Positions 1 to 64,000 of a stretch of 64,000 bases of DNA are shown piece by piece; within the stretch, counting starts at the first letter, position 1, and each line of letters begins with the position of its first letter. The notes beneath the pieces were generated by a model. The model did not search any database and was not told the origin of the DNA. It saw only the letters and a list, made by a program, of their open reading frames with translations. Source of the stretch: an uncultured Gemmatimonadaceae bacterium. Its GTDB lineage: Bacteria; Gemmatimonadota; Gemmatimonadetes; Gemmatimonadales; Gemmatimonadaceae. The position numbers and the translations under genes are program-made. Location: the NCBI GenBank assembly GCA_963790305.1, contig CAWBOC010000010.1:409939-473938 (forward strand), written 5' to 3'.

Positions 1-688
1 TACGCTGGTGCGCGGGGAGCCGGCGGCGATCACGGTCGTCAATCGCGCACGGGAGCCGGTCAGCGTGCATTGGCACGGGATCGAGCTCGACAGCTACTTC
101 AATGGTGTCGGTCACTGGAGCGGCATTGGCGAGCGTCTGGCACCGACGATCGCACCGGGCGATTCCTTCGTCGCGCGCATGACGCCGCCGCGGGCCGGTA
201 CCTTCATGTATCACACCCACGCCCATGAGGTCGAGCAGATGATCGGCGGCTTGTATGGCCCGCTCATCGTCCTCGAGCCGGGTCAGCCGCGAGACCCGAT
301 GACCGATCGCATTCTCATGCTCAGCACGAGTGGGTCCGCCGCGCAGTCGCCGAACGTGAACGGGGACACGACGGTCGTGCCGCTCGAGCTCCGCAAAGGC
401 ACGACGTACCGGCTGCGCTTTCTCGCATTAGCACCTAACGAGGGCAGGCTGGTGCGACTTCTGGCTGACACCGTGGTACAGCGATGGCGCCCGCTCGCCA
501 AAGACGGGGCGACCCTGCCCGCGAACCAGGCGGTCGCGCGCCCCGCGCGCTTGGCGATGGGCACGGGAGAGACGTGGGATGTCGAGCTGACGCCGTCCGA
601 GACACGGGAGCTGACGCTCGAAATCCTGACGGTGGGCCGTGGGTTGCCGCCGGTGCGAACGCGGATTCCGGTGCGCGTGCGGGACTAG
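1..688 (+). CDS. Multicopper oxidase, C-terminal part (5' end outside window); paralog of 7009..8910
   Basis: VHWHGIELDSYF and FMYHTHAHE copper motifs; clearly similar to the second half of the protein at 7009..8910. Confidence 0.85.
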   Translation, partial: TLVRGEPAAITVVNRAREPVSVHWHGIELDSYFNGVGHWSGIGERLAPTIAPGDSFVARMTPPRAGTFMYHTHAHEVEQMIGGLYGPLIVLEPGQPRDPMTDRILMLSTSGSAAQSPNVNGDTTVVPLELRKGTTYRLRFLALAPNEGRLVRLLADTVVQRWRPLAKDGATLPANQAVARPARLAMGTGETWDVELTPSETRELTLEILTVGRGLPPVRTRIPVRVRD

Positions 689-1053
689 TCCGGCCCTAAC
701 GCCGCCGCCAGCTTTTTCGGCGCCGCCAGGCGGTATGCCTCGCGGAGGATGTCGCCCAGCTCCGCCCAGTCGCACTTCCCGTCGAGGTAGACGCCCACCC
801 ATCCGCTCGGGCCCACGTACGGCGGCTTGAAGAACCGGTTGGGTGCCTCGCGGATGAGAAACTCCTGATTGACGTGCACCGACTTGCACCACACCGACGA
901 GCGTCCACCGCCGTGGTGGGTCGACGCGTCCGCGTACATCGCGAAGATCTTGTTGCGCACGCGGAACGTTGGCTCGCCCCACGCCTCGACTTCGTGCGCC
1001 TCGGGAAGGGCGAGGCACATCTTGCGAAGGCGGGTCAGCGGCCGGGGCGGCAT
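685..1053 (-). CDS. MmcQ/YjbR family protein
   Basis: CLALPEAHEVEAWGEPTFRVRNKIFAMY ... FFKPPYVGPSGWVGV; ATG at 1053. Confidence 0.85.
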   Translation of the reverse strand: MPPRPLTRLRKMCLALPEAHEVEAWGEPTFRVRNKIFAMYADASTHHGGGRSSVWCKSVHVNQEFLIREAPNRFFKPPYVGPSGWVGVYLDGKCDWAELGDILREAYRLAAPKKLAAALGPD

Positions 1054-1262
1054 CCTACCGGGCGCGCTTCGACGCCCCGCGCTTTCGCGCTGCTCCCCTC
1101 GCATTGGCGCGCCGCCAGCAGATCTCACATCGCGCGCCACGATACTTGTGTCCGCGCGAGCAGGTCTTCCATCCTGATTTGCGAGCCTTCGGCATCCGTC
1201 ACTCCTCTAGGGTGATGATGTGGCGGCGAGCGCAACCAGACAGGCCCAGCGCGCGCGCGGCG

Positions 1263-1664
1263 TCACAGGCGCCGTTGTCCCTGGGCATCGCAGGCGAAGG
1301 CGCGGCCGTTGGCATCGTAGCACGTGCCGTACGGACTCCGTCCATCGCCGGTAAAGGCCGCGAGACCAATACCGACAATGGCGAGAACCACCAGCCCGGC
1401 CGCGGCCGCGGCAACAACGCCCAGCGTGAGTCGGTTACGCAGCGACCGCGGGTGGCGGTCGAGAAGTCCCCAGCTCGCGTAGCTCGCGGCGGCGCCGAGC
1501 ATCGCCGCGACCGGCCACCAGCCAGGCGCGAAAACCAGCGTCGCCGCGGCGGCGACCGAGGAGGCCATCGCCTGCTCGACCAACGATCGGCGCGATCGCT
1601 GGCGCGCACGTGCGGCGAACATCTGGAATACCGTTTCCCCGCCGTCAGTACGGTCGACGACCAT
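1263..1664 (-). CDS. Hypothetical membrane protein
   Basis: About three hydrophobic segments, C-terminal CYDANGRAFAC; GGAG upstream of ATG. Confidence 0.55.
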   Translation of the reverse strand: MVVDRTDGGETVFQMFAARARQRSRRSLVEQAMASSVAAAATLVFAPGWWPVAAMLGAAASYASWGLLDRHPRSLRNRLTLGVVAAAAAGLVVLAIVGIGLAAFTGDGRSPYGTCYDANGRAFACDAQGQRRL

Positions 1665-1700
1665 GGCCACTCCGCCTAGACTCCAAACGCCCACTTCGAA

Positions 1701-2225
1701 CTACAGGAGCATCTCAAAATACACCAGGGGAACGCCGCGATAGGTCGCATCCCCGACGTGGCGGAACCCGGCTCGCGAATAGAAGCCGCCAGCCCCGGCC
1801 GGACTGTCGTAGGCGTCGAGACGGATCGCGTCCGCCGGCCAGGCGCGGGCAATGGCAACGATCTCGTCGATGCACACCCGCCCGACGCCACGTCGCTGAT
1901 AATCCGGACGCACCGCCATGTTGGTGAGATAGAGCGGCCGCTCGCAGCGGGTGAAATACGATTTGTCGATTGCCCACGGCTTTCGTGTGCCGAGCGCGAA
2001 CGTCGCAACCTCGGCTCGCCCGCTTCGCGCCAGCCACACCCTCGAGATGCGCAAGTCGTACATCGTGCCTCGCTCAGTCGGCTCGCCCGACCAATGGCCC
2101 CGGCCGAATCGTTCCGTCAGATCCCGCGCGGTCGCGGTGCGAAGTGCGACGACCGCTTTGACGTCCTCCTTCGAGCGTGCCTCGCGAAAACTCAGGCGCG
2201 TACCGGCTCCCGAAGGCTGCCTCAG
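1701..2225 (-). CDS. GNAT family N-acetyltransferase (start uncertain)
   Basis: LYLTNMAVRPDYQRRGVGR acetyl-CoA motif; AGAGGFYSRAGF. Confidence 0.8.
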   Translation of the reverse strand: MRQPSGAGTRLSFREARSKEDVKAVVALRTATARDLTERFGRGHWSGEPTERGTMYDLRISRVWLARSGRAEVATFALGTRKPWAIDKSYFTRCERPLYLTNMAVRPDYQRRGVGRVCIDEIVAIARAWPADAIRLDAYDSPAGAGGFYSRAGFRHVGDATYRGVPLVYFEMLL

Positions 2226-2620
2226 AGCGGAACCAGCTCGGTCGTCGTTCCCCGTGATTTCGCGCGGCCGAGGTCGCGCGCGTATTTCGACGAGCCGGGC
2301 GTATGGTATTTCTCGAGGTACGCGCGAGACACGGCATCCTTCAAGCGCTCGCTCTTCGTGAACACGGCGCGAACACGGATCTCCCGTCCCTTCACGCTCA
2401 CTGCGCCGCGTGGCTCCTCGAGGAACGTGCGATACCAGCTTCGTGGCTTGAGGCTCCACGATCTGACGAAGACGCGATCGCCGACCATCACGAACCGAAT
2501 GCCAATGAACCGGTGCGGTTCGGTGCCGGCGCGGATGCCGATCACGTTGTCGTCGCGCAATGCCGCAAGAATCTTCGCCGGGAACTTGCGGCGCGCGCGC
2601 GCCTTCGTGCTCGGACTCAC
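2222..2620 (-). CDS. DUF2255-like protein
   Basis: IGIRAGTEPHRFIGI..VMVGDRVFVRSW ... AYLEKY; GTG start at 2620. Confidence 0.7.
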   Translation of the reverse strand: MSPSTKARARRKFPAKILAALRDDNVIGIRAGTEPHRFIGIRFVMVGDRVFVRSWSLKPRSWYRTFLEEPRGAVSVKGREIRVRAVFTKSERLKDAVSRAYLEKYHTPGSSKYARDLGRAKSRGTTTELVPL

Positions 2621-2771
2621 CGATCGGCCACCACGAACGCTCGCAGAGTGAGTGACAATGCGCCGTGTCGAACGGAACAGAGAGTCATCGTTGAACTCCA
2701 GGTCCGTAGAAGTCCCATGGGCGAACGGGACGGTACGAGGGCGGGCAGTAGGATAGTGCCGTGTTCGTCCG

Positions 2772-3449
2772 CTAGCCAGACACCTCGGCGATAAAAAGAG
2801 CGGAGGCGGGCTTCTGCGTGTTCGGATGGAGCGGCTCGCGCACCTCGAGAAGCCGGAATCCACTCTCGCTGAAGAGCTTTATCCAGGTCTCGAGGGTGCG
2901 GAAGTACCAGGGTGCGGGATCGGTGAACTCGGTGCCGAACCCCGCCCACGAGCCGGTGCGCCACCCATCCATGTAAGGCTGATCGCCGCTGGCGATCAGC
3001 GGGTGCAGCGTCTGCACGATGAGCGCGCCACCCTCGTTGAGCAGGGCGGGCGCGTGATGGATCAGGTCGTTGACGGAATCCTTACCGAGCAGCGCGAAGT
3101 TCGCCACGGCGACGTCGACTCTGATCCGGAGCTCGCCTTCCGCGAGCGCCTCGTACGAGGCGACATGAAACTCCCCGCCGCCGGCGCGGGCGGCCTGCTC
3201 GACGAGGGCAGGCACCACGTCGACGCCGATGGCGCGGATGCCCTGTGTCGCGAGAGCGCGTACCAGCCACCCCTCTCCGCACCCAATGTCGAGCACGACG
3301 TTAGGCGACCGGCCGAGGACGGCGTCAATGATCGCCTGATTGGTGACGAGCGTGCGGCTCTCGATCTGGCTCTCGCGCACGGCATTCGTCCACGGCGCGG
3401 CGTTCTTGCGCCAGGAGTCGACGATCTTGGCGTCTGATAGCGGATCCAT
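2772..3449 (-). CDS. Class I SAM-dependent methyltransferase
   Basis: VLDIGCGEGWL motif I; start overlaps the upstream stop codon. Confidence 0.9.
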   Translation of the reverse strand: MDPLSDAKIVDSWRKNAAPWTNAVRESQIESRTLVTNQAIIDAVLGRSPNVVLDIGCGEGWLVRALATQGIRAIGVDVVPALVEQAARAGGGEFHVASYEALAEGELRIRVDVAVANFALLGKDSVNDLIHHAPALLNEGGALIVQTLHPLIASGDQPYMDGWRTGSWAGFGTEFTDPAPWYFRTLETWIKLFSESGFRLLEVREPLHPNTQKPASALFIAEVSG

Positions 3450-4015
3450 CACGGGGGAGAGTCCGGTGTCGGATTGCAATCGCCATTCAGTGTCTTCCGC
3501 ATACGAATCACGCGCAGCCCGAGCCCGTCAGGCATCCCGATCACGAGCTCCTCGACGGAGGCGAAGGCGAGGGCGCGATACAGCGGCTCGCCGGGCAAGG
3601 TGGATACGAGCTCCAACTCTCGGAAGCCGGCAGCCAGAGCGGCGTCGGCGCAGGCCTGGTACAGCTGACGGGCGAGGCCTCGCCGAGTCCACAGGGGGTG
3701 AACGAAGAACGCCCTGATCCTTGCCGGTTCTCGCTCGGGATCGAGTACTGGGTCGGCAGCCCCTTTCATCTGGTCGCCACCATACAGCGTGGCGCGGCGG
3801 CTCCATCCCCCCGCGGCGACGATTGCTCCTTCTGCCTCGATGACGAAATACGTGCCGTCCGCGATCAGCTGCGAGTCGGGGCCAAAGACCCAGCGCAACG
3901 AGCTCGCGATCTGTTCTTCGGAATAGTATCCGGCACTCAGTACGCGAACCGAGGCATCAATGAGCGCCCGGATTGCCGGGACGTCGTCGACCGTTGCGAC
4001 ACGGAGGTCGGGCAT
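3449..4015 (-). CDS. GNAT family N-acetyltransferase
   Basis: ARIRAFFVHPLWTRRGLAR; TLPGEPLYRALAF. Confidence 0.9.
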   Translation of the reverse strand: MPDLRVATVDDVPAIRALIDASVRVLSAGYYSEEQIASSLRWVFGPDSQLIADGTYFVIEAEGAIVAAGGWSRRATLYGGDQMKGAADPVLDPEREPARIRAFFVHPLWTRRGLARQLYQACADAALAAGFRELELVSTLPGEPLYRALAFASVEELVIGMPDGLGLRVIRMRKTLNGDCNPTPDSPP

Positions 4016-4154
4016 GGGAGGCGCGCGACACAGAGTGACCCCATAGTAGAACCGCCGCTGCGTCACGGGAAGTAGCCAACGCGATGCTTGACGCTGTGCG
4101 CCAGGCGCCGTATCCCATTCTCCATCACGGTCGATCCATATTGACGGAGGGACT

Positions 4155-6974
4155 ATGCGGGGCATTCTGAAGCTGGTGGCGCTGGCGATGGCGATGACCA
4201 CGCTCGTACCCGTCACGGCGCTCGCGCAGGGTGGCGCCATCCGCGGGCGCGTCGCAGACACGACCGGAGCTCCAGTTGCGGACGCAGTCGTGTGGGTGGA
4301 GGCGACGGCGCTGCGCGCGATGACCGGTGCCACTGGTGAATACGTCATCAGCGCGGTTCCCGCAGGCCCGGCGATCGTGCGCGTCCGCCGCATCGGTTAC
4401 GTCGACATCGCACCGGCGCCACGCGTCATCGTCGTCGCGGGCGGAACCGTCCAGCAGGATTTCACCCTTCGCAACGTCGCCAACACCCTCGCGCCAATCG
4501 TAGTCGGGTCACGCGCCACGCATACCGCCGCCGATGAGCTGGCGGTTCCCGTCGACGTGTTCACGCCGGAGATGATCCGCTCGCAGGGCACGACCGAGAC
4601 CGCTCAGATTCTCGCCCAGCTTGCACCGTCGGTGAATTTTCCGAGGCAGAGCGTGTCCGACGCGTCGGAGATCGTCAGGCCGTTCACCATGCGCGGCTTG
4701 AGTCCCGATCACACGCTGGTGCTGCTCAATGGAAAGCGCCGGCATCACACCGCGCTCATTCATTATTACGGGGCAGGGCAGGGGGCCGGCTCGAGCGGCG
4801 TGGACATGAACGCGTTCCCGGCGAGCGCCATCGAGCGGCTCGAGGTGCTGCGCGACGGCGCCGCGGCGCAATATGGCTCCGACGCGATCGCCGGCGTCGT
4901 CAACGTCGTCCTCAAGGAAGGCGCATTCGCTCCCTTCTTCAGCGTCGACCTCGGCGAATACATGACCAGTGAGGAGAACCCGGCCGCGCTGCCCGTCAAT
5001 GGCGAGCGTCCGAGCTTCCCGCGCGATGGTCGGACGCTCGACATCAACGGTGGCTGGGGCGTCCCCCTCGGAGGCGGCTCACTCAGCCTGTTCGCTGAAT
5101 ACCGCGATCGCGACCCGACGAACCGGGCCGGACCGGACTCCGAGCCGCAGTTCGGGGGCGATGCGGACGACGTGGTCAACGGCGACCTCGTCGCGAAGAA
5201 CAATCCGATTCCGATGCCGAATCATCACTGGGGGGACGGGGCGTCGAAGGATCTCATGACGTTCGCGACGCTTCGCCTGCCGCTCGGTGCCGCCGGCGCC
5301 GCGGGCCTCTATGCGTTCGGCGGGTACAGCAAGCGCGAAGGTACCGGCTTCGGCTACTTCCGCCCGCCGTCGAGCGAGCGCAACTGGACGGAGATCTACG
5401 AGAACGGTTTCCTTCCCCGGTTCGCGCCGGACGTCGTCGATCTGTCGGCCGTGGTGGGGGCGAGAGGTATCGGGGCAGGCTGGGGATACGATTTCAGCAT
5501 TACCTACGGGCGCAACGCATTCGAGTACAACCTCGACAACACGCTCAACACGTCGTTAGGTCCGTGTCTCGATGCGCCCTGCGCGCCCGGCCAGGATGGC
5601 GTGCTTGGAACGACGGACGATCCGGGCATCCCCAATCAAACGAGCTTTTTCGCCGGTGAGCTGGGGCTCTCGGAAGGGATCTTCAGCGTGGACCTGAACC
5701 GGGAGTTCGAGCTTGGGCTCGCCTCGCCGATTCACATTGCGATCGGCGCTGCTTACCGGCGGGAGAACTATGAGATCACGGCCGGCGAGCGGGCATCGTA
5801 CATCAATGGCTTCCATCCAGCGTCGGACAATAGTATTGCACCGTCGGGCTCGCAGGTCTTCCCCGGATTTCGTCCGGAGGACGCCGCGGACGCCGACCGC
5901 AGCAACATTGGCGCGTACGTCGATCTGGAAGGAGACCTGGTGCCGAGACTGCTCGCGAACGTCGCGGCGCGATTCGAGAACTACAGCGACTTCGGCTCGA
6001 AGGTCACCGGCAAGCTCGCCATGCGCTTTCAGCCGTCTACGAAGGTCACCTTTCGGTCCGCGGTCAGCACCGGCTTCCGCGCCCCGTCGCTCAACCAGAG
6101 CTTCTACTCGAGCGTCGTTACCAACTTCAAGGCCGACGAGATCACCGGCGCGCCGATTCCATTCGAGATCGGCATCTTCCCGGTGAATTCTCGCGAGTCG
6201 CGCGCCCTCGGCGCACGGGATCTGGAAGCCGAGTCGTCCCGGAACTTCAGCGCTGGCGTCGCACTCTCGCCGACGGAGCATCTGACCGTCACCGCCGACT
6301 TCTTTCTGGTCAACGTCGACGACCGGATCGTTCTCACCGGCTTCCTCGACACCGATAGCGTCGCGGCGATTCTTCGCGGAACGGGCTCGCGCGCCGAGGC
6401 GGCGCAGTATTTCACCAACGCGATCGATACGCGCACGCGCGGGATCGATTTCACCGCGGACTATCGGGTGCCGACGACGGGGGGCGAGTTCGGGTTGAAC
6501 GCCGCGTTCAACTACACGAAGACGACGATCCCGAACGAATGCTGCATTCCGTTGCCGGCCGAGCTTCAGGGAACCGATGAAGAGCTGATCGGACGGTTCG
6601 ATGAAGGCGGTCTGTTGGCGATGACGCAGGAGCGGCCGAAGTGGCGCAGCATCGTGACCGGCCAGTATCGCCGCGGGTCATGGAACGGGCTCGCGCGGTA
6701 TTCCTACTACGGGAAGTACACGTCGTCGCTGTACAGCTACAGCGGCAATGACGTCACCACCTACTCGGCGAAGGGGCTGTTTGACGTCGAGCTCGGGTAC
6801 ACGGCCGCGCGGATCTTCAAGATCGCGGTGGGCGCGCGCAATCTCCTCGATACGTATCCGGATCGGATGTCGTACAACAACGGCTTCGACATTTTCCCAT
6901 ACCCGCCCGCATCTCCGTTCGGGTATAACGGGCGGTTCGTGTATACTCGAGTCGACCTCGACTTCGGGCGGTGA
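4155..6974 (+). CDS. TonB-dependent receptor with N-terminal carboxypeptidase-regulatory-like domain
   Basis: Signal peptide; plug motif MRGLSPDHTLVLLNGKRRH..IERLEVLRDGAAAQYGSDAIAGVVNVVLK; C-terminal beta-strand; GGAGG RBS. Confidence 0.93.
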   Translation: MRGILKLVALAMAMTTLVPVTALAQGGAIRGRVADTTGAPVADAVVWVEATALRAMTGATGEYVISAVPAGPAIVRVRRIGYVDIAPAPRVIVVAGGTVQQDFTLRNVANTLAPIVVGSRATHTAADELAVPVDVFTPEMIRSQGTTETAQILAQLAPSVNFPRQSVSDASEIVRPFTMRGLSPDHTLVLLNGKRRHHTALIHYYGAGQGAGSSGVDMNAFPASAIERLEVLRDGAAAQYGSDAIAGVVNVVLKEGAFAPFFSVDLGEYMTSEENPAALPVNGERPSFPRDGRTLDINGGWGVPLGGGSLSLFAEYRDRDPTNRAGPDSEPQFGGDADDVVNGDLVAKNNPIPMPNHHWGDGASKDLMTFATLRLPLGAAGAAGLYAFGGYSKREGTGFGYFRPPSSERNWTEIYENGFLPRFAPDVVDLSAVVGARGIGAGWGYDFSITYGRNAFEYNLDNTLNTSLGPCLDAPCAPGQDGVLGTTDDPGIPNQTSFFAGELGLSEGIFSVDLNREFELGLASPIHIAIGAAYRRENYEITAGERASYINGFHPASDNSIAPSGSQVFPGFRPEDAADADRSNIGAYVDLEGDLVPRLLANVAARFENYSDFGSKVTGKLAMRFQPSTKVTFRSAVSTGFRAPSLNQSFYSSVVTNFKADEITGAPIPFEIGIFPVNSRESRALGARDLEAESSRNFSAGVALSPTEHLTVTADFFLVNVDDRIVLTGFLDTDSVAAILRGTGSRAEAAQYFTNAIDTRTRGIDFTADYRVPTTGGEFGLNAAFNYTKTTIPNECCIPLPAELQGTDEELIGRFDEGGLLAMTQERPKWRSIVTGQYRRGSWNGLARYSYYGKYTSSLYSYSGNDVTTYSAKGLFDVELGYTAARIFKIAVGARNLLDTYPDRMSYNNGFDIFPYPPASPFGYNGRFVYTRVDLDFGR

Positions 6975-7008
6975 GGGAGGGAGGGGACACACCTTTCCGG
7001 AGGACGCG

Positions 7009-8910
7009 ATGCCGCGTCTCGCATCACTCGCGGTGCTCACGCTGGCGTTCCTGACGTCGGCTGCCGACGTTAGGCGACCGCCTGCGCCCGAGCGCATTCA
7101 GACGCATGACAACGAGCGCTCGGCGGGGACGCTCACGAACGGCGTGCTCCGCCTGCGCCTCGAGACGCGGATGGGCAGTTGGTATCCGCATGGAGACGAC
7201 GGCCCCAACACGCAAATGGTCGCGTTCGCCGAGGTGGGCCGACGGCTGCAGATCCCCGGTCCGCTGATTCGGGTGCCCGCCGGGACGGAGGTCATCGCCT
7301 CGATCACGAATTCGCTGTCGGACAGCGCGCTTACCGTGCACGGCCTCCTCTCGCGGCCGGTTGCGGCGAGCGTAGCCCCCGAGCCGGTGACGATCCCACC
7401 CGGTGCGACGCGCGAGGTGACGTTCCGCCTCGACGCGCCCGGGACGTACTACTACTGGGGCACCACAATGGGGCGGCCGTTCCGCTTGCGCACAAAGGAA
7501 GACGGCCAACTCTCGGGCGCGATCATCGTCGATCGGCCTGGCGCGACCGGGCGCCACGAGCGTGTCCTGGTGTTTGGCGAGTGGTCCGACACGGTCGGGA
7601 CCGAGAGTGGCCCCGCGCAGCAATGGCTGCTCCTCGTCGTCAACGGTCGCTCGTGGCCGCACACGTCGCGGTTTACGCAACGCGTCGGCGATACCGTGCG
7701 CTGGCACCTGATCAACGCGTCGGCCGACGTTCATCCCATGCATCTTCATGGGTTCTACTTTCACGTTGACGGTCGCGGCGACGGCCTGCGCGATACGACC
7801 TACGCGGAATCGGCTCGTGACATGGTGGTCACCGAGCGCCTGACCCCGGGCAGAACCGCGTCGATCACGTGGGTGCCGGAGCGCCCGGGAAACTGGCTGT
7901 TTCACTGCCACTTCACGGCTCACTTCGCGGCACGCGCCCCGTTAGGCATGCCCTTGCCCGCGTCGCCGAAGGGCGCACACGCGCAACACGCTGGCAACCA
8001 CGCTCTCGAGGGGATGAGCGGACTGGTGTTGGGCGTCGAGGTAGCGCCGCGCCGAGCGGCGAAACAGAACGGGGAGACCCGACGCGACGCGGGGCGCCGT
8101 CGTCTGCGACTGCTGGCGCGGCCCGCGGGCGGGACGGAGGATCGGCCGTTTTACGCGTTCACCCTTCACGAGCGCGGAATCGAGTCGGCGATCGATACCA
8201 TGGTGCGCAGCGGCCCTCCGATCGTGCTTCGGCGAGACGAGCCCGTCTCCATCATGGTGGTCAATCGCACGCCTGAGCCGACGGCGGTGCACTGGCACGG
8301 CATCGAGCTCGACAGCTACTTCGACGGTGTGGCCGGGTTCAGCGGAGACAATCGCCGCCTGTCGCCACCGATTGCGCCCGCCGATTCGTTCGAGGCGCGT
8401 TTCACTCCACCGCGTGAGGGCACGTTCATCTATCACACGCATGTGGACGAGCCACGCCAGCAACCGGCCGGTCTGTCGGGAGCGCTCCTGGTCGTCGATC
8501 CTGACAAACCCTACGACGCCACGACGGACATTCCCGTCCTGATCTCTACGCCGCGTCAGCCGGATGTCGCGCGACGGGCGGTCCTGCTCAACGGCACGCT
8601 TTCGCCGCAACCGGTGGCGCTCCGGGCTGGCGTGGCGCATCGGATCCGACTCATCAACATCACCATCGGCCGCCCCGGCATCCGTGTCGAGGTATCGCGG
8701 GACTCCTCACTCGTGCGCTGGCGCTCGCTGGCGAAGGATGGCGCAGACCTGCCTGACGAGCGCCAGGTGATGCAAGTCGCGCGTCAGCCCATCACCATCG
8801 GTGAGACATTCGACTTCGTGTTGACGCCACCCGACACTGGGCCGATGCGCCTCGAAGTGCGCAGTGGCGGTGGCGTACTTCTCGCGACGATGCCGTTCGT
8901 CGTCAAGTGA
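7009..8910 (+). CDS. Secreted multicopper oxidase, four cupredoxin domains
   Basis: HPMHLHG, WLFHCHFTAH, VHWHG, FIYHTH motifs; GGAGG RBS before ATG 7009. Confidence 0.9.
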   Translation: MPRLASLAVLTLAFLTSAADVRRPPAPERIQTHDNERSAGTLTNGVLRLRLETRMGSWYPHGDDGPNTQMVAFAEVGRRLQIPGPLIRVPAGTEVIASITNSLSDSALTVHGLLSRPVAASVAPEPVTIPPGATREVTFRLDAPGTYYYWGTTMGRPFRLRTKEDGQLSGAIIVDRPGATGRHERVLVFGEWSDTVGTESGPAQQWLLLVVNGRSWPHTSRFTQRVGDTVRWHLINASADVHPMHLHGFYFHVDGRGDGLRDTTYAESARDMVVTERLTPGRTASITWVPERPGNWLFHCHFTAHFAARAPLGMPLPASPKGAHAQHAGNHALEGMSGLVLGVEVAPRRAAKQNGETRRDAGRRRLRLLARPAGGTEDRPFYAFTLHERGIESAIDTMVRSGPPIVLRRDEPVSIMVVNRTPEPTAVHWHGIELDSYFDGVAGFSGDNRRLSPPIAPADSFEARFTPPREGTFIYHTHVDEPRQQPAGLSGALLVVDPDKPYDATTDIPVLISTPRQPDVARRAVLLNGTLSPQPVALRAGVAHRIRLINITIGRPGIRVEVSRDSSLVRWRSLAKDGADLPDERQVMQVARQPITIGETFDFVLTPPDTGPMRLEVRSGGGVLLATMPFVVK

Positions 8911-9334
8911 ACCGCAGTCGATGGACGAGGTGCAGTAGCGTCCCGTAGAGCAGGGTCAGCGGGAGAAAGAGGCTGAGGGTGAGCGGGGTAAATGGATCCG
9001 TCCCGCGCAGCGTGAGCAGGATGAGGATGACACCGAAGATCACGCCACGCACGGTGGCGCGGTCGCGCAGCACGCGAACGAGAATCGCGTAGATCAGCCC
9101 GCCTGCCGCACCGCTCACCGCGCCCAGGCCCACGACCGTCATCGTGCCGCCGAGGGAGAAGCCGGGCGCGACGTTCGTGGCGTGCGCGATGACGCGCATG
9201 GCGATGCGCCCACCGATCCCGAGGATGGGCAGCCCGAGCGCGATGCCCAGGAGCGGATCGAATACCCACGGGTTGCGCGCGAGGTGCATGACGCGCGCGG
9301 TTCGGTGCTCCAGGGGCGCGGCGGGTGAGGTCAT
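8903..9334 (-). CDS. Hypothetical membrane protein (about 4 TM)
   Basis: Four hydrophobic segments; ATGA overlap with upstream gene. Confidence 0.7.
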   Translation of the reverse strand: MTSPAAPLEHRTARVMHLARNPWVFDPLLGIALGLPILGIGGRIAMRVIAHATNVAPGFSLGGTMTVVGLGAVSGAAGGLIYAILVRVLRDRATVRGVIFGVILILLTLRGTDPFTPLTLSLFLPLTLLYGTLLHLVHRLRFT

Positions 9335-9729
9335 GGTCCGTCCTCGATCGAGGCCCCGGCATCTGCGAGCATCTCCCGCAGCAGAGTCCGGTGACAGCGC
9401 GTGGCATTCTCGCAGTAGCACCCCACGGAAAAGCTCGTCTGGTGCGACAGCGCCGCGAGAAGCTCAATGAGGTGGCGCGCCCGCGGTTCGCGCATCTCCC
9501 TACGGTAGTGTTGTACGTACCGTTTCCAGCGCGCGTCCGTCCACGGCTCGGACAGCGCCCACGACACCACCTCGGCGCTGGGGGCGAGCTCCGGGAGCCA
9601 GACGTCGAAGTAGTCCTTCGACGCGAAGTCCTCCTTTCGCACGCCGCGCGGAGGTCGCCTAACGGTCCCCAGGCGTACGCCTTCGCCGGCCGCTCGAGGA
9701 GCTCCGAGGCGGACAACGCGGATGGCCAT
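9331..9729 (-). CDS. DUF488 family protein
   Basis: TVRRPPRGVRKED..WLPELAPS ... GCYCENATRCHR. Confidence 0.85.
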   Translation of the reverse strand: MAIRVVRLGAPRAAGEGVRLGTVRRPPRGVRKEDFASKDYFDVWLPELAPSAEVVSWALSEPWTDARWKRYVQHYRREMREPRARHLIELLAALSHQTSFSVGCYCENATRCHRTLLREMLADAGASIEDGP

Positions 9730-9732
9730 CGC

Positions 9733-10479
9733 CTAGGGCAACACAACCACGGTATCGATCTCGACCCGCAACGCCCGCCAGGTTATCGGATCGACCACCA
9801 CCCGCGCCTTCCCCCCCTCGAAGATGATCGTCCCGTTCTCCTTGAACGGTGGACCGTAGAAGTAGCGGTAGTCGGTGGCAGGGGATTCCTCGCGGAGGTA
9901 CAGCGAATCCAGGCGGGCCTGCCGCGGGGAGTAGCGCATGGCATAGAGGCGGTAGCTTCCCTGGCTTCCCTCCGGCTTCATCCCCCAGTAGTAAACGGTC
10001 GAATCGATGACCGAGGGCGACGAGAATCCCGAGTTGAAGTGCGGCACGATCTCGCTGAGCAGACGCCGCCCCGCAGGCGTGCACAGGACGTGATCGGTCG
10101 GCCACGCCGGTGGCGCCGATATCGAGGCCACTTCGGCGGAATCGGCGTCGTATTTGAGCACGGGGAAAAAGACGAGCGAATCGCGGCCGACATGGTGCAC
10201 GCCGAAGTGCACGTCCACGGTGTCGACGACCGCGCCGTTCGCACGCAGGACGACGCGCTTTCCCTCCTCGATCATCGTCGCCCATGCGAGCGTGTCGCCG
10301 AGCGTATAGGTCGCCCCGGCGGGGCAGGGCGTGCGCGCGGCCGAGAAGTCGCCCTCGATGACGATCGGCGAATCCGCACCAGCCGAGGCATCGCCGGTGG
10401 CGCGGTCGCCCGCGGGCTCGCCGCAGGCAACCACTCCCACCAGGAAGGCGCCCAGGCGAGCCGTTAGGCGAGGAGCCAC
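9733..10479 (-). CDS. Hypothetical lipoprotein
   Basis: Lipobox-like VVAC after hydrophobic stretch; 248-aa ORF in an operon-like run. Confidence 0.65.
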   Translation of the reverse strand: MAPRLTARLGAFLVGVVACGEPAGDRATGDASAGADSPIVIEGDFSAARTPCPAGATYTLGDTLAWATMIEEGKRVVLRANGAVVDTVDVHFGVHHVGRDSLVFFPVLKYDADSAEVASISAPPAWPTDHVLCTPAGRRLLSEIVPHFNSGFSSPSVIDSTVYYWGMKPEGSQGSYRLYAMRYSPRQARLDSLYLREESPATDYRYFYGPPFKENGTIIFEGGKARVVVDPITWRALRVEIDTVVVLP

Positions 10480-10508
10480 TCGTTGGACAGCCTCAGAGCC
10501 TCATTGCC

Positions 10509-11076
10509 TCAGTTCGGCCAGAGCCACCCGAACGTCCCAGCCATCAAGAGAGCATAGACGAGGCCGTCGAAGGTGTGCTTGACCGTCGTGCTCCATTTCC
10601 GATTCCACCAGATGGAGTCCTGCCACAGGCCGCCGACGAAGCCGATGAAGGCGACCGTCCCGATGACGCGAAACACGGAGAGATAGGCCGCGCCGGGCCC
10701 GAGGGTGCGGCTGGCGATGTACGCGGCGAAGATCGCAATGAGCGCGCAGTAGATGAACCACTGCACGAGGTTCTTTCCCATGTGAAACGGCCCGGGGGGC
10801 AATACCGTCATCACCGGCGATGGGTCCCTGGCTCATCTTCTCCTTGAACGCCGGCTCCTTCATCGCCTTCATCGAAGGCGCCCGCGGAATCATGTAGTCG
10901 CCGGGAGGAATGTTGAACCGGCGCAGGGCCGCCATCACCCCGTCCTCGTCCGGCACCTTGGTCACATCGCTGAAGTGGTACGTGAGAACCGCGTTCATGA
11001 TCGAGCTGGCGAGAAACACGATCACCGCGGAGACGAGGACCGGGACCAGCAATGATGTCAGGGAAACCATCGCCAT
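10509..11076 (-). CDS. Conserved membrane protein, split by a frameshift near 10815
   Basis: N-half (MVSLTSLLVPVLVSAVIVF..PPGDYMIP..GPIA) continues in another frame as MTVLPPGP..WLWPN. Confidence 0.7.
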
Positions 11077-11119
11077 CTCCGCGTGAGAGAGTGAGCCCTC
11101 GTGCCGCGCGTCTCGCGGG

Positions 11120-11596
11120 TTACGGCGCGCGCGTCGCTTCGGTCCGGAGCACGAGCACGGTATCCGAGCCCGTCGTCTGATAGCGGGCGCGCGTCGAGCC
11201 GACGAGGCGATCGCCTTCTCGGCGCAGCACGTTGCGTGTGCTGACCTGAACGTTCTGTCGGCGAACGCTTTGGAATGGTCCCGCCTCGGTCACGACGCTG
11301 TCACCTTGCACGGCGACGATACGCACCGGCACAGGTTGTGGGCGATTGGGGAAGCGGATGGTCCATCCGCTGGTGTCGGACGTCGCGGTCATCGTGTATC
11401 GCGTGATGGACGTATCGGTGCCGCTCTCCGGCGTCGCCGTCACGTTCCAGGTGCCGGCGAGGTCCGCCAGGGCGATGGTACTCGCTACAGGCGCCGTGTC
11501 GGTCGCGCCGGCGGCGGTGTCCGTCGCCACATCACGGTCGGCGGTCGAACAGGCGACGAGACCGGCAACGCAGCAGCTCAAGGCCAGGATACGCAT
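11120..11596 (-). CDS. Hypothetical lipoprotein
   Basis: MRILALSCCVAGLVAC lipobox; LADLAGTWNV; GAGGA RBS. Confidence 0.75.
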   Translation of the reverse strand: MRILALSCCVAGLVACSTADRDVATDTAAGATDTAPVASTIALADLAGTWNVTATPESGTDTSITRYTMTATSDTSGWTIRFPNRPQPVPVRIVAVQGDSVVTEAGPFQSVRRQNVQVSTRNVLRREGDRLVGSTRARYQTTGSDTVLVLRTEATRAP

Positions 11597-11628
11597 GGGA
11601 TCCTCGGACGAATTGTGAGAGGGCGAAC

Positions 11629-11803
11629 CTATCCTTCCCTGGCGAGAAGAGCCAGCCCGAACCGTTCGACGACTCGCTGTGCCACGTCGCCCGGTGACAC
11701 ATGGGTGTTGTCGATGCGGAGATAGTCCGCTCGCTCGTCGTACACTCCCGGTCATTTTGCCGACCGCGGGCGGTCTGACGATGAACACGAGCGTCGGCGC
11801 CAC
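11629..11803 (-). pseudogene. Internally deleted P-loop (shikimate-kinase-like) gene remnant
   Basis: N-terminal APTLVFIVRPPAVGKMT abuts, out of frame, a C-terminal YLRIDNTHVSPGDVAQRVVERFGL..stop. Confidence 0.6.
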
Positions 11804-11805
11804 GG

Positions 11806-12402
11806 CTACGCTTTTCCGCGACGGCGTTTCGTCCGCCAGTAGTAGTTGCGCGCTTTCACGGCGCTGCCGCACATCGTCATGCTGCACCACCGCCGTGATC
11901 GGTTCTTGCTGGTATCCACGAAGAACCAGCCACAGCTGGGACAGCGGCTCACGCGCTCCAGGCGGTCCGAGGTCACCAGCGCGACCATCGCCTCGACCAG
12001 CCGATAGCGCACCGTTGCGACCCCGGCGGCGTCCGAGTCGAGGACGCGTCTCAACTGCCCCTTCTCGGAGCGCAATCGCGCCACACGCGCCGCCTCCGCC
12101 GCGTCACTGGCCAGCGCCTCGAGGTCGTCTGTGCCTGGCGAGCGCCCGTCCCGTATCGCGCGCAGCATGCGCTCGAGGCGCGTACGGAGATCGCGCAGGC
12201 GCCGCAGCTCCGCCCCCGCCGACAGGGCTGCGAGGCGCCTCGATTCCGGGCCCGAGAGGATACCCGCCGTCTCCGCGAACCGCAGCGCTTCAGGGAAGGT
12301 CGGCACGTAGTCACGCGGCTCCGGAGCGGTCCAGTCGTGAATGGTGTTCACGAAGTCGAGGACGGCGTCGCCACCGATGAGCTCGAAGCGGTGCGCAGGC
12401 AT
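11806..12402 (-). CDS. ABATE/CGNR zinc-finger (DUF1470-type) putative transcriptional regulator
   Basis: LDFVNT N-terminus; RCPSCGWFFVDTSKNRSRRWCSMTMCG C-terminal zinc finger. Confidence 0.9.
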   Translation of the reverse strand: MPAHRFELIGGDAVLDFVNTIHDWTAPEPRDYVPTFPEALRFAETAGILSGPESRRLAALSAGAELRRLRDLRTRLERMLRAIRDGRSPGTDDLEALASDAAEAARVARLRSEKGQLRRVLDSDAAGVATVRYRLVEAMVALVTSDRLERVSRCPSCGWFFVDTSKNRSRRWCSMTMCGSAVKARNYYWRTKRRRGKA

Positions 12403-12431
12403 GGGGCCAATGTAGCGGGTCGCGGCGTGTA

Positions 12432-12498
12432 TTACCAGCATAGCGCTCTTGACAGGTAAGAGATAATGTATCACCATCAATATGGCTTTGGCTGGTAA
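12432..12498. promoter_or_regulatory. Two T(T/C)ACC-N18-GGTAA inverted repeats overlapping a TTGACA -35 hexamer
   Basis: TTACC 12432-36/GGTAA 12455-59; TCACC 12471-75/GGTAA 12494-98; TTGACA 12449-54; divergent intergenic region. Confidence 0.6.
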
Positions 12499-12520
12499 TA
12501 TCCCGTCTGGAGGGACTCCC

Positions 12521-13468
12521 GTGCATCGTCGCATCGCCCTCGTAGGCGCACCATCGAGTATCGGCATCCGCCCGTACGACGACGGCACGGCGCGTCGCCT
12601 CGACCTCGCGCCCACGGTGCTGCGCGAGCAGCGACTCGGGTCTCGAATCGCCGCGCGCGACTTCGGCGACGTGCTCCCACCGCCGTATCGCGACTTTGTT
12701 CGGCCGCAGGGTCGGCCGCGGAACGAGGCGGACGTCGCGACCTACTCACGCCAGATTGCGTCTCGCGTCGCGCAAGCGCGGGCCAAGGGCGCCTTCACCC
12801 TCCTGCTCGGCGGCGATTGCAGCATCGTGCTGGGCGCCCTGCTCGGCGCCAGGCGTGGCAGCCGCTCGCGCGTGGGACTCGTCTACGTCGACGCGCACGC
12901 CGATTTCGCGACGCCCGAGACGTCGCAAACCGGCTCCGCCGCCAGCATGTGTCTCGCCCTCGCGGTGGGTCGGGGGGACACGCCCCTCGCCCGCCTCAAC
13001 GGGGGTGCTCCGCTCGTGCGGGGGGAGGACGTGGTCGTCATCGGCCGTCGCGACGACTGGGACGAACCCTGGTACGGCGAGGACGCATTGCGCGAATCGC
13101 CCGTGCTGGATCTCACCCACGCGACGGTTCGCAGCGGGGGCGCGGCCGCCGCCGCGCACGCCACGATCGACCGGCTGGCGCCTAACGTGGACGGCTTCTG
13201 GATCCACGTCGACGCCGACGTGCTCGATCCCACCGTGGTCCCGGCCGTTGACTCGCCCGAACCCGGCGGCCTCAGTCTCGAGGAGCTGGCCGACCTGTTG
13301 ACTCCGCTCGCCCACCACCCGGCAGCGCTCGGGCTCGAGTTGACGATCTACGATCCGGCGCTGGACCCCGATCGCTCGAGCGCGTCCCGCCTGACGACGC
13401 TCCTCGAGCACGTCCTTGGCGGGCCCGCCTCGGCATTCTGGGAAGGCCTGGCACGGAGTCACGCATGA
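12521..13468 (+). CDS. Arginase family (ureohydrolase) protein
   Basis: LLGGDCSI, YVDAHADF, WIHVDADVLDP..PGGL motifs; GGAGG RBS before GTG. Confidence 0.92.
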   Translation: MHRRIALVGAPSSIGIRPYDDGTARRLDLAPTVLREQRLGSRIAARDFGDVLPPPYRDFVRPQGRPRNEADVATYSRQIASRVAQARAKGAFTLLLGGDCSIVLGALLGARRGSRSRVGLVYVDAHADFATPETSQTGSAASMCLALAVGRGDTPLARLNGGAPLVRGEDVVVIGRRDDWDEPWYGEDALRESPVLDLTHATVRSGGAAAAAHATIDRLAPNVDGFWIHVDADVLDPTVVPAVDSPEPGGLSLEELADLLTPLAHHPAALGLELTIYDPALDPDRSSASRLTTLLEHVLGGPASAFWEGLARSHA

Positions 13469-13776
13469 TTGCACGCACCTGGCACGGTCGAGTTCCAACC
13501 GCCAAAGCGGACGCCTATGAAGCGTTTCTCCACCGTACGGGGCTCGCAGACATCGCGGCAACTCCGGGAAACCGGGGCCTGCTGCTGTTACGCCGAAACG
13601 AGGGTGGGGTCACCCACTTTCTCCTCACCTCACTCTGGGAGTCCGTGCAGGCGATCGCGCGATTCGCCGGCGACGATTACGCGCGGGCTCGCTACTACGA
13701 CGAGGACGACGACTTTCTTCTCGAGCGCGAAGAGTTCGTCACGCACCACGACGTCGTCGTCGCCAGGGTGGGCTGA
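13465..13776 (+). CDS. Antibiotic biosynthesis monooxygenase (ABM)-like protein
   Basis: MIARTWHG..TPGNRG..SLWES..AIARFAG..ARYY; ATGA overlap with arginase. Confidence 0.85.
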   Translation: MIARTWHGRVPTAKADAYEAFLHRTGLADIAATPGNRGLLLLRRNEGGVTHFLLTSLWESVQAIARFAGDDYARARYYDEDDDFLLEREEFVTHHDVVVARVG

Positions 13777-13834
13777 GCCCTACGCGCCGATTCTGCATTC
13801 TGAACTCTGACCTCTCTGCCGTTGAACTCCCGTC

Positions 13835-13864
13835 TTGACCGAAACCACCACACAGAGCTATAGT
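13835..13864 (+). promoter_or_regulatory. Sigma70-like promoter
   Basis: TTGACC (13835-40) -18 nt- TATAGT (13859-64) just upstream of the riboswitch. Confidence 0.6.
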
Positions 13865-13878
13865 GATCGAAGACAACT

Positions 13879-13933
13879 GAATCCGTGGTGATTTGCCGCC
13901 TATTGCCGCCACGTAAAACAAGGTGCTAAAACG
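13879..13933 (+). ncRNA. SAM-II (SAM-alpha type) riboswitch
   Basis: ATCCGTGGTGATTTG...TTGCCGCCACGTAAAACAAGGTGCTAAA closely follows the SAM-II pattern; CGTGGTG pairs with CGCCACG; upstream of sulfur-related genes. Confidence 0.8.
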
Positions 13934-13977
13934 CGAACAGCCCGGGCGGAACTTCCGCTCGGGCGCTTTCGTTTTTC
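13934..13977 (+). terminator. Intrinsic terminator / riboswitch expression platform
   Basis: CCCGGGCGG-AACTT-CCGCTCGGG hairpin followed by CTTTCGTTTTT. Confidence 0.7.
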
Positions 13978-14027
13978 GGTCGACCCCATGTCGGCCGCCG
14001 GCGGCCACTCGTCGAGGAGAAGCACAC

Positions 14028-15014
14028 ATGGCCGCGCACGCTCCGCATCGCCCAATCGCCGTCTTTCACGAGCATCCGCACTGGTTCGCTCCGCTATTCG
14101 CGGAGCTCGAGCGGCGGGGCTTGCCCTACGATCGGATCGATGCCGCCTCGCATTCCTTCGATCCCTCCGAGCGTTCTGCTCCGTATTCGCTGGTGGTCAA
14201 TCGGGCGAGCCCATCCGCGTATCTCAGGGGACATGCGCAGAGCCTCTTTTACACGCTGCACTGGCTCCGTCACCTGGATCTCCTCGGCGTTCCGGTCGTG
14301 AACGGCGCGGATGTCTACGGGCTCGAGCTCTCGAAGGCGTTGCAGCTCGACCTGCTCGAGGAGCTCGGGCTCCCCTACCCGCGCGCTCGTGTCATCAACA
14401 ACCCGGCGCAGGCGCCGGCGATCGCGGCCGCGCTCCGGGCGCCGGTGCTCGTCAAGGCGAACGTGGGAGGCAGCGGCGCCGGGATCGTCCGGTACGAGAC
14501 CACGGCGGCGCTCACGGAGGCGGTCAAGCAGGGGCGCGTCGAGCTCGGCGTCGACGGGACAGCGCTCGTGCAGGAGTGCGCGCCGCTCCGCGACGGCCAC
14601 ATCACGCGTGTCGAGACGTTAGGCGGCTCGTTTCTCTACGCGATCAACGTATATCCCGCGACGGGATCGTTCGATCTCTGCCCGGCGGACGCCTGCCAGA
14701 CGACCGAGGGCGTCGAGCTCGTGCGCGGGGCGTGCGCCGTCGACGCTCCGCGGACGGGACTTCGCGTCGAGGCCGCGCGACCGCCCGCGGAGATCATCGC
14801 GCAGGTGGAGCACATCGCTCGCGCGGCGCGGCTCGACGTGGGCGGGATCGAGTACCTCGTCGATGATCGCGACGGTCGCCACTACTTCTACGACATCAAT
14901 GCACTCTCGAACTTCGTGGCCGATGCACCCAACGTCATCGGCTTCGATCCGTGGGTGCCGCTGGTGGACTATCTGGAGCAACGCGCCGGCCTCGCGCAGG
15001 CGAAGGTGGCCTGA
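14028..15014 (+). CDS. ATP-grasp (RimK/glutathione-synthetase-like) protein
   Basis: PVLVKANVGGSGAGI, LDVGGIEYL, YDINALSNF; GAGGAG RBS. Confidence 0.85.
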   Translation: MAAHAPHRPIAVFHEHPHWFAPLFAELERRGLPYDRIDAASHSFDPSERSAPYSLVVNRASPSAYLRGHAQSLFYTLHWLRHLDLLGVPVVNGADVYGLELSKALQLDLLEELGLPYPRARVINNPAQAPAIAAALRAPVLVKANVGGSGAGIVRYETTAALTEAVKQGRVELGVDGTALVQECAPLRDGHITRVETLGGSFLYAINVYPATGSFDLCPADACQTTEGVELVRGACAVDAPRTGLRVEAARPPAEIIAQVEHIARAARLDVGGIEYLVDDRDGRHYFYDINALSNFVADAPNVIGFDPWVPLVDYLEQRAGLAQAKVA

Positions 15015-16060
15015 TGCGCTACGGCTACTGGCTGCCCGTCTTCGGTGGGTGGCTGCGCAACGTCCCTGACGAGGGCATGGCACCGACGTGGGAGTACGTC
15101 CGGCGTCTCGCCCAGCGCAGCGAGCAGATCGGGTACGATCTGACGCTCATCGCCGAGCTGTTTCTCAACGACATCAAGGGCATCACCGCTCCGTCGCTTG
15201 ATGCGTGGTCGACCGCCGCCGCGCTCGCCGCCGTGACCGAGCGACTCGAGCTCATGATCGCGGTGCGTCCGACCTTCCATAACCCGGCGATTCTTGCCAA
15301 GCAGGCGGCGAGCATCGATCGCATCTCGACCGGGCGCGTGGCGCTCAACGTCGTCTCGTCATGGTGGCGCGACGAGGCCCGTCGGTACGGCGTGCAGTTC
15401 GACGAGCACGATGACCGCTACGCGCGAACGGCCGAGTGGCTCGCGATCGTCGACGGTGTGTGGCGCGAGCCCACGTTCAGCTTCCGCGGGAAATACTTCC
15501 AGGTCGATGAGACGATCGCCGAGCCGAAGCCGCTCAGGCGGCCGCGTCCTCCGGTCTATGCCGGTGGAGAGTCGGACGCGGCGAAGGCGCTCATCGCGCG
15601 GACGTGCGACGCGTACGTCATGCATGGCGACCCGCCGGAACGCATCGCGCCGCGCATCGCCGAGCTGGCGAGGCGTCGCGAGGAGGCGGGGCTTCCCCCG
15701 ATGGGGTTCGGCATGGCGGCGTACGCGATCGTCCGGTCAACGGAGCGGGAGGCGCGGCGCGAGCTCGAGCGGATCACGAACGTCGCGCCTGGCTCGCCCG
15801 GGTATGGCAACTACAGCGACTGGGTGGCGAACACGAGGCTCGAGCAACGGCTGAGCCTCGAGGACTACTCGGTGTCGAACCGCGGATTGCGCGCCGGACT
15901 GGTCGGGACGCCGGAGCAGGTCGCCGACCGCGTGCGAAGCTTCGCCGCGATCGGCGTCGATCTTCTGCTCCTGCAGTGCAGCCCGCAGGTCGAGGAGATG
16001 GAACGCTTCGCCGCCGACGTCATGCCACTGGTTGGCGCTCGGCGCGAGGCGGCGGCGTGA
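15014..16060 (+). CDS. LLM-class flavin-dependent monooxygenase (SsuD/SfnG-like)
   Basis: YGYWLPVFGGW, SLDAWSTAAALAAVTERLELMIAVRP, GLVGTPEQVADR; TGATG coupling. Confidence 0.88.
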   Translation: MRYGYWLPVFGGWLRNVPDEGMAPTWEYVRRLAQRSEQIGYDLTLIAELFLNDIKGITAPSLDAWSTAAALAAVTERLELMIAVRPTFHNPAILAKQAASIDRISTGRVALNVVSSWWRDEARRYGVQFDEHDDRYARTAEWLAIVDGVWREPTFSFRGKYFQVDETIAEPKPLRRPRPPVYAGGESDAAKALIARTCDAYVMHGDPPERIAPRIAELARRREEAGLPPMGFGMAAYAIVRSTEREARRELERITNVAPGSPGYGNYSDWVANTRLEQRLSLEDYSVSNRGLRAGLVGTPEQVADRVRSFAAIGVDLLLLQCSPQVEEMERFAADVMPLVGARREAAA

Positions 16061-16124
16061 CCCGGACACTTGCACGGGGATGGTAGACGCTGCAGAATCA
16101 GGTACTTACCGCTTCGAGGTTCCA

Positions 16125-16586
16125 ATGACCTCGTCCTGCTCGCGCATCCCGCTCGTCCTCGCGCTCGGCCTTGCTCTCACCACCGGGTGCAAATCGGCGC
16201 AGCGCGCCGACACCGATCCGCCGCCGCCACGTCGCGACGACGTCACGGCCGAGGACATCGAGCGCGCGCCCGGCCAGCCCATCGAGGAGATTCTCAAGGG
16301 TCGCGTCGCCGGCGTCACGGTTACACAGGGGCAAGGGGGTCTCGTCGTCCGAATCCGGGGCGTCAGCTCGTTTTATGGCAACAACGAGCCGCTCTACGTG
16401 CTCGATGACGTTCCGATCACGCCAGGGTCCGGCGGCGTCCTGAGGGGGCTAAGCCCGTACGACATCGAATCGATCAACGTGCTGAAGGATCCGGCCGAGA
16501 CGGCACTCTATGGTGTGCGCGGAGCGAATGGCGTCATCGTGATCCGGACGAAGCGTCCAGTGAAGAACAAGACCCCAAGCGGATAG
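16125..16586 (+). CDS. Lipoprotein consisting only of a SusC-type TonB receptor plug domain
   Basis: Lipobox LTTGC; IRGVSSFYGNNEPLYVLD..DIESINVLKD..ALYGVRGANGVIVIRTKR then stop. Confidence 0.8.
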   Translation: MTSSCSRIPLVLALGLALTTGCKSAQRADTDPPPPRRDDVTAEDIERAPGQPIEEILKGRVAGVTVTQGQGGLVVRIRGVSSFYGNNEPLYVLDDVPITPGSGGVLRGLSPYDIESINVLKDPAETALYGVRGANGVIVIRTKRPVKNKTPSG

Positions 16587-16690
16587 ATCGCGCGCTCACC
16601 GACGTCTTCTTGACAATCCCGCCCCTCGGCCGTAATACGATCTAGCTTTTCCGGGCCTTCTTGCTCGTGACGGGCTCGGCCTAACGCGGT

Positions 16691-17654
16691 GTGAAGTCGA
16701 CAAGCCTCAGGTCCTCTTACAAGGAGGGTCGCACGCGGCTGCTCGGTCTCTTCGCTCTGCTCCTGTTGTGCCCACTCTCCTCGTCCTGCGCGCCGACCCG
16801 TGTGGCCGGCCAGACGGATGCGGCCCCGCGTGCGGCCAACGCCCAGCCGACCTATCTCCTCATCCGCAGTGATGATGCGGGGATGAGTCACAGTGTGAAC
16901 CTGGGCCTCCAGCGGCTGATCGAGAGCGGCTTGCCCGTCTCGATCTCGGTGATGTTTCCCACGCCGTGGTACCAGGAGACCGTCGAGCTCCTGAAGCGGC
17001 ACCCCACGGTATCGGCGGGCATTCACCTGACGCTCAACTCGGAGTGGAAAAACTATCGGTGGGGACCGGTGTTGGGCCGTACGGCGGTTCCCAGCCTGGT
17101 GGACGCGCGAGGGATACTTTTTCCCGTCCGCTGACACCCTCTACAAGAACCGCCCCGACCTGCAGGAGGTCGAGCGGGAGCTGCGCGCGCAGATCGAGCG
17201 CGCCCTCCGGTCCGGCCTCAGGATCGACTACGTCGATTACCACATGGGCACGGTCATGCGCTACCCCGAGTTCCGCGAGATCACCGAGCGGCTCGCCCGG
17301 GAGTTCTCGTTAGGGATGTCGGGCTATTTCGGCGAGACCAGCCACGACCCGCAGTACGCGGCGCCTCCGCGGGCCAAGCTCGACAGCCTGCTGGTCATGG
17401 TGAACCGCCTCGAGCCCGGCCTCAACCTCGTGGTCACCCACGTCGGGATCGATGATGCGGAGCTGGGTGCGCTACTGGACATGAACACATCGAATCCGCT
17501 CCCCGACATGAGCAAGAATCGTCAGGGAGAGCTCGACGCCCTTACGTCACCGCGGTTCAGCGCCGCCGTCAAGGCGCGCAACATCCGCCTCGTGACGTAT
17601 CGCGATTTGATCCAAATGCACGGCCTGCAGGTGATGCGACGCCCCGGAGGATGA
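16691..17654 (+). CDS. ChbG/HpnK (YdjC) family carbohydrate deacetylase, frameshift near 17112
   Basis: LLIRSDDAGMSHSVN, GIHLTLNSEW, then in a shifted frame ELRAQIERA..IDYVDYHMG. Confidence 0.82.
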
Positions 17655-17683
17655 GAACGATCTGCGCCACTCGGAGGTTTCCC

Positions 17684-20600
17684 ATGGAGAAGATGCTGTC
17701 AGGTAGAAGTGCGTTCCGGAACGGCGCCGCTCGCCGCGTCGCGATGATGAGCGCGCTGTTCGCGCTGGTCTGGAGCGGAGCCGCGCTGAGCCAGGAGATC
17801 GGGGTGTCGGGAACGGTCACGGCGCCCACCGGTGCTCCCCTGCGGGAAGTTCTTGTCCGCGTCCAGGGCGGCGATGCGCGGACGCTGACTGACGCGGCCG
17901 GACGATACGCATTGCGAGCGCCCACCGATGGGGTGCTGAGCTTTTCCCTCCTCGGCCGCCGCGCCACGCAGCAACAGATCGCGGGCCGCACGACGATCGA
18001 CGTCGTCATGGAGCAGGTTCCCTATCTCGAAGAGGTGGTAGTCACCTCGTACACGGAACAACGGCGAGCGGATATCACGGGAGCGGTCGCCAGTGTCGAT
18101 CTGGATGCGGCGAACCGGCAAACGGGAGCCAGTGTCCTGCAGCGGCTCGATGCGACCGCGCCGGGTGTCACGGTCGTTTCGAGCGGCTCTCCCGGGTCGC
18201 GCAGCACCGTCCGAGTGCGCGGCATCAGCTCGTTCCAGAACAACGATCCGCTCTACATCGTGGACGGGACGCCGGTTCAGGATTCCTACATGAACTTCCT
18301 GAACCCTAACGACATCACGTCCATCCAGGTGCTGAAGGATGCATCGGCCGCCTCGATCTACGGCGCGCGAGCCAACAATGGCGTGATCGTCATCGAGACG
18401 ACCAGGAAGGGGGCGGGTGGGCCGCCGCAGGTGACCCTGCGGATGAGAACCGGCATCGCCAGCCCGGTGCGCGGCTACGACGATTTCCTCATCACGAACG
18501 CGCTCGACTATCACGCGGTGCTCAAGGCGAGCTATCTCAACGCGGGGGAGCCGGTTCCGACCAACGTGTACGGCGACCCCAACAGTCCGTCCATCCCGGC
18601 GTACATCTGGCCGAACGCCTGCGCCGCCACGCCGCAGCCCGCCTCCTGCGCGAACGTGGTCACGGCGTTCGATGCGTTTGGCCGGCCCACCGCGGTGAAT
18701 TCGAACGCGTATTCGTTCCCCAACACCTTGATCATGCCCGGCAGCGCGGGCACCAACTGGTGGGACGCCGTCTTCGGGACGGCGCCGGTTCACGACTACA
18801 ACTTCGATGTGTCCGGTGGCAGCGACGTCAATGCCTACCGTGTCTCCTTCAACTACTTCAACCAGGGCGGCACGGCGCGGTGGAACGACTTCAAGCGAGG
18901 AAGCGTCCGCGTCAACACCCAGTTCAATCGCGGGCGGCTGAGCTTTGGGGAAAACCTCTCCATCGCCGTCAATCGGCATCGCGGTGGCATGCCGAACGAT
19001 CCGGACGACTACGTCGAAGACGGCATTCTCGGCAAGAACATTCTGATGCAGCCGGTGATTCCCGTCTACGACATCAATGGGAACTTTGCCGGCGGGAAAG
19101 GCCACCGGCCTGGGCAACCAGAGCAATCCGCTCAAGGCCGCATGGGCGGCGAAGGACGACGAGAACAAGACCGACCAGATGTTCGGTAACGTGTTCGCGG
19201 GCCTCGACGTCGTCGAGAACCTGACGTTCAGGACCAGCCTCGGGTTCAATCTGAGCCAGGTCTCGGTCCTGACCTTTACGCCGAGCTTCCCCGAGGTTGC
19301 GGAGGCGACATTCAGCAGCGCCCAGGCCGAGAACACGAATCGATTCACGGACTGGACGTGGAGCAACACCCTGCGATACAGCAAGGTGCTCTTCTCGCAG
19401 CACACGCTGAACATCCTGCTCGGGCAGGAAGCCAACGCGAGCAACAACCGGTACATCGAGGGATCGATCGGCAGCCTCATCAACACCGATCCGGATTCCC
19501 GGTACATCCAGGACGCCCTCGGTGCGGGCAAGAACGTCCTCAGCACCGGTGGTCGGAGCGCGTTGTTGTCGTTCTTCGGAAAGGCCGACTACAACTTCAA
19601 CGACCGCTACGTCGCGAGCGTTACGCTGCGACGGGATGGGTCCTCGCGACTCGGTCCCGGAAACCGGTGGGGAACGTTCCCGGCGTTCGGGCTCGGGTGG
19701 AGAATCACCAACGAGCCCTTCCTGGCGAACAACAGAATCCTCTCCGATGTCATGCTGCGGTATGGATGGGGCGTCACCGGAAACCAGTTCATACCCTCAG
19801 GACGCATCTGTCGCCAGGTACGGCGGCGACCGTGGAAACTCCTACTACGACGTCAACGGGGCAAATAGCACCCTCGTCGGAGGATACCGGCAGGTTTCCC
19901 AGGGGAATCCCAACCTGAAGTGGGAAGAGAACAGATCCACGAACATCGGCGCCGACATGGTGCTGTTCGAGGGACTGCTCAATGTCGTTCTCGATGTCTA
20001 CCAGCGGCAGACGAACAACCTGCTGTTCGATCCGCGACAGCCGGCCACGGCAGGCGACGCCGATCCCCCGATTCTCAACGTCGGGAAGATGCGAAACACC
20101 GGCTTCGATCTCTCCATCGGCCATGAGGGCTCGTTCTGGAACGCTACCCTCAACGTGGGCCGCTACAAGAACAAGATCGTCTCGATTGATGGAGCGACGG
20201 AGTCGTTCCGCGGTCCGATCTCGACGCGCTTCGGCAACCAGGTCATCAATCAGGTTGGTCACCCGATCGGCTCGTTCTATGGCTACATCGCCGATGGGTT
20301 CTTCCGCGATGCTGCCGACGTCGCGGCGCATGCCGACCCAGGCCGGCAAAGCGCCGGGCAGGATCAAGTTCCGGGATGTGAATGGCGACGGCTCAGTCAC
20401 CCTCGCCGACCAAACCATCATTGGCAATCCGCATCCCGATTTCACCGCCGGCCTGGACCTCGGCGCCCGCCGTGGAAATTTCGATCTGAGCGCCACGTTC
20501 TTTGGTACGTTCGGGAACGACATCTTCGAGAACCAGAAGGAGTTCTACGTCTTTCGCGAGTTCAGCACCAATGTCCGACAGGACCTGCTCGCGAATTCAT

Positions 20601-20953
20601 GGACGCCGCAAAATCCGAACTCCAAGTATCCCCGTCTCGACAAGAACGACACGTTCAGCTGGGCGCTGAGCAGCTACTACGTCGAGGATGGATCGTACAT
20701 CAGGCTGCGCAACATGCAGCTGGGGTACACCGTTCCCAACTCGTTCGGGCGGTGGTTCAAGGCCGGCTCGAGGGTGTATTTGGCGGCGGAGAACCTGTTC
20801 ACGATCACCGATTACGAGGGTCTCGATCCATCGTTGCCCGCCGCGAACATCAACGGTGCGGCCGGCGACGTTCGTGACCAGTATCGCGGCGTCGATCGTG
20901 GATCGTATCCGAGCAACAGAGTGTTCAGCATTGGCGTCGTCACCTCCTTCTAA
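17684..20953 (+). CDS. susC: SusC/RagA family TonB-linked outer membrane transporter, frameshifts near 19098, 19810 and 20335
   Basis: SusC plug signature, TLRRDGSSRLG..WGTFPA, NPNLKWEE, GRIKFRDVNGDG, YVEDGSYIRLRN, terminal F; spread over four ORFs; start approximate. Confidence 0.9.
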
Positions 20954-20981
20954 TCACAACGCCTTTTTCAAGGAAGCAGAG

Positions 20982-22778
20982 ATGATAAAACCGCTATCGC
21001 GGCACCCGCTGCTCTTCGGGACGGCGTTTGTGCTTCTCGCGGGAGGTGCAGTGCACGGCTGCTCCGATTTCCTCGAGAACGCGGCGGCCCCGCAGGGAAC
21101 GCTGGATGACAAGACGATCGCGAGTCGCGTCGGCGTCGAAGGTACGCTCATCGGGGCGTACCGCACGCTCGACTGCACCACCACCACCAATAGCGACTGG
21201 GGGTGCGCTGCCAGCAACTGGGTCTTTGCGTCGGTCGCGGCCGACGATTCGTACAAGGGATCCGACGGCAGCGACCAGCCCCCGATCAACGACATCGAGG
21301 GATACCACTGGGGCACGCCTAACGCCGAGTCTTATCTGAATACCAAGTGGTCCCACGTCTATGAAGGCGTTGTTCGAAGCAACGCGACCCTGCGCCTGCT
21401 GCAGCAGGTCATGGCGATATCGACCGAAATCCCCGACGCACTCGCCTCCGAGATCGAGGGCGAGGCGCTGTTCCTCAGGGCGCACTACCACTTCGAGGCA
21501 TGGCGGATGTGGGGACGTATTCCGTACTACTTCGAGGATGATGAGGATACTCGCAAGCCGAACCTGTCGAGCGCCGAGGTCGTAACGGCCCTGCTGGCGG
21601 ACCTCGACGCAGCCATTGCAAAGCTGCCTTTGACTCCGCGGAATGGGCAAAAGGGCCGAGCGACACGGTGGGCCGCGAAGGCCTACAAGGGACGCGTGCA
21701 GGTGTATGCCGGGCAATACGCTGCGGCCGTGACGACGTTGCAGGACGTCAGGCTCAACGGACCGTATGCGCTCCAGCCAAGCTTTGACCAGGTGTGGAGC
21801 GGTTTTCAGGAGTATTCGAACGGACCGGAGACCATATTCGCCTATCAGGCCTCCACGAACGACGGAGAACCCAATGGCGACAATGGCAACTGGGGCGAAC
21901 GACTGAATTTCCCATACTCCGGAAGCCATTTCGGCTGCTGCGGATTCAATCAGCCAAGTCAGAACCTGGTGAACTTCTACCGGGTCGACGCCGCGGGCCT
22001 TCCCCTGGCCCTATCGGCCCCAGGGAGCTGGAACGCATCGAATGCGAACATGACGGCGGCGACGGTTCCGGTGGTAGATCCGCGGCTTGATTGGACCGTT
22101 GGTCGCGACGGCGTGCCGTACAAGGATTGGGGAGCTCACAGCTCGAGCGGGGGCTGGGTCCGTGACGTGGCCAACGGTGGGCCGTACAGCCCCAAGAAGA
22201 ACGCGCATGAAAAGGCCAGTGGCGCGGAACAGGTGTCTGGTGGCTGGGCGCCGACCCAGCAGAATTCCATCAACATTCATCTCTTCCGTTATGCGGACAT
22301 GCTCTTGCTCCTGGCCGAGGCAATGATAGAGACCAACGACCTGGCAGGCGCGACGGCGATCGTCAATCAGATCAGGGCACGTGCAGCAGTCCGGGCCCAG
22401 GGCCCGGGAACCGATCGCGCGACGATCGCGGTGCCGATCAATAGCCCGTCGATCACCTGGGCGGTTTACAACGTCGGCCAGTATCCGGTGTTCGCGAGTC
22501 AGGCTTTTGCGCGGGACGCGGTTCGGGCGGAACGCCGGCTCGAGCTCGCGCTGGAAGGACAACGGCTGTTCGACCTGCGGCGCTGGGGAATTGCTGACGC
22601 GACTCTCAATGGCTACATCAACGGCGTCGGCGGAGGAGCCGAGGAGACCCGGAGACTCTACAAGGCGAGTGCGGAGACGTTCACGGCCAAGCACGCCCTG
22701 TACCCGATTCCGCAGATTCAGATCTCGCTGAGCCGGGTAGGCGGGGAGGATCGCCTAACGCAGAATCCGGGGTGGTGA
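20982..22778 (+). CDS. susD: RagB/SusD family nutrient-binding lipoprotein
   Basis: Lipobox VHGC; GEALFLRAHYHF, FRYADMLLLLAEA, ERRLELALEGQRLFDLRRW, QNPGW terminus. Confidence 0.93.
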   Translation: MIKPLSRHPLLFGTAFVLLAGGAVHGCSDFLENAAAPQGTLDDKTIASRVGVEGTLIGAYRTLDCTTTTNSDWGCAASNWVFASVAADDSYKGSDGSDQPPINDIEGYHWGTPNAESYLNTKWSHVYEGVVRSNATLRLLQQVMAISTEIPDALASEIEGEALFLRAHYHFEAWRMWGRIPYYFEDDEDTRKPNLSSAEVVTALLADLDAAIAKLPLTPRNGQKGRATRWAAKAYKGRVQVYAGQYAAAVTTLQDVRLNGPYALQPSFDQVWSGFQEYSNGPETIFAYQASTNDGEPNGDNGNWGERLNFPYSGSHFGCCGFNQPSQNLVNFYRVDAAGLPLALSAPGSWNASNANMTAATVPVVDPRLDWTVGRDGVPYKDWGAHSSSGGWVRDVANGGPYSPKKNAHEKASGAEQVSGGWAPTQQNSINIHLFRYADMLLLLAEAMIETNDLAGATAIVNQIRARAAVRAQGPGTDRATIAVPINSPSITWAVYNVGQYPVFASQAFARDAVRAERRLELALEGQRLFDLRRWGIADATLNGYINGVGGGAEETRRLYKASAETFTAKHALYPIPQIQISLSRVGGEDRLTQNPGW

Positions 22779-22785
22779 GAAGAAG

Positions 22786-22880
22786 CTGAGGCGCTAAAGG
22801 CGCTAGAGGCGCTAAGGGCGCTGGGGACTTCCCTCAGCGCCTTTAGCGCGTTTAGCGCCCCTAGCGCCTCTAGCGCCTCT
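22786..22880. repeat. Palindromic element of 9-nt AGAGGCGCT-type repeats
   Basis: Repeats followed by their reverse complements, between convergent genes. Confidence 0.85.
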
Positions 22881-25800
22881 GATCGCGAACGTCTGAAGCG
22901 AATCGCCCGTATTCGCGACGAGCAGCGCCTTGCCGGCTGGCGTGTCGATCAGCGCCAGCCCCGCGACGTTCAACGGAGCAAGGAAGCCACTTTCGCTCGC
23001 CGGCACTGGGGCGAAGTGACCTCGGCCGTCGCCTCTGAGCCACAGCCCGTTCCCCGCATCCGCTCGCGGCGTATTGGGCTCGGTGTCATAGAGATTCCCA
23101 GCCAGAATGACATCGCGATGCCCGTCACCATCGACATCGTGGACGACGATCGCGCGGACGGGTGAGATTTGCGCCAGAGTGGGCAACCGTGACACGCTGA
23201 AAGTCCCACCGCCATCGTTACGCAGGAACACGCTCGCGAACGTATCGGCCTCGTAATGCAGGGCCTGCCGGAGCTGAGCGGCGCTGAATAGCTGCGAGAT
23301 CGTCGCTCGCGCGAACGATCCATACGTTGGGAATTTCAGCGCCGTCTGATAGATCGCCCGACCGACGGGGGCCAAACCCCCCAGCGAGTACTCAATGCCA
23401 TCGATCTTCTTCGTCAGAACGACGTCCGTCGTTTGGTTGCCGGTGAACGTGTTCGCGTACACGCCGAACGCACTGTCCTTCAATGCAGTGTACGTATGGT
23501 TCAGCCCGAGGTTCCCGGCGATGAGGTCGGACCGACCGTCGCTGTCGAAGTCCGCCGCCGCGAGGCTATACCACCATCCTCGCAGCGATGGTCGCCGCGT
23601 GGCTGACGTGACGTTGCGCAACGTGCTCCCATCGTTTCGATGGAATTGAATCGGCATCCACTCACCGACGGTCACGAGATCCAGGCGCTTGTCCCCGTCG
23701 AAGTCTCCCCAGACCGCGTCAGTGATCATTCCTCCGGGCTCCACGAGCTGGGGTGCAACCTGCTCAGTGACGTCGCTGAATCGTCCGCCGTCATTGCGAA
23801 GCAGGTAACTCCGGGTGGGGTAGGGATACTGCCGCGGCGTTAGGCGGCCACCGACGAAGAGATCAGGGCGGCCGTCGCCGTTGAAGTCTCCGGCGCGGAC
23901 CGTGGACGTGCTCGTGAGCATGACCGGCAGCGCGCCGGTGTCTCTGACGAATCTGCCGCCCCCGTGGTTGATGTACAGCCGGTCCTGCAACAATGGGGAG
24001 CTCGGCGCGAGTTGATAGCCGCCGCTCGCCACGTACAAGTCCAGCCTGCCATCGGCGTTTGCATCGAAGAACGTCGCTCCCCAATCCTCGTGCTGCTTGT
24101 CCGCATCCCAGGGTTGCGCTCGCGCCGACTCGACGAAGCTTCCGTCCTTGCGCTGCATGAACAACGTGCCAGCGAGGCCACCTCCGCCGCCGACGAAGAC
24201 GTCCTCGAGCGTGTCGCCGTCGACATCCCCGACGGCGAGCGCCGGACCCTGTCGGGAGATCATGTACGGCAGGAGCGGCTGTACACTGTAATCGACTGAT
24301 GTGCCGAGTTGATGCGTGTAGGGAACGCCCTCGATCGGCTCAAACCATCTCCTCCTGTCTTTTACGTCAGTCGTGTCGTTGGTGAGCCTCGCGTCTATCT
24401 GCCTGACGGTGACCAACCGATCGACGTCCAGCCCGGTGAGCACCTGGGCTCGGCCGTCCGGCCATCGCACTTCGAGACTGTCCACGCGGCGGGCGCGACC
24501 GAGGCCAAAGTGCGCGCGCGGATCCACCGTGGACATGAAGCCTCGGTACGGGTTGTAGTACAGATGCTGCTTTTGCCCTGCGGCCGTCAGCGTCAGCGTC
24601 GCCCCGGTCGCGCGTTGCGGTGATTCTCCCTTCAGCTCGACGTTCAGGTAGTGATGCGCGTCGTCGTTGGGCGCGACGTTGTGATAAATGAACGCCGGTG
24701 CGTCGATGTTGCTCACGACGAGGTCGAGCCTGCCGTCGTTGTCGAGATCGGCATAGGCGGCGCCGTACGAGTAGCTCGGGCGGTCCATCCCCCAGGCGCG
24801 TGTCTTGTCGATGAACGTCAGGTCCCCCGCGTTCCGAAAGATGAAGTTGGGTTCCTCGTACCCGTGAAGGCCCTGGAGGAGCGCGCGAGCTGCTCTGACG
24901 GTCCCCGCGTCATTGCGGCGGCCTAACGCGAAAAGGGCGTTCAGGTAATCGAGATCGATGACCGCCTTCGGGTAGCCGTTGCCGATGAAGATGTCCTTGT
25001 GGCCATCGTTGTCGAAATCGGCAAAAAGGGCGCTCCAGCTCCAATCCGTATGGGCGACTCCCGCCAGGCGGGAGATTTCGCTGAAGCTGACATTCCCTTC
25101 CGTCGTGACGCCATTGCTGAGCTGCAGGGTGTTGAGGCTATAGTCGTAGCGAAACCCTCTTCGACGCCACTCCTGGAAACTCCCGTATGTCGCGAACCCG
25201 CTCATTCGTTTCCGGCGATCCAGATCGCGGGGCATCATGTCGACCTGAAGAATGTCCGGATGGCCATCGTTGTTGAAATCCGCAATGTCGATCCCCATGC
25301 CCGCGGCGCTCGCATGCTTGAGCCACCGATCGGCCTTGTCAGTGAACGTTCCGTCACCGTTGTTGACGTACACGACGTCGTTCGGTGGACCGTCATTCGA
25401 CACGTAGATGTCGGGCCATCCATCGCGGTTCAGATCGGCCGAGACCGCCCCCAGCCCGTAACCAGCCTTGCGCAGAATTCCTGCGGCATCCGAGACATTG
25501 GTGAACCGTCCCCCTTTCTCACCACGGCACGGGTTGCGGTAGAGCTGGTTGTAGCTGTCGGGTGTCTGGCCACGGAGCGCGGCCGGCTGGTTGGTGACGC
25601 CGCGAAAAAAATCCTGGGGGGAATTGGTGAGCAAAAAGACGTCGAGGCATCCGTCACGATCGTAATCGAGGAAAACGGCGTGCGTCGTAAATCCGACGTC
25701 CGCAAGGCCGTATTGCGATGCTGCCTCGGTGAAGGTCCGATTTCCATTGTTGATGAAAAGCAGGTTCGCGCGATGTTCCGGCGGCGTCCATGCCGGGCCT

Positions 25801-26198
25801 GAAACGGACACGTAGATATCGAGGTAGCCGTCGTCGTTGATGTCGACCATACTCGCGCCGGTGGCCCATCGTGTCGTGGCGACGCCGGCGCGATCGGTAA
25901 TGTCCTCGAACCGCATCTGCCCCTTGTTGAGATACAGGCGGCTCGAGACCATGTTGCCGGCGAAGAAAATATCGGCGAGCCCATCGTTGTCGACGTCACC
26001 GATAGCGACGCCGCCGCCGTTATAGACGTAGGGGTCGGTCTGGACGTTCAGCGTATCATTGGTGGTGATGGTGTTCGCGAAAGTGACGCCGGTCTGCGCC
26101 GGGCTCAGGAGCTCGAACAGCGCTTCGTCGCTCCCGTCGCCGCCGCAGCCCCCGAACGATGTGAGCGCGAGGAGGAGCACACAGACGGGCCGGCTCAC
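22812..26198 (-). CDS. FG-GAP/VCBS repeat lipoprotein with ASPIC/UnbV domain
   Basis: Many DxDxDGxxD repeats; YNGGGVAIGDVDNDG; RGFMSTVDPRAHFGLG..VRWPDG. Confidence 0.9.
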   Translation of the reverse strand: MSRPVCVLLLALTSFGGCGGDGSDEALFELLSPAQTGVTFANTITTNDTLNVQTDPYVYNGGGVAIGDVDNDGLADIFFAGNMVSSRLYLNKGQMRFEDITDRAGVATTRWATGASMVDINDDGYLDIYVSVSGPAWTPPEHRANLLFINNGNRTFTEAASQYGLADVGFTTHAVFLDYDRDGCLDVFLLTNSPQDFFRGVTNQPAALRGQTPDSYNQLYRNPCRGEKGGRFTNVSDAAGILRKAGYGLGAVSADLNRDGWPDIYVSNDGPPNDVVYVNNGDGTFTDKADRWLKHASAAGMGIDIADFNNDGHPDILQVDMMPRDLDRRKRMSGFATYGSFQEWRRRGFRYDYSLNTLQLSNGVTTEGNVSFSEISRLAGVAHTDWSWSALFADFDNDGHKDIFIGNGYPKAVIDLDYLNALFALGRRNDAGTVRAARALLQGLHGYEEPNFIFRNAGDLTFIDKTRAWGMDRPSYSYGAAYADLDNDGRLDLVVSNIDAPAFIYHNVAPNDDAHHYLNVELKGESPQRATGATLTLTAAGQKQHLYYNPYRGFMSTVDPRAHFGLGRARRVDSLEVRWPDGRAQVLTGLDVDRLVTVRQIDARLTNDTTDVKDRRRWFEPIEGVPYTHQLGTSVDYSVQPLLPYMISRQGPALAVGDVDGDTLEDVFVGGGGGLAGTLFMQRKDGSFVESARAQPWDADKQHEDWGATFFDANADGRLDLYVASGGYQLAPSSPLLQDRLYINHGGGRFVRDTGALPVMLTSTSTVRAGDFNGDGRPDLFVGGRLTPRQYPYPTRSYLLRNDGGRFSDVTEQVAPQLVEPGGMITDAVWGDFDGDKRLDLVTVGEWMPIQFHRNDGSTLRNVTSATRRPSLRGWWYSLAAADFDSDGRSDLIAGNLGLNHTYTALKDSAFGVYANTFTGNQTTDVVLTKKIDGIEYSLGGLAPVGRAIYQTALKFPTYGSFARATISQLFSAAQLRQALHYEADTFASVFLRNDGGGTFSVSRLPTLAQISPVRAIVVHDVDGDGHRDVILAGNLYDTEPNTPRADAGNGLWLRGDGRGHFAPVPASESGFLAPLNVAGLALIDTPAGKALLVANTGDSLQTFAIRGARGARGAKRAKGAEGSPQRP

Positions 26199-27772
26199 GG
26201 TGTGGGGGCTGGCTTGACCGGCATTCTGTTCTCGAACAGAAGGACCGGATCGCGCTCCGTCGCAAGCTGCCGTCTGCCGCCCGGCCGTTGAAGGGCACCA
26301 ACGTTCTGCAGATCCATGGCGCCGATGAGGACATCCAGCCGACCGTCTCGATTCAGATCGGCCGTCGCCGTGAGGCTCCAGCGATTGGCGGAGGCGATGC
26401 TGAAGGCGTAGGGCTGAAAGACGTATCGGCCAGCGCTCTCGAGGAACATGATGCCGCGCTCGGGATGGCGATCGAAATCCGCGAACGTGCTCGTGGCGAG
26501 AATGTCCAGGTCGCCGTCCCTGTCGAAATCAGCGACTTCCGCTCGAGCGGCTCCGTACACGGGGAAGAAGAAGCGCTCGCGGAAGCTGTTGTCGCCCTCG
26601 TTTTCCAGGATCCGAACGCCATGGTACGGCTTGAGCACGCGCGAAAAATCGAAGTTGTCGCCATTCACGTAGACAATGTCGAGGCGTCCGTCTCCGTTGA
26701 AGTCGTGCATCGCAAAATACATCGAGCCGTACACGGGCGGAAAGCGCGCCAGTATCCGAGGCCGTGTGGAGAAGCGCCCTCGTCCATCATTTTCGTACAA
26801 CACGATCCGCTCATCCCCCTGCGCGAGAAGGGCGACGATGTCCGGCGAACCGTCTCCGGTCATGTCACGTATCTCGAATCTGATGGCGCCGGGGCTTGAA
26901 TCGAGTATTCGTCGTTCATACCCCGACCCGTCGTTGCGATAGAGTGCAAGACGCCCACGGTTATTGCCGTATTCGCAGATGAGAACGTCGTTGCGCCCGT
27001 CCCGGTCGAAATCGAACTGCTGGACGAACACGGGTCTGAACAGCGAGTCGATGAGAACTTTGCCGAGGCGAAGGGAATCCGTGCCGACAAAGTCGTACCG
27101 CACGAGCCTGCCCCTCGGCTGATCGTTCGGATCGAGAATTCCGGATTCGAGAATCAGGACGTGATCGCGCTCGACAATGACATCCGTCGGTGCGCTGGCT
27201 AACGGGAGCGACGAGAGGAGATGCCGGTCCCAGTCGAAGATCCGAAAGCTGTTACTGCCGGCCTCGCCGACGAAGATGCGCTTGCGTGTGGTATCAGTCT
27301 CGAGAAGCGTGATGATCGCGCTGCTTTGCATCCGCGGGACGAAGGGACCTATCCGGAAAAGATCCGGGTCCACCTGTGGCTCGGCTGGCAGAGACTGATC
27401 CGGTAACGAGTCGGGAGCGCCCTCGCGATAATACCGAACGATCTTCGCCCACGATTCCTCCGACGCTCCCTGCGTAAGGACCAACATGTGCGGAGTGCTC
27501 ATGCTTTCATTGAGCGACGAGTCCGCGCTCACCCCAAGCCGCGGTGCCATCGCCGGCAACACGCCGGCTTGCCACGTTGTCTTGTCCAACAGCTGCGGCT
27601 CCGGAAATGCGTGGCAGGCCGCGCAATATGCACGGGCGAGCCGTTCTCCGTCTGCGCCATTCGGTCGCTCGCAGCCCACGAGGGCAAAGCTCAACAGCGT
27701 CAGAAAGCACACCCGGATCGGGCAGGTCACGCGCGCGAGCTCCTCATTCATGTTCCGATGCGCCAGGGCCAC
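26195..27772 (-). CDS. Cytochrome c + FG-GAP repeat lipoprotein
   Basis: Lipobox LVGC, CAACH heme-binding motif, DFDRDG repeats; start uncertain. Confidence 0.8.
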   Translation of the reverse strand: MALAHRNMNEELARVTCPIRVCFLTLLSFALVGCERPNGADGERLARAYCAACHAFPEPQLLDKTTWQAGVLPAMAPRLGVSADSSLNESMSTPHMLVLTQGASEESWAKIVRYYREGAPDSLPDQSLPAEPQVDPDLFRIGPFVPRMQSSAIITLLETDTTRKRIFVGEAGSNSFRIFDWDRHLLSSLPLASAPTDVIVERDHVLILESGILDPNDQPRGRLVRYDFVGTDSLRLGKVLIDSLFRPVFVQQFDFDRDGRNDVLICEYGNNRGRLALYRNDGSGYERRILDSSPGAIRFEIRDMTGDGSPDIVALLAQGDERIVLYENDGRGRFSTRPRILARFPPVYGSMYFAMHDFNGDGRLDIVYVNGDNFDFSRVLKPYHGVRILENEGDNSFRERFFFPVYGAARAEVADFDRDGDLDILATSTFADFDRHPERGIMFLESAGRYVFQPYAFSIASANRWSLTATADLNRDGRLDVLIGAMDLQNVGALQRPGGRRQLATERDPVLLFENRMPVKPAPTP

Positions 27773-27779
27773 AGCCCGC

Positions 27780-27866
27780 TGAACTGCCGAATGACACGAA
27801 TGCTACGAATCAACACGAATTACGAGCGGGCGCAATTCGTGTCATTCGTGTTATTAAGCCGTTCAG
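27780..27866. repeat. Imperfect palindromic element with CACGAAT repeats
   Basis: GACACGAATGCTACGAATCAACACGAATT ... AATTCGTGTCATTCGTGTT. Confidence 0.65.
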
Positions 27867-27935
27867 GGAGTTCCGTGGCCCGGCGAGTGGACATCGGCTG
27901 TTGCGTGACCGCATGACCCGCCACAGTTTGGCTGC

Positions 27936-28235
27936 GTGACGAACGATCCCCACGCAGGCCTCCGCGACAGAGTTCTCCAGCGCGTGCTTCAGGGCACCGG
28001 CGACACGGATCCCGCGATCCGCAGGGCCGCCGCCGAGGGAAAGGGTGTGCCCGCCGAGCTTCAGGCGCTGGTCGACAAGATTCACCGCCATGCGTACAAG
28101 GTGACTGACGAGGACTTCGCGCGCCTTCGGGCGGAGTACGAGGACGATCAGCTCTTCGAGGTCGTCGTGAGTGCCGCGCTTGGGGCTTCGCGAAACCGCT
28201 TGCTGGCGGGCCTCGAGGCATTGGACGACGCATGA
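27936..28235 (+). CDS. Small AhpD/carboxymuconolactone-decarboxylase-like protein
   Basis: LVDKIHRHAYKVTDEDFARLRAEY.DDQLFEVVVSAALGA resembles the AhpD-fold helical half; ATGA-coupled to the next gene. Confidence 0.65.
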   Translation: MTNDPHAGLRDRVLQRVLQGTGDTDPAIRRAAAEGKGVPAELQALVDKIHRHAYKVTDEDFARLRAEYEDDQLFEVVVSAALGASRNRLLAGLEALDDA

Positions 28236-28810
28236 GACTTCACAAAGTGCACACCGGACATCGCCTTCGCGACAAGGCGATGCTGCGTCTCATGCAAGTG
28301 GTGATGGGGCATGCGCCCGGCGTCGTGCGAACGTTGCGCTACCGGAAGGAATTCTTCGGGCAGGCGTTCTCCGAGCTCACGCAGCAGGTGATGCGCGGTC
28401 CTTCACCCTGGAGCGTCGGCGAGCGCGAGACGTTCGCCGCGTTCGTCTCACGCCTCAACCAGTGCGTCTTTTGAACGAACGCGCACTCCGCGGTCGCGGA
28501 GGCGGCGCTCGGTGACGGCACCATGCGGCTCATCCTGGAGGACTATCGGACAGCGCCCATCGACGAGAAGCTGCGCGCGATGCTCGCGCTGCTCGAGACG
28601 TTCACGCTCCATCCCGAGCAGCTGACCGCTGCGAAAGTTCGCGAGGTGCTGGCGGCCGGCGTCACGCGCGAGGGAATTCGCGACGCATTCTATGTCGCAT
28701 TCCTCTTCAACACGTATGACCGGCTCGCCGACACTCTCGGGTGGGAGCTTCCGGACGAGGGCTACTACCTCAAGGCTGGGCGGTTCTTGTTGAAGAAGGG
28801 ATACATGTAA
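28232..28810 (+). CDS. AhpD/CMD-like peroxidase-related protein, probable selenoprotein (CxxU, TGA 28472-74)
   Basis: ORFs 28232..28474 and 28523..28810 share a frame; readthrough gives ERETFAAFVSRLNQCVF-U-TNAH, the AhpD CxxCxxxH motif. Confidence 0.8.
28481..28508 (+). promoter_or_regulatory. Bacterial SECIS-like hairpin
   Basis: CTCCGC-GGTC-GCGGAG stem-loop separated from the TGA by 11 nt, GT in the loop, flanking GCGC/GCGC lower stem. Confidence 0.65.
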
Positions 28811-28907
28811 GAGGCGCTAGAGGCGCTAGAGGCGCTAAAGGCGCTGAAGGCGCTAGCAACTGCGCGCCTCTAGCGCCTCTAGCGCCTCTAGCGCCTCTAG
28901 CGCCTCT
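28810..28907. repeat. Palindromic element of 9-nt AGAGGCGCT repeats
   Basis: About five AGAGGCGCT-type units then four to five AGCGCCTCT-type units; between convergent genes. Confidence 0.9.
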
Positions 28908-30453
28908 TCACCAAGGGATCTGCGGCGAGCGGTAGTAGTTCACCCCGAGAAAATTCCAGCGAGGCGCGTGCGCCGCGATACGCACACGAAAATCATCCCA
29001 CCGCCGGGCTGACTGCGGAGACCAGCCGACTTCGGAGAGAGCAGGGAGCCGGGGCATCGCCAGGAACTGTACTGCGGTGATGTTGCGCAGCGTCTCGCTC
29101 CAGATCGGCCCTTCCACGCCCACGATATTGCTCTCCGTCACGCCCGCCTGGTACGTGGCCGGATCCCAATTGTAAACGTCACTGACCTCGATGATTGCCG
29201 CCCACGTGAGTCCGAGCTCCGTGGTCGCCGTGTATTTCATGTCGAGGTACGCTTTCTTGGAGGGTGACATGATCAGCTTGGCGCCGGAGCGGAGCGCGAG
29301 GACGGCCGAGTCGCTCTTCCATTGCTGTGCGAGCGTCGTTGGGCGGAGCCGGGCCTTTCCGATCTCCTCCCAACCCACCATCTCCTTCCCGTGCCGTACG
29401 ACGATGTCCTGTACGCGCTCGACGAACTTGATGTAGTCCTCGTGCGTCAGCACCTCGACCTCATCGCCGCCGATGTGGATGTACCGGCCGGGCGTCAGCG
29501 CGGCGAGCTCGCGAATGACGTCGTCGATGAGCGCGTAGGTCTCTTCCTTGTTGGGGCAGAATGCGCTCCAGCCGACCTCGGTGCGCGTGTACAGCGCGGG
29601 GGGAATGCGGCTGCAGCTCAGCTCCGGGTGCGCCACGAGGGCAGCGTTCGTGTGGCCCGGCATGTCGATCTCGGGGACGATCGAGATGTAGCGCTCCTGG
29701 GCGTAGCGAACGATGTCGGCGTACTCTGCCTGCGTGTAGAATCCACCGGGCCCGCCGCCCACCTGCGTCACACTTCCCAGCTCGGCGAGCCGGGGCCGGG
29801 ACTTGATCTCGATTCGCCACCCCTGATCGTCGGCGAGATGCAGGTGCAGGACGTTCAGCTTGTAAAGCGCCAGGATGTCGATGAACTGTTTCACCTCGTC
29901 GACGGTGAAGAAGTGCCTCGCGACATCGAGCATCGAGCCCCGCCATGCGAAGCGCGGCTGATCGACGATGGTCACAGGGGGAACGACCCACGCGCCGTTG
30001 GTGCGCATGTCCGATTCGATCGCCGGTGGCATCAGCTGCCGGAGCGTCTGCATGCCACGGAAGAGGCCCGCCGCGGTACCGCTGATTCGAATCGAGTCAC
30101 GTGTGACGGTGAGCTCGTAGGCCTCGCCGGTCGCGCTGGTGTTCAGTCGGAGCGCGATGGCGCCGGCCCGCGTTGCATCGCCGCCAACGGGAATCGGGTA
30201 TCCCGTCGCCGGCCGCAGCAACGCCGCGAGCATCTCACCCGTTCGCATAACCTCCGCGACGTTCGTGAGCAACGATCGAGGTCGTCGAGTCGAGCCGGAA
30301 TGGCTCGCCCTGGTTCGCTCTGATCGAAACTGGCGCGGGTACGATGGTGTGAGCCGCGCGCGTTGGGGAGACGGCTCCCGGCTGGCGCGGCCCGGGGCAG
30401 CCGGCGAGCGCGAAGCTCAGCACCAAGGCTCCCAGAATGCGGTGAGGGTTCAT
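28908..30453 (-). CDS. GH20 beta-N-acetylhexosaminidase lipoprotein, frameshift near 30270
   Basis: DQPRFAWRGSMLDVARHF, HLHLADDQGWR, PEIDMPGH, HIGGDE; lipobox LAGC in the upstream frame. Confidence 0.9.
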
Positions 30454-30476
30454 GTCGGTACGATACGGGAAACCGT

Positions 30477-30584
30477 GGCGCTGGAAAAGCGCTGAGGTCG
30501 CCGGGCAAGCGCTGAGGGCGCTGGGCAAGCGCTAATGAACCCCAGCGCTATTCCAGCCCTTTTCCAGCGCTACTCCAGCGCCCC
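30477..30584. repeat. Degenerate GCGCT-periodic palindromic element overlapping a gene end
   Basis: GGCGCTGGAAAAGCGCTG...CCAGCGCTATTCCAGCCCTTTTCCAGCGC. Confidence 0.6.
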
Positions 30585-31440
30585 TGGTTCTTCGAAGATC
30601 GATCCATTTAGCGACGGGACCGACCAATGCCAACGCCAGGAACGCCGGCGCCGCATTGAACGCAACTGGCAGTGGCGCTCCCTGATCGGACGCGAAGCGA
30701 ATCAACATCTCCATCACCGCGATCAGGATGGCCACCGTGATCTGCCGCCGCCGCCCGCGCACGATGGTGCGCGGATCGGTGATCATGAAGAAGATGAACA
30801 GCTGGTACATCGGGCCGGTAATCGGGGCGATCTCGGGCAGTACCGGCAAGCCGAGCACGCTCGCCCGCAGGCTGTTCAGGATGAGGAAGCTCGCGACGTA
30901 CGTCAGCGTGATATGCAGCACGCCGACCCGCGCGGCGATGATCAGCCCGAACACCCAGATCACCAGATTGGTGATCACGTCGTTGCCGAACTGGTGGCTG
31001 AGCACCGAGACGCGGTCGGGCGCCAGGAGCAGCAAAGCGGTGACCGCGAAGTTCGTGGGGTTCCACAGGTGGTTGTCGCGATAGCGCAGGACGTACTTCG
31101 ACGAAATCGCGAGGAAGCCGCCGAGGGCGAAGGGCCAGAGCGCACCTCCCTGTGGCTTGACGAGCAGCGTTAGGCTGATCCCACTGATATAGGCGCTGAG
31201 GAGGTTGGCGACCCGGCCGCGGTCGAACACCGACAGCAGCGCCTCGGTCGCCACGCACACGGACAGCGCGAGGAGGAGCCGGTCGTAGCTGCCGAGCATG
31301 TGGTAGCGGAGCTGCGCCGCCACCAGCACCAGCGTGATGAGAAACGCGATGAGGTAGCGCGGATCGAGATGGCGTGCGCGATCCCATGAGGTGACGACGG
31401 CGTTCGGTGGCGCGGCGGTCGCCTGCGTCGCGTCGTTCAT
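30532..31440 (-). CDS. RnfD/NqrB-like (UnbU-type) membrane protein
   Basis: SAYISGISLTLL, AISSKYVLR..HLWNPTNFA, QLFIFFMITDPRT; about 9 TM. Confidence 0.78.
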   Translation of the reverse strand: MNDATQATAAPPNAVVTSWDRARHLDPRYLIAFLITLVLVAAQLRYHMLGSYDRLLLALSVCVATEALLSVFDRGRVANLLSAYISGISLTLLVKPQGGALWPFALGGFLAISSKYVLRYRDNHLWNPTNFAVTALLLLAPDRVSVLSHQFGNDVITNLVIWVFGLIIAARVGVLHITLTYVASFLILNSLRASVLGLPVLPEIAPITGPMYQLFIFFMITDPRTIVRGRRRQITVAILIAVMEMLIRFASDQGAPLPVAFNAAPAFLALALVGPVAKWIDLRRTRGAGVALEKGWNSAGVH

Positions 31441-31444
31441 GGCG

Positions 31445-33208
31445 TCAGCGCTCTGGTTCCGTGACCGTCACGATGCGATCGATCGGTGGGCGTGTCAGGA
31501 TCTGACGCCCTCCCGAAGGCCACTCGATGACGACGCGATCCACCCACTCGCGAGCGCCAAGCCCGAAGTGCAGGCGGCGATCGTTCTGGCTCGCGAACCC
31601 GGATCCACCGTCGACAACCCGCCGCTGCGCCAGATCTCCAGACTCGAGCAGCACCTCTGCGCCAATCGCGCTGCGATTGCTTCGTGTGCCGATGAGGTGG
31701 AAGCCGATCCAGTGGTTGGCGCTGTCGGGATAGCCGCGATAGAGAATGGCGGGCTGGTTCTGGTTCGCGACGATCACGTCGACCGTGCCACGATTCGAGA
31801 AATCGGCGAGCGCCACCGCGCGACCGTCGTAGAGGTCCGTCACGCCGACGTGTTTCGCGACGTCTATCCAGCCGGCGACGCCGCGATTGAGGTACACACG
31901 CGACGGCTCATAGCCGGACAGGCTTGCGTTGCCGAAGGGAGGCCAGGTGGCTGCATCCTCGAAGAAGCGTGCGTTGGCCCCGGCGATCTTCGACATCGAA
32001 TACCAATAGTTCTGCTCACGATTCGCCGAGATGAAGCCGTTGGCGACGAAGAGCTCATTGGTGCCGTCGTTGTTGAGGTCGCCGAACTGTGCACCCCATG
32101 CCCAGCCGGCGTCCGCGATGTCACCCTCGGCGATATTGCGGAAGCGGCCCGCCTCGCGCATTTGATTGAGGCGCAGGTTGTTGTTTTGAAAGAGGTAGCC
32201 CCGCTCGGAGATGTTGGTGACGAACGCGTCGAGGCGGCCGCGGTTGAACGCATCGCCCAGCGTCACCGACATCCCGCTCTTGGATTCGCTCTCGAGGCCG
32301 GCGGTGGTGAGGATGAAGCGTCGCCCGTTGTCGTTCAGGTACAGCTCCTCCGGGCCATAGTCGTTGGCCAGGTAGATGTCGGGCCAGCCGTCGGCGTTGA
32401 AGTCGGCTGATGCCGCCGCCAGCGTCCACCGCGTGCTCCCGACTCCCGCCTTGTCGGTGACGTTTTCGAAGCGCGCGCCGCCCAGGTTGTGAAAGAGGAG
32501 GTTCTTCCCGCCGTTCGTGGCGAACTCGAAGCTGTCGTGCATGATGCGCGTCGTCGTGAGGTGCCACAGATCGACGTCGCGGAAATAGGCCGTGACATAG
32601 AGATCGAGCAGGCCGTCGCGATCGTAGTCGAGCCAGATCGCGCCATTGCTGTTCACCCACCGACGCAGCCCGGCCTGCGTCGTGATGTCGTCGAAGCGAC
32701 GGCCATCGATGTTCCGGTAGAGCGCGAGATACCCGTAACGGTAGACGAGCACGTCTTCGCGACCGTCGTTGTCGATGTCGCCCCAGACCGCGCCCATCGA
32801 CACGCCGTCTCCTGGGCGGTTGACGTCCGCCAGCCCCGCAGCCGTGGCGACATCCTCGAACGTGCCATCGCCGCGGTTGCGGTAGAGCGCGTTAGGCTCG
32901 CCGAAACGGCTGTTGGTGAAATACAGGTCGACGTTGCCGTCGCCATCGAAGTCGGTGACGGACACCGAGGCGCCGAGTGCGGCGACGTGGGGCTCGATCC
33001 CAGCGATCTTCGGGTCGAACGTCGGGCGGCGGTGAACGAAGTGAATGCCGGCGTTCGCGGTCTCATCCTTCAGCACGAACCCCGGGCGCGCGGCATCTGC
33101 GAGCCCGGGGCGCGGCCCGTGGTTCAGCCGCATCGCCAGCAGAAGCGCGGCGACGAAGGGGACGGCCATGATGGCACGCCTAACGCTGGGACGAGGCCGC
33201 TGTGGCAT
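31445..33208 (-). CDS. CRTAC1-like ASPIC/UnbV FG-GAP protein
   Basis: FG-GAP repeats; SNRSAIGAEV..GGSGFASQNDRRLHFGLG..IEWPSG. Confidence 0.88.
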   Translation of the reverse strand: MPQRPRPSVRRAIMAVPFVAALLLAMRLNHGPRPGLADAARPGFVLKDETANAGIHFVHRRPTFDPKIAGIEPHVAALGASVSVTDFDGDGNVDLYFTNSRFGEPNALYRNRGDGTFEDVATAAGLADVNRPGDGVSMGAVWGDIDNDGREDVLVYRYGYLALYRNIDGRRFDDITTQAGLRRWVNSNGAIWLDYDRDGLLDLYVTAYFRDVDLWHLTTTRIMHDSFEFATNGGKNLLFHNLGGARFENVTDKAGVGSTRWTLAAASADFNADGWPDIYLANDYGPEELYLNDNGRRFILTTAGLESESKSGMSVTLGDAFNRGRLDAFVTNISERGYLFQNNNLRLNQMREAGRFRNIAEGDIADAGWAWGAQFGDLNNDGTNELFVANGFISANREQNYWYSMSKIAGANARFFEDAATWPPFGNASLSGYEPSRVYLNRGVAGWIDVAKHVGVTDLYDGRAVALADFSNRGTVDVIVANQNQPAILYRGYPDSANHWIGFHLIGTRSNRSAIGAEVLLESGDLAQRRVVDGGSGFASQNDRRLHFGLGAREWVDRVVIEWPSGGRQILTRPPIDRIVTVTEPER

Positions 33209-33283
33209 ACGTCAGAGTATAGCCTCCGGCCTTTTCGAGCGCGACGGCTCTGTTTCACCCGAGGCCCTTGACGTAGATCGCGA

Positions 33284-34135
33284 GTGAGGTTCACTCATGT
33301 CGCCATGCATCGCATGCTCGCTGCCAGCCTTTCGATCGCCTTCGCGGTCGCCGCCTGCACGACAGCGCCCGGTGGCGCGCCACCGACGGAGTGGACCTTG
33401 GCGTGGAGCGATGAGTTCAGCGGGCCCACGGGTGCGGCCGTCGATCCTGCGAAGTGGGTTGCCGACACCGGAGGGCACGGGTGGGGGAACCAGGAGCGGC
33501 AGTACTACACGCCCGGCCCCGCGAACGCCTCGCTCGACGGAAGCGGACATCTCGTCATCACGGCACGTGTCTCCACGGATTCCTCGCGGCACTGCTGGTA
33601 CGGCGTCTGTGGCTACACCTCAGCGCGGCTCAAGACCAAAGGCCTGTTCGAGGCGACATACGGCCGCTTCGAGGCGCGGATTCGAGTCCCGCGAGGGCAG
33701 GGAATCTGGCCGGCGTTCTGGATGCTCGGCGCCGACATCGATCAGGTGGGCTGGCCGCAATGCGGCGAGATCGACGTGATGGAAAACATCGGCCGGGAGC
33801 CGAGCATCGTACACGGGACGGTGCACGGCCCCGGATACTCGGGCGCCAGTGGGATCAGCGGTGCCTACACGCTGACGAGCGGAGCGTTCGCCGACGACTT
33901 CCACACGTTCGCCGTCGAGTGGTCCGCTAGCGAGATACGCTGGTTGATCGACGGCGCCGAGTACCGGCGCCTCACATCAGCCGGGCTTCCCTCCGGAGCG
34001 CCGTGGGTCTTCAACCACCCGTTCTTCATGCTGCTGAACGTCGCCGTCGGCGGAGCATGGCCGGGCGATCCGGATGCGTCGACGCCACTGCCGCAGCAAA
34101 TGGTGATCGACTACGTGAGAGTTTATAGGCGCTAG
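33284..34135 (+). CDS. GH16 glycoside hydrolase (laminarinase-like) lipoprotein
   Basis: WSDEF, GWGNQERQYY, WPAFWMLG, GEIDVME catalytic motif, LNVAVGG. Confidence 0.92.
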   Translation: MRFTHVAMHRMLAASLSIAFAVAACTTAPGGAPPTEWTLAWSDEFSGPTGAAVDPAKWVADTGGHGWGNQERQYYTPGPANASLDGSGHLVITARVSTDSSRHCWYGVCGYTSARLKTKGLFEATYGRFEARIRVPRGQGIWPAFWMLGADIDQVGWPQCGEIDVMENIGREPSIVHGTVHGPGYSGASGISGAYTLTSGAFADDFHTFAVEWSASEIRWLIDGAEYRRLTSAGLPSGAPWVFNHPFFMLLNVAVGGAWPGDPDASTPLPQQMVIDYVRVYRR

Positions 34136-34231
34136 AGGCGCTAGAGGCGCTAAGGCGCACTGAAGCGCGCTAACGGCGCTGAAGGGGTTCACCCCTGGCG
34201 GCTTCAGCGCCGTCTAGCGCCTTTAGCGCCT
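34127..34231. repeat. Palindromic element of 9-nt AGAGGCGCT-type repeats
   Basis: Supplies the stop codons of both convergent genes. Confidence 0.8.
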
Positions 34232-37200
34232 CACGACGCGAGTATTGTACTCCCTCAAATAGCGCTGGCGCTCCGCGTCAGTCGGATACGCATCACCCGG
34301 CGCGTACGGGTATGCCCGCGCACCATGGAACGGGAGCGGGTGCACCGTGGTGCCGAACGCCGTGTTCAGATCGGAGTCCTTGATCCAGCCGTCGGTGTAC
34401 AGCAGAAAGTCGCGCTTCCAGCCCGGCGGCAGCGAGGCAGCTGAGCTCGCATCGAACTGAATGGTCACTTCGTCGCCCGGCCCCATGATCGCGTACATGT
34501 CATCGCCGGCGCGCAGGAGCGGCAGCACGTCCCCAAAGCGGGTGAACGCACCTTCGATTGGGCGCCAGGGCGACTCCTTCGACAGGTCGTCGTAGTCGAA
34601 CCAGTACGGCCCATAGCGGCCGCCCTTGCGATACATGCGCGAGAACCCGCGGACGTGCAGATCGGCGGACGTCGGCGCGAGCGTCGTGATCTTCGCCGGA
34701 CCATTCGTGAGGTCGCGAGCGACGAACGCCTGGTCCCAGTAGATCTGCATGTTCGTGCGGATGCGTACGTGGCGATCCGAGGTCGGAAATTTCCCCGCCA
34801 GATCGATGACGATCGTCTTGTCCTTGCCGGACGGAAATCCAATGTCGGCCACGCTGCGCCACGTGCCGTTCGCGTCCCGCACCTCGAGCGATGGAGGCGC
34901 GAGCGCGATCGTCCATTGCTGTGACAGCGCGACGTTAATGCTGGCATCGGTCGGATAGATCCATCCGCGCAGGAAGAGATACGTGTCGGGACGGCCGGCG
35001 TCCGGCCCCAGGTCGAGGATGACATGGTGCGGCTCGACCGCTCCCTGGTATTGCATCGGCGTGAGGTTCGACACGAACACATCGTCGGCTTCGCGCAGCG
35101 CCGCCAGCACATCGTTTCCCCCCTCGTCCACCGCCGAACGCGGCGCCGTGCGGCGCGCGATCTGGAAGAGGCGGAGCGAGACCGGTCCGGGAGGGACGAA
35201 GCGCTCGTCCACGAACACGTCCACCGAATCCGGACGGTCGACGGCGACGAGCTTCACCTCATCGGCGTAGGCGGTTTCCCACAGCTCCTCGGTGAGCTGA
35301 ATGACGTAGCGTCCGTCACGCGGCTGGAGGGCATCGCCGGAGATTCGCACGTACTCCTGCGAGGCGCCGGCGGGAGCGAACGCGCTCGTGCTCCCCATGA
35401 GGCCGAGGGGCATTCCCAACGCGCTGCGCCACATGGCATCGGTGACGAAGCGGAAGCGTTTGCCATCCCACGTGTACACGAAGGCGCACGATCCCTTGAG
35501 TAGCTCTTGCTCGACCACATCCTGGTCCGTTCCGGGGAGGTAGACCGTCTGCGGGACGCCGTTAGGCCATTCCACGCGGAGCACGTCGGCCTTGAGGTGA
35601 GGGCCCAGGCCAAAATGCGTCACGCGACCGGTCGCAATGCGTGTCTGATAGATCTCTCCAGCTCGCAGCTCGAGTCTCGCGCCAGTGCCGAACGTGTTGT
35701 TCTTACCGCTCCCAGTACGGAGACCCTTGAGCTCGACGTTCACGGCGAGGTTGCTGTTGCCGAGGTCGTTGCGAAGGAGTCGGGGGGCCCCGCTTCCGTC
35801 GATCAGGACGAGGTCTTCGTCACCATCGTCGTCGACCTCGGACACCGCCAGCGCCAGAACCCCCGCGGCGCGCACGTGCTCGGGTACGATGCTCGATCTA
35901 TCGAGCAGCCTGCCGGTGCCGTCGTTGCGAAGGAAGTGCACGGTGGACGAGCTCGCCGCGGTTCTCGCGGCACCCGCGACGATGAGATCGAGCCAGCCGT
36001 CGTTGTCGTGATCGATGAACGTCGCCGCTGATCCCGATGTTGAACGGAGCGGCTGCAGTGCACCACTCGAGCGGCGATCACGGGTGAACGTGCCGTCTCC
36101 CTCGTTGAGCCAGAGCGCAGGCTCCGTCCCATTCACCGTCGCTACGAAGAGGTCGAGGAAGCCGTCGTTGTTGTAGTCTCCCACCGCTGTTGCACCAGAG
36201 CCCCCATTGCTCCCCAATCCGCTCGCCGCCGTCACGTCGCTGAAGCGCTGGGCGCCCCCGTTACGCAGCAGTGCATCGCTGCCGCGCTCACTGGTGATGA
36301 ACAGGTCGACTCGGCCATCGCCGTCGAAGTCGGCGTACACGGCGTCGCGCGCACCACCGCCGCCAAGACCGAAGCTGGCTGTCGCCTCGGTGAAGGTTCC
36401 GTCGAGATTATTGCGGTAGACGGTGCGCGTCGTGTCGCTCGCGAGAAAAAGGTCGAGATCGCCATCGTGATCGAGATCGACGAACAGCGATCTATGCGAT
36501 CCTCGAACGTCAGCGACTCGCGCTTGCGTCGTCACATCCGCGAACGTGCCATCGCCGCGGTTGCGGAGCAGGCGTCCGCCGCCGTCACCGCCAATGACGA
36601 AGAGATCCAGCCAACCATCGTTGTCGTAGTCCGCGAACGCGGCGTGCTCGCCGCCCTGCGGCAATAGGATGTTCGATCCTTCGGTGACGTCGCGAACGAA
36701 TCCGCCCTGCACGCGATAGAGGCGGCCCGAGAGAAAGAGCTCGTCCGTTCCATCCCCATCGACATCGCCGGCGGCGAGCGCCGTGTTGCGGGGATTTGGA
36801 GCGGAGCGTACGAAGCCGGCTTCGTCACTGGCGTCGGTGAACTTCGCCAGGCCGACCGCCGCTTGCTCGCGCACTCCATGAACGGTGACAAAGGACTTGG
36901 GGGCGAAGGAGAGGATGACCCGGCCGGGAATAGGACCCTCGATCAACCTCACGCCGTCCAGCGACGCCTGATAGGGCGCCGTCCCCTCCATTAACCGGAA
37001 GAAGCGATCGAGCGTTGCCCGCGATTCCGTAGTGTCCCTCGCGCGGAGCAGTTGAATCGATCGCTCGAGAGCCGATCGCGCCTGCGGTGGAAGCGCGGGA
37101 GGCACCCGTCGGACTTCCTCGAGATGCCTGACAGCGCTATCAGCTTCGCCGGTCCTGGCAAATGCCTCGATGAGCTTGAGCCGAACGGCGAGATTCCCAG

Positions 37201-37705
37201 GCTCGATCGCGAGCACCTCCGTGAGCCGACCGCGATATCGGCGGGCAGAGGCACTATCCGCCTGCTGCGCTTCCAGCTCAGCGAGCGCGTACAGCACGCG
37301 CGCATGCGCGGTCGTGTCCCGCTGCAGCTGCTCGAGCTCGGCGCGAGCCTCGCCGGGCCTTCGCGTCAGGGAGTAGAGCCGCGCGAGTGCCAGACGCACC
37401 TCGACATTTCCGGGATCGAGGTCGCGCGCCCTCCGCAGCTGCTCTTCCGCGTCCTCGTATCGAGCGGCCTGCAGGTAGGTGAGTCCGAGGTCGGCGTAGC
37501 CGAGCGGATCGTCGGGGGCAAGATCGGTGAGCTTCTTGAACTGGGCCTCAGCCTCCGGCAACTGGTTTCGCTGGAGATAGCTGAGGCCGAGCATGCGGGT
37601 GGTGTAGAGCTCCTCCACCGGCGCCCGCTCCGGTCGGCACCCGAGCCCGGTGGCCAGCGCCATGCCGAGAATGACAGAGTACCATCGCCAGGGCGTCCGG
37701 ATCAT
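34223..37705 (-). CDS. TPR + FG-GAP + ASPIC/UnbV lipoprotein with conserved C-terminal domain
   Basis: Lipobox GLGC, TPR helices, FG-GAP repeats, THFGLG..VEWPNG, GSCAFVYTWDG, DGWIKDSD. Confidence 0.85.
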   Translation of the reverse strand: MIRTPWRWYSVILGMALATGLGCRPERAPVEELYTTRMLGLSYLQRNQLPEAEAQFKKLTDLAPDDPLGYADLGLTYLQAARYEDAEEQLRRARDLDPGNVEVRLALARLYSLTRRPGEARAELEQLQRDTTAHARVLYALAELEAQQADSASARRYRGRLTEVLAIEPGNLAVRLKLIEAFARTGEADSAVRHLEEVRRVPPALPPQARSALERSIQLLRARDTTESRATLDRFFRLMEGTAPYQASLDGVRLIEGPIPGRVILSFAPKSFVTVHGVREQAAVGLAKFTDASDEAGFVRSAPNPRNTALAAGDVDGDGTDELFLSGRLYRVQGGFVRDVTEGSNILLPQGGEHAAFADYDNDGWLDLFVIGGDGGGRLLRNRGDGTFADVTTQARVADVRGSHRSLFVDLDHDGDLDLFLASDTTRTVYRNNLDGTFTEATASFGLGGGGARDAVYADFDGDGRVDLFITSERGSDALLRNGGAQRFSDVTAASGLGSNGGSGATAVGDYNNDGFLDLFVATVNGTEPALWLNEGDGTFTRDRRSSGALQPLRSTSGSAATFIDHDNDGWLDLIVAGAARTAASSSTVHFLRNDGTGRLLDRSSIVPEHVRAAGVLALAVSEVDDDGDEDLVLIDGSGAPRLLRNDLGNSNLAVNVELKGLRTGSGKNNTFGTGARLELRAGEIYQTRIATGRVTHFGLGPHLKADVLRVEWPNGVPQTVYLPGTDQDVVEQELLKGSCAFVYTWDGKRFRFVTDAMWRSALGMPLGLMGSTSAFAPAGASQEYVRISGDALQPRDGRYVIQLTEELWETAYADEVKLVAVDRPDSVDVFVDERFVPPGPVSLRLFQIARRTAPRSAVDEGGNDVLAALREADDVFVSNLTPMQYQGAVEPHHVILDLGPDAGRPDTYLFLRGWIYPTDASINVALSQQWTIALAPPSLEVRDANGTWRSVADIGFPSGKDKTIVIDLAGKFPTSDRHVRIRTNMQIYWDQAFVARDLTNGPAKITTLAPTSADLHVRGFSRMYRKGGRYGPYWFDYDDLSKESPWRPIEGAFTRFGDVLPLLRAGDDMYAIMGPGDEVTIQFDASSAASLPPGWKRDFLLYTDGWIKDSDLNTAFGTTVHPLPFHGARAYPYAPGDAYPTDAERQRYLREYNTRVVRR

Positions 37706-37836
37706 GCGCTCATTTACGCGACAGAAACCCATAGGGCAAGGAGCAGCGCTGCACACCAGTAAAAGCCAAACCGCTGAGAATCCGTGCGGACGACAGCAAC
37801 GGCAAAGCCGTTTGTTTTTTGCTTTTTGAAGGGAGG

Positions 37837-39253
37837 TTAAGGAACGCGCCTCGCGGCGGCGATCTCGTTGACGGCGTCCCACTGAAAGCGAACGAAGCGG
37901 TGCAGCTCCGCTTCGAGAATGCGCTCCTGGTCGCTGTGCGCGGCGAAGCCCTTGGGGCCATCCTCAATGTCCGTCGCGGGCCCGATGCCGTAGCACTGCA
38001 TCCCTTTCGCGCGCAGGTACGCCATGTCGGTGGCGCCGGTGCTCATCGTCGGCAGCGTCACGGTCTGGTAGTGTTTTGTCACCGCGCGCTCGAGGGCGCG
38101 GAAGGCCTCCGACGTCAGCGGGGCGATGGCGGTCGTCGGTCGGACATCGCGAGCGGCATACGCGACGGTGATCGTGGTGTCGCCGATGACGTTCCGGACC
38201 GTCGTCAGGAAAGCGACCGTGTCCTCCCCGGGCAACATGCGCACGTCGAGCGTCGCCTTGGCCTCGGATGGGATGACGTTCACGCGATAGCCGCCCTGCA
38301 TGATGTTCGGCGAGATCGACGTCCGGATCATCGCCGCGTGACGAGGTTCGTGCGCGCGGAAGTATTCATCGGTCGCTGCGACCTTTGCCTGATCAGAGCC
38401 GATCACCGCCAGGTAGCGCGCCGCGTCGTCCGCCGTGGAGATCGCCGCCATCCGCTGAAAGTACGCGCGCGTAATCTCGTTGAGTCGTACCGGTGTCTTC
38501 CACGCACCGACCTTCGCCACGGCATTGGCAAGGTGCACGACCGCGTTCCCCTGCAGCGGCACCGAGCCGTGACCCGACGGACCGCGCGCGGTGAGCTCGA
38601 TCGCCCGCGGGATCTTCTCCAGCGTCTGCACCGACGCGTACTTCACCTTGCCGCCCACCCGCGACACACTGCCACCCTCGGCGAGGCAATACTCGGCGTC
38701 GATCTTCGCGAAGTGCTCGCGGGCCATGAGCTGGATGCCGACACGCGTGGTGCCTTCCTCACCTGCCTCGGCGAGGAAGATGACGTCGCGATCGAGCGCG
38801 ACGTTCAAGCGCTTGAGCAGGAGCATCATCATGAGCCCGGCCGCGACGTTGTCCTTGTCGTCGACAGCGCCGCGTCCGTAGACGTACCCGCCCGCGCGCG
38901 TGGCGCTGAAGGGTGGATGCGTCCATTTCGCCGGATCGACGTTCACGACGTCGGTATGCCCCATGATCGAGCAGCGGTCGCTTGCTGCCGTTGCCCTTGA
39001 GCCGCGCCACGAGGTTCGGGCGGTGCGGCTCGATGGCGAACATCTCGACCGCGATCCCTTCCTTCTCGAGTACCTGCTTGAGATACTCGGCCGCCTCGCG
39101 CTCCGTGCCCGGCGGATCGGAGGTGTCCATGCGCAGGAGCGCCTGGAAGTGCTGCATCGTCTCTGCCTCGACCTGCGCCCAATTCGGAGCGTTAGGCTGT
39201 TGGGCGACGACGGGCGAGGCGACGAGCAGAGCGAGGTATAAGCCGCGCATCAC
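37837..39253 (-). CDS. M20/M25/M40 metallopeptidase, frameshift near 38968
   Basis: MGHTDVV, YGRGAVDDK, AGEEG, GATDM, AHSDQERI. Confidence 0.88.
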
Positions 39254-39268
39254 AATGTCTCCAATGAA

Positions 39269-39365
39269 AGAGGCGCTAGAGGCGCTAGAGGCGCTGGAGG
39301 CGTTAGGGGCCGCTGAACTGCGGTCCTCTAGCGCCTTTAGCGCTTTTCGCGCTTCTAGCGCCTTT
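39269..39365. repeat. Palindromic element of 9-nt AGAGGCGCT-type repeats
   Basis: AGAGGCGCTAGAGGCGCTAGAGGCGCT...CTAGCGCCTTTAGCGC. Confidence 0.85.
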
Positions 39366-39367
39366 GA

Positions 39368-41734
39368 TTAAGGCGCCCGATCCACAAGATCTGCCTGAGC
39401 TGCCACGCGCGTGGGTAGGTAGCGCTCGAAGAGCTCGAAGATCCGCCGGTACTCGTCGGTCCACGAATCGGGGCGCACGAAAGCGTGGTCTTCCACCGGG
39501 TAGACCGCCATCTCCCATTCCGTCTTCTGGAGCTCGATCAGTCGCTGCGCCAGGCGTACGACGTCCTGAAAGTGGACGTTGACGTCCACCATCCCGTGTG
39601 CGATGAGCAATGGATCGCGCAGCCCCTCCGCGAAATAGATCGGCGACGAGCGCCGGTACGATACCGTGTCGGAGTAGGGCAAATTGAGGATGCGCGACGT
39701 GTACGGGTGGTTGTAATGCTGCCAGTCCGTCACCGCGCGCAGGGCTGCGCCGGCGCCGAACCACTCCGGCTCGGTGAAGAGCGCCATCAACGTGATGAAG
39801 CCGCCGTAGCTTCCCCCGTAGATGCCGACGCGCTCCGGGTCGACGTCGAACTCCTTCTGCAGGTAGCGCACGCCGTCGACGTGGTCCTGGAGATCGCGGC
39901 CGCCCATGTACCGATAGATCCCCGTGCGCCAATCGCGGCCGTAGCCCGCCGAGCCGCGGTAGTCAATGTCGAGGACGACGTAGCCGCGGGACGCCAGGAA
40001 GTGGTTGAACATGTACTCGCGATAGTACGTCGACCACCAGTTGTGCACGTTGTGCAGGTAGCCTGCGCCGTGGACGAAGATCGCGGCCGCGCCGTTAGGC
40101 GTCCCGCCGACGTCCGCGGGACGGTAGATGCGGGCGGGAACCGGCACGCCGTCCGATGCCGGAATCATCACGATCTCGGGCTTGATCCACCGGTGCGACA
40201 GCCACTCGGGCGCCGGCGAGGTCGTCAGCGGCGAGATCGTGGCGTTCGACGCGTGCGTCCCGATATAGAGCTCGGGCGGACGGTTCGCGCTCGAATGCAC
40301 GTCGGCGATGAAACGCCCGTCGGGCGAAACGGTGACGTCATGCTGGCCCACCTCACGAGTGATCCGCTCGCGAGCGCCCCCCGCGATGGGCATACGGTAG
40401 AAATGCTGCTCGAACGGCGACACCTCGCTCGTGTGCAGCCAGAACCACCGCCTGTCCGGGGACACCTCCGCGTCCACGACTTCCCACTTGCCGCTGGTGA
40501 GCTGACGTCGGCCCTGCCCGTCGGCGCCGAGAGTGTAGACGTGCGCGTAGCCGTCGGCTTCGGAGACGAACCAGACGCGCTGATCATCGACCCACCCGCC
40601 GCAATTGCCGCAGGGGCCGCCGATCCACGCGCTGTCACGCAGGACATCGACGGTCTTGAGCGTGCCGTCGGTAACGCTCACCGTGTGGAGATAGCGGGTC
40701 TTCCAGTCGTTCGTGACGGCTGACACGAGCGCCGCGGTGCCAGCGTCGTTCCAGCCGCGAACGCTGACCTGTGCCGCGACGCGTGTGGTATCGTCTGACA
40801 CGATACGCAGCCATTTCACCTCGCCCGACGGCAGCGAGACGAACGCGACGCGCCCCGAGTCCTGCGTGTCGCCGACTTTCGTACGAACGCGAAGCTCATC
40901 GGTGTAGCCGGTGCGCGTCACGAACTGCGGAATGAGGGTCTGACGCGCGCTGTCGGCGCCACGAATCGCCGTCACCAGAAGCAGCGCGCGCCCATTGGGA
41001 GAGATGCTGATCGTCGTGACCCGCTCCCCCCGCTTCAGCCAGAACGGTTTCGTACGCAGCGAGTCCCGCCGCTCACGCTCGGCCTTCTCAATGCTGTCGC
41101 GCCGAAGCTGATCGCGGATGACATCGAAGAGCGCGCTCTGCTCGCGCTGTAGCGCGCCGCGCATTCCTCGCGGCGTCGAGTCGCGCGGGGGCGTGCCGGT
41201 GCGAATGTCGGTGAGCTGACGGACGATGCCGTCGGTGAGGTCGATGGCGAACGCGTTGTCGTTGCGCAGAAAGAACACGCGCTGGCCGGTCGCGTCGAAG
41301 CGCGGCGACGATTCACGATCGCGCGTGTCGGTGAGGCGACGCGCCGTGGAACGACGCATGTCGACGACGTAGAGGTCGCCGTCGTGCTCCACCGCGCGCA
41401 GCAGCCGGCTGCGCGACAAGTCTCCGTTCGCCACGAGGGGCGCCACGGAATCCATCTGCGCGGTGGTGAGCCGCTCGGGCTTTGCGCCCGCCGTCGGTCG
41501 CACGCGAAACGGCTTGAGATCCTCGCGCCACGACGTCCCCGGCTCGAGCCAGCGGAAGTAGATCCATCGGCCGTCCGGAGTCCACCGAACATCCTGCGGC
41601 GGCCGCCCGACGAGCTCCGGACCGCGCATGATGTTCTTGATCGAGAAGTCGAACGCGCTCGAGGTGGGGGCGGTCTGAGCCGCGATCGGCGTGAGCCCTG
41701 AGACGAGCAGGCCGAAAATGAGGGCGAGGCGCAT
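39368..41734 (-). CDS. S9 family (dipeptidyl peptidase IV-like) serine peptidase
   Basis: GIYGGSYGG nucleophile elbow, HGMVDVNVH, YPVEDHAF; signal peptide. Confidence 0.92.
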   Translation of the reverse strand: MRLALIFGLLVSGLTPIAAQTAPTSSAFDFSIKNIMRGPELVGRPPQDVRWTPDGRWIYFRWLEPGTSWREDLKPFRVRPTAGAKPERLTTAQMDSVAPLVANGDLSRSRLLRAVEHDGDLYVVDMRRSTARRLTDTRDRESSPRFDATGQRVFFLRNDNAFAIDLTDGIVRQLTDIRTGTPPRDSTPRGMRGALQREQSALFDVIRDQLRRDSIEKAERERRDSLRTKPFWLKRGERVTTISISPNGRALLLVTAIRGADSARQTLIPQFVTRTGYTDELRVRTKVGDTQDSGRVAFVSLPSGEVKWLRIVSDDTTRVAAQVSVRGWNDAGTAALVSAVTNDWKTRYLHTVSVTDGTLKTVDVLRDSAWIGGPCGNCGGWVDDQRVWFVSEADGYAHVYTLGADGQGRRQLTSGKWEVVDAEVSPDRRWFWLHTSEVSPFEQHFYRMPIAGGARERITREVGQHDVTVSPDGRFIADVHSSANRPPELYIGTHASNATISPLTTSPAPEWLSHRWIKPEIVMIPASDGVPVPARIYRPADVGGTPNGAAAIFVHGAGYLHNVHNWWSTYYREYMFNHFLASRGYVVLDIDYRGSAGYGRDWRTGIYRYMGGRDLQDHVDGVRYLQKEFDVDPERVGIYGGSYGGFITLMALFTEPEWFGAGAALRAVTDWQHYNHPYTSRILNLPYSDTVSYRRSSPIYFAEGLRDPLLIAHGMVDVNVHFQDVVRLAQRLIELQKTEWEMAVYPVEDHAFVRPDSWTDEYRRIFELFERYLPTRVAAQADLVDRAP

Positions 41735-42020
41735 GATCAATGTGGTAAGGAGAATCTCAAGATGCGGACAGGGGCGGGAGGGAGGCAATGAGGAGCCGCA
41801 TTCGATTCGGCTAGTGAATCAGTCAATAGAATTCCTCGCTCTTCAGTCCTCATAGTCCCCTCTTAATTGACTCCGACCCCTCCAAGGGCCATATTTCATC
41901 GGGCTTTTCGGCGGCGTCGACACACGAACCGCCGAAAACCGTACACCGCCTGCTCGCTGCCTGAGGTCGCGTGACGACCTGCCTCCGGACACAGAGCGCC
42001 CCCTCAACGGGAGGTCGCAG

Positions 42021-42296
42021 ATGACGGAGTGCTTCCAGGAAATCCAGCGCACCATCCAGTCGTACGACGTGCGCGAGATACAGTTGTGCGTTGCGCGGAT
42101 GGCCGAATCGGCGCGCCAACGCCAGATGCCGATCGAGGCGCTGATCGTCGACCTCAAGGAGGCGGTGAACGCGCTGCCCACGAGCTCCTTGCGCGAGCGC
42201 GCGCGGTCCGAGCTTCGCGACGAGGTCGTTCGTGTCGCCATCCGTGCCTATTACGATGGTGCGGAATCGGCCTCTGCCGATCTCGCCAGCCGGTAG
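42021..42296 (+). CDS. Small hypothetical helical protein
   Basis: GGAGG RBS; ..EALIVDLK..VVRVAIRAYY. Confidence 0.6.
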   Translation: MTECFQEIQRTIQSYDVREIQLCVARMAESARQRQMPIEALIVDLKEAVNALPTSSLRERARSELRDEVVRVAIRAYYDGAESASADLASR

Positions 42297-42317
42297 TTTT
42301 TCCACGAAGGAGGATTT

Positions 42318-42716
42318 ATGCAGCACGTCATTCGATACGAGGGCGGCTACGAGCGGAACTTCGGCACGCTGCGCTCGCACGGAAGCGAGTACGAAGGTGA
42401 CGATGGTGACCGCCACGCAGCCAAGCCGTGGCCGAAGGCCGCCGATGGCGTGTGCTTCAGCTTCATGGAGCAGCCGGGCAAGCGCTTCGTCGCCGTGCGC
42501 GTACAGTACGGGGACGAGAACGTCGTCCTCCGTCATCCAGTCCGCCTCGACCCGGAGCGTCACCTCGGCGGCAAGCGCTTCTCGGCGCAGCCCGTCACGA
42601 TCGATGACGGCCCCGCCGGCGCGCTCTTCGGCGACATCCTCGAGTCGAACCGCGAGCAGGAGAAGGAGCTGCGAGCGATTCGGGCGCGAGTGAGGCGGGC
42701 GATTGATGTGAAGTAG
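42318..42716 (+). CDS. Hypothetical protein
   Basis: AAGGAGG RBS, 132-aa ORF with typical codon usage. Confidence 0.65.
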   Translation: MQHVIRYEGGYERNFGTLRSHGSEYEGDDGDRHAAKPWPKAADGVCFSFMEQPGKRFVAVRVQYGDENVVLRHPVRLDPERHLGGKRFSAQPVTIDDGPAGALFGDILESNREQEKELRAIRARVRRAIDVK

Positions 42717-42732
42717 CGGGCCTGTCGAGGAT

Positions 42733-42845
42733 GGGCCGACTGCATTAACCACAGAGGCACCGAGGGCACAGAGGACGGCGAACTGCGCCGCGCAGTTCGC
42801 CGTCCTCTGTGCCCTCGGTGCCTCTGTGGTTATGCAGTTCGGCCC
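42733..42845. repeat. Long palindromic element (43-bp perfect arms) with CACAGAG-type 9-nt periodicity
   Basis: 42746-42788 is the exact reverse complement of 42790-42832; between convergent genes. Confidence 0.92.
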
Positions 42846-43775
42846 CTACCGTATCCGCCGAGCCTCAAACTCCACGAACCTCCCCGCCACCGAGTCCACC
42901 ACCACCCGCACCCATCCGATGTCGGGCGACCCGAACGTTTCCAGGCGCGTGAAGTTCGCGAGTGTGTCGCGCGTGCCTGCGCGCATGAGCGGGTGATCGA
43001 CGGTGTACTCGTGCGTATCGCCGTGAATGGCCAGCACTTGGCCGCGAAACTCCGCCGTGTGCTCCGCCACTCTCGTCACAAACGACTCGAAGGGCGGGTC
43101 GATCCGGTGAAAACGCGGATTTGCGTGAAGGGCGATCACGACGCCAGACAATGACTCCGCCTTGGCGATCGCGAAGGCAGAGTCGATCCAGGCGAGCGCG
43201 GCGGCGGTGCGCCTGACGACGGCACTGTCGTCGGCAGGGGTGCGACCTTCATAGCGGCGGGTGCCGTTGAATGAGCCCACCAGGTGCGTCGTCACGAAGA
43301 GAAACCCGCCGCGCCGCCACCGCACGTTCTCGACGAACTCCTTCCACGCGGGATTCGCGCTCTGCGATTCGACGGCCATCGCGGGACCGGCGATGCTCCG
43401 CGAAGGATCCTTGAACCAGGTCTCCCGGATGCGCTGCAGGCGCTCGAGCGGCCGGAACGATCGTCGGTGACAATCGGTCCACTCGTTGTCGCCCGGGGTG
43501 TAGATCACTGGGTGACGGATCGTGTTCAGCTGGCGAAGCATCCCGTCCAGCCTGTCGTTGGAGCAACTTCCGGAGAGGATGTCCCCGACGTGCAGGAACC
43601 ACTCGACATCGGCGCGGTTCACATCCTCGATGAGGCGCGCGAAAGCGGCTCGCTCCGGGGTGCGATAGGGGCCATCGCCGAAGACGGCAAACGCGAACGC
43701 ATTCGGCTGCAAAGGCGGCGGCTCGGCGGGCACACACGCGAGCGCGAGGACTGCGATGACGCCAGAACGCTTCAT
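42846..43775 (-). CDS. Calcineurin-like metallophosphoesterase lipoprotein
   Basis: FGDGPY, HVGDI, YTPGDNEWTDC, IHGDTH. Confidence 0.85.
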   Translation of the reverse strand: MKRSGVIAVLALACVPAEPPPLQPNAFAFAVFGDGPYRTPERAAFARLIEDVNRADVEWFLHVGDILSGSCSNDRLDGMLRQLNTIRHPVIYTPGDNEWTDCHRRSFRPLERLQRIRETWFKDPSRSIAGPAMAVESQSANPAWKEFVENVRWRRGGFLFVTTHLVGSFNGTRRYEGRTPADDSAVVRRTAAALAWIDSAFAIAKAESLSGVVIALHANPRFHRIDPPFESFVTRVAEHTAEFRGQVLAIHGDTHEYTVDHPLMRAGTRDTLANFTRLETFGSPDIGWVRVVVDSVAGRFVEFEARRIR

Positions 43776-43787
43776 TGATCAGTCTTC

Positions 43788-44363
43788 TCAGTAGATCTTC
43801 TTGCCTTCTTCGAGCATGGCAATGAAGGTCTCGATACGTCGCGCGCGCGTCTCCGGTTTCTTTGCATCCTGAATTCGGTACAGCACGGCGTAGCGGTTCT
43901 TGCTGTTGAGCGTCTCGAAGAACTTTCGCGCCTTGGCGTTCTTCTTCAGCGCCTTCTCGAAATCCTCGGGCACCGTCATCTCCCGCTGCCCCTCGTACGC
44001 CTTGTCCCATCGCCCGTTCGCCCTGGCCACCTCGATCGCGCGGAGCCCCGAGGGCCGCATCCGACCTTCGGTGATGAATCCCTCGGCTTTCTCGCGATTG
44101 ATCTTCGACCAGTTGCTGGTGGACGTGCGCGGAGTGAAACGCTGCAGGTAGCAGACTTCATCCAGTGACTTGGCCTGACCGTCGATCCAGCCGTAGCAGA
44201 GCGCCGAGTCCACCGCTTCCTGGTACGAGACGGATGGAATCCCCGAGCCCTTCTTGGAGAACTTGACCCAGACGCCTTGCGTCTCGTGGTTGCGCTCGAG
44301 CCACGCCTCCCACTCCTTTTGGGACTTGAAGGCGCGCGCGGGCAGCTCCTTCCCCGCTTTCAT
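43788..44363 (-). CDS. YdeI/OmpD-associated family protein
   Basis: EAVDSALCYGWIDG, FTPR..SNWSKIN, AKKPETRARRI. Confidence 0.9.
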   Translation of the reverse strand: MKAGKELPARAFKSQKEWEAWLERNHETQGVWVKFSKKGSGIPSVSYQEAVDSALCYGWIDGQAKSLDEVCYLQRFTPRTSTSNWSKINREKAEGFITEGRMRPSGLRAIEVARANGRWDKAYEGQREMTVPEDFEKALKKNAKARKFFETLNSKNRYAVLYRIQDAKKPETRARRIETFIAMLEEGKKIY

Positions 44364-44454
44364 CTGTCTTGATGCTCTCGCGCTGCCCGCGCGAAGAGCG
44401 CGGGCAGGGAAAACGGTCCCTGACTGGCAGCGGACAGTGGAATCACGATGTAGT

Positions 44455-44547
44455 TCAGACGAAGTACACGACAATGGCGAGGAAATACACGGCACCGATC
44501 ACGAACGCAATGAAGAAGTGGAGCACGCCCCCGTTGCGGGGAGTCAT
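44455..44547 (-). CDS. Putative 30-aa single-pass membrane peptide
   Basis: AAGGA RBS; MTPRNGGVLHFFIAFVIGAVYFLAIVVYFV. Confidence 0.5.
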   Translation of the reverse strand: MTPRNGGVLHFFIAFVIGAVYFLAIVVYFV

Positions 44548-44580
44548 GGATGTCCTTGATCGGCGGGGGATCGAGCCCAC

Positions 44581-46167
44581 GTGAGAATGACCGCTGCGTA
44601 TGACTACGTGATCGTCGGCGCCGGATCGGCGGGCTGCGTGCTTGCGGCGCGTCTCACCGAGGACCCCCAGGTCCGCGTTCTGGTCATCGAGGCGGGGGGC
44701 CGCGACTCGAAGCTGGCCGTTCGCATCCCGGCCGCCTTCTCCAGGCTTTTCAAGACGACGTGCGACTGGAACTACATGACTGTTCCCCAGCGGCAGCTCG
44801 ACGGCCGGTCGCTCTACTGGCCTCGTGGCAAGATGCTCGGTGGCACGTCGTCGATGAATGCGCAGATGCATGTTCGCGGCAACCGAGCCGATTACGACGC
44901 CTGGGCCGCGCTCGGCAACCGGGGATGGAGTTATGAGGACGTGCTGCCGTACTTCCGGCGATCGGAGCATAACGAGCGCGGTCCCTCCCGCTTTCGCGGA
45001 ACCGGGGGGCCGCTGACCGTCAGCAATCTGCGTGATCCGAATCCGGCAACCAGAGCGTTCATGGATGCCGCCGTCGAAGCGGGGCTCGAGCGCTCGGCCG
45101 ACGTCAACGGCGAGCGACAGGACGGCGTCGACTACACGCAGGTGACACAGAGGCGGGGCACGCGAGCCAGCGCGGCATCGTCCTACCTTCGACCGGTCAT
45201 GCGGCGGCCCAACCTCACCGTCGTCACGGGCGCGCATGCCACGCGCGTCAACTTCGAAGGCCGCCGCGCCGTCGGCGTCGAGTATCTCCGGCGCGGAGCG
45301 ATCACGACGCCCCGCGCCACCCGCGAGGTCATCGTCGCTGGCGGCGCCATCAACTCGCCGCAGCTCCTCATGCTGTCCGGCGTGGGCCCCGCCGGGCATC
45401 TACGCACGGTCGGTATCGAGGTCAGGCATGAGCTGCCTGGCGTCGGCCGGCACCTCCAGGACCATCTCGTCTGCGGTGTCGTCGTCAGGGCACGCACCGC
45501 CACGACGCTCACCTCGGCCGAGTCGATTCCCAACCTGCTTCGCTTTCTGGTGATGAGGCGAGGGATGCTGACGTCGAACGTCGCCGAGGCGTGCGGGTTC
45601 TTTCGGGTTCCCCTCGACGCACCGGCTCCCAATCTGGAGCTCCTCTTCGCGCCGGTGCCCTTCATCGACCACGGGCTGACCCGTCCAACTGAGCACGGAT
45701 TGAGCGTGGGCGTCGTCCTGCTCCAGCCCAGGAGTGCGGGCTCAGTCACGCTCCGCAGCGCGAACCCGCTCGAGGCGCCCCTGATCGACCCGGAGTACCT
45801 GTCCGACGCAGGCGGAGAGGACATGCGCCTGTTCATCGAGGGGATGAGGGTGGCCTTGCGTGTCGTCCGGTCCCCGGCGCTGGCTGCGCACGCGGGCGAC
45901 CCCATGATCCCCGACCGCGAGCCGCGAACAGACGCCGACCTCGAGGCGTTGATCCGAGGGCGTGCCGAGACACTCTACCACCCGGTTGGCACCTGTCGCA
46001 TGGGTGTCGACGACACGGCCGTCGTCGATCCAGAGCTGCGGGTGCGCGGGCTCGAGGCGCTGCGGGTGGTCGATGCGTCGGTGATGCCGAGCATCATTCG
46101 TGGGCACACCAACTCGCCGACGATCATGATCGCCGAGCGGGCGGCAGACTTGATACGGGGAGGGTGA
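44581..46167 (+). CDS. GMC oxidoreductase (choline-dehydrogenase-like)
   Basis: YDYVIVGAGSAGCVLA, PRGKMLGGTSSMN, YHPVGTCRMG, LRVVDASVMP. Confidence 0.92.
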   Translation: MRMTAAYDYVIVGAGSAGCVLAARLTEDPQVRVLVIEAGGRDSKLAVRIPAAFSRLFKTTCDWNYMTVPQRQLDGRSLYWPRGKMLGGTSSMNAQMHVRGNRADYDAWAALGNRGWSYEDVLPYFRRSEHNERGPSRFRGTGGPLTVSNLRDPNPATRAFMDAAVEAGLERSADVNGERQDGVDYTQVTQRRGTRASAASSYLRPVMRRPNLTVVTGAHATRVNFEGRRAVGVEYLRRGAITTPRATREVIVAGGAINSPQLLMLSGVGPAGHLRTVGIEVRHELPGVGRHLQDHLVCGVVVRARTATTLTSAESIPNLLRFLVMRRGMLTSNVAEACGFFRVPLDAPAPNLELLFAPVPFIDHGLTRPTEHGLSVGVVLLQPRSAGSVTLRSANPLEAPLIDPEYLSDAGGEDMRLFIEGMRVALRVVRSPALAAHAGDPMIPDREPRTDADLEALIRGRAETLYHPVGTCRMGVDDTAVVDPELRVRGLEALRVVDASVMPSIIRGHTNSPTIMIAERAADLIRGG

Positions 46168-46241
46168 CGGGGAATGATCCATGCGGGCGTGCAGTTGCAG
46201 TCCCAATGTCTTTAAGAGCGAATGCCAAGAGGAGCTTTAAA

Positions 46242-46772
46242 ATGAGTGATTCACAGATTCTCGCCTCCGGCACCACCGCACCTGATTTCACGCTGAAGTC
46301 GGCGCCCGACAAGGAGGTCCGCCTGAGCGACCTTCGCGGGAAGCCGGTCGTGCTCGCGTTCTATCCGGCGGACTGGAGCCCAGTGTGCGGCGACCAGATG
46401 GCGCTCTACAACGAGATGCGCGACGAGTTCGATGAATTCGACGCCCAGGTCCTCGGCATTTCGGTCGACGGCGTCTGGTGTCACGCCGCGTTCGCGAAGG
46501 ATCGGAAGCTTCGCTTCCCGCTGCTGAGCGACTTCGAGCCCAAGGGCGCGATCTCGCGGACCTACGGCGCCTATCGAGCAGACGCCGGCGTCAGCGAGCG
46601 GGCCTTGTTCGTTCTCGATGCCGAAGGCGTCATTCGCTGGAGCCACCTTTCGCCGCCGGCCGTGAATCCGGGCGCCGACGGCATCTTCAAGGCGCTCGAG
46701 TCGCTCCCACGCCGTGACGGTCAGTCGCGCGTCGAATCACCGCGCGAGACCACGCCGGAAGCTCGCGCATGA
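46242..46772 (+). CDS. Peroxiredoxin (AhpC/TSA, AhpE-like)
   Basis: APDFTL, FYPADWSPVC peroxidatic motif, SERALFVLD; GAGGAG RBS. Confidence 0.88.
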   Translation: MSDSQILASGTTAPDFTLKSAPDKEVRLSDLRGKPVVLAFYPADWSPVCGDQMALYNEMRDEFDEFDAQVLGISVDGVWCHAAFAKDRKLRFPLLSDFEPKGAISRTYGAYRADAGVSERALFVLDAEGVIRWSHLSPPAVNPGADGIFKALESLPRRDGQSRVESPRETTPEARA

Positions 46773-47308
46773 GCGCCCTGCATCCGCCCGTCAGCGAGCG
46801 TGACCACACCGCTGGGCCTGACGACGCGCCGGTGACGCTCGTCGAGTACGGTGACTACGAGTGCCCGTACTGCGGCATGGCCCATCCCATCGTGCAGGCT
46901 GCCCGGCGGACGCTCGGCGATAGTCTGCGGTTCGTCTTCCGCAACTTTCCACTGCGCGAGGCTCATCCGCACGCGCAGCACGCGGCAGAAGCGGCCGAGT
47001 CGGCGGGGGCCCAGGGGAAGTACTGGGAGATGCATGACATGATCTTCACGCATCAGCACGCACTCGAGGACGAGGACCTCATCGGCTACGCGAAAGTGAT
47101 CGGCATCGATCCCGACCGTCTCGCGGAGGATCTGGCGAACAAGACCTATGAGAAGCGAGTGCGCGATGACTTTCGCAGCGGCGTGCGCAGCGGCGTGAAC
47201 GGGACGCCCACGTTTTTCATTAATGGCGAACGCTACAACGGACCGTGGGCGGACCCAATCCGATTCGTTCGCGCGCTCCAGGAAGCCGCGCTGGTCCGGT
47301 CAGAATAG
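46769..47308 (+). CDS. DsbA-family thioredoxin-fold protein
   Basis: VEYGDYECPYC, GVNGTPTFFING. Confidence 0.9.
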   Translation: MSALHPPVSERDHTAGPDDAPVTLVEYGDYECPYCGMAHPIVQAARRTLGDSLRFVFRNFPLREAHPHAQHAAEAAESAGAQGKYWEMHDMIFTHQHALEDEDLIGYAKVIGIDPDRLAEDLANKTYEKRVRDDFRSGVRSGVNGTPTFFINGERYNGPWADPIRFVRALQEAALVRSE

Positions 47309-49525
47309 CGGGCCGAGGCTGACGCTGAGACGAGGCCAGTGATCGAGCCGCCGCCCGCTCGCGGTGAGCTCGACTGGCCCAATCGGGGTCGCCATCCCTA
47401 ACGAGGCTCCCCAGCCCGCGATGTAGTCCGATGAGCGGATTCTCCACCGCTCGAGCGCGTTGCCGACGTTGACGCCGACGGTGCCGTACACCTCGTTCAC
47501 GATCTCCTTCTGCACCGAAGCGCGAACGATCTGGACGGCGCGACCGCTCCGCTCGTTCGGCTTGAGCCCCCAGAAGATGGGCTGCGTCTCCGGAAAAGCC
47601 GGCGACGGGATAGTGCCACCCAGGAAGAACACCCGATGCACTGGCAAATCGCTCCCGCGAGCCACTCCGGCAATGGCACGCAGGCGAAGCACTGACGACC
47701 ACGGGAGCGGCAGAATCTGCTCGACATCGCCAATGTGCTGCGTGAAGCTATTCCGCCCGCCGAGTCGGTTGTTGCCGACCTCGCTGCGAAGACGCAGTGA
47801 GATGCCGCGGGTCGGGAAGAAGCTGCGATCGAACGTATCGCGCCAAAGCTGGGCGGCGGCCGTGTAGTATGTCCGCTTCTGCGACGTATCCGAGTCGGCG
47901 ATGCGGAAATCCGCGTCAATGTACTCCAGACCGCCACGCACCCCGATCACGGACGTGCGACCGAGCGTTCGCGCGGCCCCGCCACCGAGAGTCGCGACGC
48001 GCGTATTGATGTCGGCGACGCGCTCCCCGGCCTCGAAGATGTCGAGCAGCGTGCGCGTGTACCGCGCCTCCGCGCCGAGGCTGAAGTTGGAGACTACGCC
48101 CCGTCCGGCGAGATAACTGATGCCGAACTGCGTCGGCTCGCCGAGCCGCACGTCGGCGTCGAGCGTTGAGCCGTACTGGAGCCAGTTGAAGAGCGTGCCG
48201 GTGAAGAGCAATGCCGCCTTGCGATGGTCGTCGAAGCGAAATCCCAACCCGATCTGGTCCTGCGGCTGCGCCTCGACTTCTATGACCGCCACGGTGTCGG
48301 TTGGGGTGGCGTCGATGCGGTAGGTTGCGCGCGAGAAGAGGTGCGTCGCGCTGAGTCGCGACAGGGCGCGATCGAGCGACGTCGCGGACAGGCGAGCGGG
48401 AACACTGAGCGAGACTGCCCGCGTCACGACGTTGCGCGCCTGTTGTGCCGTCACGCCGCTCACCATGACGTCGGTAATCATGACGGAATCGCGGAGCAGA
48501 GGTGCCACGACACGGCTCCCCGACGAGGTGTCCGCGACCACGGCGAGTCGGCGCAGCGTGTCCGCATGCACGGCCGCCGCGGCCTCACCGCGCTTGATCC
48601 ACTCATCGACCTCCTCGAACGAGAACGTCGAGAGGCCCTTCACGTCCGGCTGAATCAGCACATCACACAACCGCCGCTGCTCCTCGTTATGCTCGGCCAT
48701 CTGAAAGGCGACCGTCTGGATGACGATGTCCACGATGCTGCGCAGATCATCGCCCTTGAGGAGCGGGCCTGAGACGTCGCTGCAGATCAGGATGTCGGCG
48801 CCGAGTGTGCGCGCATCCTGCGCCGGAAGATTGCGGGCGACGGCGCCATCCATCAGCAGCCGGCCGTTGAGGCGAATCGGCTGAATGACGCCGGTGATGG
48901 CCATGCTCGCTCGCATCGCCTGGGCGAGCACGCCACTCGTTAGTACCACTGCCTCCCCCGTCTCGACGTCGGTCGCGACGGCGGCGAACGGCAGTGGCAG
49001 CTGCGTGAAGTCACGCACCGTCTGAGCACGCCAGGTGGCGCGCTCGAGCAGGCGCATGATGGCATCTCCGCGCACGACACCGCTCGGAAGCGTGACGCGC
49101 CCCCCGCGCACGGGGAAAGAAATCACGGTGCGCGACCCGACCACTCTGCGATCGGGGACGAGCATCTGCCGATCGCTCCGGTCGCCTAACAGCGCCGACC
49201 AGTCCTGGCTGGCGGCGATGTTGCGAATCTGCTCCGGCGTGTATCCAATGGAGTAGAAGCCGCCGAGCACTGCCCCCATGCTGGTGCCGCTGACGACGGA
49301 GATGGGGATGCCGGCGCGCTCGAGCGCGGCCAGCACGCCGATGTGCGCAAACCCTTTGGCGCTGCCGCCGCTCAGGACGAGCCCGATACGCGGGCGCGCG
49401 GCCGCTACGGATGTGGTATCCTGCGCAGCTGCCGTGGCGGCGATCAGGAGGCAGCCGAGTGTCAGAGCGCGCGCACCGCGGCCGGGCGGTTGGGTGCGAC
49501 TCGGAGGGGTGCTACGAAGAGACAA
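47300..49525 (-). CDS. Patatin-like phospholipase fused to POTRA/Omp85 barrel (PlpD-like)
   Basis: LSGGSAKGFAHIGV, GTSMG, DGA motifs; C-terminal TPIGPVEL..SLGPLF barrel end. Confidence 0.85.
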   Translation of the reverse strand: MSLRSTPPSRTQPPGRGARALTLGCLLIAATAAAQDTTSVAAARPRIGLVLSGGSAKGFAHIGVLAALERAGIPISVVSGTSMGAVLGGFYSIGYTPEQIRNIAASQDWSALLGDRSDRQMLVPDRRVVGSRTVISFPVRGGRVTLPSGVVRGDAIMRLLERATWRAQTVRDFTQLPLPFAAVATDVETGEAVVLTSGVLAQAMRASMAITGVIQPIRLNGRLLMDGAVARNLPAQDARTLGADILICSDVSGPLLKGDDLRSIVDIVIQTVAFQMAEHNEEQRRLCDVLIQPDVKGLSTFSFEEVDEWIKRGEAAAAVHADTLRRLAVVADTSSGSRVVAPLLRDSVMITDVMVSGVTAQQARNVVTRAVSLSVPARLSATSLDRALSRLSATHLFSRATYRIDATPTDTVAVIEVEAQPQDQIGLGFRFDDHRKAALLFTGTLFNWLQYGSTLDADVRLGEPTQFGISYLAGRGVVSNFSLGAEARYTRTLLDIFEAGERVADINTRVATLGGGAARTLGRTSVIGVRGGLEYIDADFRIADSDTSQKRTYYTAAAQLWRDTFDRSFFPTRGISLRLRSEVGNNRLGGRNSFTQHIGDVEQILPLPWSSVLRLRAIAGVARGSDLPVHRVFFLGGTIPSPAFPETQPIFWGLKPNERSGRAVQIVRASVQKEIVNEVYGTVGVNVGNALERWRIRSSDYIAGWGASLGMATPIGPVELTASGRRLDHWPRLSVSLGPLF

Positions 49526-49583
49526 ATGGCATCGTTGGGCAGGTCAAGGAGCAGGCGGGGTCGCCCCGCGAGCCATAAAAGCT

Positions 49584-49665
49584 TTTAGCGCAGAGGACGC
49601 GGAGGGCGCCCGGGAGCGCGAGGTGTCTTGGGGGCCTCTGCGCCCTCCGCGTCCTCTGCGTTAAA
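49584..49665. repeat. Palindromic element with CGCAGAG/CGCGGAG 9-nt periodicity
   Basis: TTTAGCGCAGAGGACGCGGAGGGCGC ... GCGCCCTCCGCGTCCTCTGCGTTAAA. Confidence 0.85.
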
Positions 49666-49678
49666 TAATGTTATCAGG

Positions 49679-50779
49679 TCATTGCGCGCCGAACGCATTC
49701 AGAAACGCTCGCACGAATGGCGACCGCACGGCCCCTCCCTCGTCGAGCCGATTATCCCAACGTAGCCCATCGCTGTTGGCCAGCAAAATCAACGACAGCC
49801 TTCGAGCCGGCACCTTGAGGTAGAGCGCGGAATACTGACCCTCCCACAGCCCGGTGTGCCAGAGCAGCTGCTCTCCCTCGTGCTCCTCGACGAACCAGCC
49901 GAGCCCGTAGGGAAGCGCCGCTCCCGACGGGGAGCGGGCGGCGGTCCACATCGCGACTCGTGAGGCGGCGCTGAGGAGGGCGCCGCGCGTGAGGGCGATG
50001 TCGAATCGAGCCAGATCGGCCGCCGTCGAGATCACCCCGCCCGCTGCCCCATCACCCTGCGGACCGGGAGGTGGCGACTCGACGATGGCGCCGCTGGAAT
50101 CGACGTGATATGGCTTGGCGAGATCGGCAGCGAGCTCGGGTCGCAGGGGGAGCGCTCGGTAAACGCGCGCGGAACGCGTCATCCCCACAGGGCGAAGCAC
50201 GTGCGCGAGGACGAGGTCCGAAAAGGACGAGTCGGTGGCCTGCATGATCGGCCGCGACGCCCACGAGTACAGAATCGGGTTGTAGAAGAACTTTGTTCCG
50301 GGAACGCCATTCGCCGTCATCGACAGCACGTGACGCAGGGTGAGCGGTGCGTCGCAGTCGAGGTCGTCGAAGAAGATGCCTCCCCGGTCACGCGCGGCGG
50401 CGCAGAACTCGTTGAACTGTGCATAGCTCGACATCGGTCGATCCAGGTCGAGGCGCCCTTGCTCGACGAGCTGGAGCGCAACGACGGCCGAGATCGGCTT
50501 GGTGACCGATGCGATGTTGAATGGCGTCGCCGGCGTGACCGCGATGCGGCGCGCAAGGTCGGCGTATCCAAGCCCGGTGGCGAGCACGATCGTGGTGTCG
50601 CGAACGATCGCGATGGCGAGACCAGGAATCTTCGCCGCCTGCCGCAACGAATCGGCGCGTGCGACGAAACGCGCCGCAATCACTGCATCCGTTTGGGCGT
50701 TGACTACGCGGGGCCGACACCCCAGGAGAGCGATGCCGGCAAAAACGATCGAGACCCGACCTGCCGCGTGTACACTCAC
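49679..50779 (-). CDS. Serine hydrolase, beta-lactamase family
   Basis: FNIASVTK (SxxK), FFYNP..Y, YGLGW, WHTG. Confidence 0.88.
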   Translation of the reverse strand: MSVHAAGRVSIVFAGIALLGCRPRVVNAQTDAVIAARFVARADSLRQAAKIPGLAIAIVRDTTIVLATGLGYADLARRIAVTPATPFNIASVTKPISAVVALQLVEQGRLDLDRPMSSYAQFNEFCAAARDRGGIFFDDLDCDAPLTLRHVLSMTANGVPGTKFFYNPILYSWASRPIMQATDSSFSDLVLAHVLRPVGMTRSARVYRALPLRPELAADLAKPYHVDSSGAIVESPPPGPQGDGAAGGVISTAADLARFDIALTRGALLSAASRVAMWTAARSPSGAALPYGLGWFVEEHEGEQLLWHTGLWEGQYSALYLKVPARRLSLILLANSDGLRWDNRLDEGGAVRSPFVRAFLNAFGAQ

Positions 50780-50792
50780 CCTCCTGGTCGCA

Positions 50793-51143
50793 TCACCGAG
50801 CGGGCTCGACGACGACCGCCGTGCCGTAGCACAGCACCTCCGTCACGCCGCTCATGACCTCCGTCGCATCGTATCGGGCACCGACCACCGCGTTTGCGCC
50901 CATCTCCTCGGCGTGCGCGACCATCAGCGTGTGCGCTTCCGCCCGCGTTTTCTCGCAGAGATCGGTGAACAGGGTGATGTTCCCGCCCTTGATCGTCTGG
51001 AGCGCGGCGCCGAAGCTGCCGATGATCGATCTCGACCGCACCGTGACCCCGCGGACGATGCCGAGCGATTTCACGATGCGGTATCCGTCGAGAGCGGGGT
51101 TGGTGGTGATCATAGACAGGTCCACCGCGCGGGATCTTGCCAT
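50793..51143 (-). CDS. YbjQ/UPF0145 family protein
   Basis: [32 protein letters not shown]. Confidence 0.9.
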
Positions 51144-51154
51144 GGCCGACGCCC

Positions 51155-51793
51155 CTAGCGGTTGCCGCCGAACATCTTGCCGAGGACGTTAGGCGCCATG
51201 CGCGCCAGGTCATCGGCAATGCCAGGGCGATCTTCGCTCGCGCCGAAGATCTGGCCGAGGATGCCCCCGAGCCCCGGTGCGCGGCGCTCGACTTCCTGCT
51301 TCTCCGCCTGCAGCTCGGCGCCGATCTCGTTCGCGCCGGCGCCAGTCTGACGCTTCCGGCGGCCGAGGTAGGCCATGACGAGTGGTGCGAGCATCATCAG
51401 CAGTCGGCCGATCTGCTGTGAGTTGAGGCCGGTCGCGCGCCCGATGCCTTGCTGAACGGGTTCGCGCTTGCGACCGAGCACGTGCTCCAGGATGCCGGCG
51501 CCGTTGAGCGCACGGGGAACCGCGATGTCGGCGGCGCCCGACGTCGCGGCGCCAAACAGCGGCGAGACGTTATCAAGGAGACTGCCGTCGTGATCTTCCT
51601 CGAGCGCCTGGTTCAGCGACTGTGCGCCCGCCGGCGTCTCCACCTCGCGAGCCAGGCCACCGATGAGCATGGGCAGCGCCATCGAGATGGCCTGGGCAGT
51701 GCTCGTCTCATCGGCGCCGAGCTGCTGGCTCAGCTGCGAAAGGGTGTTGCCCTGTTGGAGCTGGGCAGTGAGGTCGTCGATGAGAGAGGCCAT
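51155..51793 (-). CDS. DUF937 family protein
   Basis: [44 protein letters not shown]. Confidence 0.8.
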
Positions 51794-52242
51794 GGCGTGA
51801 ATCTCCACTGGAGGGAAGGGTTCATCCTCTCCCCGGCCGACGCGAGAGTCAAGGACTGACGGTGACTTCCCTTTCTGCCTCGCGCCCGCTCGCTCGCGAG
51901 CACTCCAGTTGGAGCCCGCCCACGAGTGCTCCGGCCAGGACTTCGTCGAGCTTTTGGCGGTCGTGCGCCTAACGCTAGCAGCTGGGCGAGGAGCCGCGTC
52001 GTCAACAAAATGCTGACAAGCAGAAGGGACGCGAGTGTTCTCCCGGCCGCATTGTAGCCCTCAACCAGCAGGTTGTGCATGCCGGTTCGCCGCTGGGGAA
52101 CTGTTGGTCACCGCACATCCGTTGGCGCGGCTGGCCGGTCCTCGCAAACTTGGCCGCCATGGCGGCAAGGTTTCGCGGGGGGCAAGGGGAAGGCGGTATG
52201 GGCGAATTCCACCCATACCGTGCCCCCGCGATTTCGTCCGGG

Positions 52243-52998
52243 TTAGAGCGTCGCCGCGATGGGCCCCGACCCCACACGGAAGGGGCCTGTCAGCACCAGG
52301 TCGAGTCCTTGCCCGTCGGTGAGGTCCCACGCCTTGTACAGCGCGAAGCCTAACGCGAGCAGCCCGACGCCGGCGGCGTATAACCCGAACTCGAACATCG
52401 CCAGCATCGGCAGGATGAGAAAGGCGAATACGCTCTTCCCGACACTTGGCTCAGCCACTGGCTCCGGGACGTCATCCTTGATGCCAAGCGCCTCGAACTC
52501 CTCGTTGAGCTGCTTTTGCTGCGTGGCGAGTGTGCGAATATCGGAGGCTGCGATCGCGGCCCTGCGCTTCGCGTCGTCATTGGCGCGCTTGATCGCCGGA
52601 ACGAGGGAGCCGAGCAGGATCGCGACGTAGGTCAGCCCCACGGCGAGATACTGGTAGCGTCGGCCGCCGTAGCCGTCGACACTGGCCATGATCCGCTTGC
52701 CCATGAACCAGCCGATGCCGACGACGATCGGGAGTCGCAGGAAGGGGAAGATGATCACGCCCGCCGCGAGCGCGGCGGCGCCGAGCAGGGTGGTGAGCGC
52801 CCCCTGAATGACGGCGCGCTGCATGGCCGCCGCGCCGACACCGCGCTGAATCATCTTCGCGAACTGGGGACGGCACTTGGCGCAGATGGGTCGCTCGTTG
52901 AGGGCGAAGTACTGGGTGCGCATTGGCGCTCGGCATTCGGAGCACCACATCGCCGGGGTCGGCGGTGGTGAAGGATCATGAGTCGGCATCGCGGACAT
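52243..52998 (-). CDS. Hypothetical membrane protein with N-terminal CxxC...CxxC
   Basis: CSEC..ICAKC then several TM segments, GGRRYQYLAVGLTY. Confidence 0.75.
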   Translation of the reverse strand: MSAMPTHDPSPPPTPAMWCSECRAPMRTQYFALNERPICAKCRPQFAKMIQRGVGAAAMQRAVIQGALTTLLGAAALAAGVIIFPFLRLPIVVGIGWFMGKRIMASVDGYGGRRYQYLAVGLTYVAILLGSLVPAIKRANDDAKRRAAIAASDIRTLATQQKQLNEEFEALGIKDDVPEPVAEPSVGKSVFAFLILPMLAMFEFGLYAAGVGLLALGFALYKAWDLTDGQGLDLVLTGPFRVGSGPIAATL

Positions 52999-53243
52999 TG
53001 CAGGTCCCCGGAGAGATTCGCACGGATGAGCTGGCCGTCAGAAGGACGCACCTCCGCGTGCACGGGCAACGGGTTGCGTGTCGAGCATGCCGCGCGCAAC
53101 GGCCCCGGACTGGGATGGGCTTTTCCTGCCTGACCGTCAGCCTCCCCTCATGGGCGGCACGGGGTCGTCGGCCATGCGCCGCGCTGGCGGCATTCCCCTG
53201 GCCGGCGTATGTTCGCGCTGAATCCCTCGATTGGACCTGCGCC

Positions 53244-56200
53244 ATGCACGGTCCGCCCAGCGCGTCATCCGTCCTCTTCGCTGGTCGCTACGCCGTCGAA
53301 CGCGAGGTTGGACGCGGCGCAACGGCCACGGTGCTCCTGGCTCGCGACACGGAGCGCGATCAGAGCGTCGCAATAAAGGTTCTGCGAGCGGACCTGGCGG
53401 AAGTCGCGGTTAGGCAGCGCTTCCTCCGCGAGAGCCGGCTCACCGCCGAGCTCCATCACCGACGCATTCTCCCCGTCCTCGACGCCGGCGAATACATGGG
53501 GCAGTTGTACCTGGTCGCGCCCTTCATGGAGGGCGGCACACTGCGCGACCTGCTGGTGCGCGAAAAGCAGCTTCGAATCATCGATGCGGTCCGCATCGCC
53601 CGATCAGTGGCCGACGCGCTGGACCACGCCCACCGGTCAGGCTTCATCCATCGAGACATTAAGCCGGAGAATATTCTGTTTCACGACGGCGAGGCGTACC
53701 TCGCTGATTTTGGGATCGCGCGTGCATTGGAAAAGGCCTTGGGCGACACGTCGACGTCGGCCGGAATTGTTCGCGGCACCGTGGCATACATGAGCCCGGA
53801 ACAAGCGAGCGGTGACCACGACTACGACGGACGGAGCGACATCTTCTCGCTCGGCTGCGTGCTCTATGAGATGCTGGCTGGCGTGGGTGCGTACATCGCT
53901 GCGACCCCCGAGGCCGTGCTCGCGCAGAGATTCATGCACCCTCCTCGCGACATTCGGGTGTACCGATCGGCGGTGCCGCGCCAGCTCGAAGCGGTGGTCA
54001 GCCGTGCCGTTGCCTTCGAGCCTGCCGATCGATTCGCGTCGGCGGCCGCGTTTGCGGAGGCGTTGGCCGCCGTCCCTACCGATCCGACGGCAGCTGCGGC
54101 AAGCATTCGTTCCCGTTCAGTACTGGGGCATCACCGGTGGTGGGAGCGTGGTCGTGTACGTATAGCGGCGGGGGTCGCTGCCGTCGCAATCGCAGTCGGG
54201 CTCGCCAGCGCTGCCGGCGTGCGACGCAGATTCGGCGTCGCGTCGCCGGCGACGGACACGACGCACGTTGCCGTCCTCCAGATCGAGCGACCGTCGGAAA
54301 GTGCATCGCGCACGATGGATGATGATCTCCTTCACATGGCGATGGCTCGATGGAGCGGGATCGTCCTGGTCGACCGGTTCCAGGTGGCTGACGCGATTCG
54401 TCGTCACGGGCCAGTCGAGTCTGGAGACGAGGCAGCCGCGATCGCAACATCGTTAGGGGCGGGACGGTACGTGCGCGGTCGACTCACGCGTGAGGGCGCG
54501 GCGTGGCGGGCATACGCCGCACTCTATGACGTCGGAAGCACTCGCGCCCTGTATCAGGCGACTGAAGAGATTCCGCGCGACTTGACGTCCGCGTTGGCCG
54601 CGTACTCCCGGCTAGCCGATTCCCTGCTGCTGCGTGGCGCGCAACCGGATACGAGTCCAGCCGGCCTTGCTGGGAGACGCTCGCTCCCGGCGATCCAGGC
54701 CGTGGCGCGTGCCCAGCGGGCGCTCGACGAGTGGGACCTCGCGGGAGCGGACTCTGCCTTTCAGCGGGCGCTCATGTTCGACTCGACGTATTCGGGGAGA
54801 CCATTGCTGTGGCTGGCACAGGTTCGAGCCTGGCGCGGCCTCTCCCCGACGGGTTGGTCGGTTCTGGCGGAGCGGGCCGCGGCGAGGAGCGACGAGCTCT
54901 CAGAGAAGGAGCGACAGCTATCCCGAGCACTCGTGTTGCTGGGTGCACGCCGATTCGAGGAGGCGTGCCGAGTGTACGACGACCTTCGACAGCGTAACGG
55001 TCGCGACTTTTCGGCGTGGTTTGGGCTCGGCCAGTGCCGAACGATGGATAGGGCAGTGGTGCGCGATTCGTCCAGCCCGTCCGGTTGGCGGTTCCGAAGC
55101 AGCTATCGGCGCGCCGTCGAGGCCTACATAACAGCCTTCGAGATCCTGCCATCCGTGCATCGGGACTATGAGCGGGGTGCTTTCGAGCGGCTACGCATGC
55201 TCCTGGCGGTCTCGACCGCGCTGCTGCCGGGCTATGACATTGATCAGGACAGTGCGCTCTTCCTCGCGCGCCCGGCGTGGCTCGATGACACGCTCGCCCT
55301 GGTGCCATATCCCTGGCAGGCTGTCTTCGCTGGGAACGCGAACGTCGTACCGCCAGGGTTTACCGTTGCCCTCGAGGCGCAGCGGACCGCGTTCAGAAGA
55401 ATTGCCGCTGGCTGGTCGGCGGCCTTCCCGCGCAGCGCGGGCGCAAAACACGCGGTCGCGATTGCCCTCGAGCTCATGAACGATCCAACCGCCATCGATA
55501 CGGTGCGCGCGGCGCGTCAACTCGCGGACTCGGCGCAACGACTTCGACTGGGTGCAGCGGAAGTGCTCATGCTGGTGCGCTTCGGCGCGCCGGACAACGA
55601 GGAGTATCTGCGCGCGGCGGCCGCACTCTCTGATTCCCTGTTGGCTGGGGTGGTTTCGCCGACCGGGGTGAATTACGAGGACTTCGCGTCGGTGGCAGCG
55701 CTAGCCGGACGGTGTAGTACGTCCGAGACGCTCGCCCGCCGACCGGATCCGGCATCGGCTGCTGCCTTGCGCATCGCCCCGCGTTTGTACGCGGACGGGC
55801 TGACGTTGTCGGCGCGAGTCGCGCTTGGATGTCGGCCGACTGCAGGGAGCATAACGATTGGCGAGCTCGCCCGATCCATCGAGCGTGCGTACGGCCCCGA
55901 CGAGCGACGACGCATCAGCGAAGTGCTCCTCTTTCGCCCGGCCATGATGGCCGACGTACCCGACTCGAGCATCGTCGTTTCTCTCGCCGCGCACAGCCAG
56001 CACGGCCTGCTGCAGGCCGCAAGCGCTCGAGCTCGCCGTGACCCAGCGGGCGTTCGCTCGGCGCTTGCCGCGTTTGCGAGCGAATGGCGGCCCGAGCTGG
56101 GGCCGCCAACGCCAGACATCGCCTATCCCGGCGCCCGCCTGTGGATGGCCATCGGTGACACCGCGCAGGCCATCGACTGGCTGGAGCGCTCGCTCGGCGG

Positions 56201-56414
56201 ACTGCCGACGTCGGATCCGCGAATGCTCACGGATCAGGCGCGTGCGGCGGCACTGGTGCGCGCCATGGTTCTGCGTGCGGATTTCGCGAATGCCGCGCGA
56301 GACCCTAACGCCGCGCGTCGCTGGGGAACGGCAGTGACCCTGCTGTGGGGGCGGGCGGATTCCGACCTTCGGCCGATCGTCGACCGGATGGCGCGCTACG
56401 GTGCGCGCCGATGA
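53244..56414 (+). CDS. Transmembrane Ser/Thr protein kinase with C-terminal TPR-like region
   Basis: GRGATATV, VAIKVL, HRDIKPEN, DFGIA, GTVAYMSPEQ; TM segment IAAGVAAVAIAVGLA. Confidence 0.9.
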   Translation: MHGPPSASSVLFAGRYAVEREVGRGATATVLLARDTERDQSVAIKVLRADLAEVAVRQRFLRESRLTAELHHRRILPVLDAGEYMGQLYLVAPFMEGGTLRDLLVREKQLRIIDAVRIARSVADALDHAHRSGFIHRDIKPENILFHDGEAYLADFGIARALEKALGDTSTSAGIVRGTVAYMSPEQASGDHDYDGRSDIFSLGCVLYEMLAGVGAYIAATPEAVLAQRFMHPPRDIRVYRSAVPRQLEAVVSRAVAFEPADRFASAAAFAEALAAVPTDPTAAAASIRSRSVLGHHRWWERGRVRIAAGVAAVAIAVGLASAAGVRRRFGVASPATDTTHVAVLQIERPSESASRTMDDDLLHMAMARWSGIVLVDRFQVADAIRRHGPVESGDEAAAIATSLGAGRYVRGRLTREGAAWRAYAALYDVGSTRALYQATEEIPRDLTSALAAYSRLADSLLLRGAQPDTSPAGLAGRRSLPAIQAVARAQRALDEWDLAGADSAFQRALMFDSTYSGRPLLWLAQVRAWRGLSPTGWSVLAERAAARSDELSEKERQLSRALVLLGARRFEEACRVYDDLRQRNGRDFSAWFGLGQCRTMDRAVVRDSSSPSGWRFRSSYRRAVEAYITAFEILPSVHRDYERGAFERLRMLLAVSTALLPGYDIDQDSALFLARPAWLDDTLALVPYPWQAVFAGNANVVPPGFTVALEAQRTAFRRIAAGWSAAFPRSAGAKHAVAIALELMNDPTAIDTVRAARQLADSAQRLRLGAAEVLMLVRFGAPDNEEYLRAAAALSDSLLAGVVSPTGVNYEDFASVAALAGRCSTSETLARRPDPASAAALRIAPRLYADGLTLSARVALGCRPTAGSITIGELARSIERAYGPDERRRISEVLLFRPAMMADVPDSSIVVSLAAHSQHGLLQAASARARRDPAGVRSALAAFASEWRPELGPPTPDIAYPGARLWMAIGDTAQAIDWLERSLGGLPTSDPRMLTDQARAAALVRAMVLRADFANAARDPNAARRWGTAVTLLWGRADSDLRPIVDRMARYGARR

Positions 56415-56459
56415 CATGAAGCGGTAGAGAACGAGCCACCTTTCTCCTGGGAGGTTCTG

Positions 56460-57695
56460 ATGACCGCGAACGCGCAGGCACAATGTTACGCTTTACGCCG
56501 AGCTCGGCGGTACGCGATGCTTGGCGGAACAGGGCTCGTTCTTTTTGCCGCGTTCCCCATGGTTACGCAGAGCCAGGTGGCGGATAGCGCGGACATCCGT
56601 GCAGTACTCAACAGGTTTCGGAGCGATACTCTACGGCGGCAGCGCATTGAGGGAATCGTGGCGGCGGACTCTCTGCGTCGCGATTCTGTGTTCAAGCGGG
56701 TTGATAGAGTGATGGTGCAGCTTGGCCGGCTTCCGTGGATGATTCCAGAGGCCCACGACGAGCAACCCCTCACCGATGGCGCGGGGAACTACGGGCCAAT
56801 GTCGTATATCTTCGCCTCTCCGTACCTCGACGGGTTCACGAGGGAGGCCCAATTCATAGAACACGGGCCTCGGGGGGTGCTCGTGGCGGTGGTCTATGTA
56901 AATGCGCCGGTCAACGCGGTCTTACCGGCGACGTACGGCAGACTTCAGCTGAGGGGCGGTGTGAACTGCATATGGCTGTCGGCCGCTCCCGCCGCCAACC
57001 TGATCGCCTGGGCAGCATACGTATCCTCCGCCCAACCGAGCGACTCGACCTGCGTCGCACCGCCAGCGCCCGGTCCGTTTTTGGTCGTTAGGCGCACCGG
57101 CGCACCGGGGCACTTTGACGTTCCGCCGGTCGCGCGGTTCGATGAGGATGTGGCCGGACAGCCATTGCTGGGCGTGAAGTGCCTGGCGGGATGGTGCGAG
57201 ATCGGTCCGCAGGGGTTTCAACGCAAGGTCGCACTGGTCCCTGAAGTGCCTCCGGGCCACCGTGAAACTCGGATCAAGGGCTGGCACGATGAGCAACGCC
57301 TTGCGGTCGATGCGGGCGCGGGTCAAATGACGCCAGGCCCCCGAGCGGCGCTGCGCCCAGTTCGCAACCTTCACGCCCTTTCGGCAGCCTCGTTTCGGAT
57401 GACTTGGCGGCCCGTCGCCACCATCTTTTTTCTGACAACGCCACCTCCCGGATCGAACTACGCGAAGTGGGGACTCCAGGCAGGTCACAATCGACTCGAG
57501 CTCATCGAGTTCGAGGGGCGGTGGGTCGCGCGGATTCGCCGCCAGGACGGATCCATTCGGTACTGGCCTCACGTACAACGGCACGTTCACTACGACGCTC
57601 CCGTACCTGGCGCCGCGAGATTTCGCTGGACAGCACTCGATGATGGTGGCTGGGTGCCTTGCGGTCAGGCGTGCTGTCTCGTCGACGGGATGTAG
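56460..57695 (+). CDS. Hypothetical secreted Cys-containing protein
   Basis: GGAGG RBS, signal-like N-terminus, GVNCIW, KCLAGWCEIG, WVPCGQACC. Confidence 0.7.
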   Translation: MTANAQAQCYALRRARRYAMLGGTGLVLFAAFPMVTQSQVADSADIRAVLNRFRSDTLRRQRIEGIVAADSLRRDSVFKRVDRVMVQLGRLPWMIPEAHDEQPLTDGAGNYGPMSYIFASPYLDGFTREAQFIEHGPRGVLVAVVYVNAPVNAVLPATYGRLQLRGGVNCIWLSAAPAANLIAWAAYVSSAQPSDSTCVAPPAPGPFLVVRRTGAPGHFDVPPVARFDEDVAGQPLLGVKCLAGWCEIGPQGFQRKVALVPEVPPGHRETRIKGWHDEQRLAVDAGAGQMTPGPRAALRPVRNLHALSAASFRMTWRPVATIFFLTTPPPGSNYAKWGLQAGHNRLELIEFEGRWVARIRRQDGSIRYWPHVQRHVHYDAPVPGAARFRWTALDDGGWVPCGQACCLVDGM

Positions 57696-57731
57696 GCAGA
57701 TTCTCCCGCGGGTTGTCGGGGGTGGCGAGGC

Positions 57732-58160
57732 CTACAGCGCCCCCGACAACCAATGCAGGAGGTTGAGCAGGAACTGCGCGTTCTGAGGCGCTCTCGGATC
57801 ACTCATCCCCATTGGCCGCCGCTCCGGCCCCGAGACTTGCGCCGAGAACATGGCGGCTTCGCCGAAGACCGCGACGCGCCCGCGGCCGTGCGTGATCACA
57901 GCCCCCTGAAGCAATCCCGCGCCCAATGTTCGCGGCGTCAATCGCGAGAACTGCCACGCGACCTGAGGCATCAGCACATTGGTCGTCGGTGGAAGCCGGA
58001 GCAGCGTGTCGACAGGCACCGTCGTGCGGAACGCGCTTCCGGTAAAGGTCGCCACGGAATCGATGCGCTCGGTTTGCGAGCGTCCGTTGATGATCGCGTG
58101 TTCGCCGAGCGATCGTGATGACCGGCGAAAAATAAGGGTGCCGGCGTCTCCGGCGCCTGC
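57732..58160 (-). pseudogene. C-terminal fragment of a DUF4350/glutamine-amidotransferase-like protein; 5' part absent
   Basis: GTLIFRRS..ERIDSVATFTGSAF..GRGRVAVFGEAAMFSAQ..NAQFLLNLLHWL; upstream sequence is unrelated. Confidence 0.65.
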
Positions 58161-59585
58161 GCGGGACGCTCGGCCGCCCACCCGGCCGGCGGGTGCGCGC
58201 GCAGCCGCTCGACGACGGCGTCGCGGGCCGCGGGCGCCATCCGCAGCGACACCCCGGCGGTGCTCGTGCACGCCGTGCGCGGTGGCCAGCTCGTCGAGGC
58301 GGTCGAGCAGCCCGGGCCGGCCGCCTTCAGCCCGGCGGCCAGGTCGCAGGCGAGCACGGCCGTCGCGATGCCGTCCTTGTCGCGCACGGCGTCGGGGTCG
58401 ACGCAGGGGCCCAGCGCCTCCTCGTAGCCGTACACGAGCCCGGGCCCGGCGCGGGCGATCCACTTGAACCCGGTGAGCGTCTCGGCGAAGCGGGCGCCGT
58501 GGGCCGCGGCGATCGCCCGCAGCATCGACGACGAGACGACGGTGGTGGCGACGAGCCGGTCGCGGGCGCGGCCGCCGTGGCGCAGGACGTGGTCGCCGAG
58601 CAGCACGCCGGTCTCGTCGCCGGAGAGCATGCGCCAGGCCCCGTCGGGCAGCGGGCACGCCGAGCGCGCACCGGTCGGCGTCGGGGTCGAGGGCGATCGG
58701 CCAGGTCGGCGCCGACGCGCGGCGGCCAGCGCGAGCAGGGCGTCGGCGGCGCCGGGCTCCTCCGGGTTCGGGAAGGCCACCGTCGGGAAGGCCGGGTCGG
58801 GCACGGCCTGCGACGCGACGACGTGCACGTCGGGGAAGCCGGCGCGGTGCAGGGCGAGCACGGCGGTCTCGCCGCCGACGCCGTGCAGCGGGGTGAGCGC
58901 GACGCGCAGCTCGCGCGCGGTGCCGCGGGGCAGCCGGGCGACCCGGTCCAGGTAGGCCTCGCGCACGTCGGCGATCCCGGCGGGCCGCCCCGTCGGGACC
59001 GACACCGCGGGCGGCGCGGCGGTGATCGCAGCCTCGATCGCGGCGTCGGCCGGCGGCGCGAGCTGGCGCCCCGTCGTCGACGTAGACCTTGTAGCCGTTG
59101 TCGGCGGGCGGGTTGTGCGAGGCGGTGATCTGCACGCCCGCGGCCGCGCCGAGCTCGCTGGACGGCGAAGGCCAGCAGCGGCGTCGGGCAGCGGTGCCGG
59201 CAGCACGCGGACCGCGAAGCCGGCGCCGGCCAGCACCTCGGCGGCGTCGGCGGCGAAGGCGGCGGAGCCGTGGCGGGCGTCGCGGCCCGACGACGACGGT
59301 CGCCCCGGCCCGCCCCGTGCCGCGCAGCCAGGCCGCGAGCCCGGCCGTCGTGCGCCGGACCACGGCGACGTTCATCCCGTTCGGCCCGGCGCGGACCGGC
59401 CCGCGCAGCCCGGCCGTGCCGAACGCAGCGGGCCGGCCAAGCGGTCGGCCAGGTCGGCGGCCGCGTCCGCGGTCGCCGGCCAGGGCGGCGGCGAGCACTC
59501 GCTGCAGCTCGGCGCGGGTGGCCGGGTCGGGGTCGTCGGCGATCCAGCGCAAGGCGGCGTCGCGCAGGGTCGGGCACGCCACGCG
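58160..59585 (-). CDS. Phospho-sugar mutase (phosphomannomutase), multiple frameshifts, 3' end cut at the junction
   Basis: FGTAGLRG, QITASHNPPADNGYKVY, ALDPDADR, TLTGFKWI, YGYEEALG..VRDKDGI across several frames. Confidence 0.85.
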
Positions 59586-59592
59586 AGCGCCG

Positions 59593-60381
59593 TCACGAGC
59601 TGGGCGACCAGCTCGCGCAGCAGCCCGCCCATCCGCGCGGCGGCGGCCGCGCCCGGCGGCGAGCACCTCCTGGTGGTCGAGCGGCGCGCCGGACAGGCCC
59701 GGCGGCGAGGTTCGTCACCAGCGACAGCGCGAAGACCTCGACGCCCTCGGCGCGGGCGGCGATCGCCTCGAGCACCGTCGACATGCCGACGAGGTCCGCG
59801 CCGAGCCCGCGCAGCATCCGGATCTCGGCGGGGGTCTCGAAGTGCGGGCCGGGCAGGCCGGCGTAGACGCCCTCGGCGAGCGTGGGGTCGATCGCGCGGG
59901 CGCAGGGCGCGCAGGCGGGGGGAGTACAGGTCGGTGAGGTCGGTGAAGCGCGGGCCGTGCAGCGGTGAGCGTCGCCGGTGAGGTTGAGGTGGTCGGTGAC
60001 GAGGACCGGCTCGCCGACGGACATGCCCTCGCGGATGCCGCCCGCGGCGTTGGTGAGCACGACGGTGCGGCAGCCCGCGGCCGCGGCCGTGCGGACCCCG
60101 TGCGCGACGGCGTCGACGCCGTGGCCCTCGTAGAGGTGGGTGCGCCCGAGCAGCACGAGCACGCGGCGGTCGCCGACGGGCACCGACCGGATCGTGCCCC
60201 CGTGGCCGGCCACGGCGGGCGGCACGAAGCCGGGCAGGTCGGCCATCGGGAGCTCGTGCGCGGGCTCGCCGATCAGGTCGGCGGCGGGGCGCCAGCCGGA
60301 GCCCAGCACCACGGCGACGTCGTGCGCGGCGACGCCGGTGGCGTGGGCGAGCGCGGCGGCGGCGGCGGCGGCGTCGGTCAT
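59593..60381 (-). CDS. punA: Purine nucleoside phosphorylase (trimeric, actinobacterial type), frameshifted
   Basis: [53 protein letters not shown]. Confidence 0.88.
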
Positions 60382-60461
60382 GCGGGGCCTACGGGCGGTG
60401 CCCGTCGCCGATCGGCGGTGGCAGCGCCGCCCGGCGGGCCGTCGTCGGCGCTTCCCCGCGG

Positions 60462-62194
60462 TCAGCCCGCCGGTCGGCGCCACCTGGCTCGCAACGGCGT
60501 CGAACAGCCGCTCCGAGACGCTCTCCGAGTTCCCGCCGGGCGCCTCCAGCCGCACCGCCAGCACGCCGTCGCGCGCCGGCAGCACGCGCACCCACCCGGT
60601 GCGCGGCAGCCCGCCGTCCACCGTGCGGAACACCAGCTGCGTCGCGTCGGTACCCGGGACCGGCCGCCGGGGGTCGACCTGGACCTCGGACGTCCCCAGC
60701 GACTCCGGCGTGATCCCGCCGGCCACCTCGTCGGCCGAGCCCGCGCGCGACACCGTCAGCTCCTCGCTGCCGTCCGGGCTGAGGAAGCTGACCGCACCGG
60801 CGGCCCGCCGCTCGGTCCAGTCCTGCGGGACCTGGGCCGTGAACCCCAGCTCGTCGGTGTGCGCCCGCAACGCGGTGTCCTCGGTCGCGACCGTCACGGT
60901 GGTCAGCGGCGACTGCCCGGCCACCGCCCGGGTGACCACCCATCCGCCCGCCAGCCCGGCGAGCACGACGGCGGCACCGGCGGCGACCAGGCCCACGGCG
61001 GACAGGCCCGACGCCGGCCGCGGCACCGGGCGGATCTCGGTCTCGACGTCGTCGGGGGACGGCGGATCGCGTGGGCTCGGACCGGCTTCGACCGGTGCCG
61101 GCTCGAACCGCAGGCCCTCGGGCAGCGGGCCGGGCGAGGACGCGAGGGGCGTCGCCGGCACCGGCGGGGCGGGGCCGGGTCCGGGCAGCGGACGGCGGCA
61201 CCACCGCGACGCCGCGGGGCGGCGACGGCTTGCCCGCCGTCGGGCGCCGTCCCGCGGGCCCCGAGCCGCCGGATCCCGCGATCCCCGGTTCCGCGACGGC
61301 GTGACCCGGTAGGTCGCCGCCATCGTCGGGGCGTCGGGAGAGCCGGGGTAGAGCGGGTCGTCCGGGTCGCCGATCAGCGGCCGCAGCCGCCTGCGCACCT
61401 CGCCGAGCGCCATCCGCTGCGCCGGGTCCTTGACCATCAGCGCGGCGATGACCTCGGAGACCGGGCCCGGCCGCCGTCGGCCGGGGCACCTCGCCGTCGA
61501 CCACCTCGGTGATCGTCGAGACGGGGTCGCCCCGCACGTCGTAGGGCGGACGGCCCTCGACCGCGGCGAACAGCGTCGCGCCGAGCCCCCACAGGTCCGC
61601 CGCGGGCGTCACGGGCTGGCCCGCCGCGATCTCCGGCGCGATGTAGGCGGGAGAGCCGAGCACGAGCCCGGCGGTCGTCATCGGGGCGTCGGCCACGTTG
61701 CGGGCGATGCCGAAGTCGGTGAGCTTGACCTGGCCGTCGTGGGCGACGAGGACGTTGCCCGGCTTGACGTCGCGGTGGGTGATCCCGGCCCGGTGCGCCG
61801 CGCGCAGCGCCGCGGCGGTGGCGAACCCGACCACCGCCGCCTGCCCCGTCGACAGCACCCCCTGCTCGGAGATGAGCGTGGCCAGGTTGCGCGACGGCAC
61901 CATCTCCAGCACGACCATCGGCTGCCCGCCGGCGTCGACGACGTCGTAGACCGTGATCACGTTCGGGTGCGAGAGCCCGCCGAGGGCGCGGGCCTCGCGG
62001 AGCATGCGCTCGCGCATCGCGAACGCCTCGCGCTGCGGTATGCCCGGCGGGACCTTGAGCTCCTTCACCGCCACCCGGCGGCGCAGGACCTCGTCGTAGC
62101 CCGACCACACCGTGCCCATCGCGCCGCTGCCCAGCTGCGCCGACAACCGGTAGCGCCCGCCGATCAGGCGCTGCTGGTCGTCCCCCGGATGCAC
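60462..62194 (-). CDS. Transmembrane Ser/Thr protein kinase (actinobacterial type), frameshifted near 61460
   Basis: [43 protein letters not shown]; Pro-rich linker, TM and extracellular domain. Confidence 0.85.
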
Positions 62195-62555
62195 GGGGAC
62201 ATTGTGGAGCGGCGCATCCCGGATCGGGCCGCCGCCCGGCCGCAGTGCTGACGAGGGGGGAGACCACGCGATGTATCCGGTTAGCCTGTGGACGACTCCT
62301 TCCGGTGGGTCGGCGACGCCTGGACGGGGTAGCCGAGCGTCAGGACCGGCGAGGGCAACGAGCGCGACGAACGGCGGACGATCCCGCCCGTCGCGGGGGC
62401 CGACCGTTCGCCACCCGCGATCCGTCCGCCCGCAGCAGATCGACAACCCCTCGGCGAGGATCCGGGCTACGGGGTGATTTCCGCTTGGTACACCGCCGTC
62501 CGGGTGAGGAGTATGGGTGGATGGACCGGGAAGAGACGAAGGGCGGTGGAGGCCG

Positions 62556-63792
62556 GTGACCTTGCTGGAGTCGGAACCTGCCGTCGTGCCGACGGCCGGC
62601 CCCGCGGTCGTCGACCTTGGCGCGGGAAGCGGTCCGGGCTGGTTGGACGCGTGGCTGGCGCGGCACCGCTCCGAGGTCGTGGCCTGGCGCCGCGCCCTGC
62701 ACGCGACGCCCGAGCTCGGCCGCGCCGAGCGCGCCACGACCGCATTCGTCGGGCACCTGCTGACGGCCGCGGGCCTCGAGCCGCGCACCCTTCCCGGCGG
62801 CACCGGTCTGGTCTGCGACGTCGGCCGCGGCAGCCGCTGCGTCGCGCTGCGCGCCGACATCGACGCCCTGCCCGCTGCACGAGGCGACCGGCCTCCCGTT
62901 CGCCTCCACCGTGCCGAACGTCATGCACGCCTGCGGGCACGACGCGCACACCGCGATGCTGCTCGGGGCGGGCCTCGCGCTGGCCACCGCGCCGTCGCTG
63001 CCCGGCCGCGTGCGGCTGATCTTCCAGCCCGCCGAGGAGATCCAGCCCGGCGGCGCCCTGGACATGGTCGCCGACGGGGCGATGGACGGCGTCGACCGGA
63101 TCTTCGCGCTGCACTGCGACCCGCGCCTCGAGGTCGGCCAGATCGGCACGAGGTCGGGCCGATCACGTCGGCCTGCGACGTCGTGGAGATCGCGCTCGCC
63201 TCGCCCGGCGGCCACACCGCCCGCCCCCACCTGACCGCGGACCTCGTCGAGGCGCTCGGGCTGCTGATCACCCAGCTGCCCCTGCTGCTGACCCGGCACG
63301 TCGACCCGCGCTCGGGCACCGTCCTCGTGTGGGGCGCGGTGCAGGCCGGCGAGGCGCCGAACGCGATCCCGCAGCACGGCGTCCTGCGCGGCACGCTGCG
63401 TACCGGCGACCACGCCACGTGGGAGGCGATGGAGCACACCGTCCGCACGCTCGTCGAGCAGGTCCTCGCGCCCACCGGGACGGCCTACACGCTCTCGCAC
63501 ACCCGCGGCGTCCCGCCGGTGGTGAACGAGGCCGAGAGCGCCCGGATGCTGGCCACGCGGTGCGGCCGGTGCTGGGCCCGGAGGCTGCTGCACCACCGAG
63601 CAGTCCAGCGGGGGCGAGGACTTCGCCTGGTACCTGGAGCACGTCCCGGGCGCGATGGCCCGGATCGGCGTCTGGCCCGGCCACGGCCCGATGCGCGACC
63701 TGCACCAGCCCACCTTCGACCTCGACGAGCGCGCGCTGCCCTTCGGCGTGCGCGTGCTGGCCCAGGCGGCCCTGGCGGCCCTGGCCCCCTGA
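62556..63792 (+). CDS. M20D amidohydrolase, multiple frameshifts
   Basis: WRRALHATPELG, ALRADIDALP, MHACGHDAHT, FQPAEE, GGHTARPH, GEDFAWYL, LHQPTFDLDERAL. Confidence 0.85.
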
Positions 63793-63806
63793 CAGCCCGC
63801 TTCGGC

Positions 63807-63831
63807 GGCTCGGCTCGGCTCGGCTCGGCTC
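63807..63831. repeat. (GGCTC)5 short tandem repeat
   Basis: Directly visible downstream of the amidohydrolase. Confidence 0.7.
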
Positions 63832-64000
63832 GTGCCCGGCATCGGCGCGAGTGGAGCGTTCGTGCTCGGCGAGTTCTTGCGCATGCCGGTGCGGGGAGCC
63901 CCGCATATGTGCCCGGTGAGTTGAGCGTGTAGGTACGACACGGCGACAGCTGAGGTTGTCCACATACAGCCCCGGTCATCCACAGCTGTGAGAGCCTGGG

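Follow-up and report, generated by a model that had tools for sequence, protein, structure and literature searches.

A dispersed, patchily distributed word in Gemmatimonadaceae genomes coincides with the integron recombination core site

To our knowledge, almost every member of the Neisseriaceae and Pasteurellaceae has a dialect of the DNA uptake sequences (DUS/USS). About half of the copies of these sequences are described as lying in terminators, frequently arranged in inverted pairs (bioRxiv 10.1101/2025.10.24.684340). The HIP1 octamer of cyanobacteria (GCGATCGC) is reported at a 15- to 300-fold excess and as conserved within and between ORFs (PMC5861425), and a role in transformation has lately been suggested for it (PMC5861425; PMC13756078; bioRxiv 10.1101/2024.09.10.611283). 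The attC and attI sites of integrons are given the consensus RYYYAAC/GTTRRRY (PMC3053210); the integrase IntI is described as inserting cassettes at a mere GWT, which is all that the secondary attG sites require (bioRxiv 10.1101/2022.09.11.507474). Natural transformation is reported to supply cassette recruitment in V. cholerae (PMC12614218).

The window analyzed here, a 64-kb stretch from the genome of an uncultured Gemmatimonadaceae bacterium (G000, 94% complete), contains 31 exact copies of the heptamer CCTAACG/CGTTAGG, all at the positions at which a preliminary description had counted them by eye, with 14 reading CCTAACG and 17 CGTTAGG on the + strand. None of 100 dinucleotide-preserving shuffles of the window reached this number (mean 3.62 copies, sd 1.68, maximum 8). 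The hexamer CCTAAC occurs 33 times, and the two copies at 49185 and 53409 are indeed, as had been claimed, the only ones to lack the seventh base. The claim that most copies lie in coding regions in several reading frames likewise stands: 22 of the 31 fall in called genes, in four frame/strand combinations, and the other nine in DNA without a called gene, the gene calls being crude ones made in this analysis that cover only 80% of the G000 genome. The G+C content of the window is 0.62-0.68 up to 56 kb and 0.72-0.76 over the final 8 kb. The final copy starts at 57086, and the 6.9-kb tail without copies is not unusual on its own at the mean spacing of the genome (P ~0.13). The window as a whole is denser than the genome average, with 31 copies where the density of the genome predicts 18.2 (P = 0.004).

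The sense reading CCT-AAC-G is seen in a multicopper-oxidase gene fragment (434..440, +), a methyltransferase-domain gene (3299..3305, -; gene 2772-3479, -), an arginase-family gene (13181..13187, +; 12482-13468, +), a TonB-receptor fragment (18305..18311, +; 17651-19189, +), a SusD-family gene (21318..21324, +; 20688-22778, +), an FG-GAP gene (32890..32896, -; 31445-33208, -), a TPR/FG-GAP gene (35560..35566, -; 34223-37882, -), a peptidase S9 gene (40093..40099, -; 39368-41788, -), a DUF937 gene (51187..51193, -; 51155-51808, -), and a Ser/Thr kinase gene (56304..56310, +; 52923-56414, +). The copy in the TPR/FG-GAP gene is kept in 4/4 aligned congeners and in G012 of genus g5 and differs in the outgroup G015; that in the peptidase gene is kept in 6/7 aligned congeners and reads CGTTGGG in the outgroup G010, and that in the DUF937 gene is kept in 5/6. 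The second sense reading, nnC-CTA-ACG, occurs at 10462..10468 (-; gene 9733-10479, -), 22754..22760 (+; the same SusD-family gene), 23838..23844 (-; an FG-GAP/ASPIC gene, 22812-26198, -), and 31168..31174 (-; gene 30532-31440, -). Antisense copies read nCG-TTA-GGn in a YjbR-family gene (695..701, +; 685-1140, -), a TonB-dependent receptor gene (5554..5560, -; 4155-6974, +), a YdjC-like fragment (17308..17314, -; 17244-17654, +), the FG-GAP/ASPIC gene (24922..24928, +), a patatin/Omp85 gene (47397..47403, +; 47300-49525, -; kept in 5/7 aligned congeners), and the Ser/Thr kinase gene (54451..54457, -), and nnC-GTT-AGG in the FG-GAP gene 31445-33208 (33179..33185, +) and an ORF at 56460-57695, + (the last copy, 57086..57092, -). 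The copies at 7068..7074 (-), 7940..7946 (-), 9658..9664 (+), 14617..14623 (-), 39190..39196 (-; kept in 4/5 aligned congeners), 39301..39307 (-; not kept in the sole aligned congener), 51968..51974 (+), and 52349..52355 (+; kept in the one aligned congener) have no called gene, and that at 16680..16686 (+) lies between called genes.

Across the G000 genome, CCTAACG is the core of a longer word, the octamer GCCTAACG, which is present in 855 copies, whereas 39.9 would be expected (33.8 once the word is masked). The heptamer totals 1229 copies at 6.6, 11.6, and 8.9 times expectation under Markov orders 1-3, and the balanced strand use noted in the window holds genome-wide (628 forward, 601 reverse), without replichore polarity. 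Synonymous shuffles yield 79 sense and 32 antisense copies against the observed 373 and 495, and the enrichment also holds over a whole-codon shuffle. The sense copies read CCT-AAC-G (191) or nnC-CTA-ACG (181), the antisense copies nCG-TTA-GGn (413) or nnC-GTT-AGG (80), and 287 fall outside called genes. As many as 415 of the 1079 TTA codons sit within CG-TTA-GG, and 23% of P-N-[VADEG] and 13.8% of [SPTA]-L-G tripeptides are encoded via the word. Amino-acid identity at word codons matches the background (62% versus 62.5%, G000 against G010). Word copies arise mostly via synonymous or conservative changes that impose rare codons, and CCTAACG/GCCTAACG is a DNA-level signal, ranking first by over-representation among both the 7-mers and the 8-mers of the genome. 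Its copies are solitary, with no conserved flank found beyond the octamer, and close pairs are scarce: gaps below 500 bp number 91 against 164 expected, and those below 100 bp number 5 against 35. Density climbs from 0.11 to 0.39 per kb as the G+C content of the genes increases. One-letter variants at the inner positions occur at 0.3-1.3 times expectation, those at the first and last positions are enriched, and the one-off variant ACCTAACG is enriched 11-fold in dispersed form. The preliminary description proposed a DNA-level signal akin to HIP1 or to uptake sequences; every check that was run except that of methylation supports this proposal, and the word points to a genome-wide DNA signal not previously described.

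The word is family-wide yet patchy, which could not be seen from the window alone. Among the sampled genomes of the family, 50 of 151, from 25 of 68 genera, are word-rich, with a maximum of 6360 copies, and the others are at background. The excess measured is 21- to 48-fold. Enrichment of the word is shared by 9/9 genomes of the genus of G000 and by many other genera, and is not confined to one assembly. One genus is split by word state, with 3896 and 4141 copies on one side and 66 on the other. Orthologous sites are conserved in position, at 74% against 35% for control words: congeners retain 26/35 and 42/57 sites, against 37% and 33% for words of the same composition (P = 9e-6 and 4e-10, respectively), and the TAA/TTA core is retained at 74-75% within the word versus 35-40% outside it. 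In word-poor relatives, the orthologous positions are mostly occupied by one- or two-step neighbors such as CCCAACG, CCGAACG, and CCCAGCG, and no comparable dispersed word was found in the five that were sampled de novo. The single dialect seen, GCCAAACG, is restricted to G012 (925 copies versus 110 for the control).

What is new here is that this dispersed word is the integron core site and that G000 has an integrase without a canonical attC. The match is letter for letter, to the inverse core GCCTAAC and the core GTTAGGC of attC arrays in the same order, and GCCTAACG equals the R'' box plus the following base in the arrays of G015, G013, and G017. In the array on G015:C95, 26 of 27 copies lie on one strand at ~600 bp spacing, and 10 of the first 14 have GTTAGGC or GTTAGAC 84-99 nt downstream. 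Among 80 IntI loci of many phyla, GCCTAAC is the commonest perfect R box (36/84 detections; 24/29 in 12 Gemmatimonadota loci), and a lone GTTAGGC lies 100-300 bp after intI in most of the surveyed loci. The odds of a chance match between the word and the order's own integron box are ~1 in 8000. The variant ACCTAACG is also attested as an R box among these loci; the second commonest R box overall, GTCTAAC, is not enriched in dispersed form (0.6x). The integrase of G000 is full-length (TIGR02249, 449 bits versus a cut-off of 265), and about 70 of the 120 listed integrase matches are 77-98% identical, which indicates that near relatives probably keep it. No canonical attC or cassette array was found anywhere in G000, and no L box, partner box, hairpin, array spacing, or intI linkage at its dispersed copies. 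The flank opposite the array lacks a core box in 50/59 IntI loci (10/12 in Gemmatimonadota), only the locus L209 looks word-rich (L179 being ambiguous), and G015, G013, and G017 have attC arrays, yet are word-poor.

By analogy with DNA uptake sequences, we tentatively favor the reading that the copies accumulate through a predicted uptake preference, over sites read by the integrase and over a HIP1-like signal. A putative DNA receptor of the type IV pilus/competence machinery would prefer word-bearing fragments, and homologous recombination of these fragments would spread and restore the word wherever coding permits. A single copy per fragment would suffice for uptake, which might explain the shortage of close pairs, and gain or loss of the receptor by lineage would leave the word gained or lacking. 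In that case the core-site match would not be fortuitous: the same receptor would pick out cassette DNA from soil DNA as well. G000 encodes PilB/T/C/M/O/Q, three minor-pilin clusters, a ComEA-like protein, an adjacent ComFB-ComEC pair, and DprA. ComEC was detected in 49/50 word-rich and 92/101 word-poor genomes (P = 0.17 for ComEC alone), the three genera without detected ComEC (g21, g44, and g63) all being word-poor, and ComEA-like proteins in 148/151 family genomes; with both nearly universal, the machinery does not predict the word. ComFB is present in 43/50 word-rich versus 35/101 word-poor genomes (odds ratio 11.6, uncorrected for kinship) and absent in two word-rich genera, g40 and g71, both represented by assemblies of only 4-10 contigs; the association may simply mark a clade. 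No receptor for the word was found, a FimT/GspH-like minor pilin of G000 not tracking it, and we found no report in the literature of competence in the phylum Gemmatimonadota. For a lineage supposed to gather cassettes, an integrase without a cassette array is odd. Also sitting ill with uptake are the genus that holds both word states and the five word-poor relatives without an alternative word.

An integrase-type reader explains the core-site identity more directly than an uptake drive does. Somewhat doubtful, but nearly as probable as uptake, is the reading that each dispersed copy is a solitary R box recognized by the resident IntI or a derived protein, the copies together being predicted to form genome-wide docking sites. 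Selection might keep the copies, for example as reversible cassette landing sites or as a means of titrating the enzyme. They might instead be created when abortive strand exchange with attC DNA is resolved by mismatch correction. The octamer's identity with the R'' box and next base, the prevalence of GCCTAAC among R boxes, the lone GTTAGGC past intI, the integrase that G000 and probably its near relatives encode, and the enriched R box variant all fit this reading, as does the depletion of close pairs if paired sites invite deletions. However, IntI is not sufficient, as the box-free far flanks of most IntI loci and the word-poor, array-bearing genomes indicate, and the dispersed copies lack an L box or other conserved flank. 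The full R box would be unnecessary if GWT suffices for insertion, as described (bioRxiv 10.1101/2022.09.11.507474), and the common box GTCTAAC is not enriched in dispersed form. The lack of a canonical attC in G000 means that there is no trace of cassettes landed at the copies, and thousands of intragenic recombinase sites should harm the host.

It is unlikely that the word is a HIP1-like signal tied to DNA methylation, methyl-directed repair, or nucleoid organization. Its excess and conserved sites are of the HIP1 class, its presence within the taxon is patchy, and deviations from it are enriched at its first and last positions. Another study of HIP1 reportedly saw the same enrichment at the terminal positions. 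G000 also has two N6 methyltransferases, neither with the usual restriction partner. However, the word is not palindromic, and the methylation suggested in the preliminary description went unsupported: the 21 relatives searched yielded neither a C5 methyltransferase nor Vsr, Vsr was not found in any word-rich genome, and neither N6 enzyme tracks the word. The type IIG-like one is present in 19/21 relatives, word-rich and word-poor alike, but was not found in the word-rich G004 and G007, and sequence identity along its length, the C-terminal third included, fails to tell the two classes apart. The D12 enzyme is present in 67/151 genomes, among them G052 and G112, and is absent in G012, G024, and G050. 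The integron match would, moreover, have to be coincidental, against the odds given above.

Still less probable is a neutral sequence-specific bias of mutation or repair that makes a functionless word. The one- and two-step neighbors at word-poor orthologous sites, the inner-position variants at or below expectation, and the flip of the trait inside one genus would suit it. Eight specified positions, however, are far more than known repair biases specify, and Vsr-type repair systems yield small word excesses. Neither Vsr nor a C5 methyltransferase turned up in the relatives searched, the AT-rich core is held against genome G+C pressure at twice the control rate, close pairs are avoided, and the integron match would lack an explanation. 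A Chi- or KOPS-like reading, in which the word is a polar signal for recombination or segregation, is close to refuted. The density, one per 3.5 kb, is similar to that of E. coli Chi, and 23/27 copies on G012:C1 lie on one strand (P = 3e-4). Yet forward and reverse copies number 250 and 255 in the GC-skew-positive bins of G000 and 375 and 343 in the negative ones, word orientation does not track the skew switch on contig C5, G111:C1 has 71 forward versus 81 reverse, and G024 is mixed; RecC and the AddAB PDDEXK_1 nuclease domain were not found in G000. Finally, an artefact of codon usage, a common peptide, a repeat family, or the assembly is refuted. The word does occur most often in P-N-x and x-L-G tripeptides, but its counts exceed the codon-preserving nulls 4.7- and 15.6-fold, all stop-free frames and uncalled DNA are used, flanks are not conserved, and dozens of independent assemblies show enrichment of the same word.

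Among known systems, Chi and KOPS/AIMS are likewise over-represented 7-8-mers along the chromosome, but the word of G000 has no replication strand bias and no RecBCD/AddAB was detected in that genome. HIP1 is likewise an octamer in tens- to hundreds-fold excess, conserved in and between ORFs and patchy in its taxon (as described in PMC5861425); it is, however, a palindrome with cognate methyltransferases, whereas the present word is asymmetric and tracked by none. With integron attC/attI sites, the word shares the R box sequence seen within its own order and across many soil phyla, and an integrase is at hand, but the G000 copies are isolated and without the rest of attC; they consist of a full R box, unlike attG sites, for which GWT suffices, and integron-bearing genomes generally show no such scatter of core boxes. 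The comparison with DUS/USS, on which the tentatively favored uptake reading draws, rests on several shared traits: the word is short, non-palindromic, and specific to lineages; it is in great excess on both strands, sits inside genes in the cheapest frames, is stable at orthologous sites, and has a dialect in one lineage; and the genomes in which it occurs encode a full set of pilus and competence genes. Yet the G000 copies do not lie in terminators or inverted pairs, as DUS/USS are described to do (bioRxiv 10.1101/2025.10.24.684340), but avoid each other, their density is 0.2-0.3 per kb in G000 against 0.8-1.7 per kb in the word-rich G111 and G024, and only some third of the family has the word, which switches even inside one genus. 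Unlike DUS/USS, it coincides with the recombination site of a mobile system.

The window forms the final 64 kb of contig C10 of the source genome (G000; 4.31 Mb in 13 contigs, 66% G+C). All 31 copies of the heptamer CCTAACG/CGTTAGG that the preliminary description had counted by eye are in place, 14 as CCTAACG and 17 as CGTTAGG, and only two CCTAAC hexamers (at 49185 and 53409) lack the seventh base. The excess claimed over base composition is likewise borne out, dinucleotide-preserving shuffles of the window yielding a mean of 3.6 copies and a maximum of 8. Across the genome there are 1229 heptamers (628 forward, 601 reverse), with observed-to-expected ratios of 6.6, 11.6, and 8.9 under Markov models of orders 1, 2, and 3; at orders 4 and 5 the model takes up the word itself. 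Every position of the heptamer is specific and the preceding base is G in 70% of the copies, indicating that the actual unit is the octamer GCCTAACG; the flanks of the G000 copies carry no information past position -1. This octamer ranks first among the 7- and 8-mers of the genome, with 855 copies (436 forward, 419 reverse) against 39.9 expected, or 33.8 when a background with the word masked out is used. Enriched one-letter variants are confined to the first (A 11x, C 7x), last (A 11x), and third (C to A) positions, and variants of the inner bases (C, T, A, A, C), with the exception of CTG-codon words, occur at 0.3-1.3 of expectation.

Genes of G000 were called crudely (3267, covering 80% of the genome). 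By these calls the word stands in the sense frames CCT-AAC-G (191 copies) and nnC-CTA-ACG (181) and in the antisense frames nCG-TTA-GGn (413) and nnC-GTT-AGG (80), with a further 287 copies outside called genes; the 77 in the two stop-giving frames are most likely errors of the crude gene calling. The excess persists under codon-shuffled nulls: synonymous shuffles within genes leave 79 sense and 32 antisense copies, and whole-codon shuffles 55 and 27, versus 373 and 495 observed. As many as 415 of the 1079 TTA codons of the genome lie inside CG-TTA-GG, and the word writes 23% of P-N-[VADEG] and 13.8% of [SPTA]-L-G tripeptides. Amino-acid identity to a word-poor relative (G010; we term genomes with 200 or more octamers word-rich) is 62% at word codons (56/90) and 62.5% in the background, which argues that the word was written into ordinary positions via synonymous or conservative changes, such as CCC-AAC to CCT-AAC or GCG-CTG-GGC to GCG-TTA-GGC.

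Positions of the word are also retained among orthologues more often than those of control words. Between 34 and 54 kb of the window, the exact heptamer recurs at 26 of 32 aligned congener sites at ~80% nucleotide identity. In alignments of ~130 kb against each of two congeners, with same-composition heptamers as controls, 26/35 sites are retained in G004 (controls 37%, P = 9e-6) and 42/57 in G005 (controls 33%, P = 4e-10), or 74% overall versus 35%. The TAA/TTA core is retained at 74-75% within the word versus 35-40% elsewhere, and one-off variants are retained no better than controls. Between the source genus and a second word-bearing genus, g5 (67% identity), 4 of 38 sites are common, and two more carry the g5 variant. 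The word is thus a DNA-level signal, as the preliminary description had supposed, with support from the codon-preserving nulls, the use of multiple frames, the conserved positions, and its abundance in relatives.

That abundance extends to the whole source genus, all nine genomes of which hold 382-1006 octamers, and to g5 with 605; counts drop to 3-65 in three further genera of the family and in two other families. Within a family sample of 151 genomes in 68 genera (including three flagged as unpublished, G023, G045, and G091, which are all word-poor and support none of our conclusions), 50 genomes from 25 genera are word-rich, up to a maximum of 6360 octamers in G024, and most of the remainder hold fewer than 60. 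In sampled DNA, G111 has 0.76 heptamers per kb and G024 1.7, and the flank preferences are unchanged. The two states switch inside a single genus: G059 and G149 (83% identical, aligned in synteny) each hold about 4000 copies, at ~0.86 per kb, with 25 of 35 sites in common, whereas their congener G112 (73% identical to both) holds 66; a 52-kb stretch of G112 is free of the word, which is missing there from all 14 and all 16 sites aligned to the two. This natural on/off contrast between close relatives makes the responsible gene findable by comparison.

We found no dialects in the word-poor relatives. Within the sample, G012 alone has a raised count of the variant GCCAAACG (925 copies versus 110 for a control), and de novo k-mer surveys of five word-poor genomes (400 kb of G010; 80 kb each of G061, G052, G068, and G108) uncovered no comparable dispersed word. 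An excess of CTAACG in G108 traces to a clustered element, G108:C1:117000-179000 (loci L152-L155), in which tandem heptads (C[CT]AACGT)n form inverted pairs ~75-85 bp apart and which recurs seven or more times within 80 kb; this element has CTAACG in common with the octamer but is clustered. On one contig of G012 (G012:C1:1-191000; L081-L090), which has positive GC skew, CCTAACG favours one strand (23 of 27 copies; P = 3e-4), while GCCAAACG lacks strand bias there and the remaining G012 contigs are mixed. Apparent one-strand runs of the word in the family sample were a listing artefact, the strands being mixed in G111:C1.

Along G000, the balanced strand use noted in the window holds genome-wide: forward and reverse copies number 250 and 255 in bins of positive GC skew and 375 and 343 in bins of negative skew, and strand use does not change at a skew switch on C5, forward and reverse copies being equal on both sides. 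Copies avoid each other, with 91 gaps below 500 bp versus 164 expected and 5 below 100 bp versus 35. Genes richer in G+C carry the word more densely, over a range of 0.11 to 0.39 per kb; with codon score there is no trend. An 18.7-kb copy-free stretch on C10 contains housekeeping genes, so that such gaps are not simply foreign DNA; together with the lack of a codon-score trend, this led us to reject their identification as mobile DNA.

Several other features of the window and assembly deserve mention. The segment 58115-64000 of the window has 72-76% G+C, as against 66% in the genome, no copies of the word, and no syntenic match in five congeners (synteny with G005 extends to 58114); either it was acquired recently or the end of the contig was joined wrongly in the assembly. 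At 42733-42847 lies a ~110-bp near-perfect palindrome that does not include the octamer and has many matches on both strands at 82-96% identity in G000, G004, and G008, and so belongs to a REP/MITE-like hairpin family. Genes in pieces at 16032-19189 (a TonB-receptor Plug domain fragment and YdjC split in two) and a PilB with an internal TGA (G000:C11:869-1966) suggest frameshifts or assembly consensus errors. Some contigs have long, almost identical stretches in common, often at contig ends (C3:183114-188806 and C11:40880-46571; C7:1-8554 and C12:1-8549; C6:2914-11808 and C9:5586-14480), and the PilQ gene is included in them; either the assembly has duplicated these ends or the genome contains large repeats.

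An unexpected identity emerged from word-poor genomes of another family, where the octamers are clustered on one strand at ~550-630 bp intervals. The fetched loci proved to be textbook integron cassette arrays, laid out as GCCTAAC-G, an inner inverted repeat, a loop, the partner repeat, and then GTTAGGC 84-99 nt downstream; on G015:C95, where 26 of 27 copies share a strand, 10 of the first 14 have this layout. A passage of PMC3053210 gives the attC inverse core as RYYYAAC and the core as GTTRRRY, and the word matches these R'' and R' boxes as GCCTAAC/GTTAGGC. Surveying 80 loci from many phyla around relatives of an integron integrase, we found that GCCTAAC leads among the perfect boxes, with 36 of 84 detections overall and 24 of 29 in 12 Gemmatimonadota loci, and that a lone GTTAGGC stands 100-300 bp past intI in most of the loci. 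The chance of the top word matching the order's integron box is ~1 in 8000, and we therefore take the link as real: judged by its sequence, the word is the integron core site.

G000 itself has a full-length integron integrase on C9 (TIGR02249, 449 bits versus a cut-off of 265); among 120 relatives listed for it, ~70 are 77-98% identical. The locus (G000:C9:694912-704000) is without a canonical cassette array: a near-core site, GCGTTAGCG, lies ~115 nt beyond the intI stop, followed by 8 kb of 59-62% G+C with weak coding and no canonical boxes. No arrays, no canonical attC sites, and no GCCTAAC...GTTAGGC pairs within 35-150 nt were found anywhere in G000.

Our tentative preference is for an uptake-type drive as the source of the copies. 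Such a drive accounts for the word statistics while demanding no advantage from individual sites, and it agrees with the competence gene content of G000: a ComEA-like protein, an adjacent ComFB-ComEC pair, and DprA, alongside a full type IV pilus set (PilB/T/C/M/O/Q) with three minor-pilin clusters. A ComEA-like protein does not discriminate, being present in 148/151 genomes. ComEC occurs in 141/151, among them 49 of the 50 word-rich (P = 0.17), and the three genera in which it was undetectable are all word-poor. ComFB is found in 43/50 word-rich versus 35/101 word-poor genomes (odds ratio 11.6), or 22/25 versus 15/43 genera, by statistics that ignore kinship; it was not found in the word-rich genera g40 and g71. 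The reading gains a rationale from PMC12614218, in which transformation feeds cassette recruitment in V. cholerae. Against it, no receptor was found (the one FimT/GspH-like pilin examined does not follow the word), and the literature yielded no report of competence in the phylum.

Alternatively, the copies may be sites read by the integron integrase, a reading that we rate only slightly lower. It explains the identity of word and core site directly, but offers no reason for thousands of copies within genes. It is further weakened by the generally word-poor state of integron-bearing genomes and by a passage of bioRxiv 10.1101/2022.09.11.507474 stating that IntI genomic insertion requires merely GWT. 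Nor is IntI a sufficient cause of the scatter, since the array-distal flank lacks a core box in 50 of 59 integron loci, only L209 and perhaps L179 appearing word-rich there. L179, a public record titled as a Deltaproteobacteria MAG (contig 70% G+C, IntI 60% identical to that of G000), has nine GCCTAAC/GTTAGGC boxes in the 10-kb flank 5' of intI, which could belong to an array on that side or indicate that word-rich genomes also occur beyond the family.

Two further readings trail both uptake-type drive and integrase-read sites. A HIP1-like signal seems unlikely to us: the word resembles HIP1-type words in its excess (15-fold or more in those, 21-48 fold here) and in conservation above controls (74% versus 35%), but these are accompanied by a cognate methyltransferase, and none of the methyltransferases examined here tracks the abundance of the word. 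The methylation site suggested by the preliminary description accordingly finds no support among the enzymes examined (C5, type IIG-like, D12). C5 methyltransferases were found in none of 21 genomes surveyed and Vsr in a single word-poor one, and a Vsr/Dcm-type drive was rejected on these grounds; no N6_N4 methyltransferase was found in G000. P0001, a 1021-aa Eco57I/MmeI-like (type IIG-like) methyltransferase adjoining a 739-aa SNF2 helicase (G000:C7:233022-238368; L048:8023-13371), is found in 19/21 genomes of the order at 38-87% identity tracking kinship. Present in word-rich and word-poor genomes alike, it was rejected as the cognate enzyme, and its identity along the length, C-terminal third included, gives no signal separating the two; such vertical inheritance is unusual for a restriction-like pair. 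An orphan D12 methyltransferase, P0003, was discarded as well (67/151 genomes, with a distribution unrelated to the word). Less probable still is a neutral sequence bias. Artefact is close to excluded for a word shared by 25 genera, as is a Chi or KOPS signal, given the absence of polarity and the failure to find RecC or the AddAB nuclease domain PDDEXK_1 in G000.

The link between the word and integrons, the main bacterial gene-capture system, allows a more speculative proposal, to which we give little weight at present: in some Gemmatimonadaceae, DNA-uptake specificity might be tuned to the universal integron core site, with cassettes passed to the cell's own integrase. Competent cells would pick gene cassettes of any phylum out of the DNA in soil, their integron integrase would receive the single strands as these enter, and the thousands of chromosomal copies would be a by-product of the same bias acting on DNA of their own kind. 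If true, this would for the first time extend uptake sequences beyond Proteobacteria and, likewise for the first time, couple uptake specificity directly to integrons. Both leading readings are novel, one as an uptake signal outside Proteobacteria and the other as a chromosome peppered with integrase sites. Full-text literature searches turned up no report of the word, of uptake sequences, or of competence in Gemmatimonadota, the matches on over-represented motifs and on natural transformation being judged by title; among the matches listed, the heptamer string appeared only in primers and sequence, and attC or integron together with Gemmatimonadetes only in unrelated contexts. In practice, the word offers a sharp marker for binning and for detecting foreign DNA in word-rich genomes, and it may be a key to transforming the hard-to-handle Gemmatimonadaceae.

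The word can also be compared with known systems. Chi is co-oriented with replication and read by RecBCD or AddAB, and the strand skew of KOPS/AIMS switches at origin and terminus, whereas in G000 the word lacks such orientation, RecC and PDDEXK_1 were not found, and copies are equally frequent on either strand on both sides of the C5 switch. REP/MITE families are intergenic and conserved beyond the core; the word is mostly genic, without flank conservation. Its copies have the boxes of attC but not their pairing at 40-140 nt, inner L boxes, hairpin, or one-way arrays by intI. HIP1 is a palindromic octamer, while GCCTAACG is not its own reverse complement. DUS and USS are likewise hugely over-represented on both strands (855 octamers versus 34-40 expected, 436/419 by strand, in G000), in genomes that likewise carry type IV pilus and competence genes; competent cells there favour DNA bearing the sequence over DNA lacking it, and a specific receptor (the minor pilin ComP; ComN predicted) co-varies with it. 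The word departs from them in its patchiness and placement: they often form inverted pairs in terminators, whereas only 5 gaps between its copies fall below 100 bp. To our knowledge, just three systems of this kind have been described, DUS, USS, and HIP1, each of which has shaped ideas on bacterial sex, DNA self-recognition, and genome architecture, and the word system looks like a fourth beside them, in a little-studied soil phylum.
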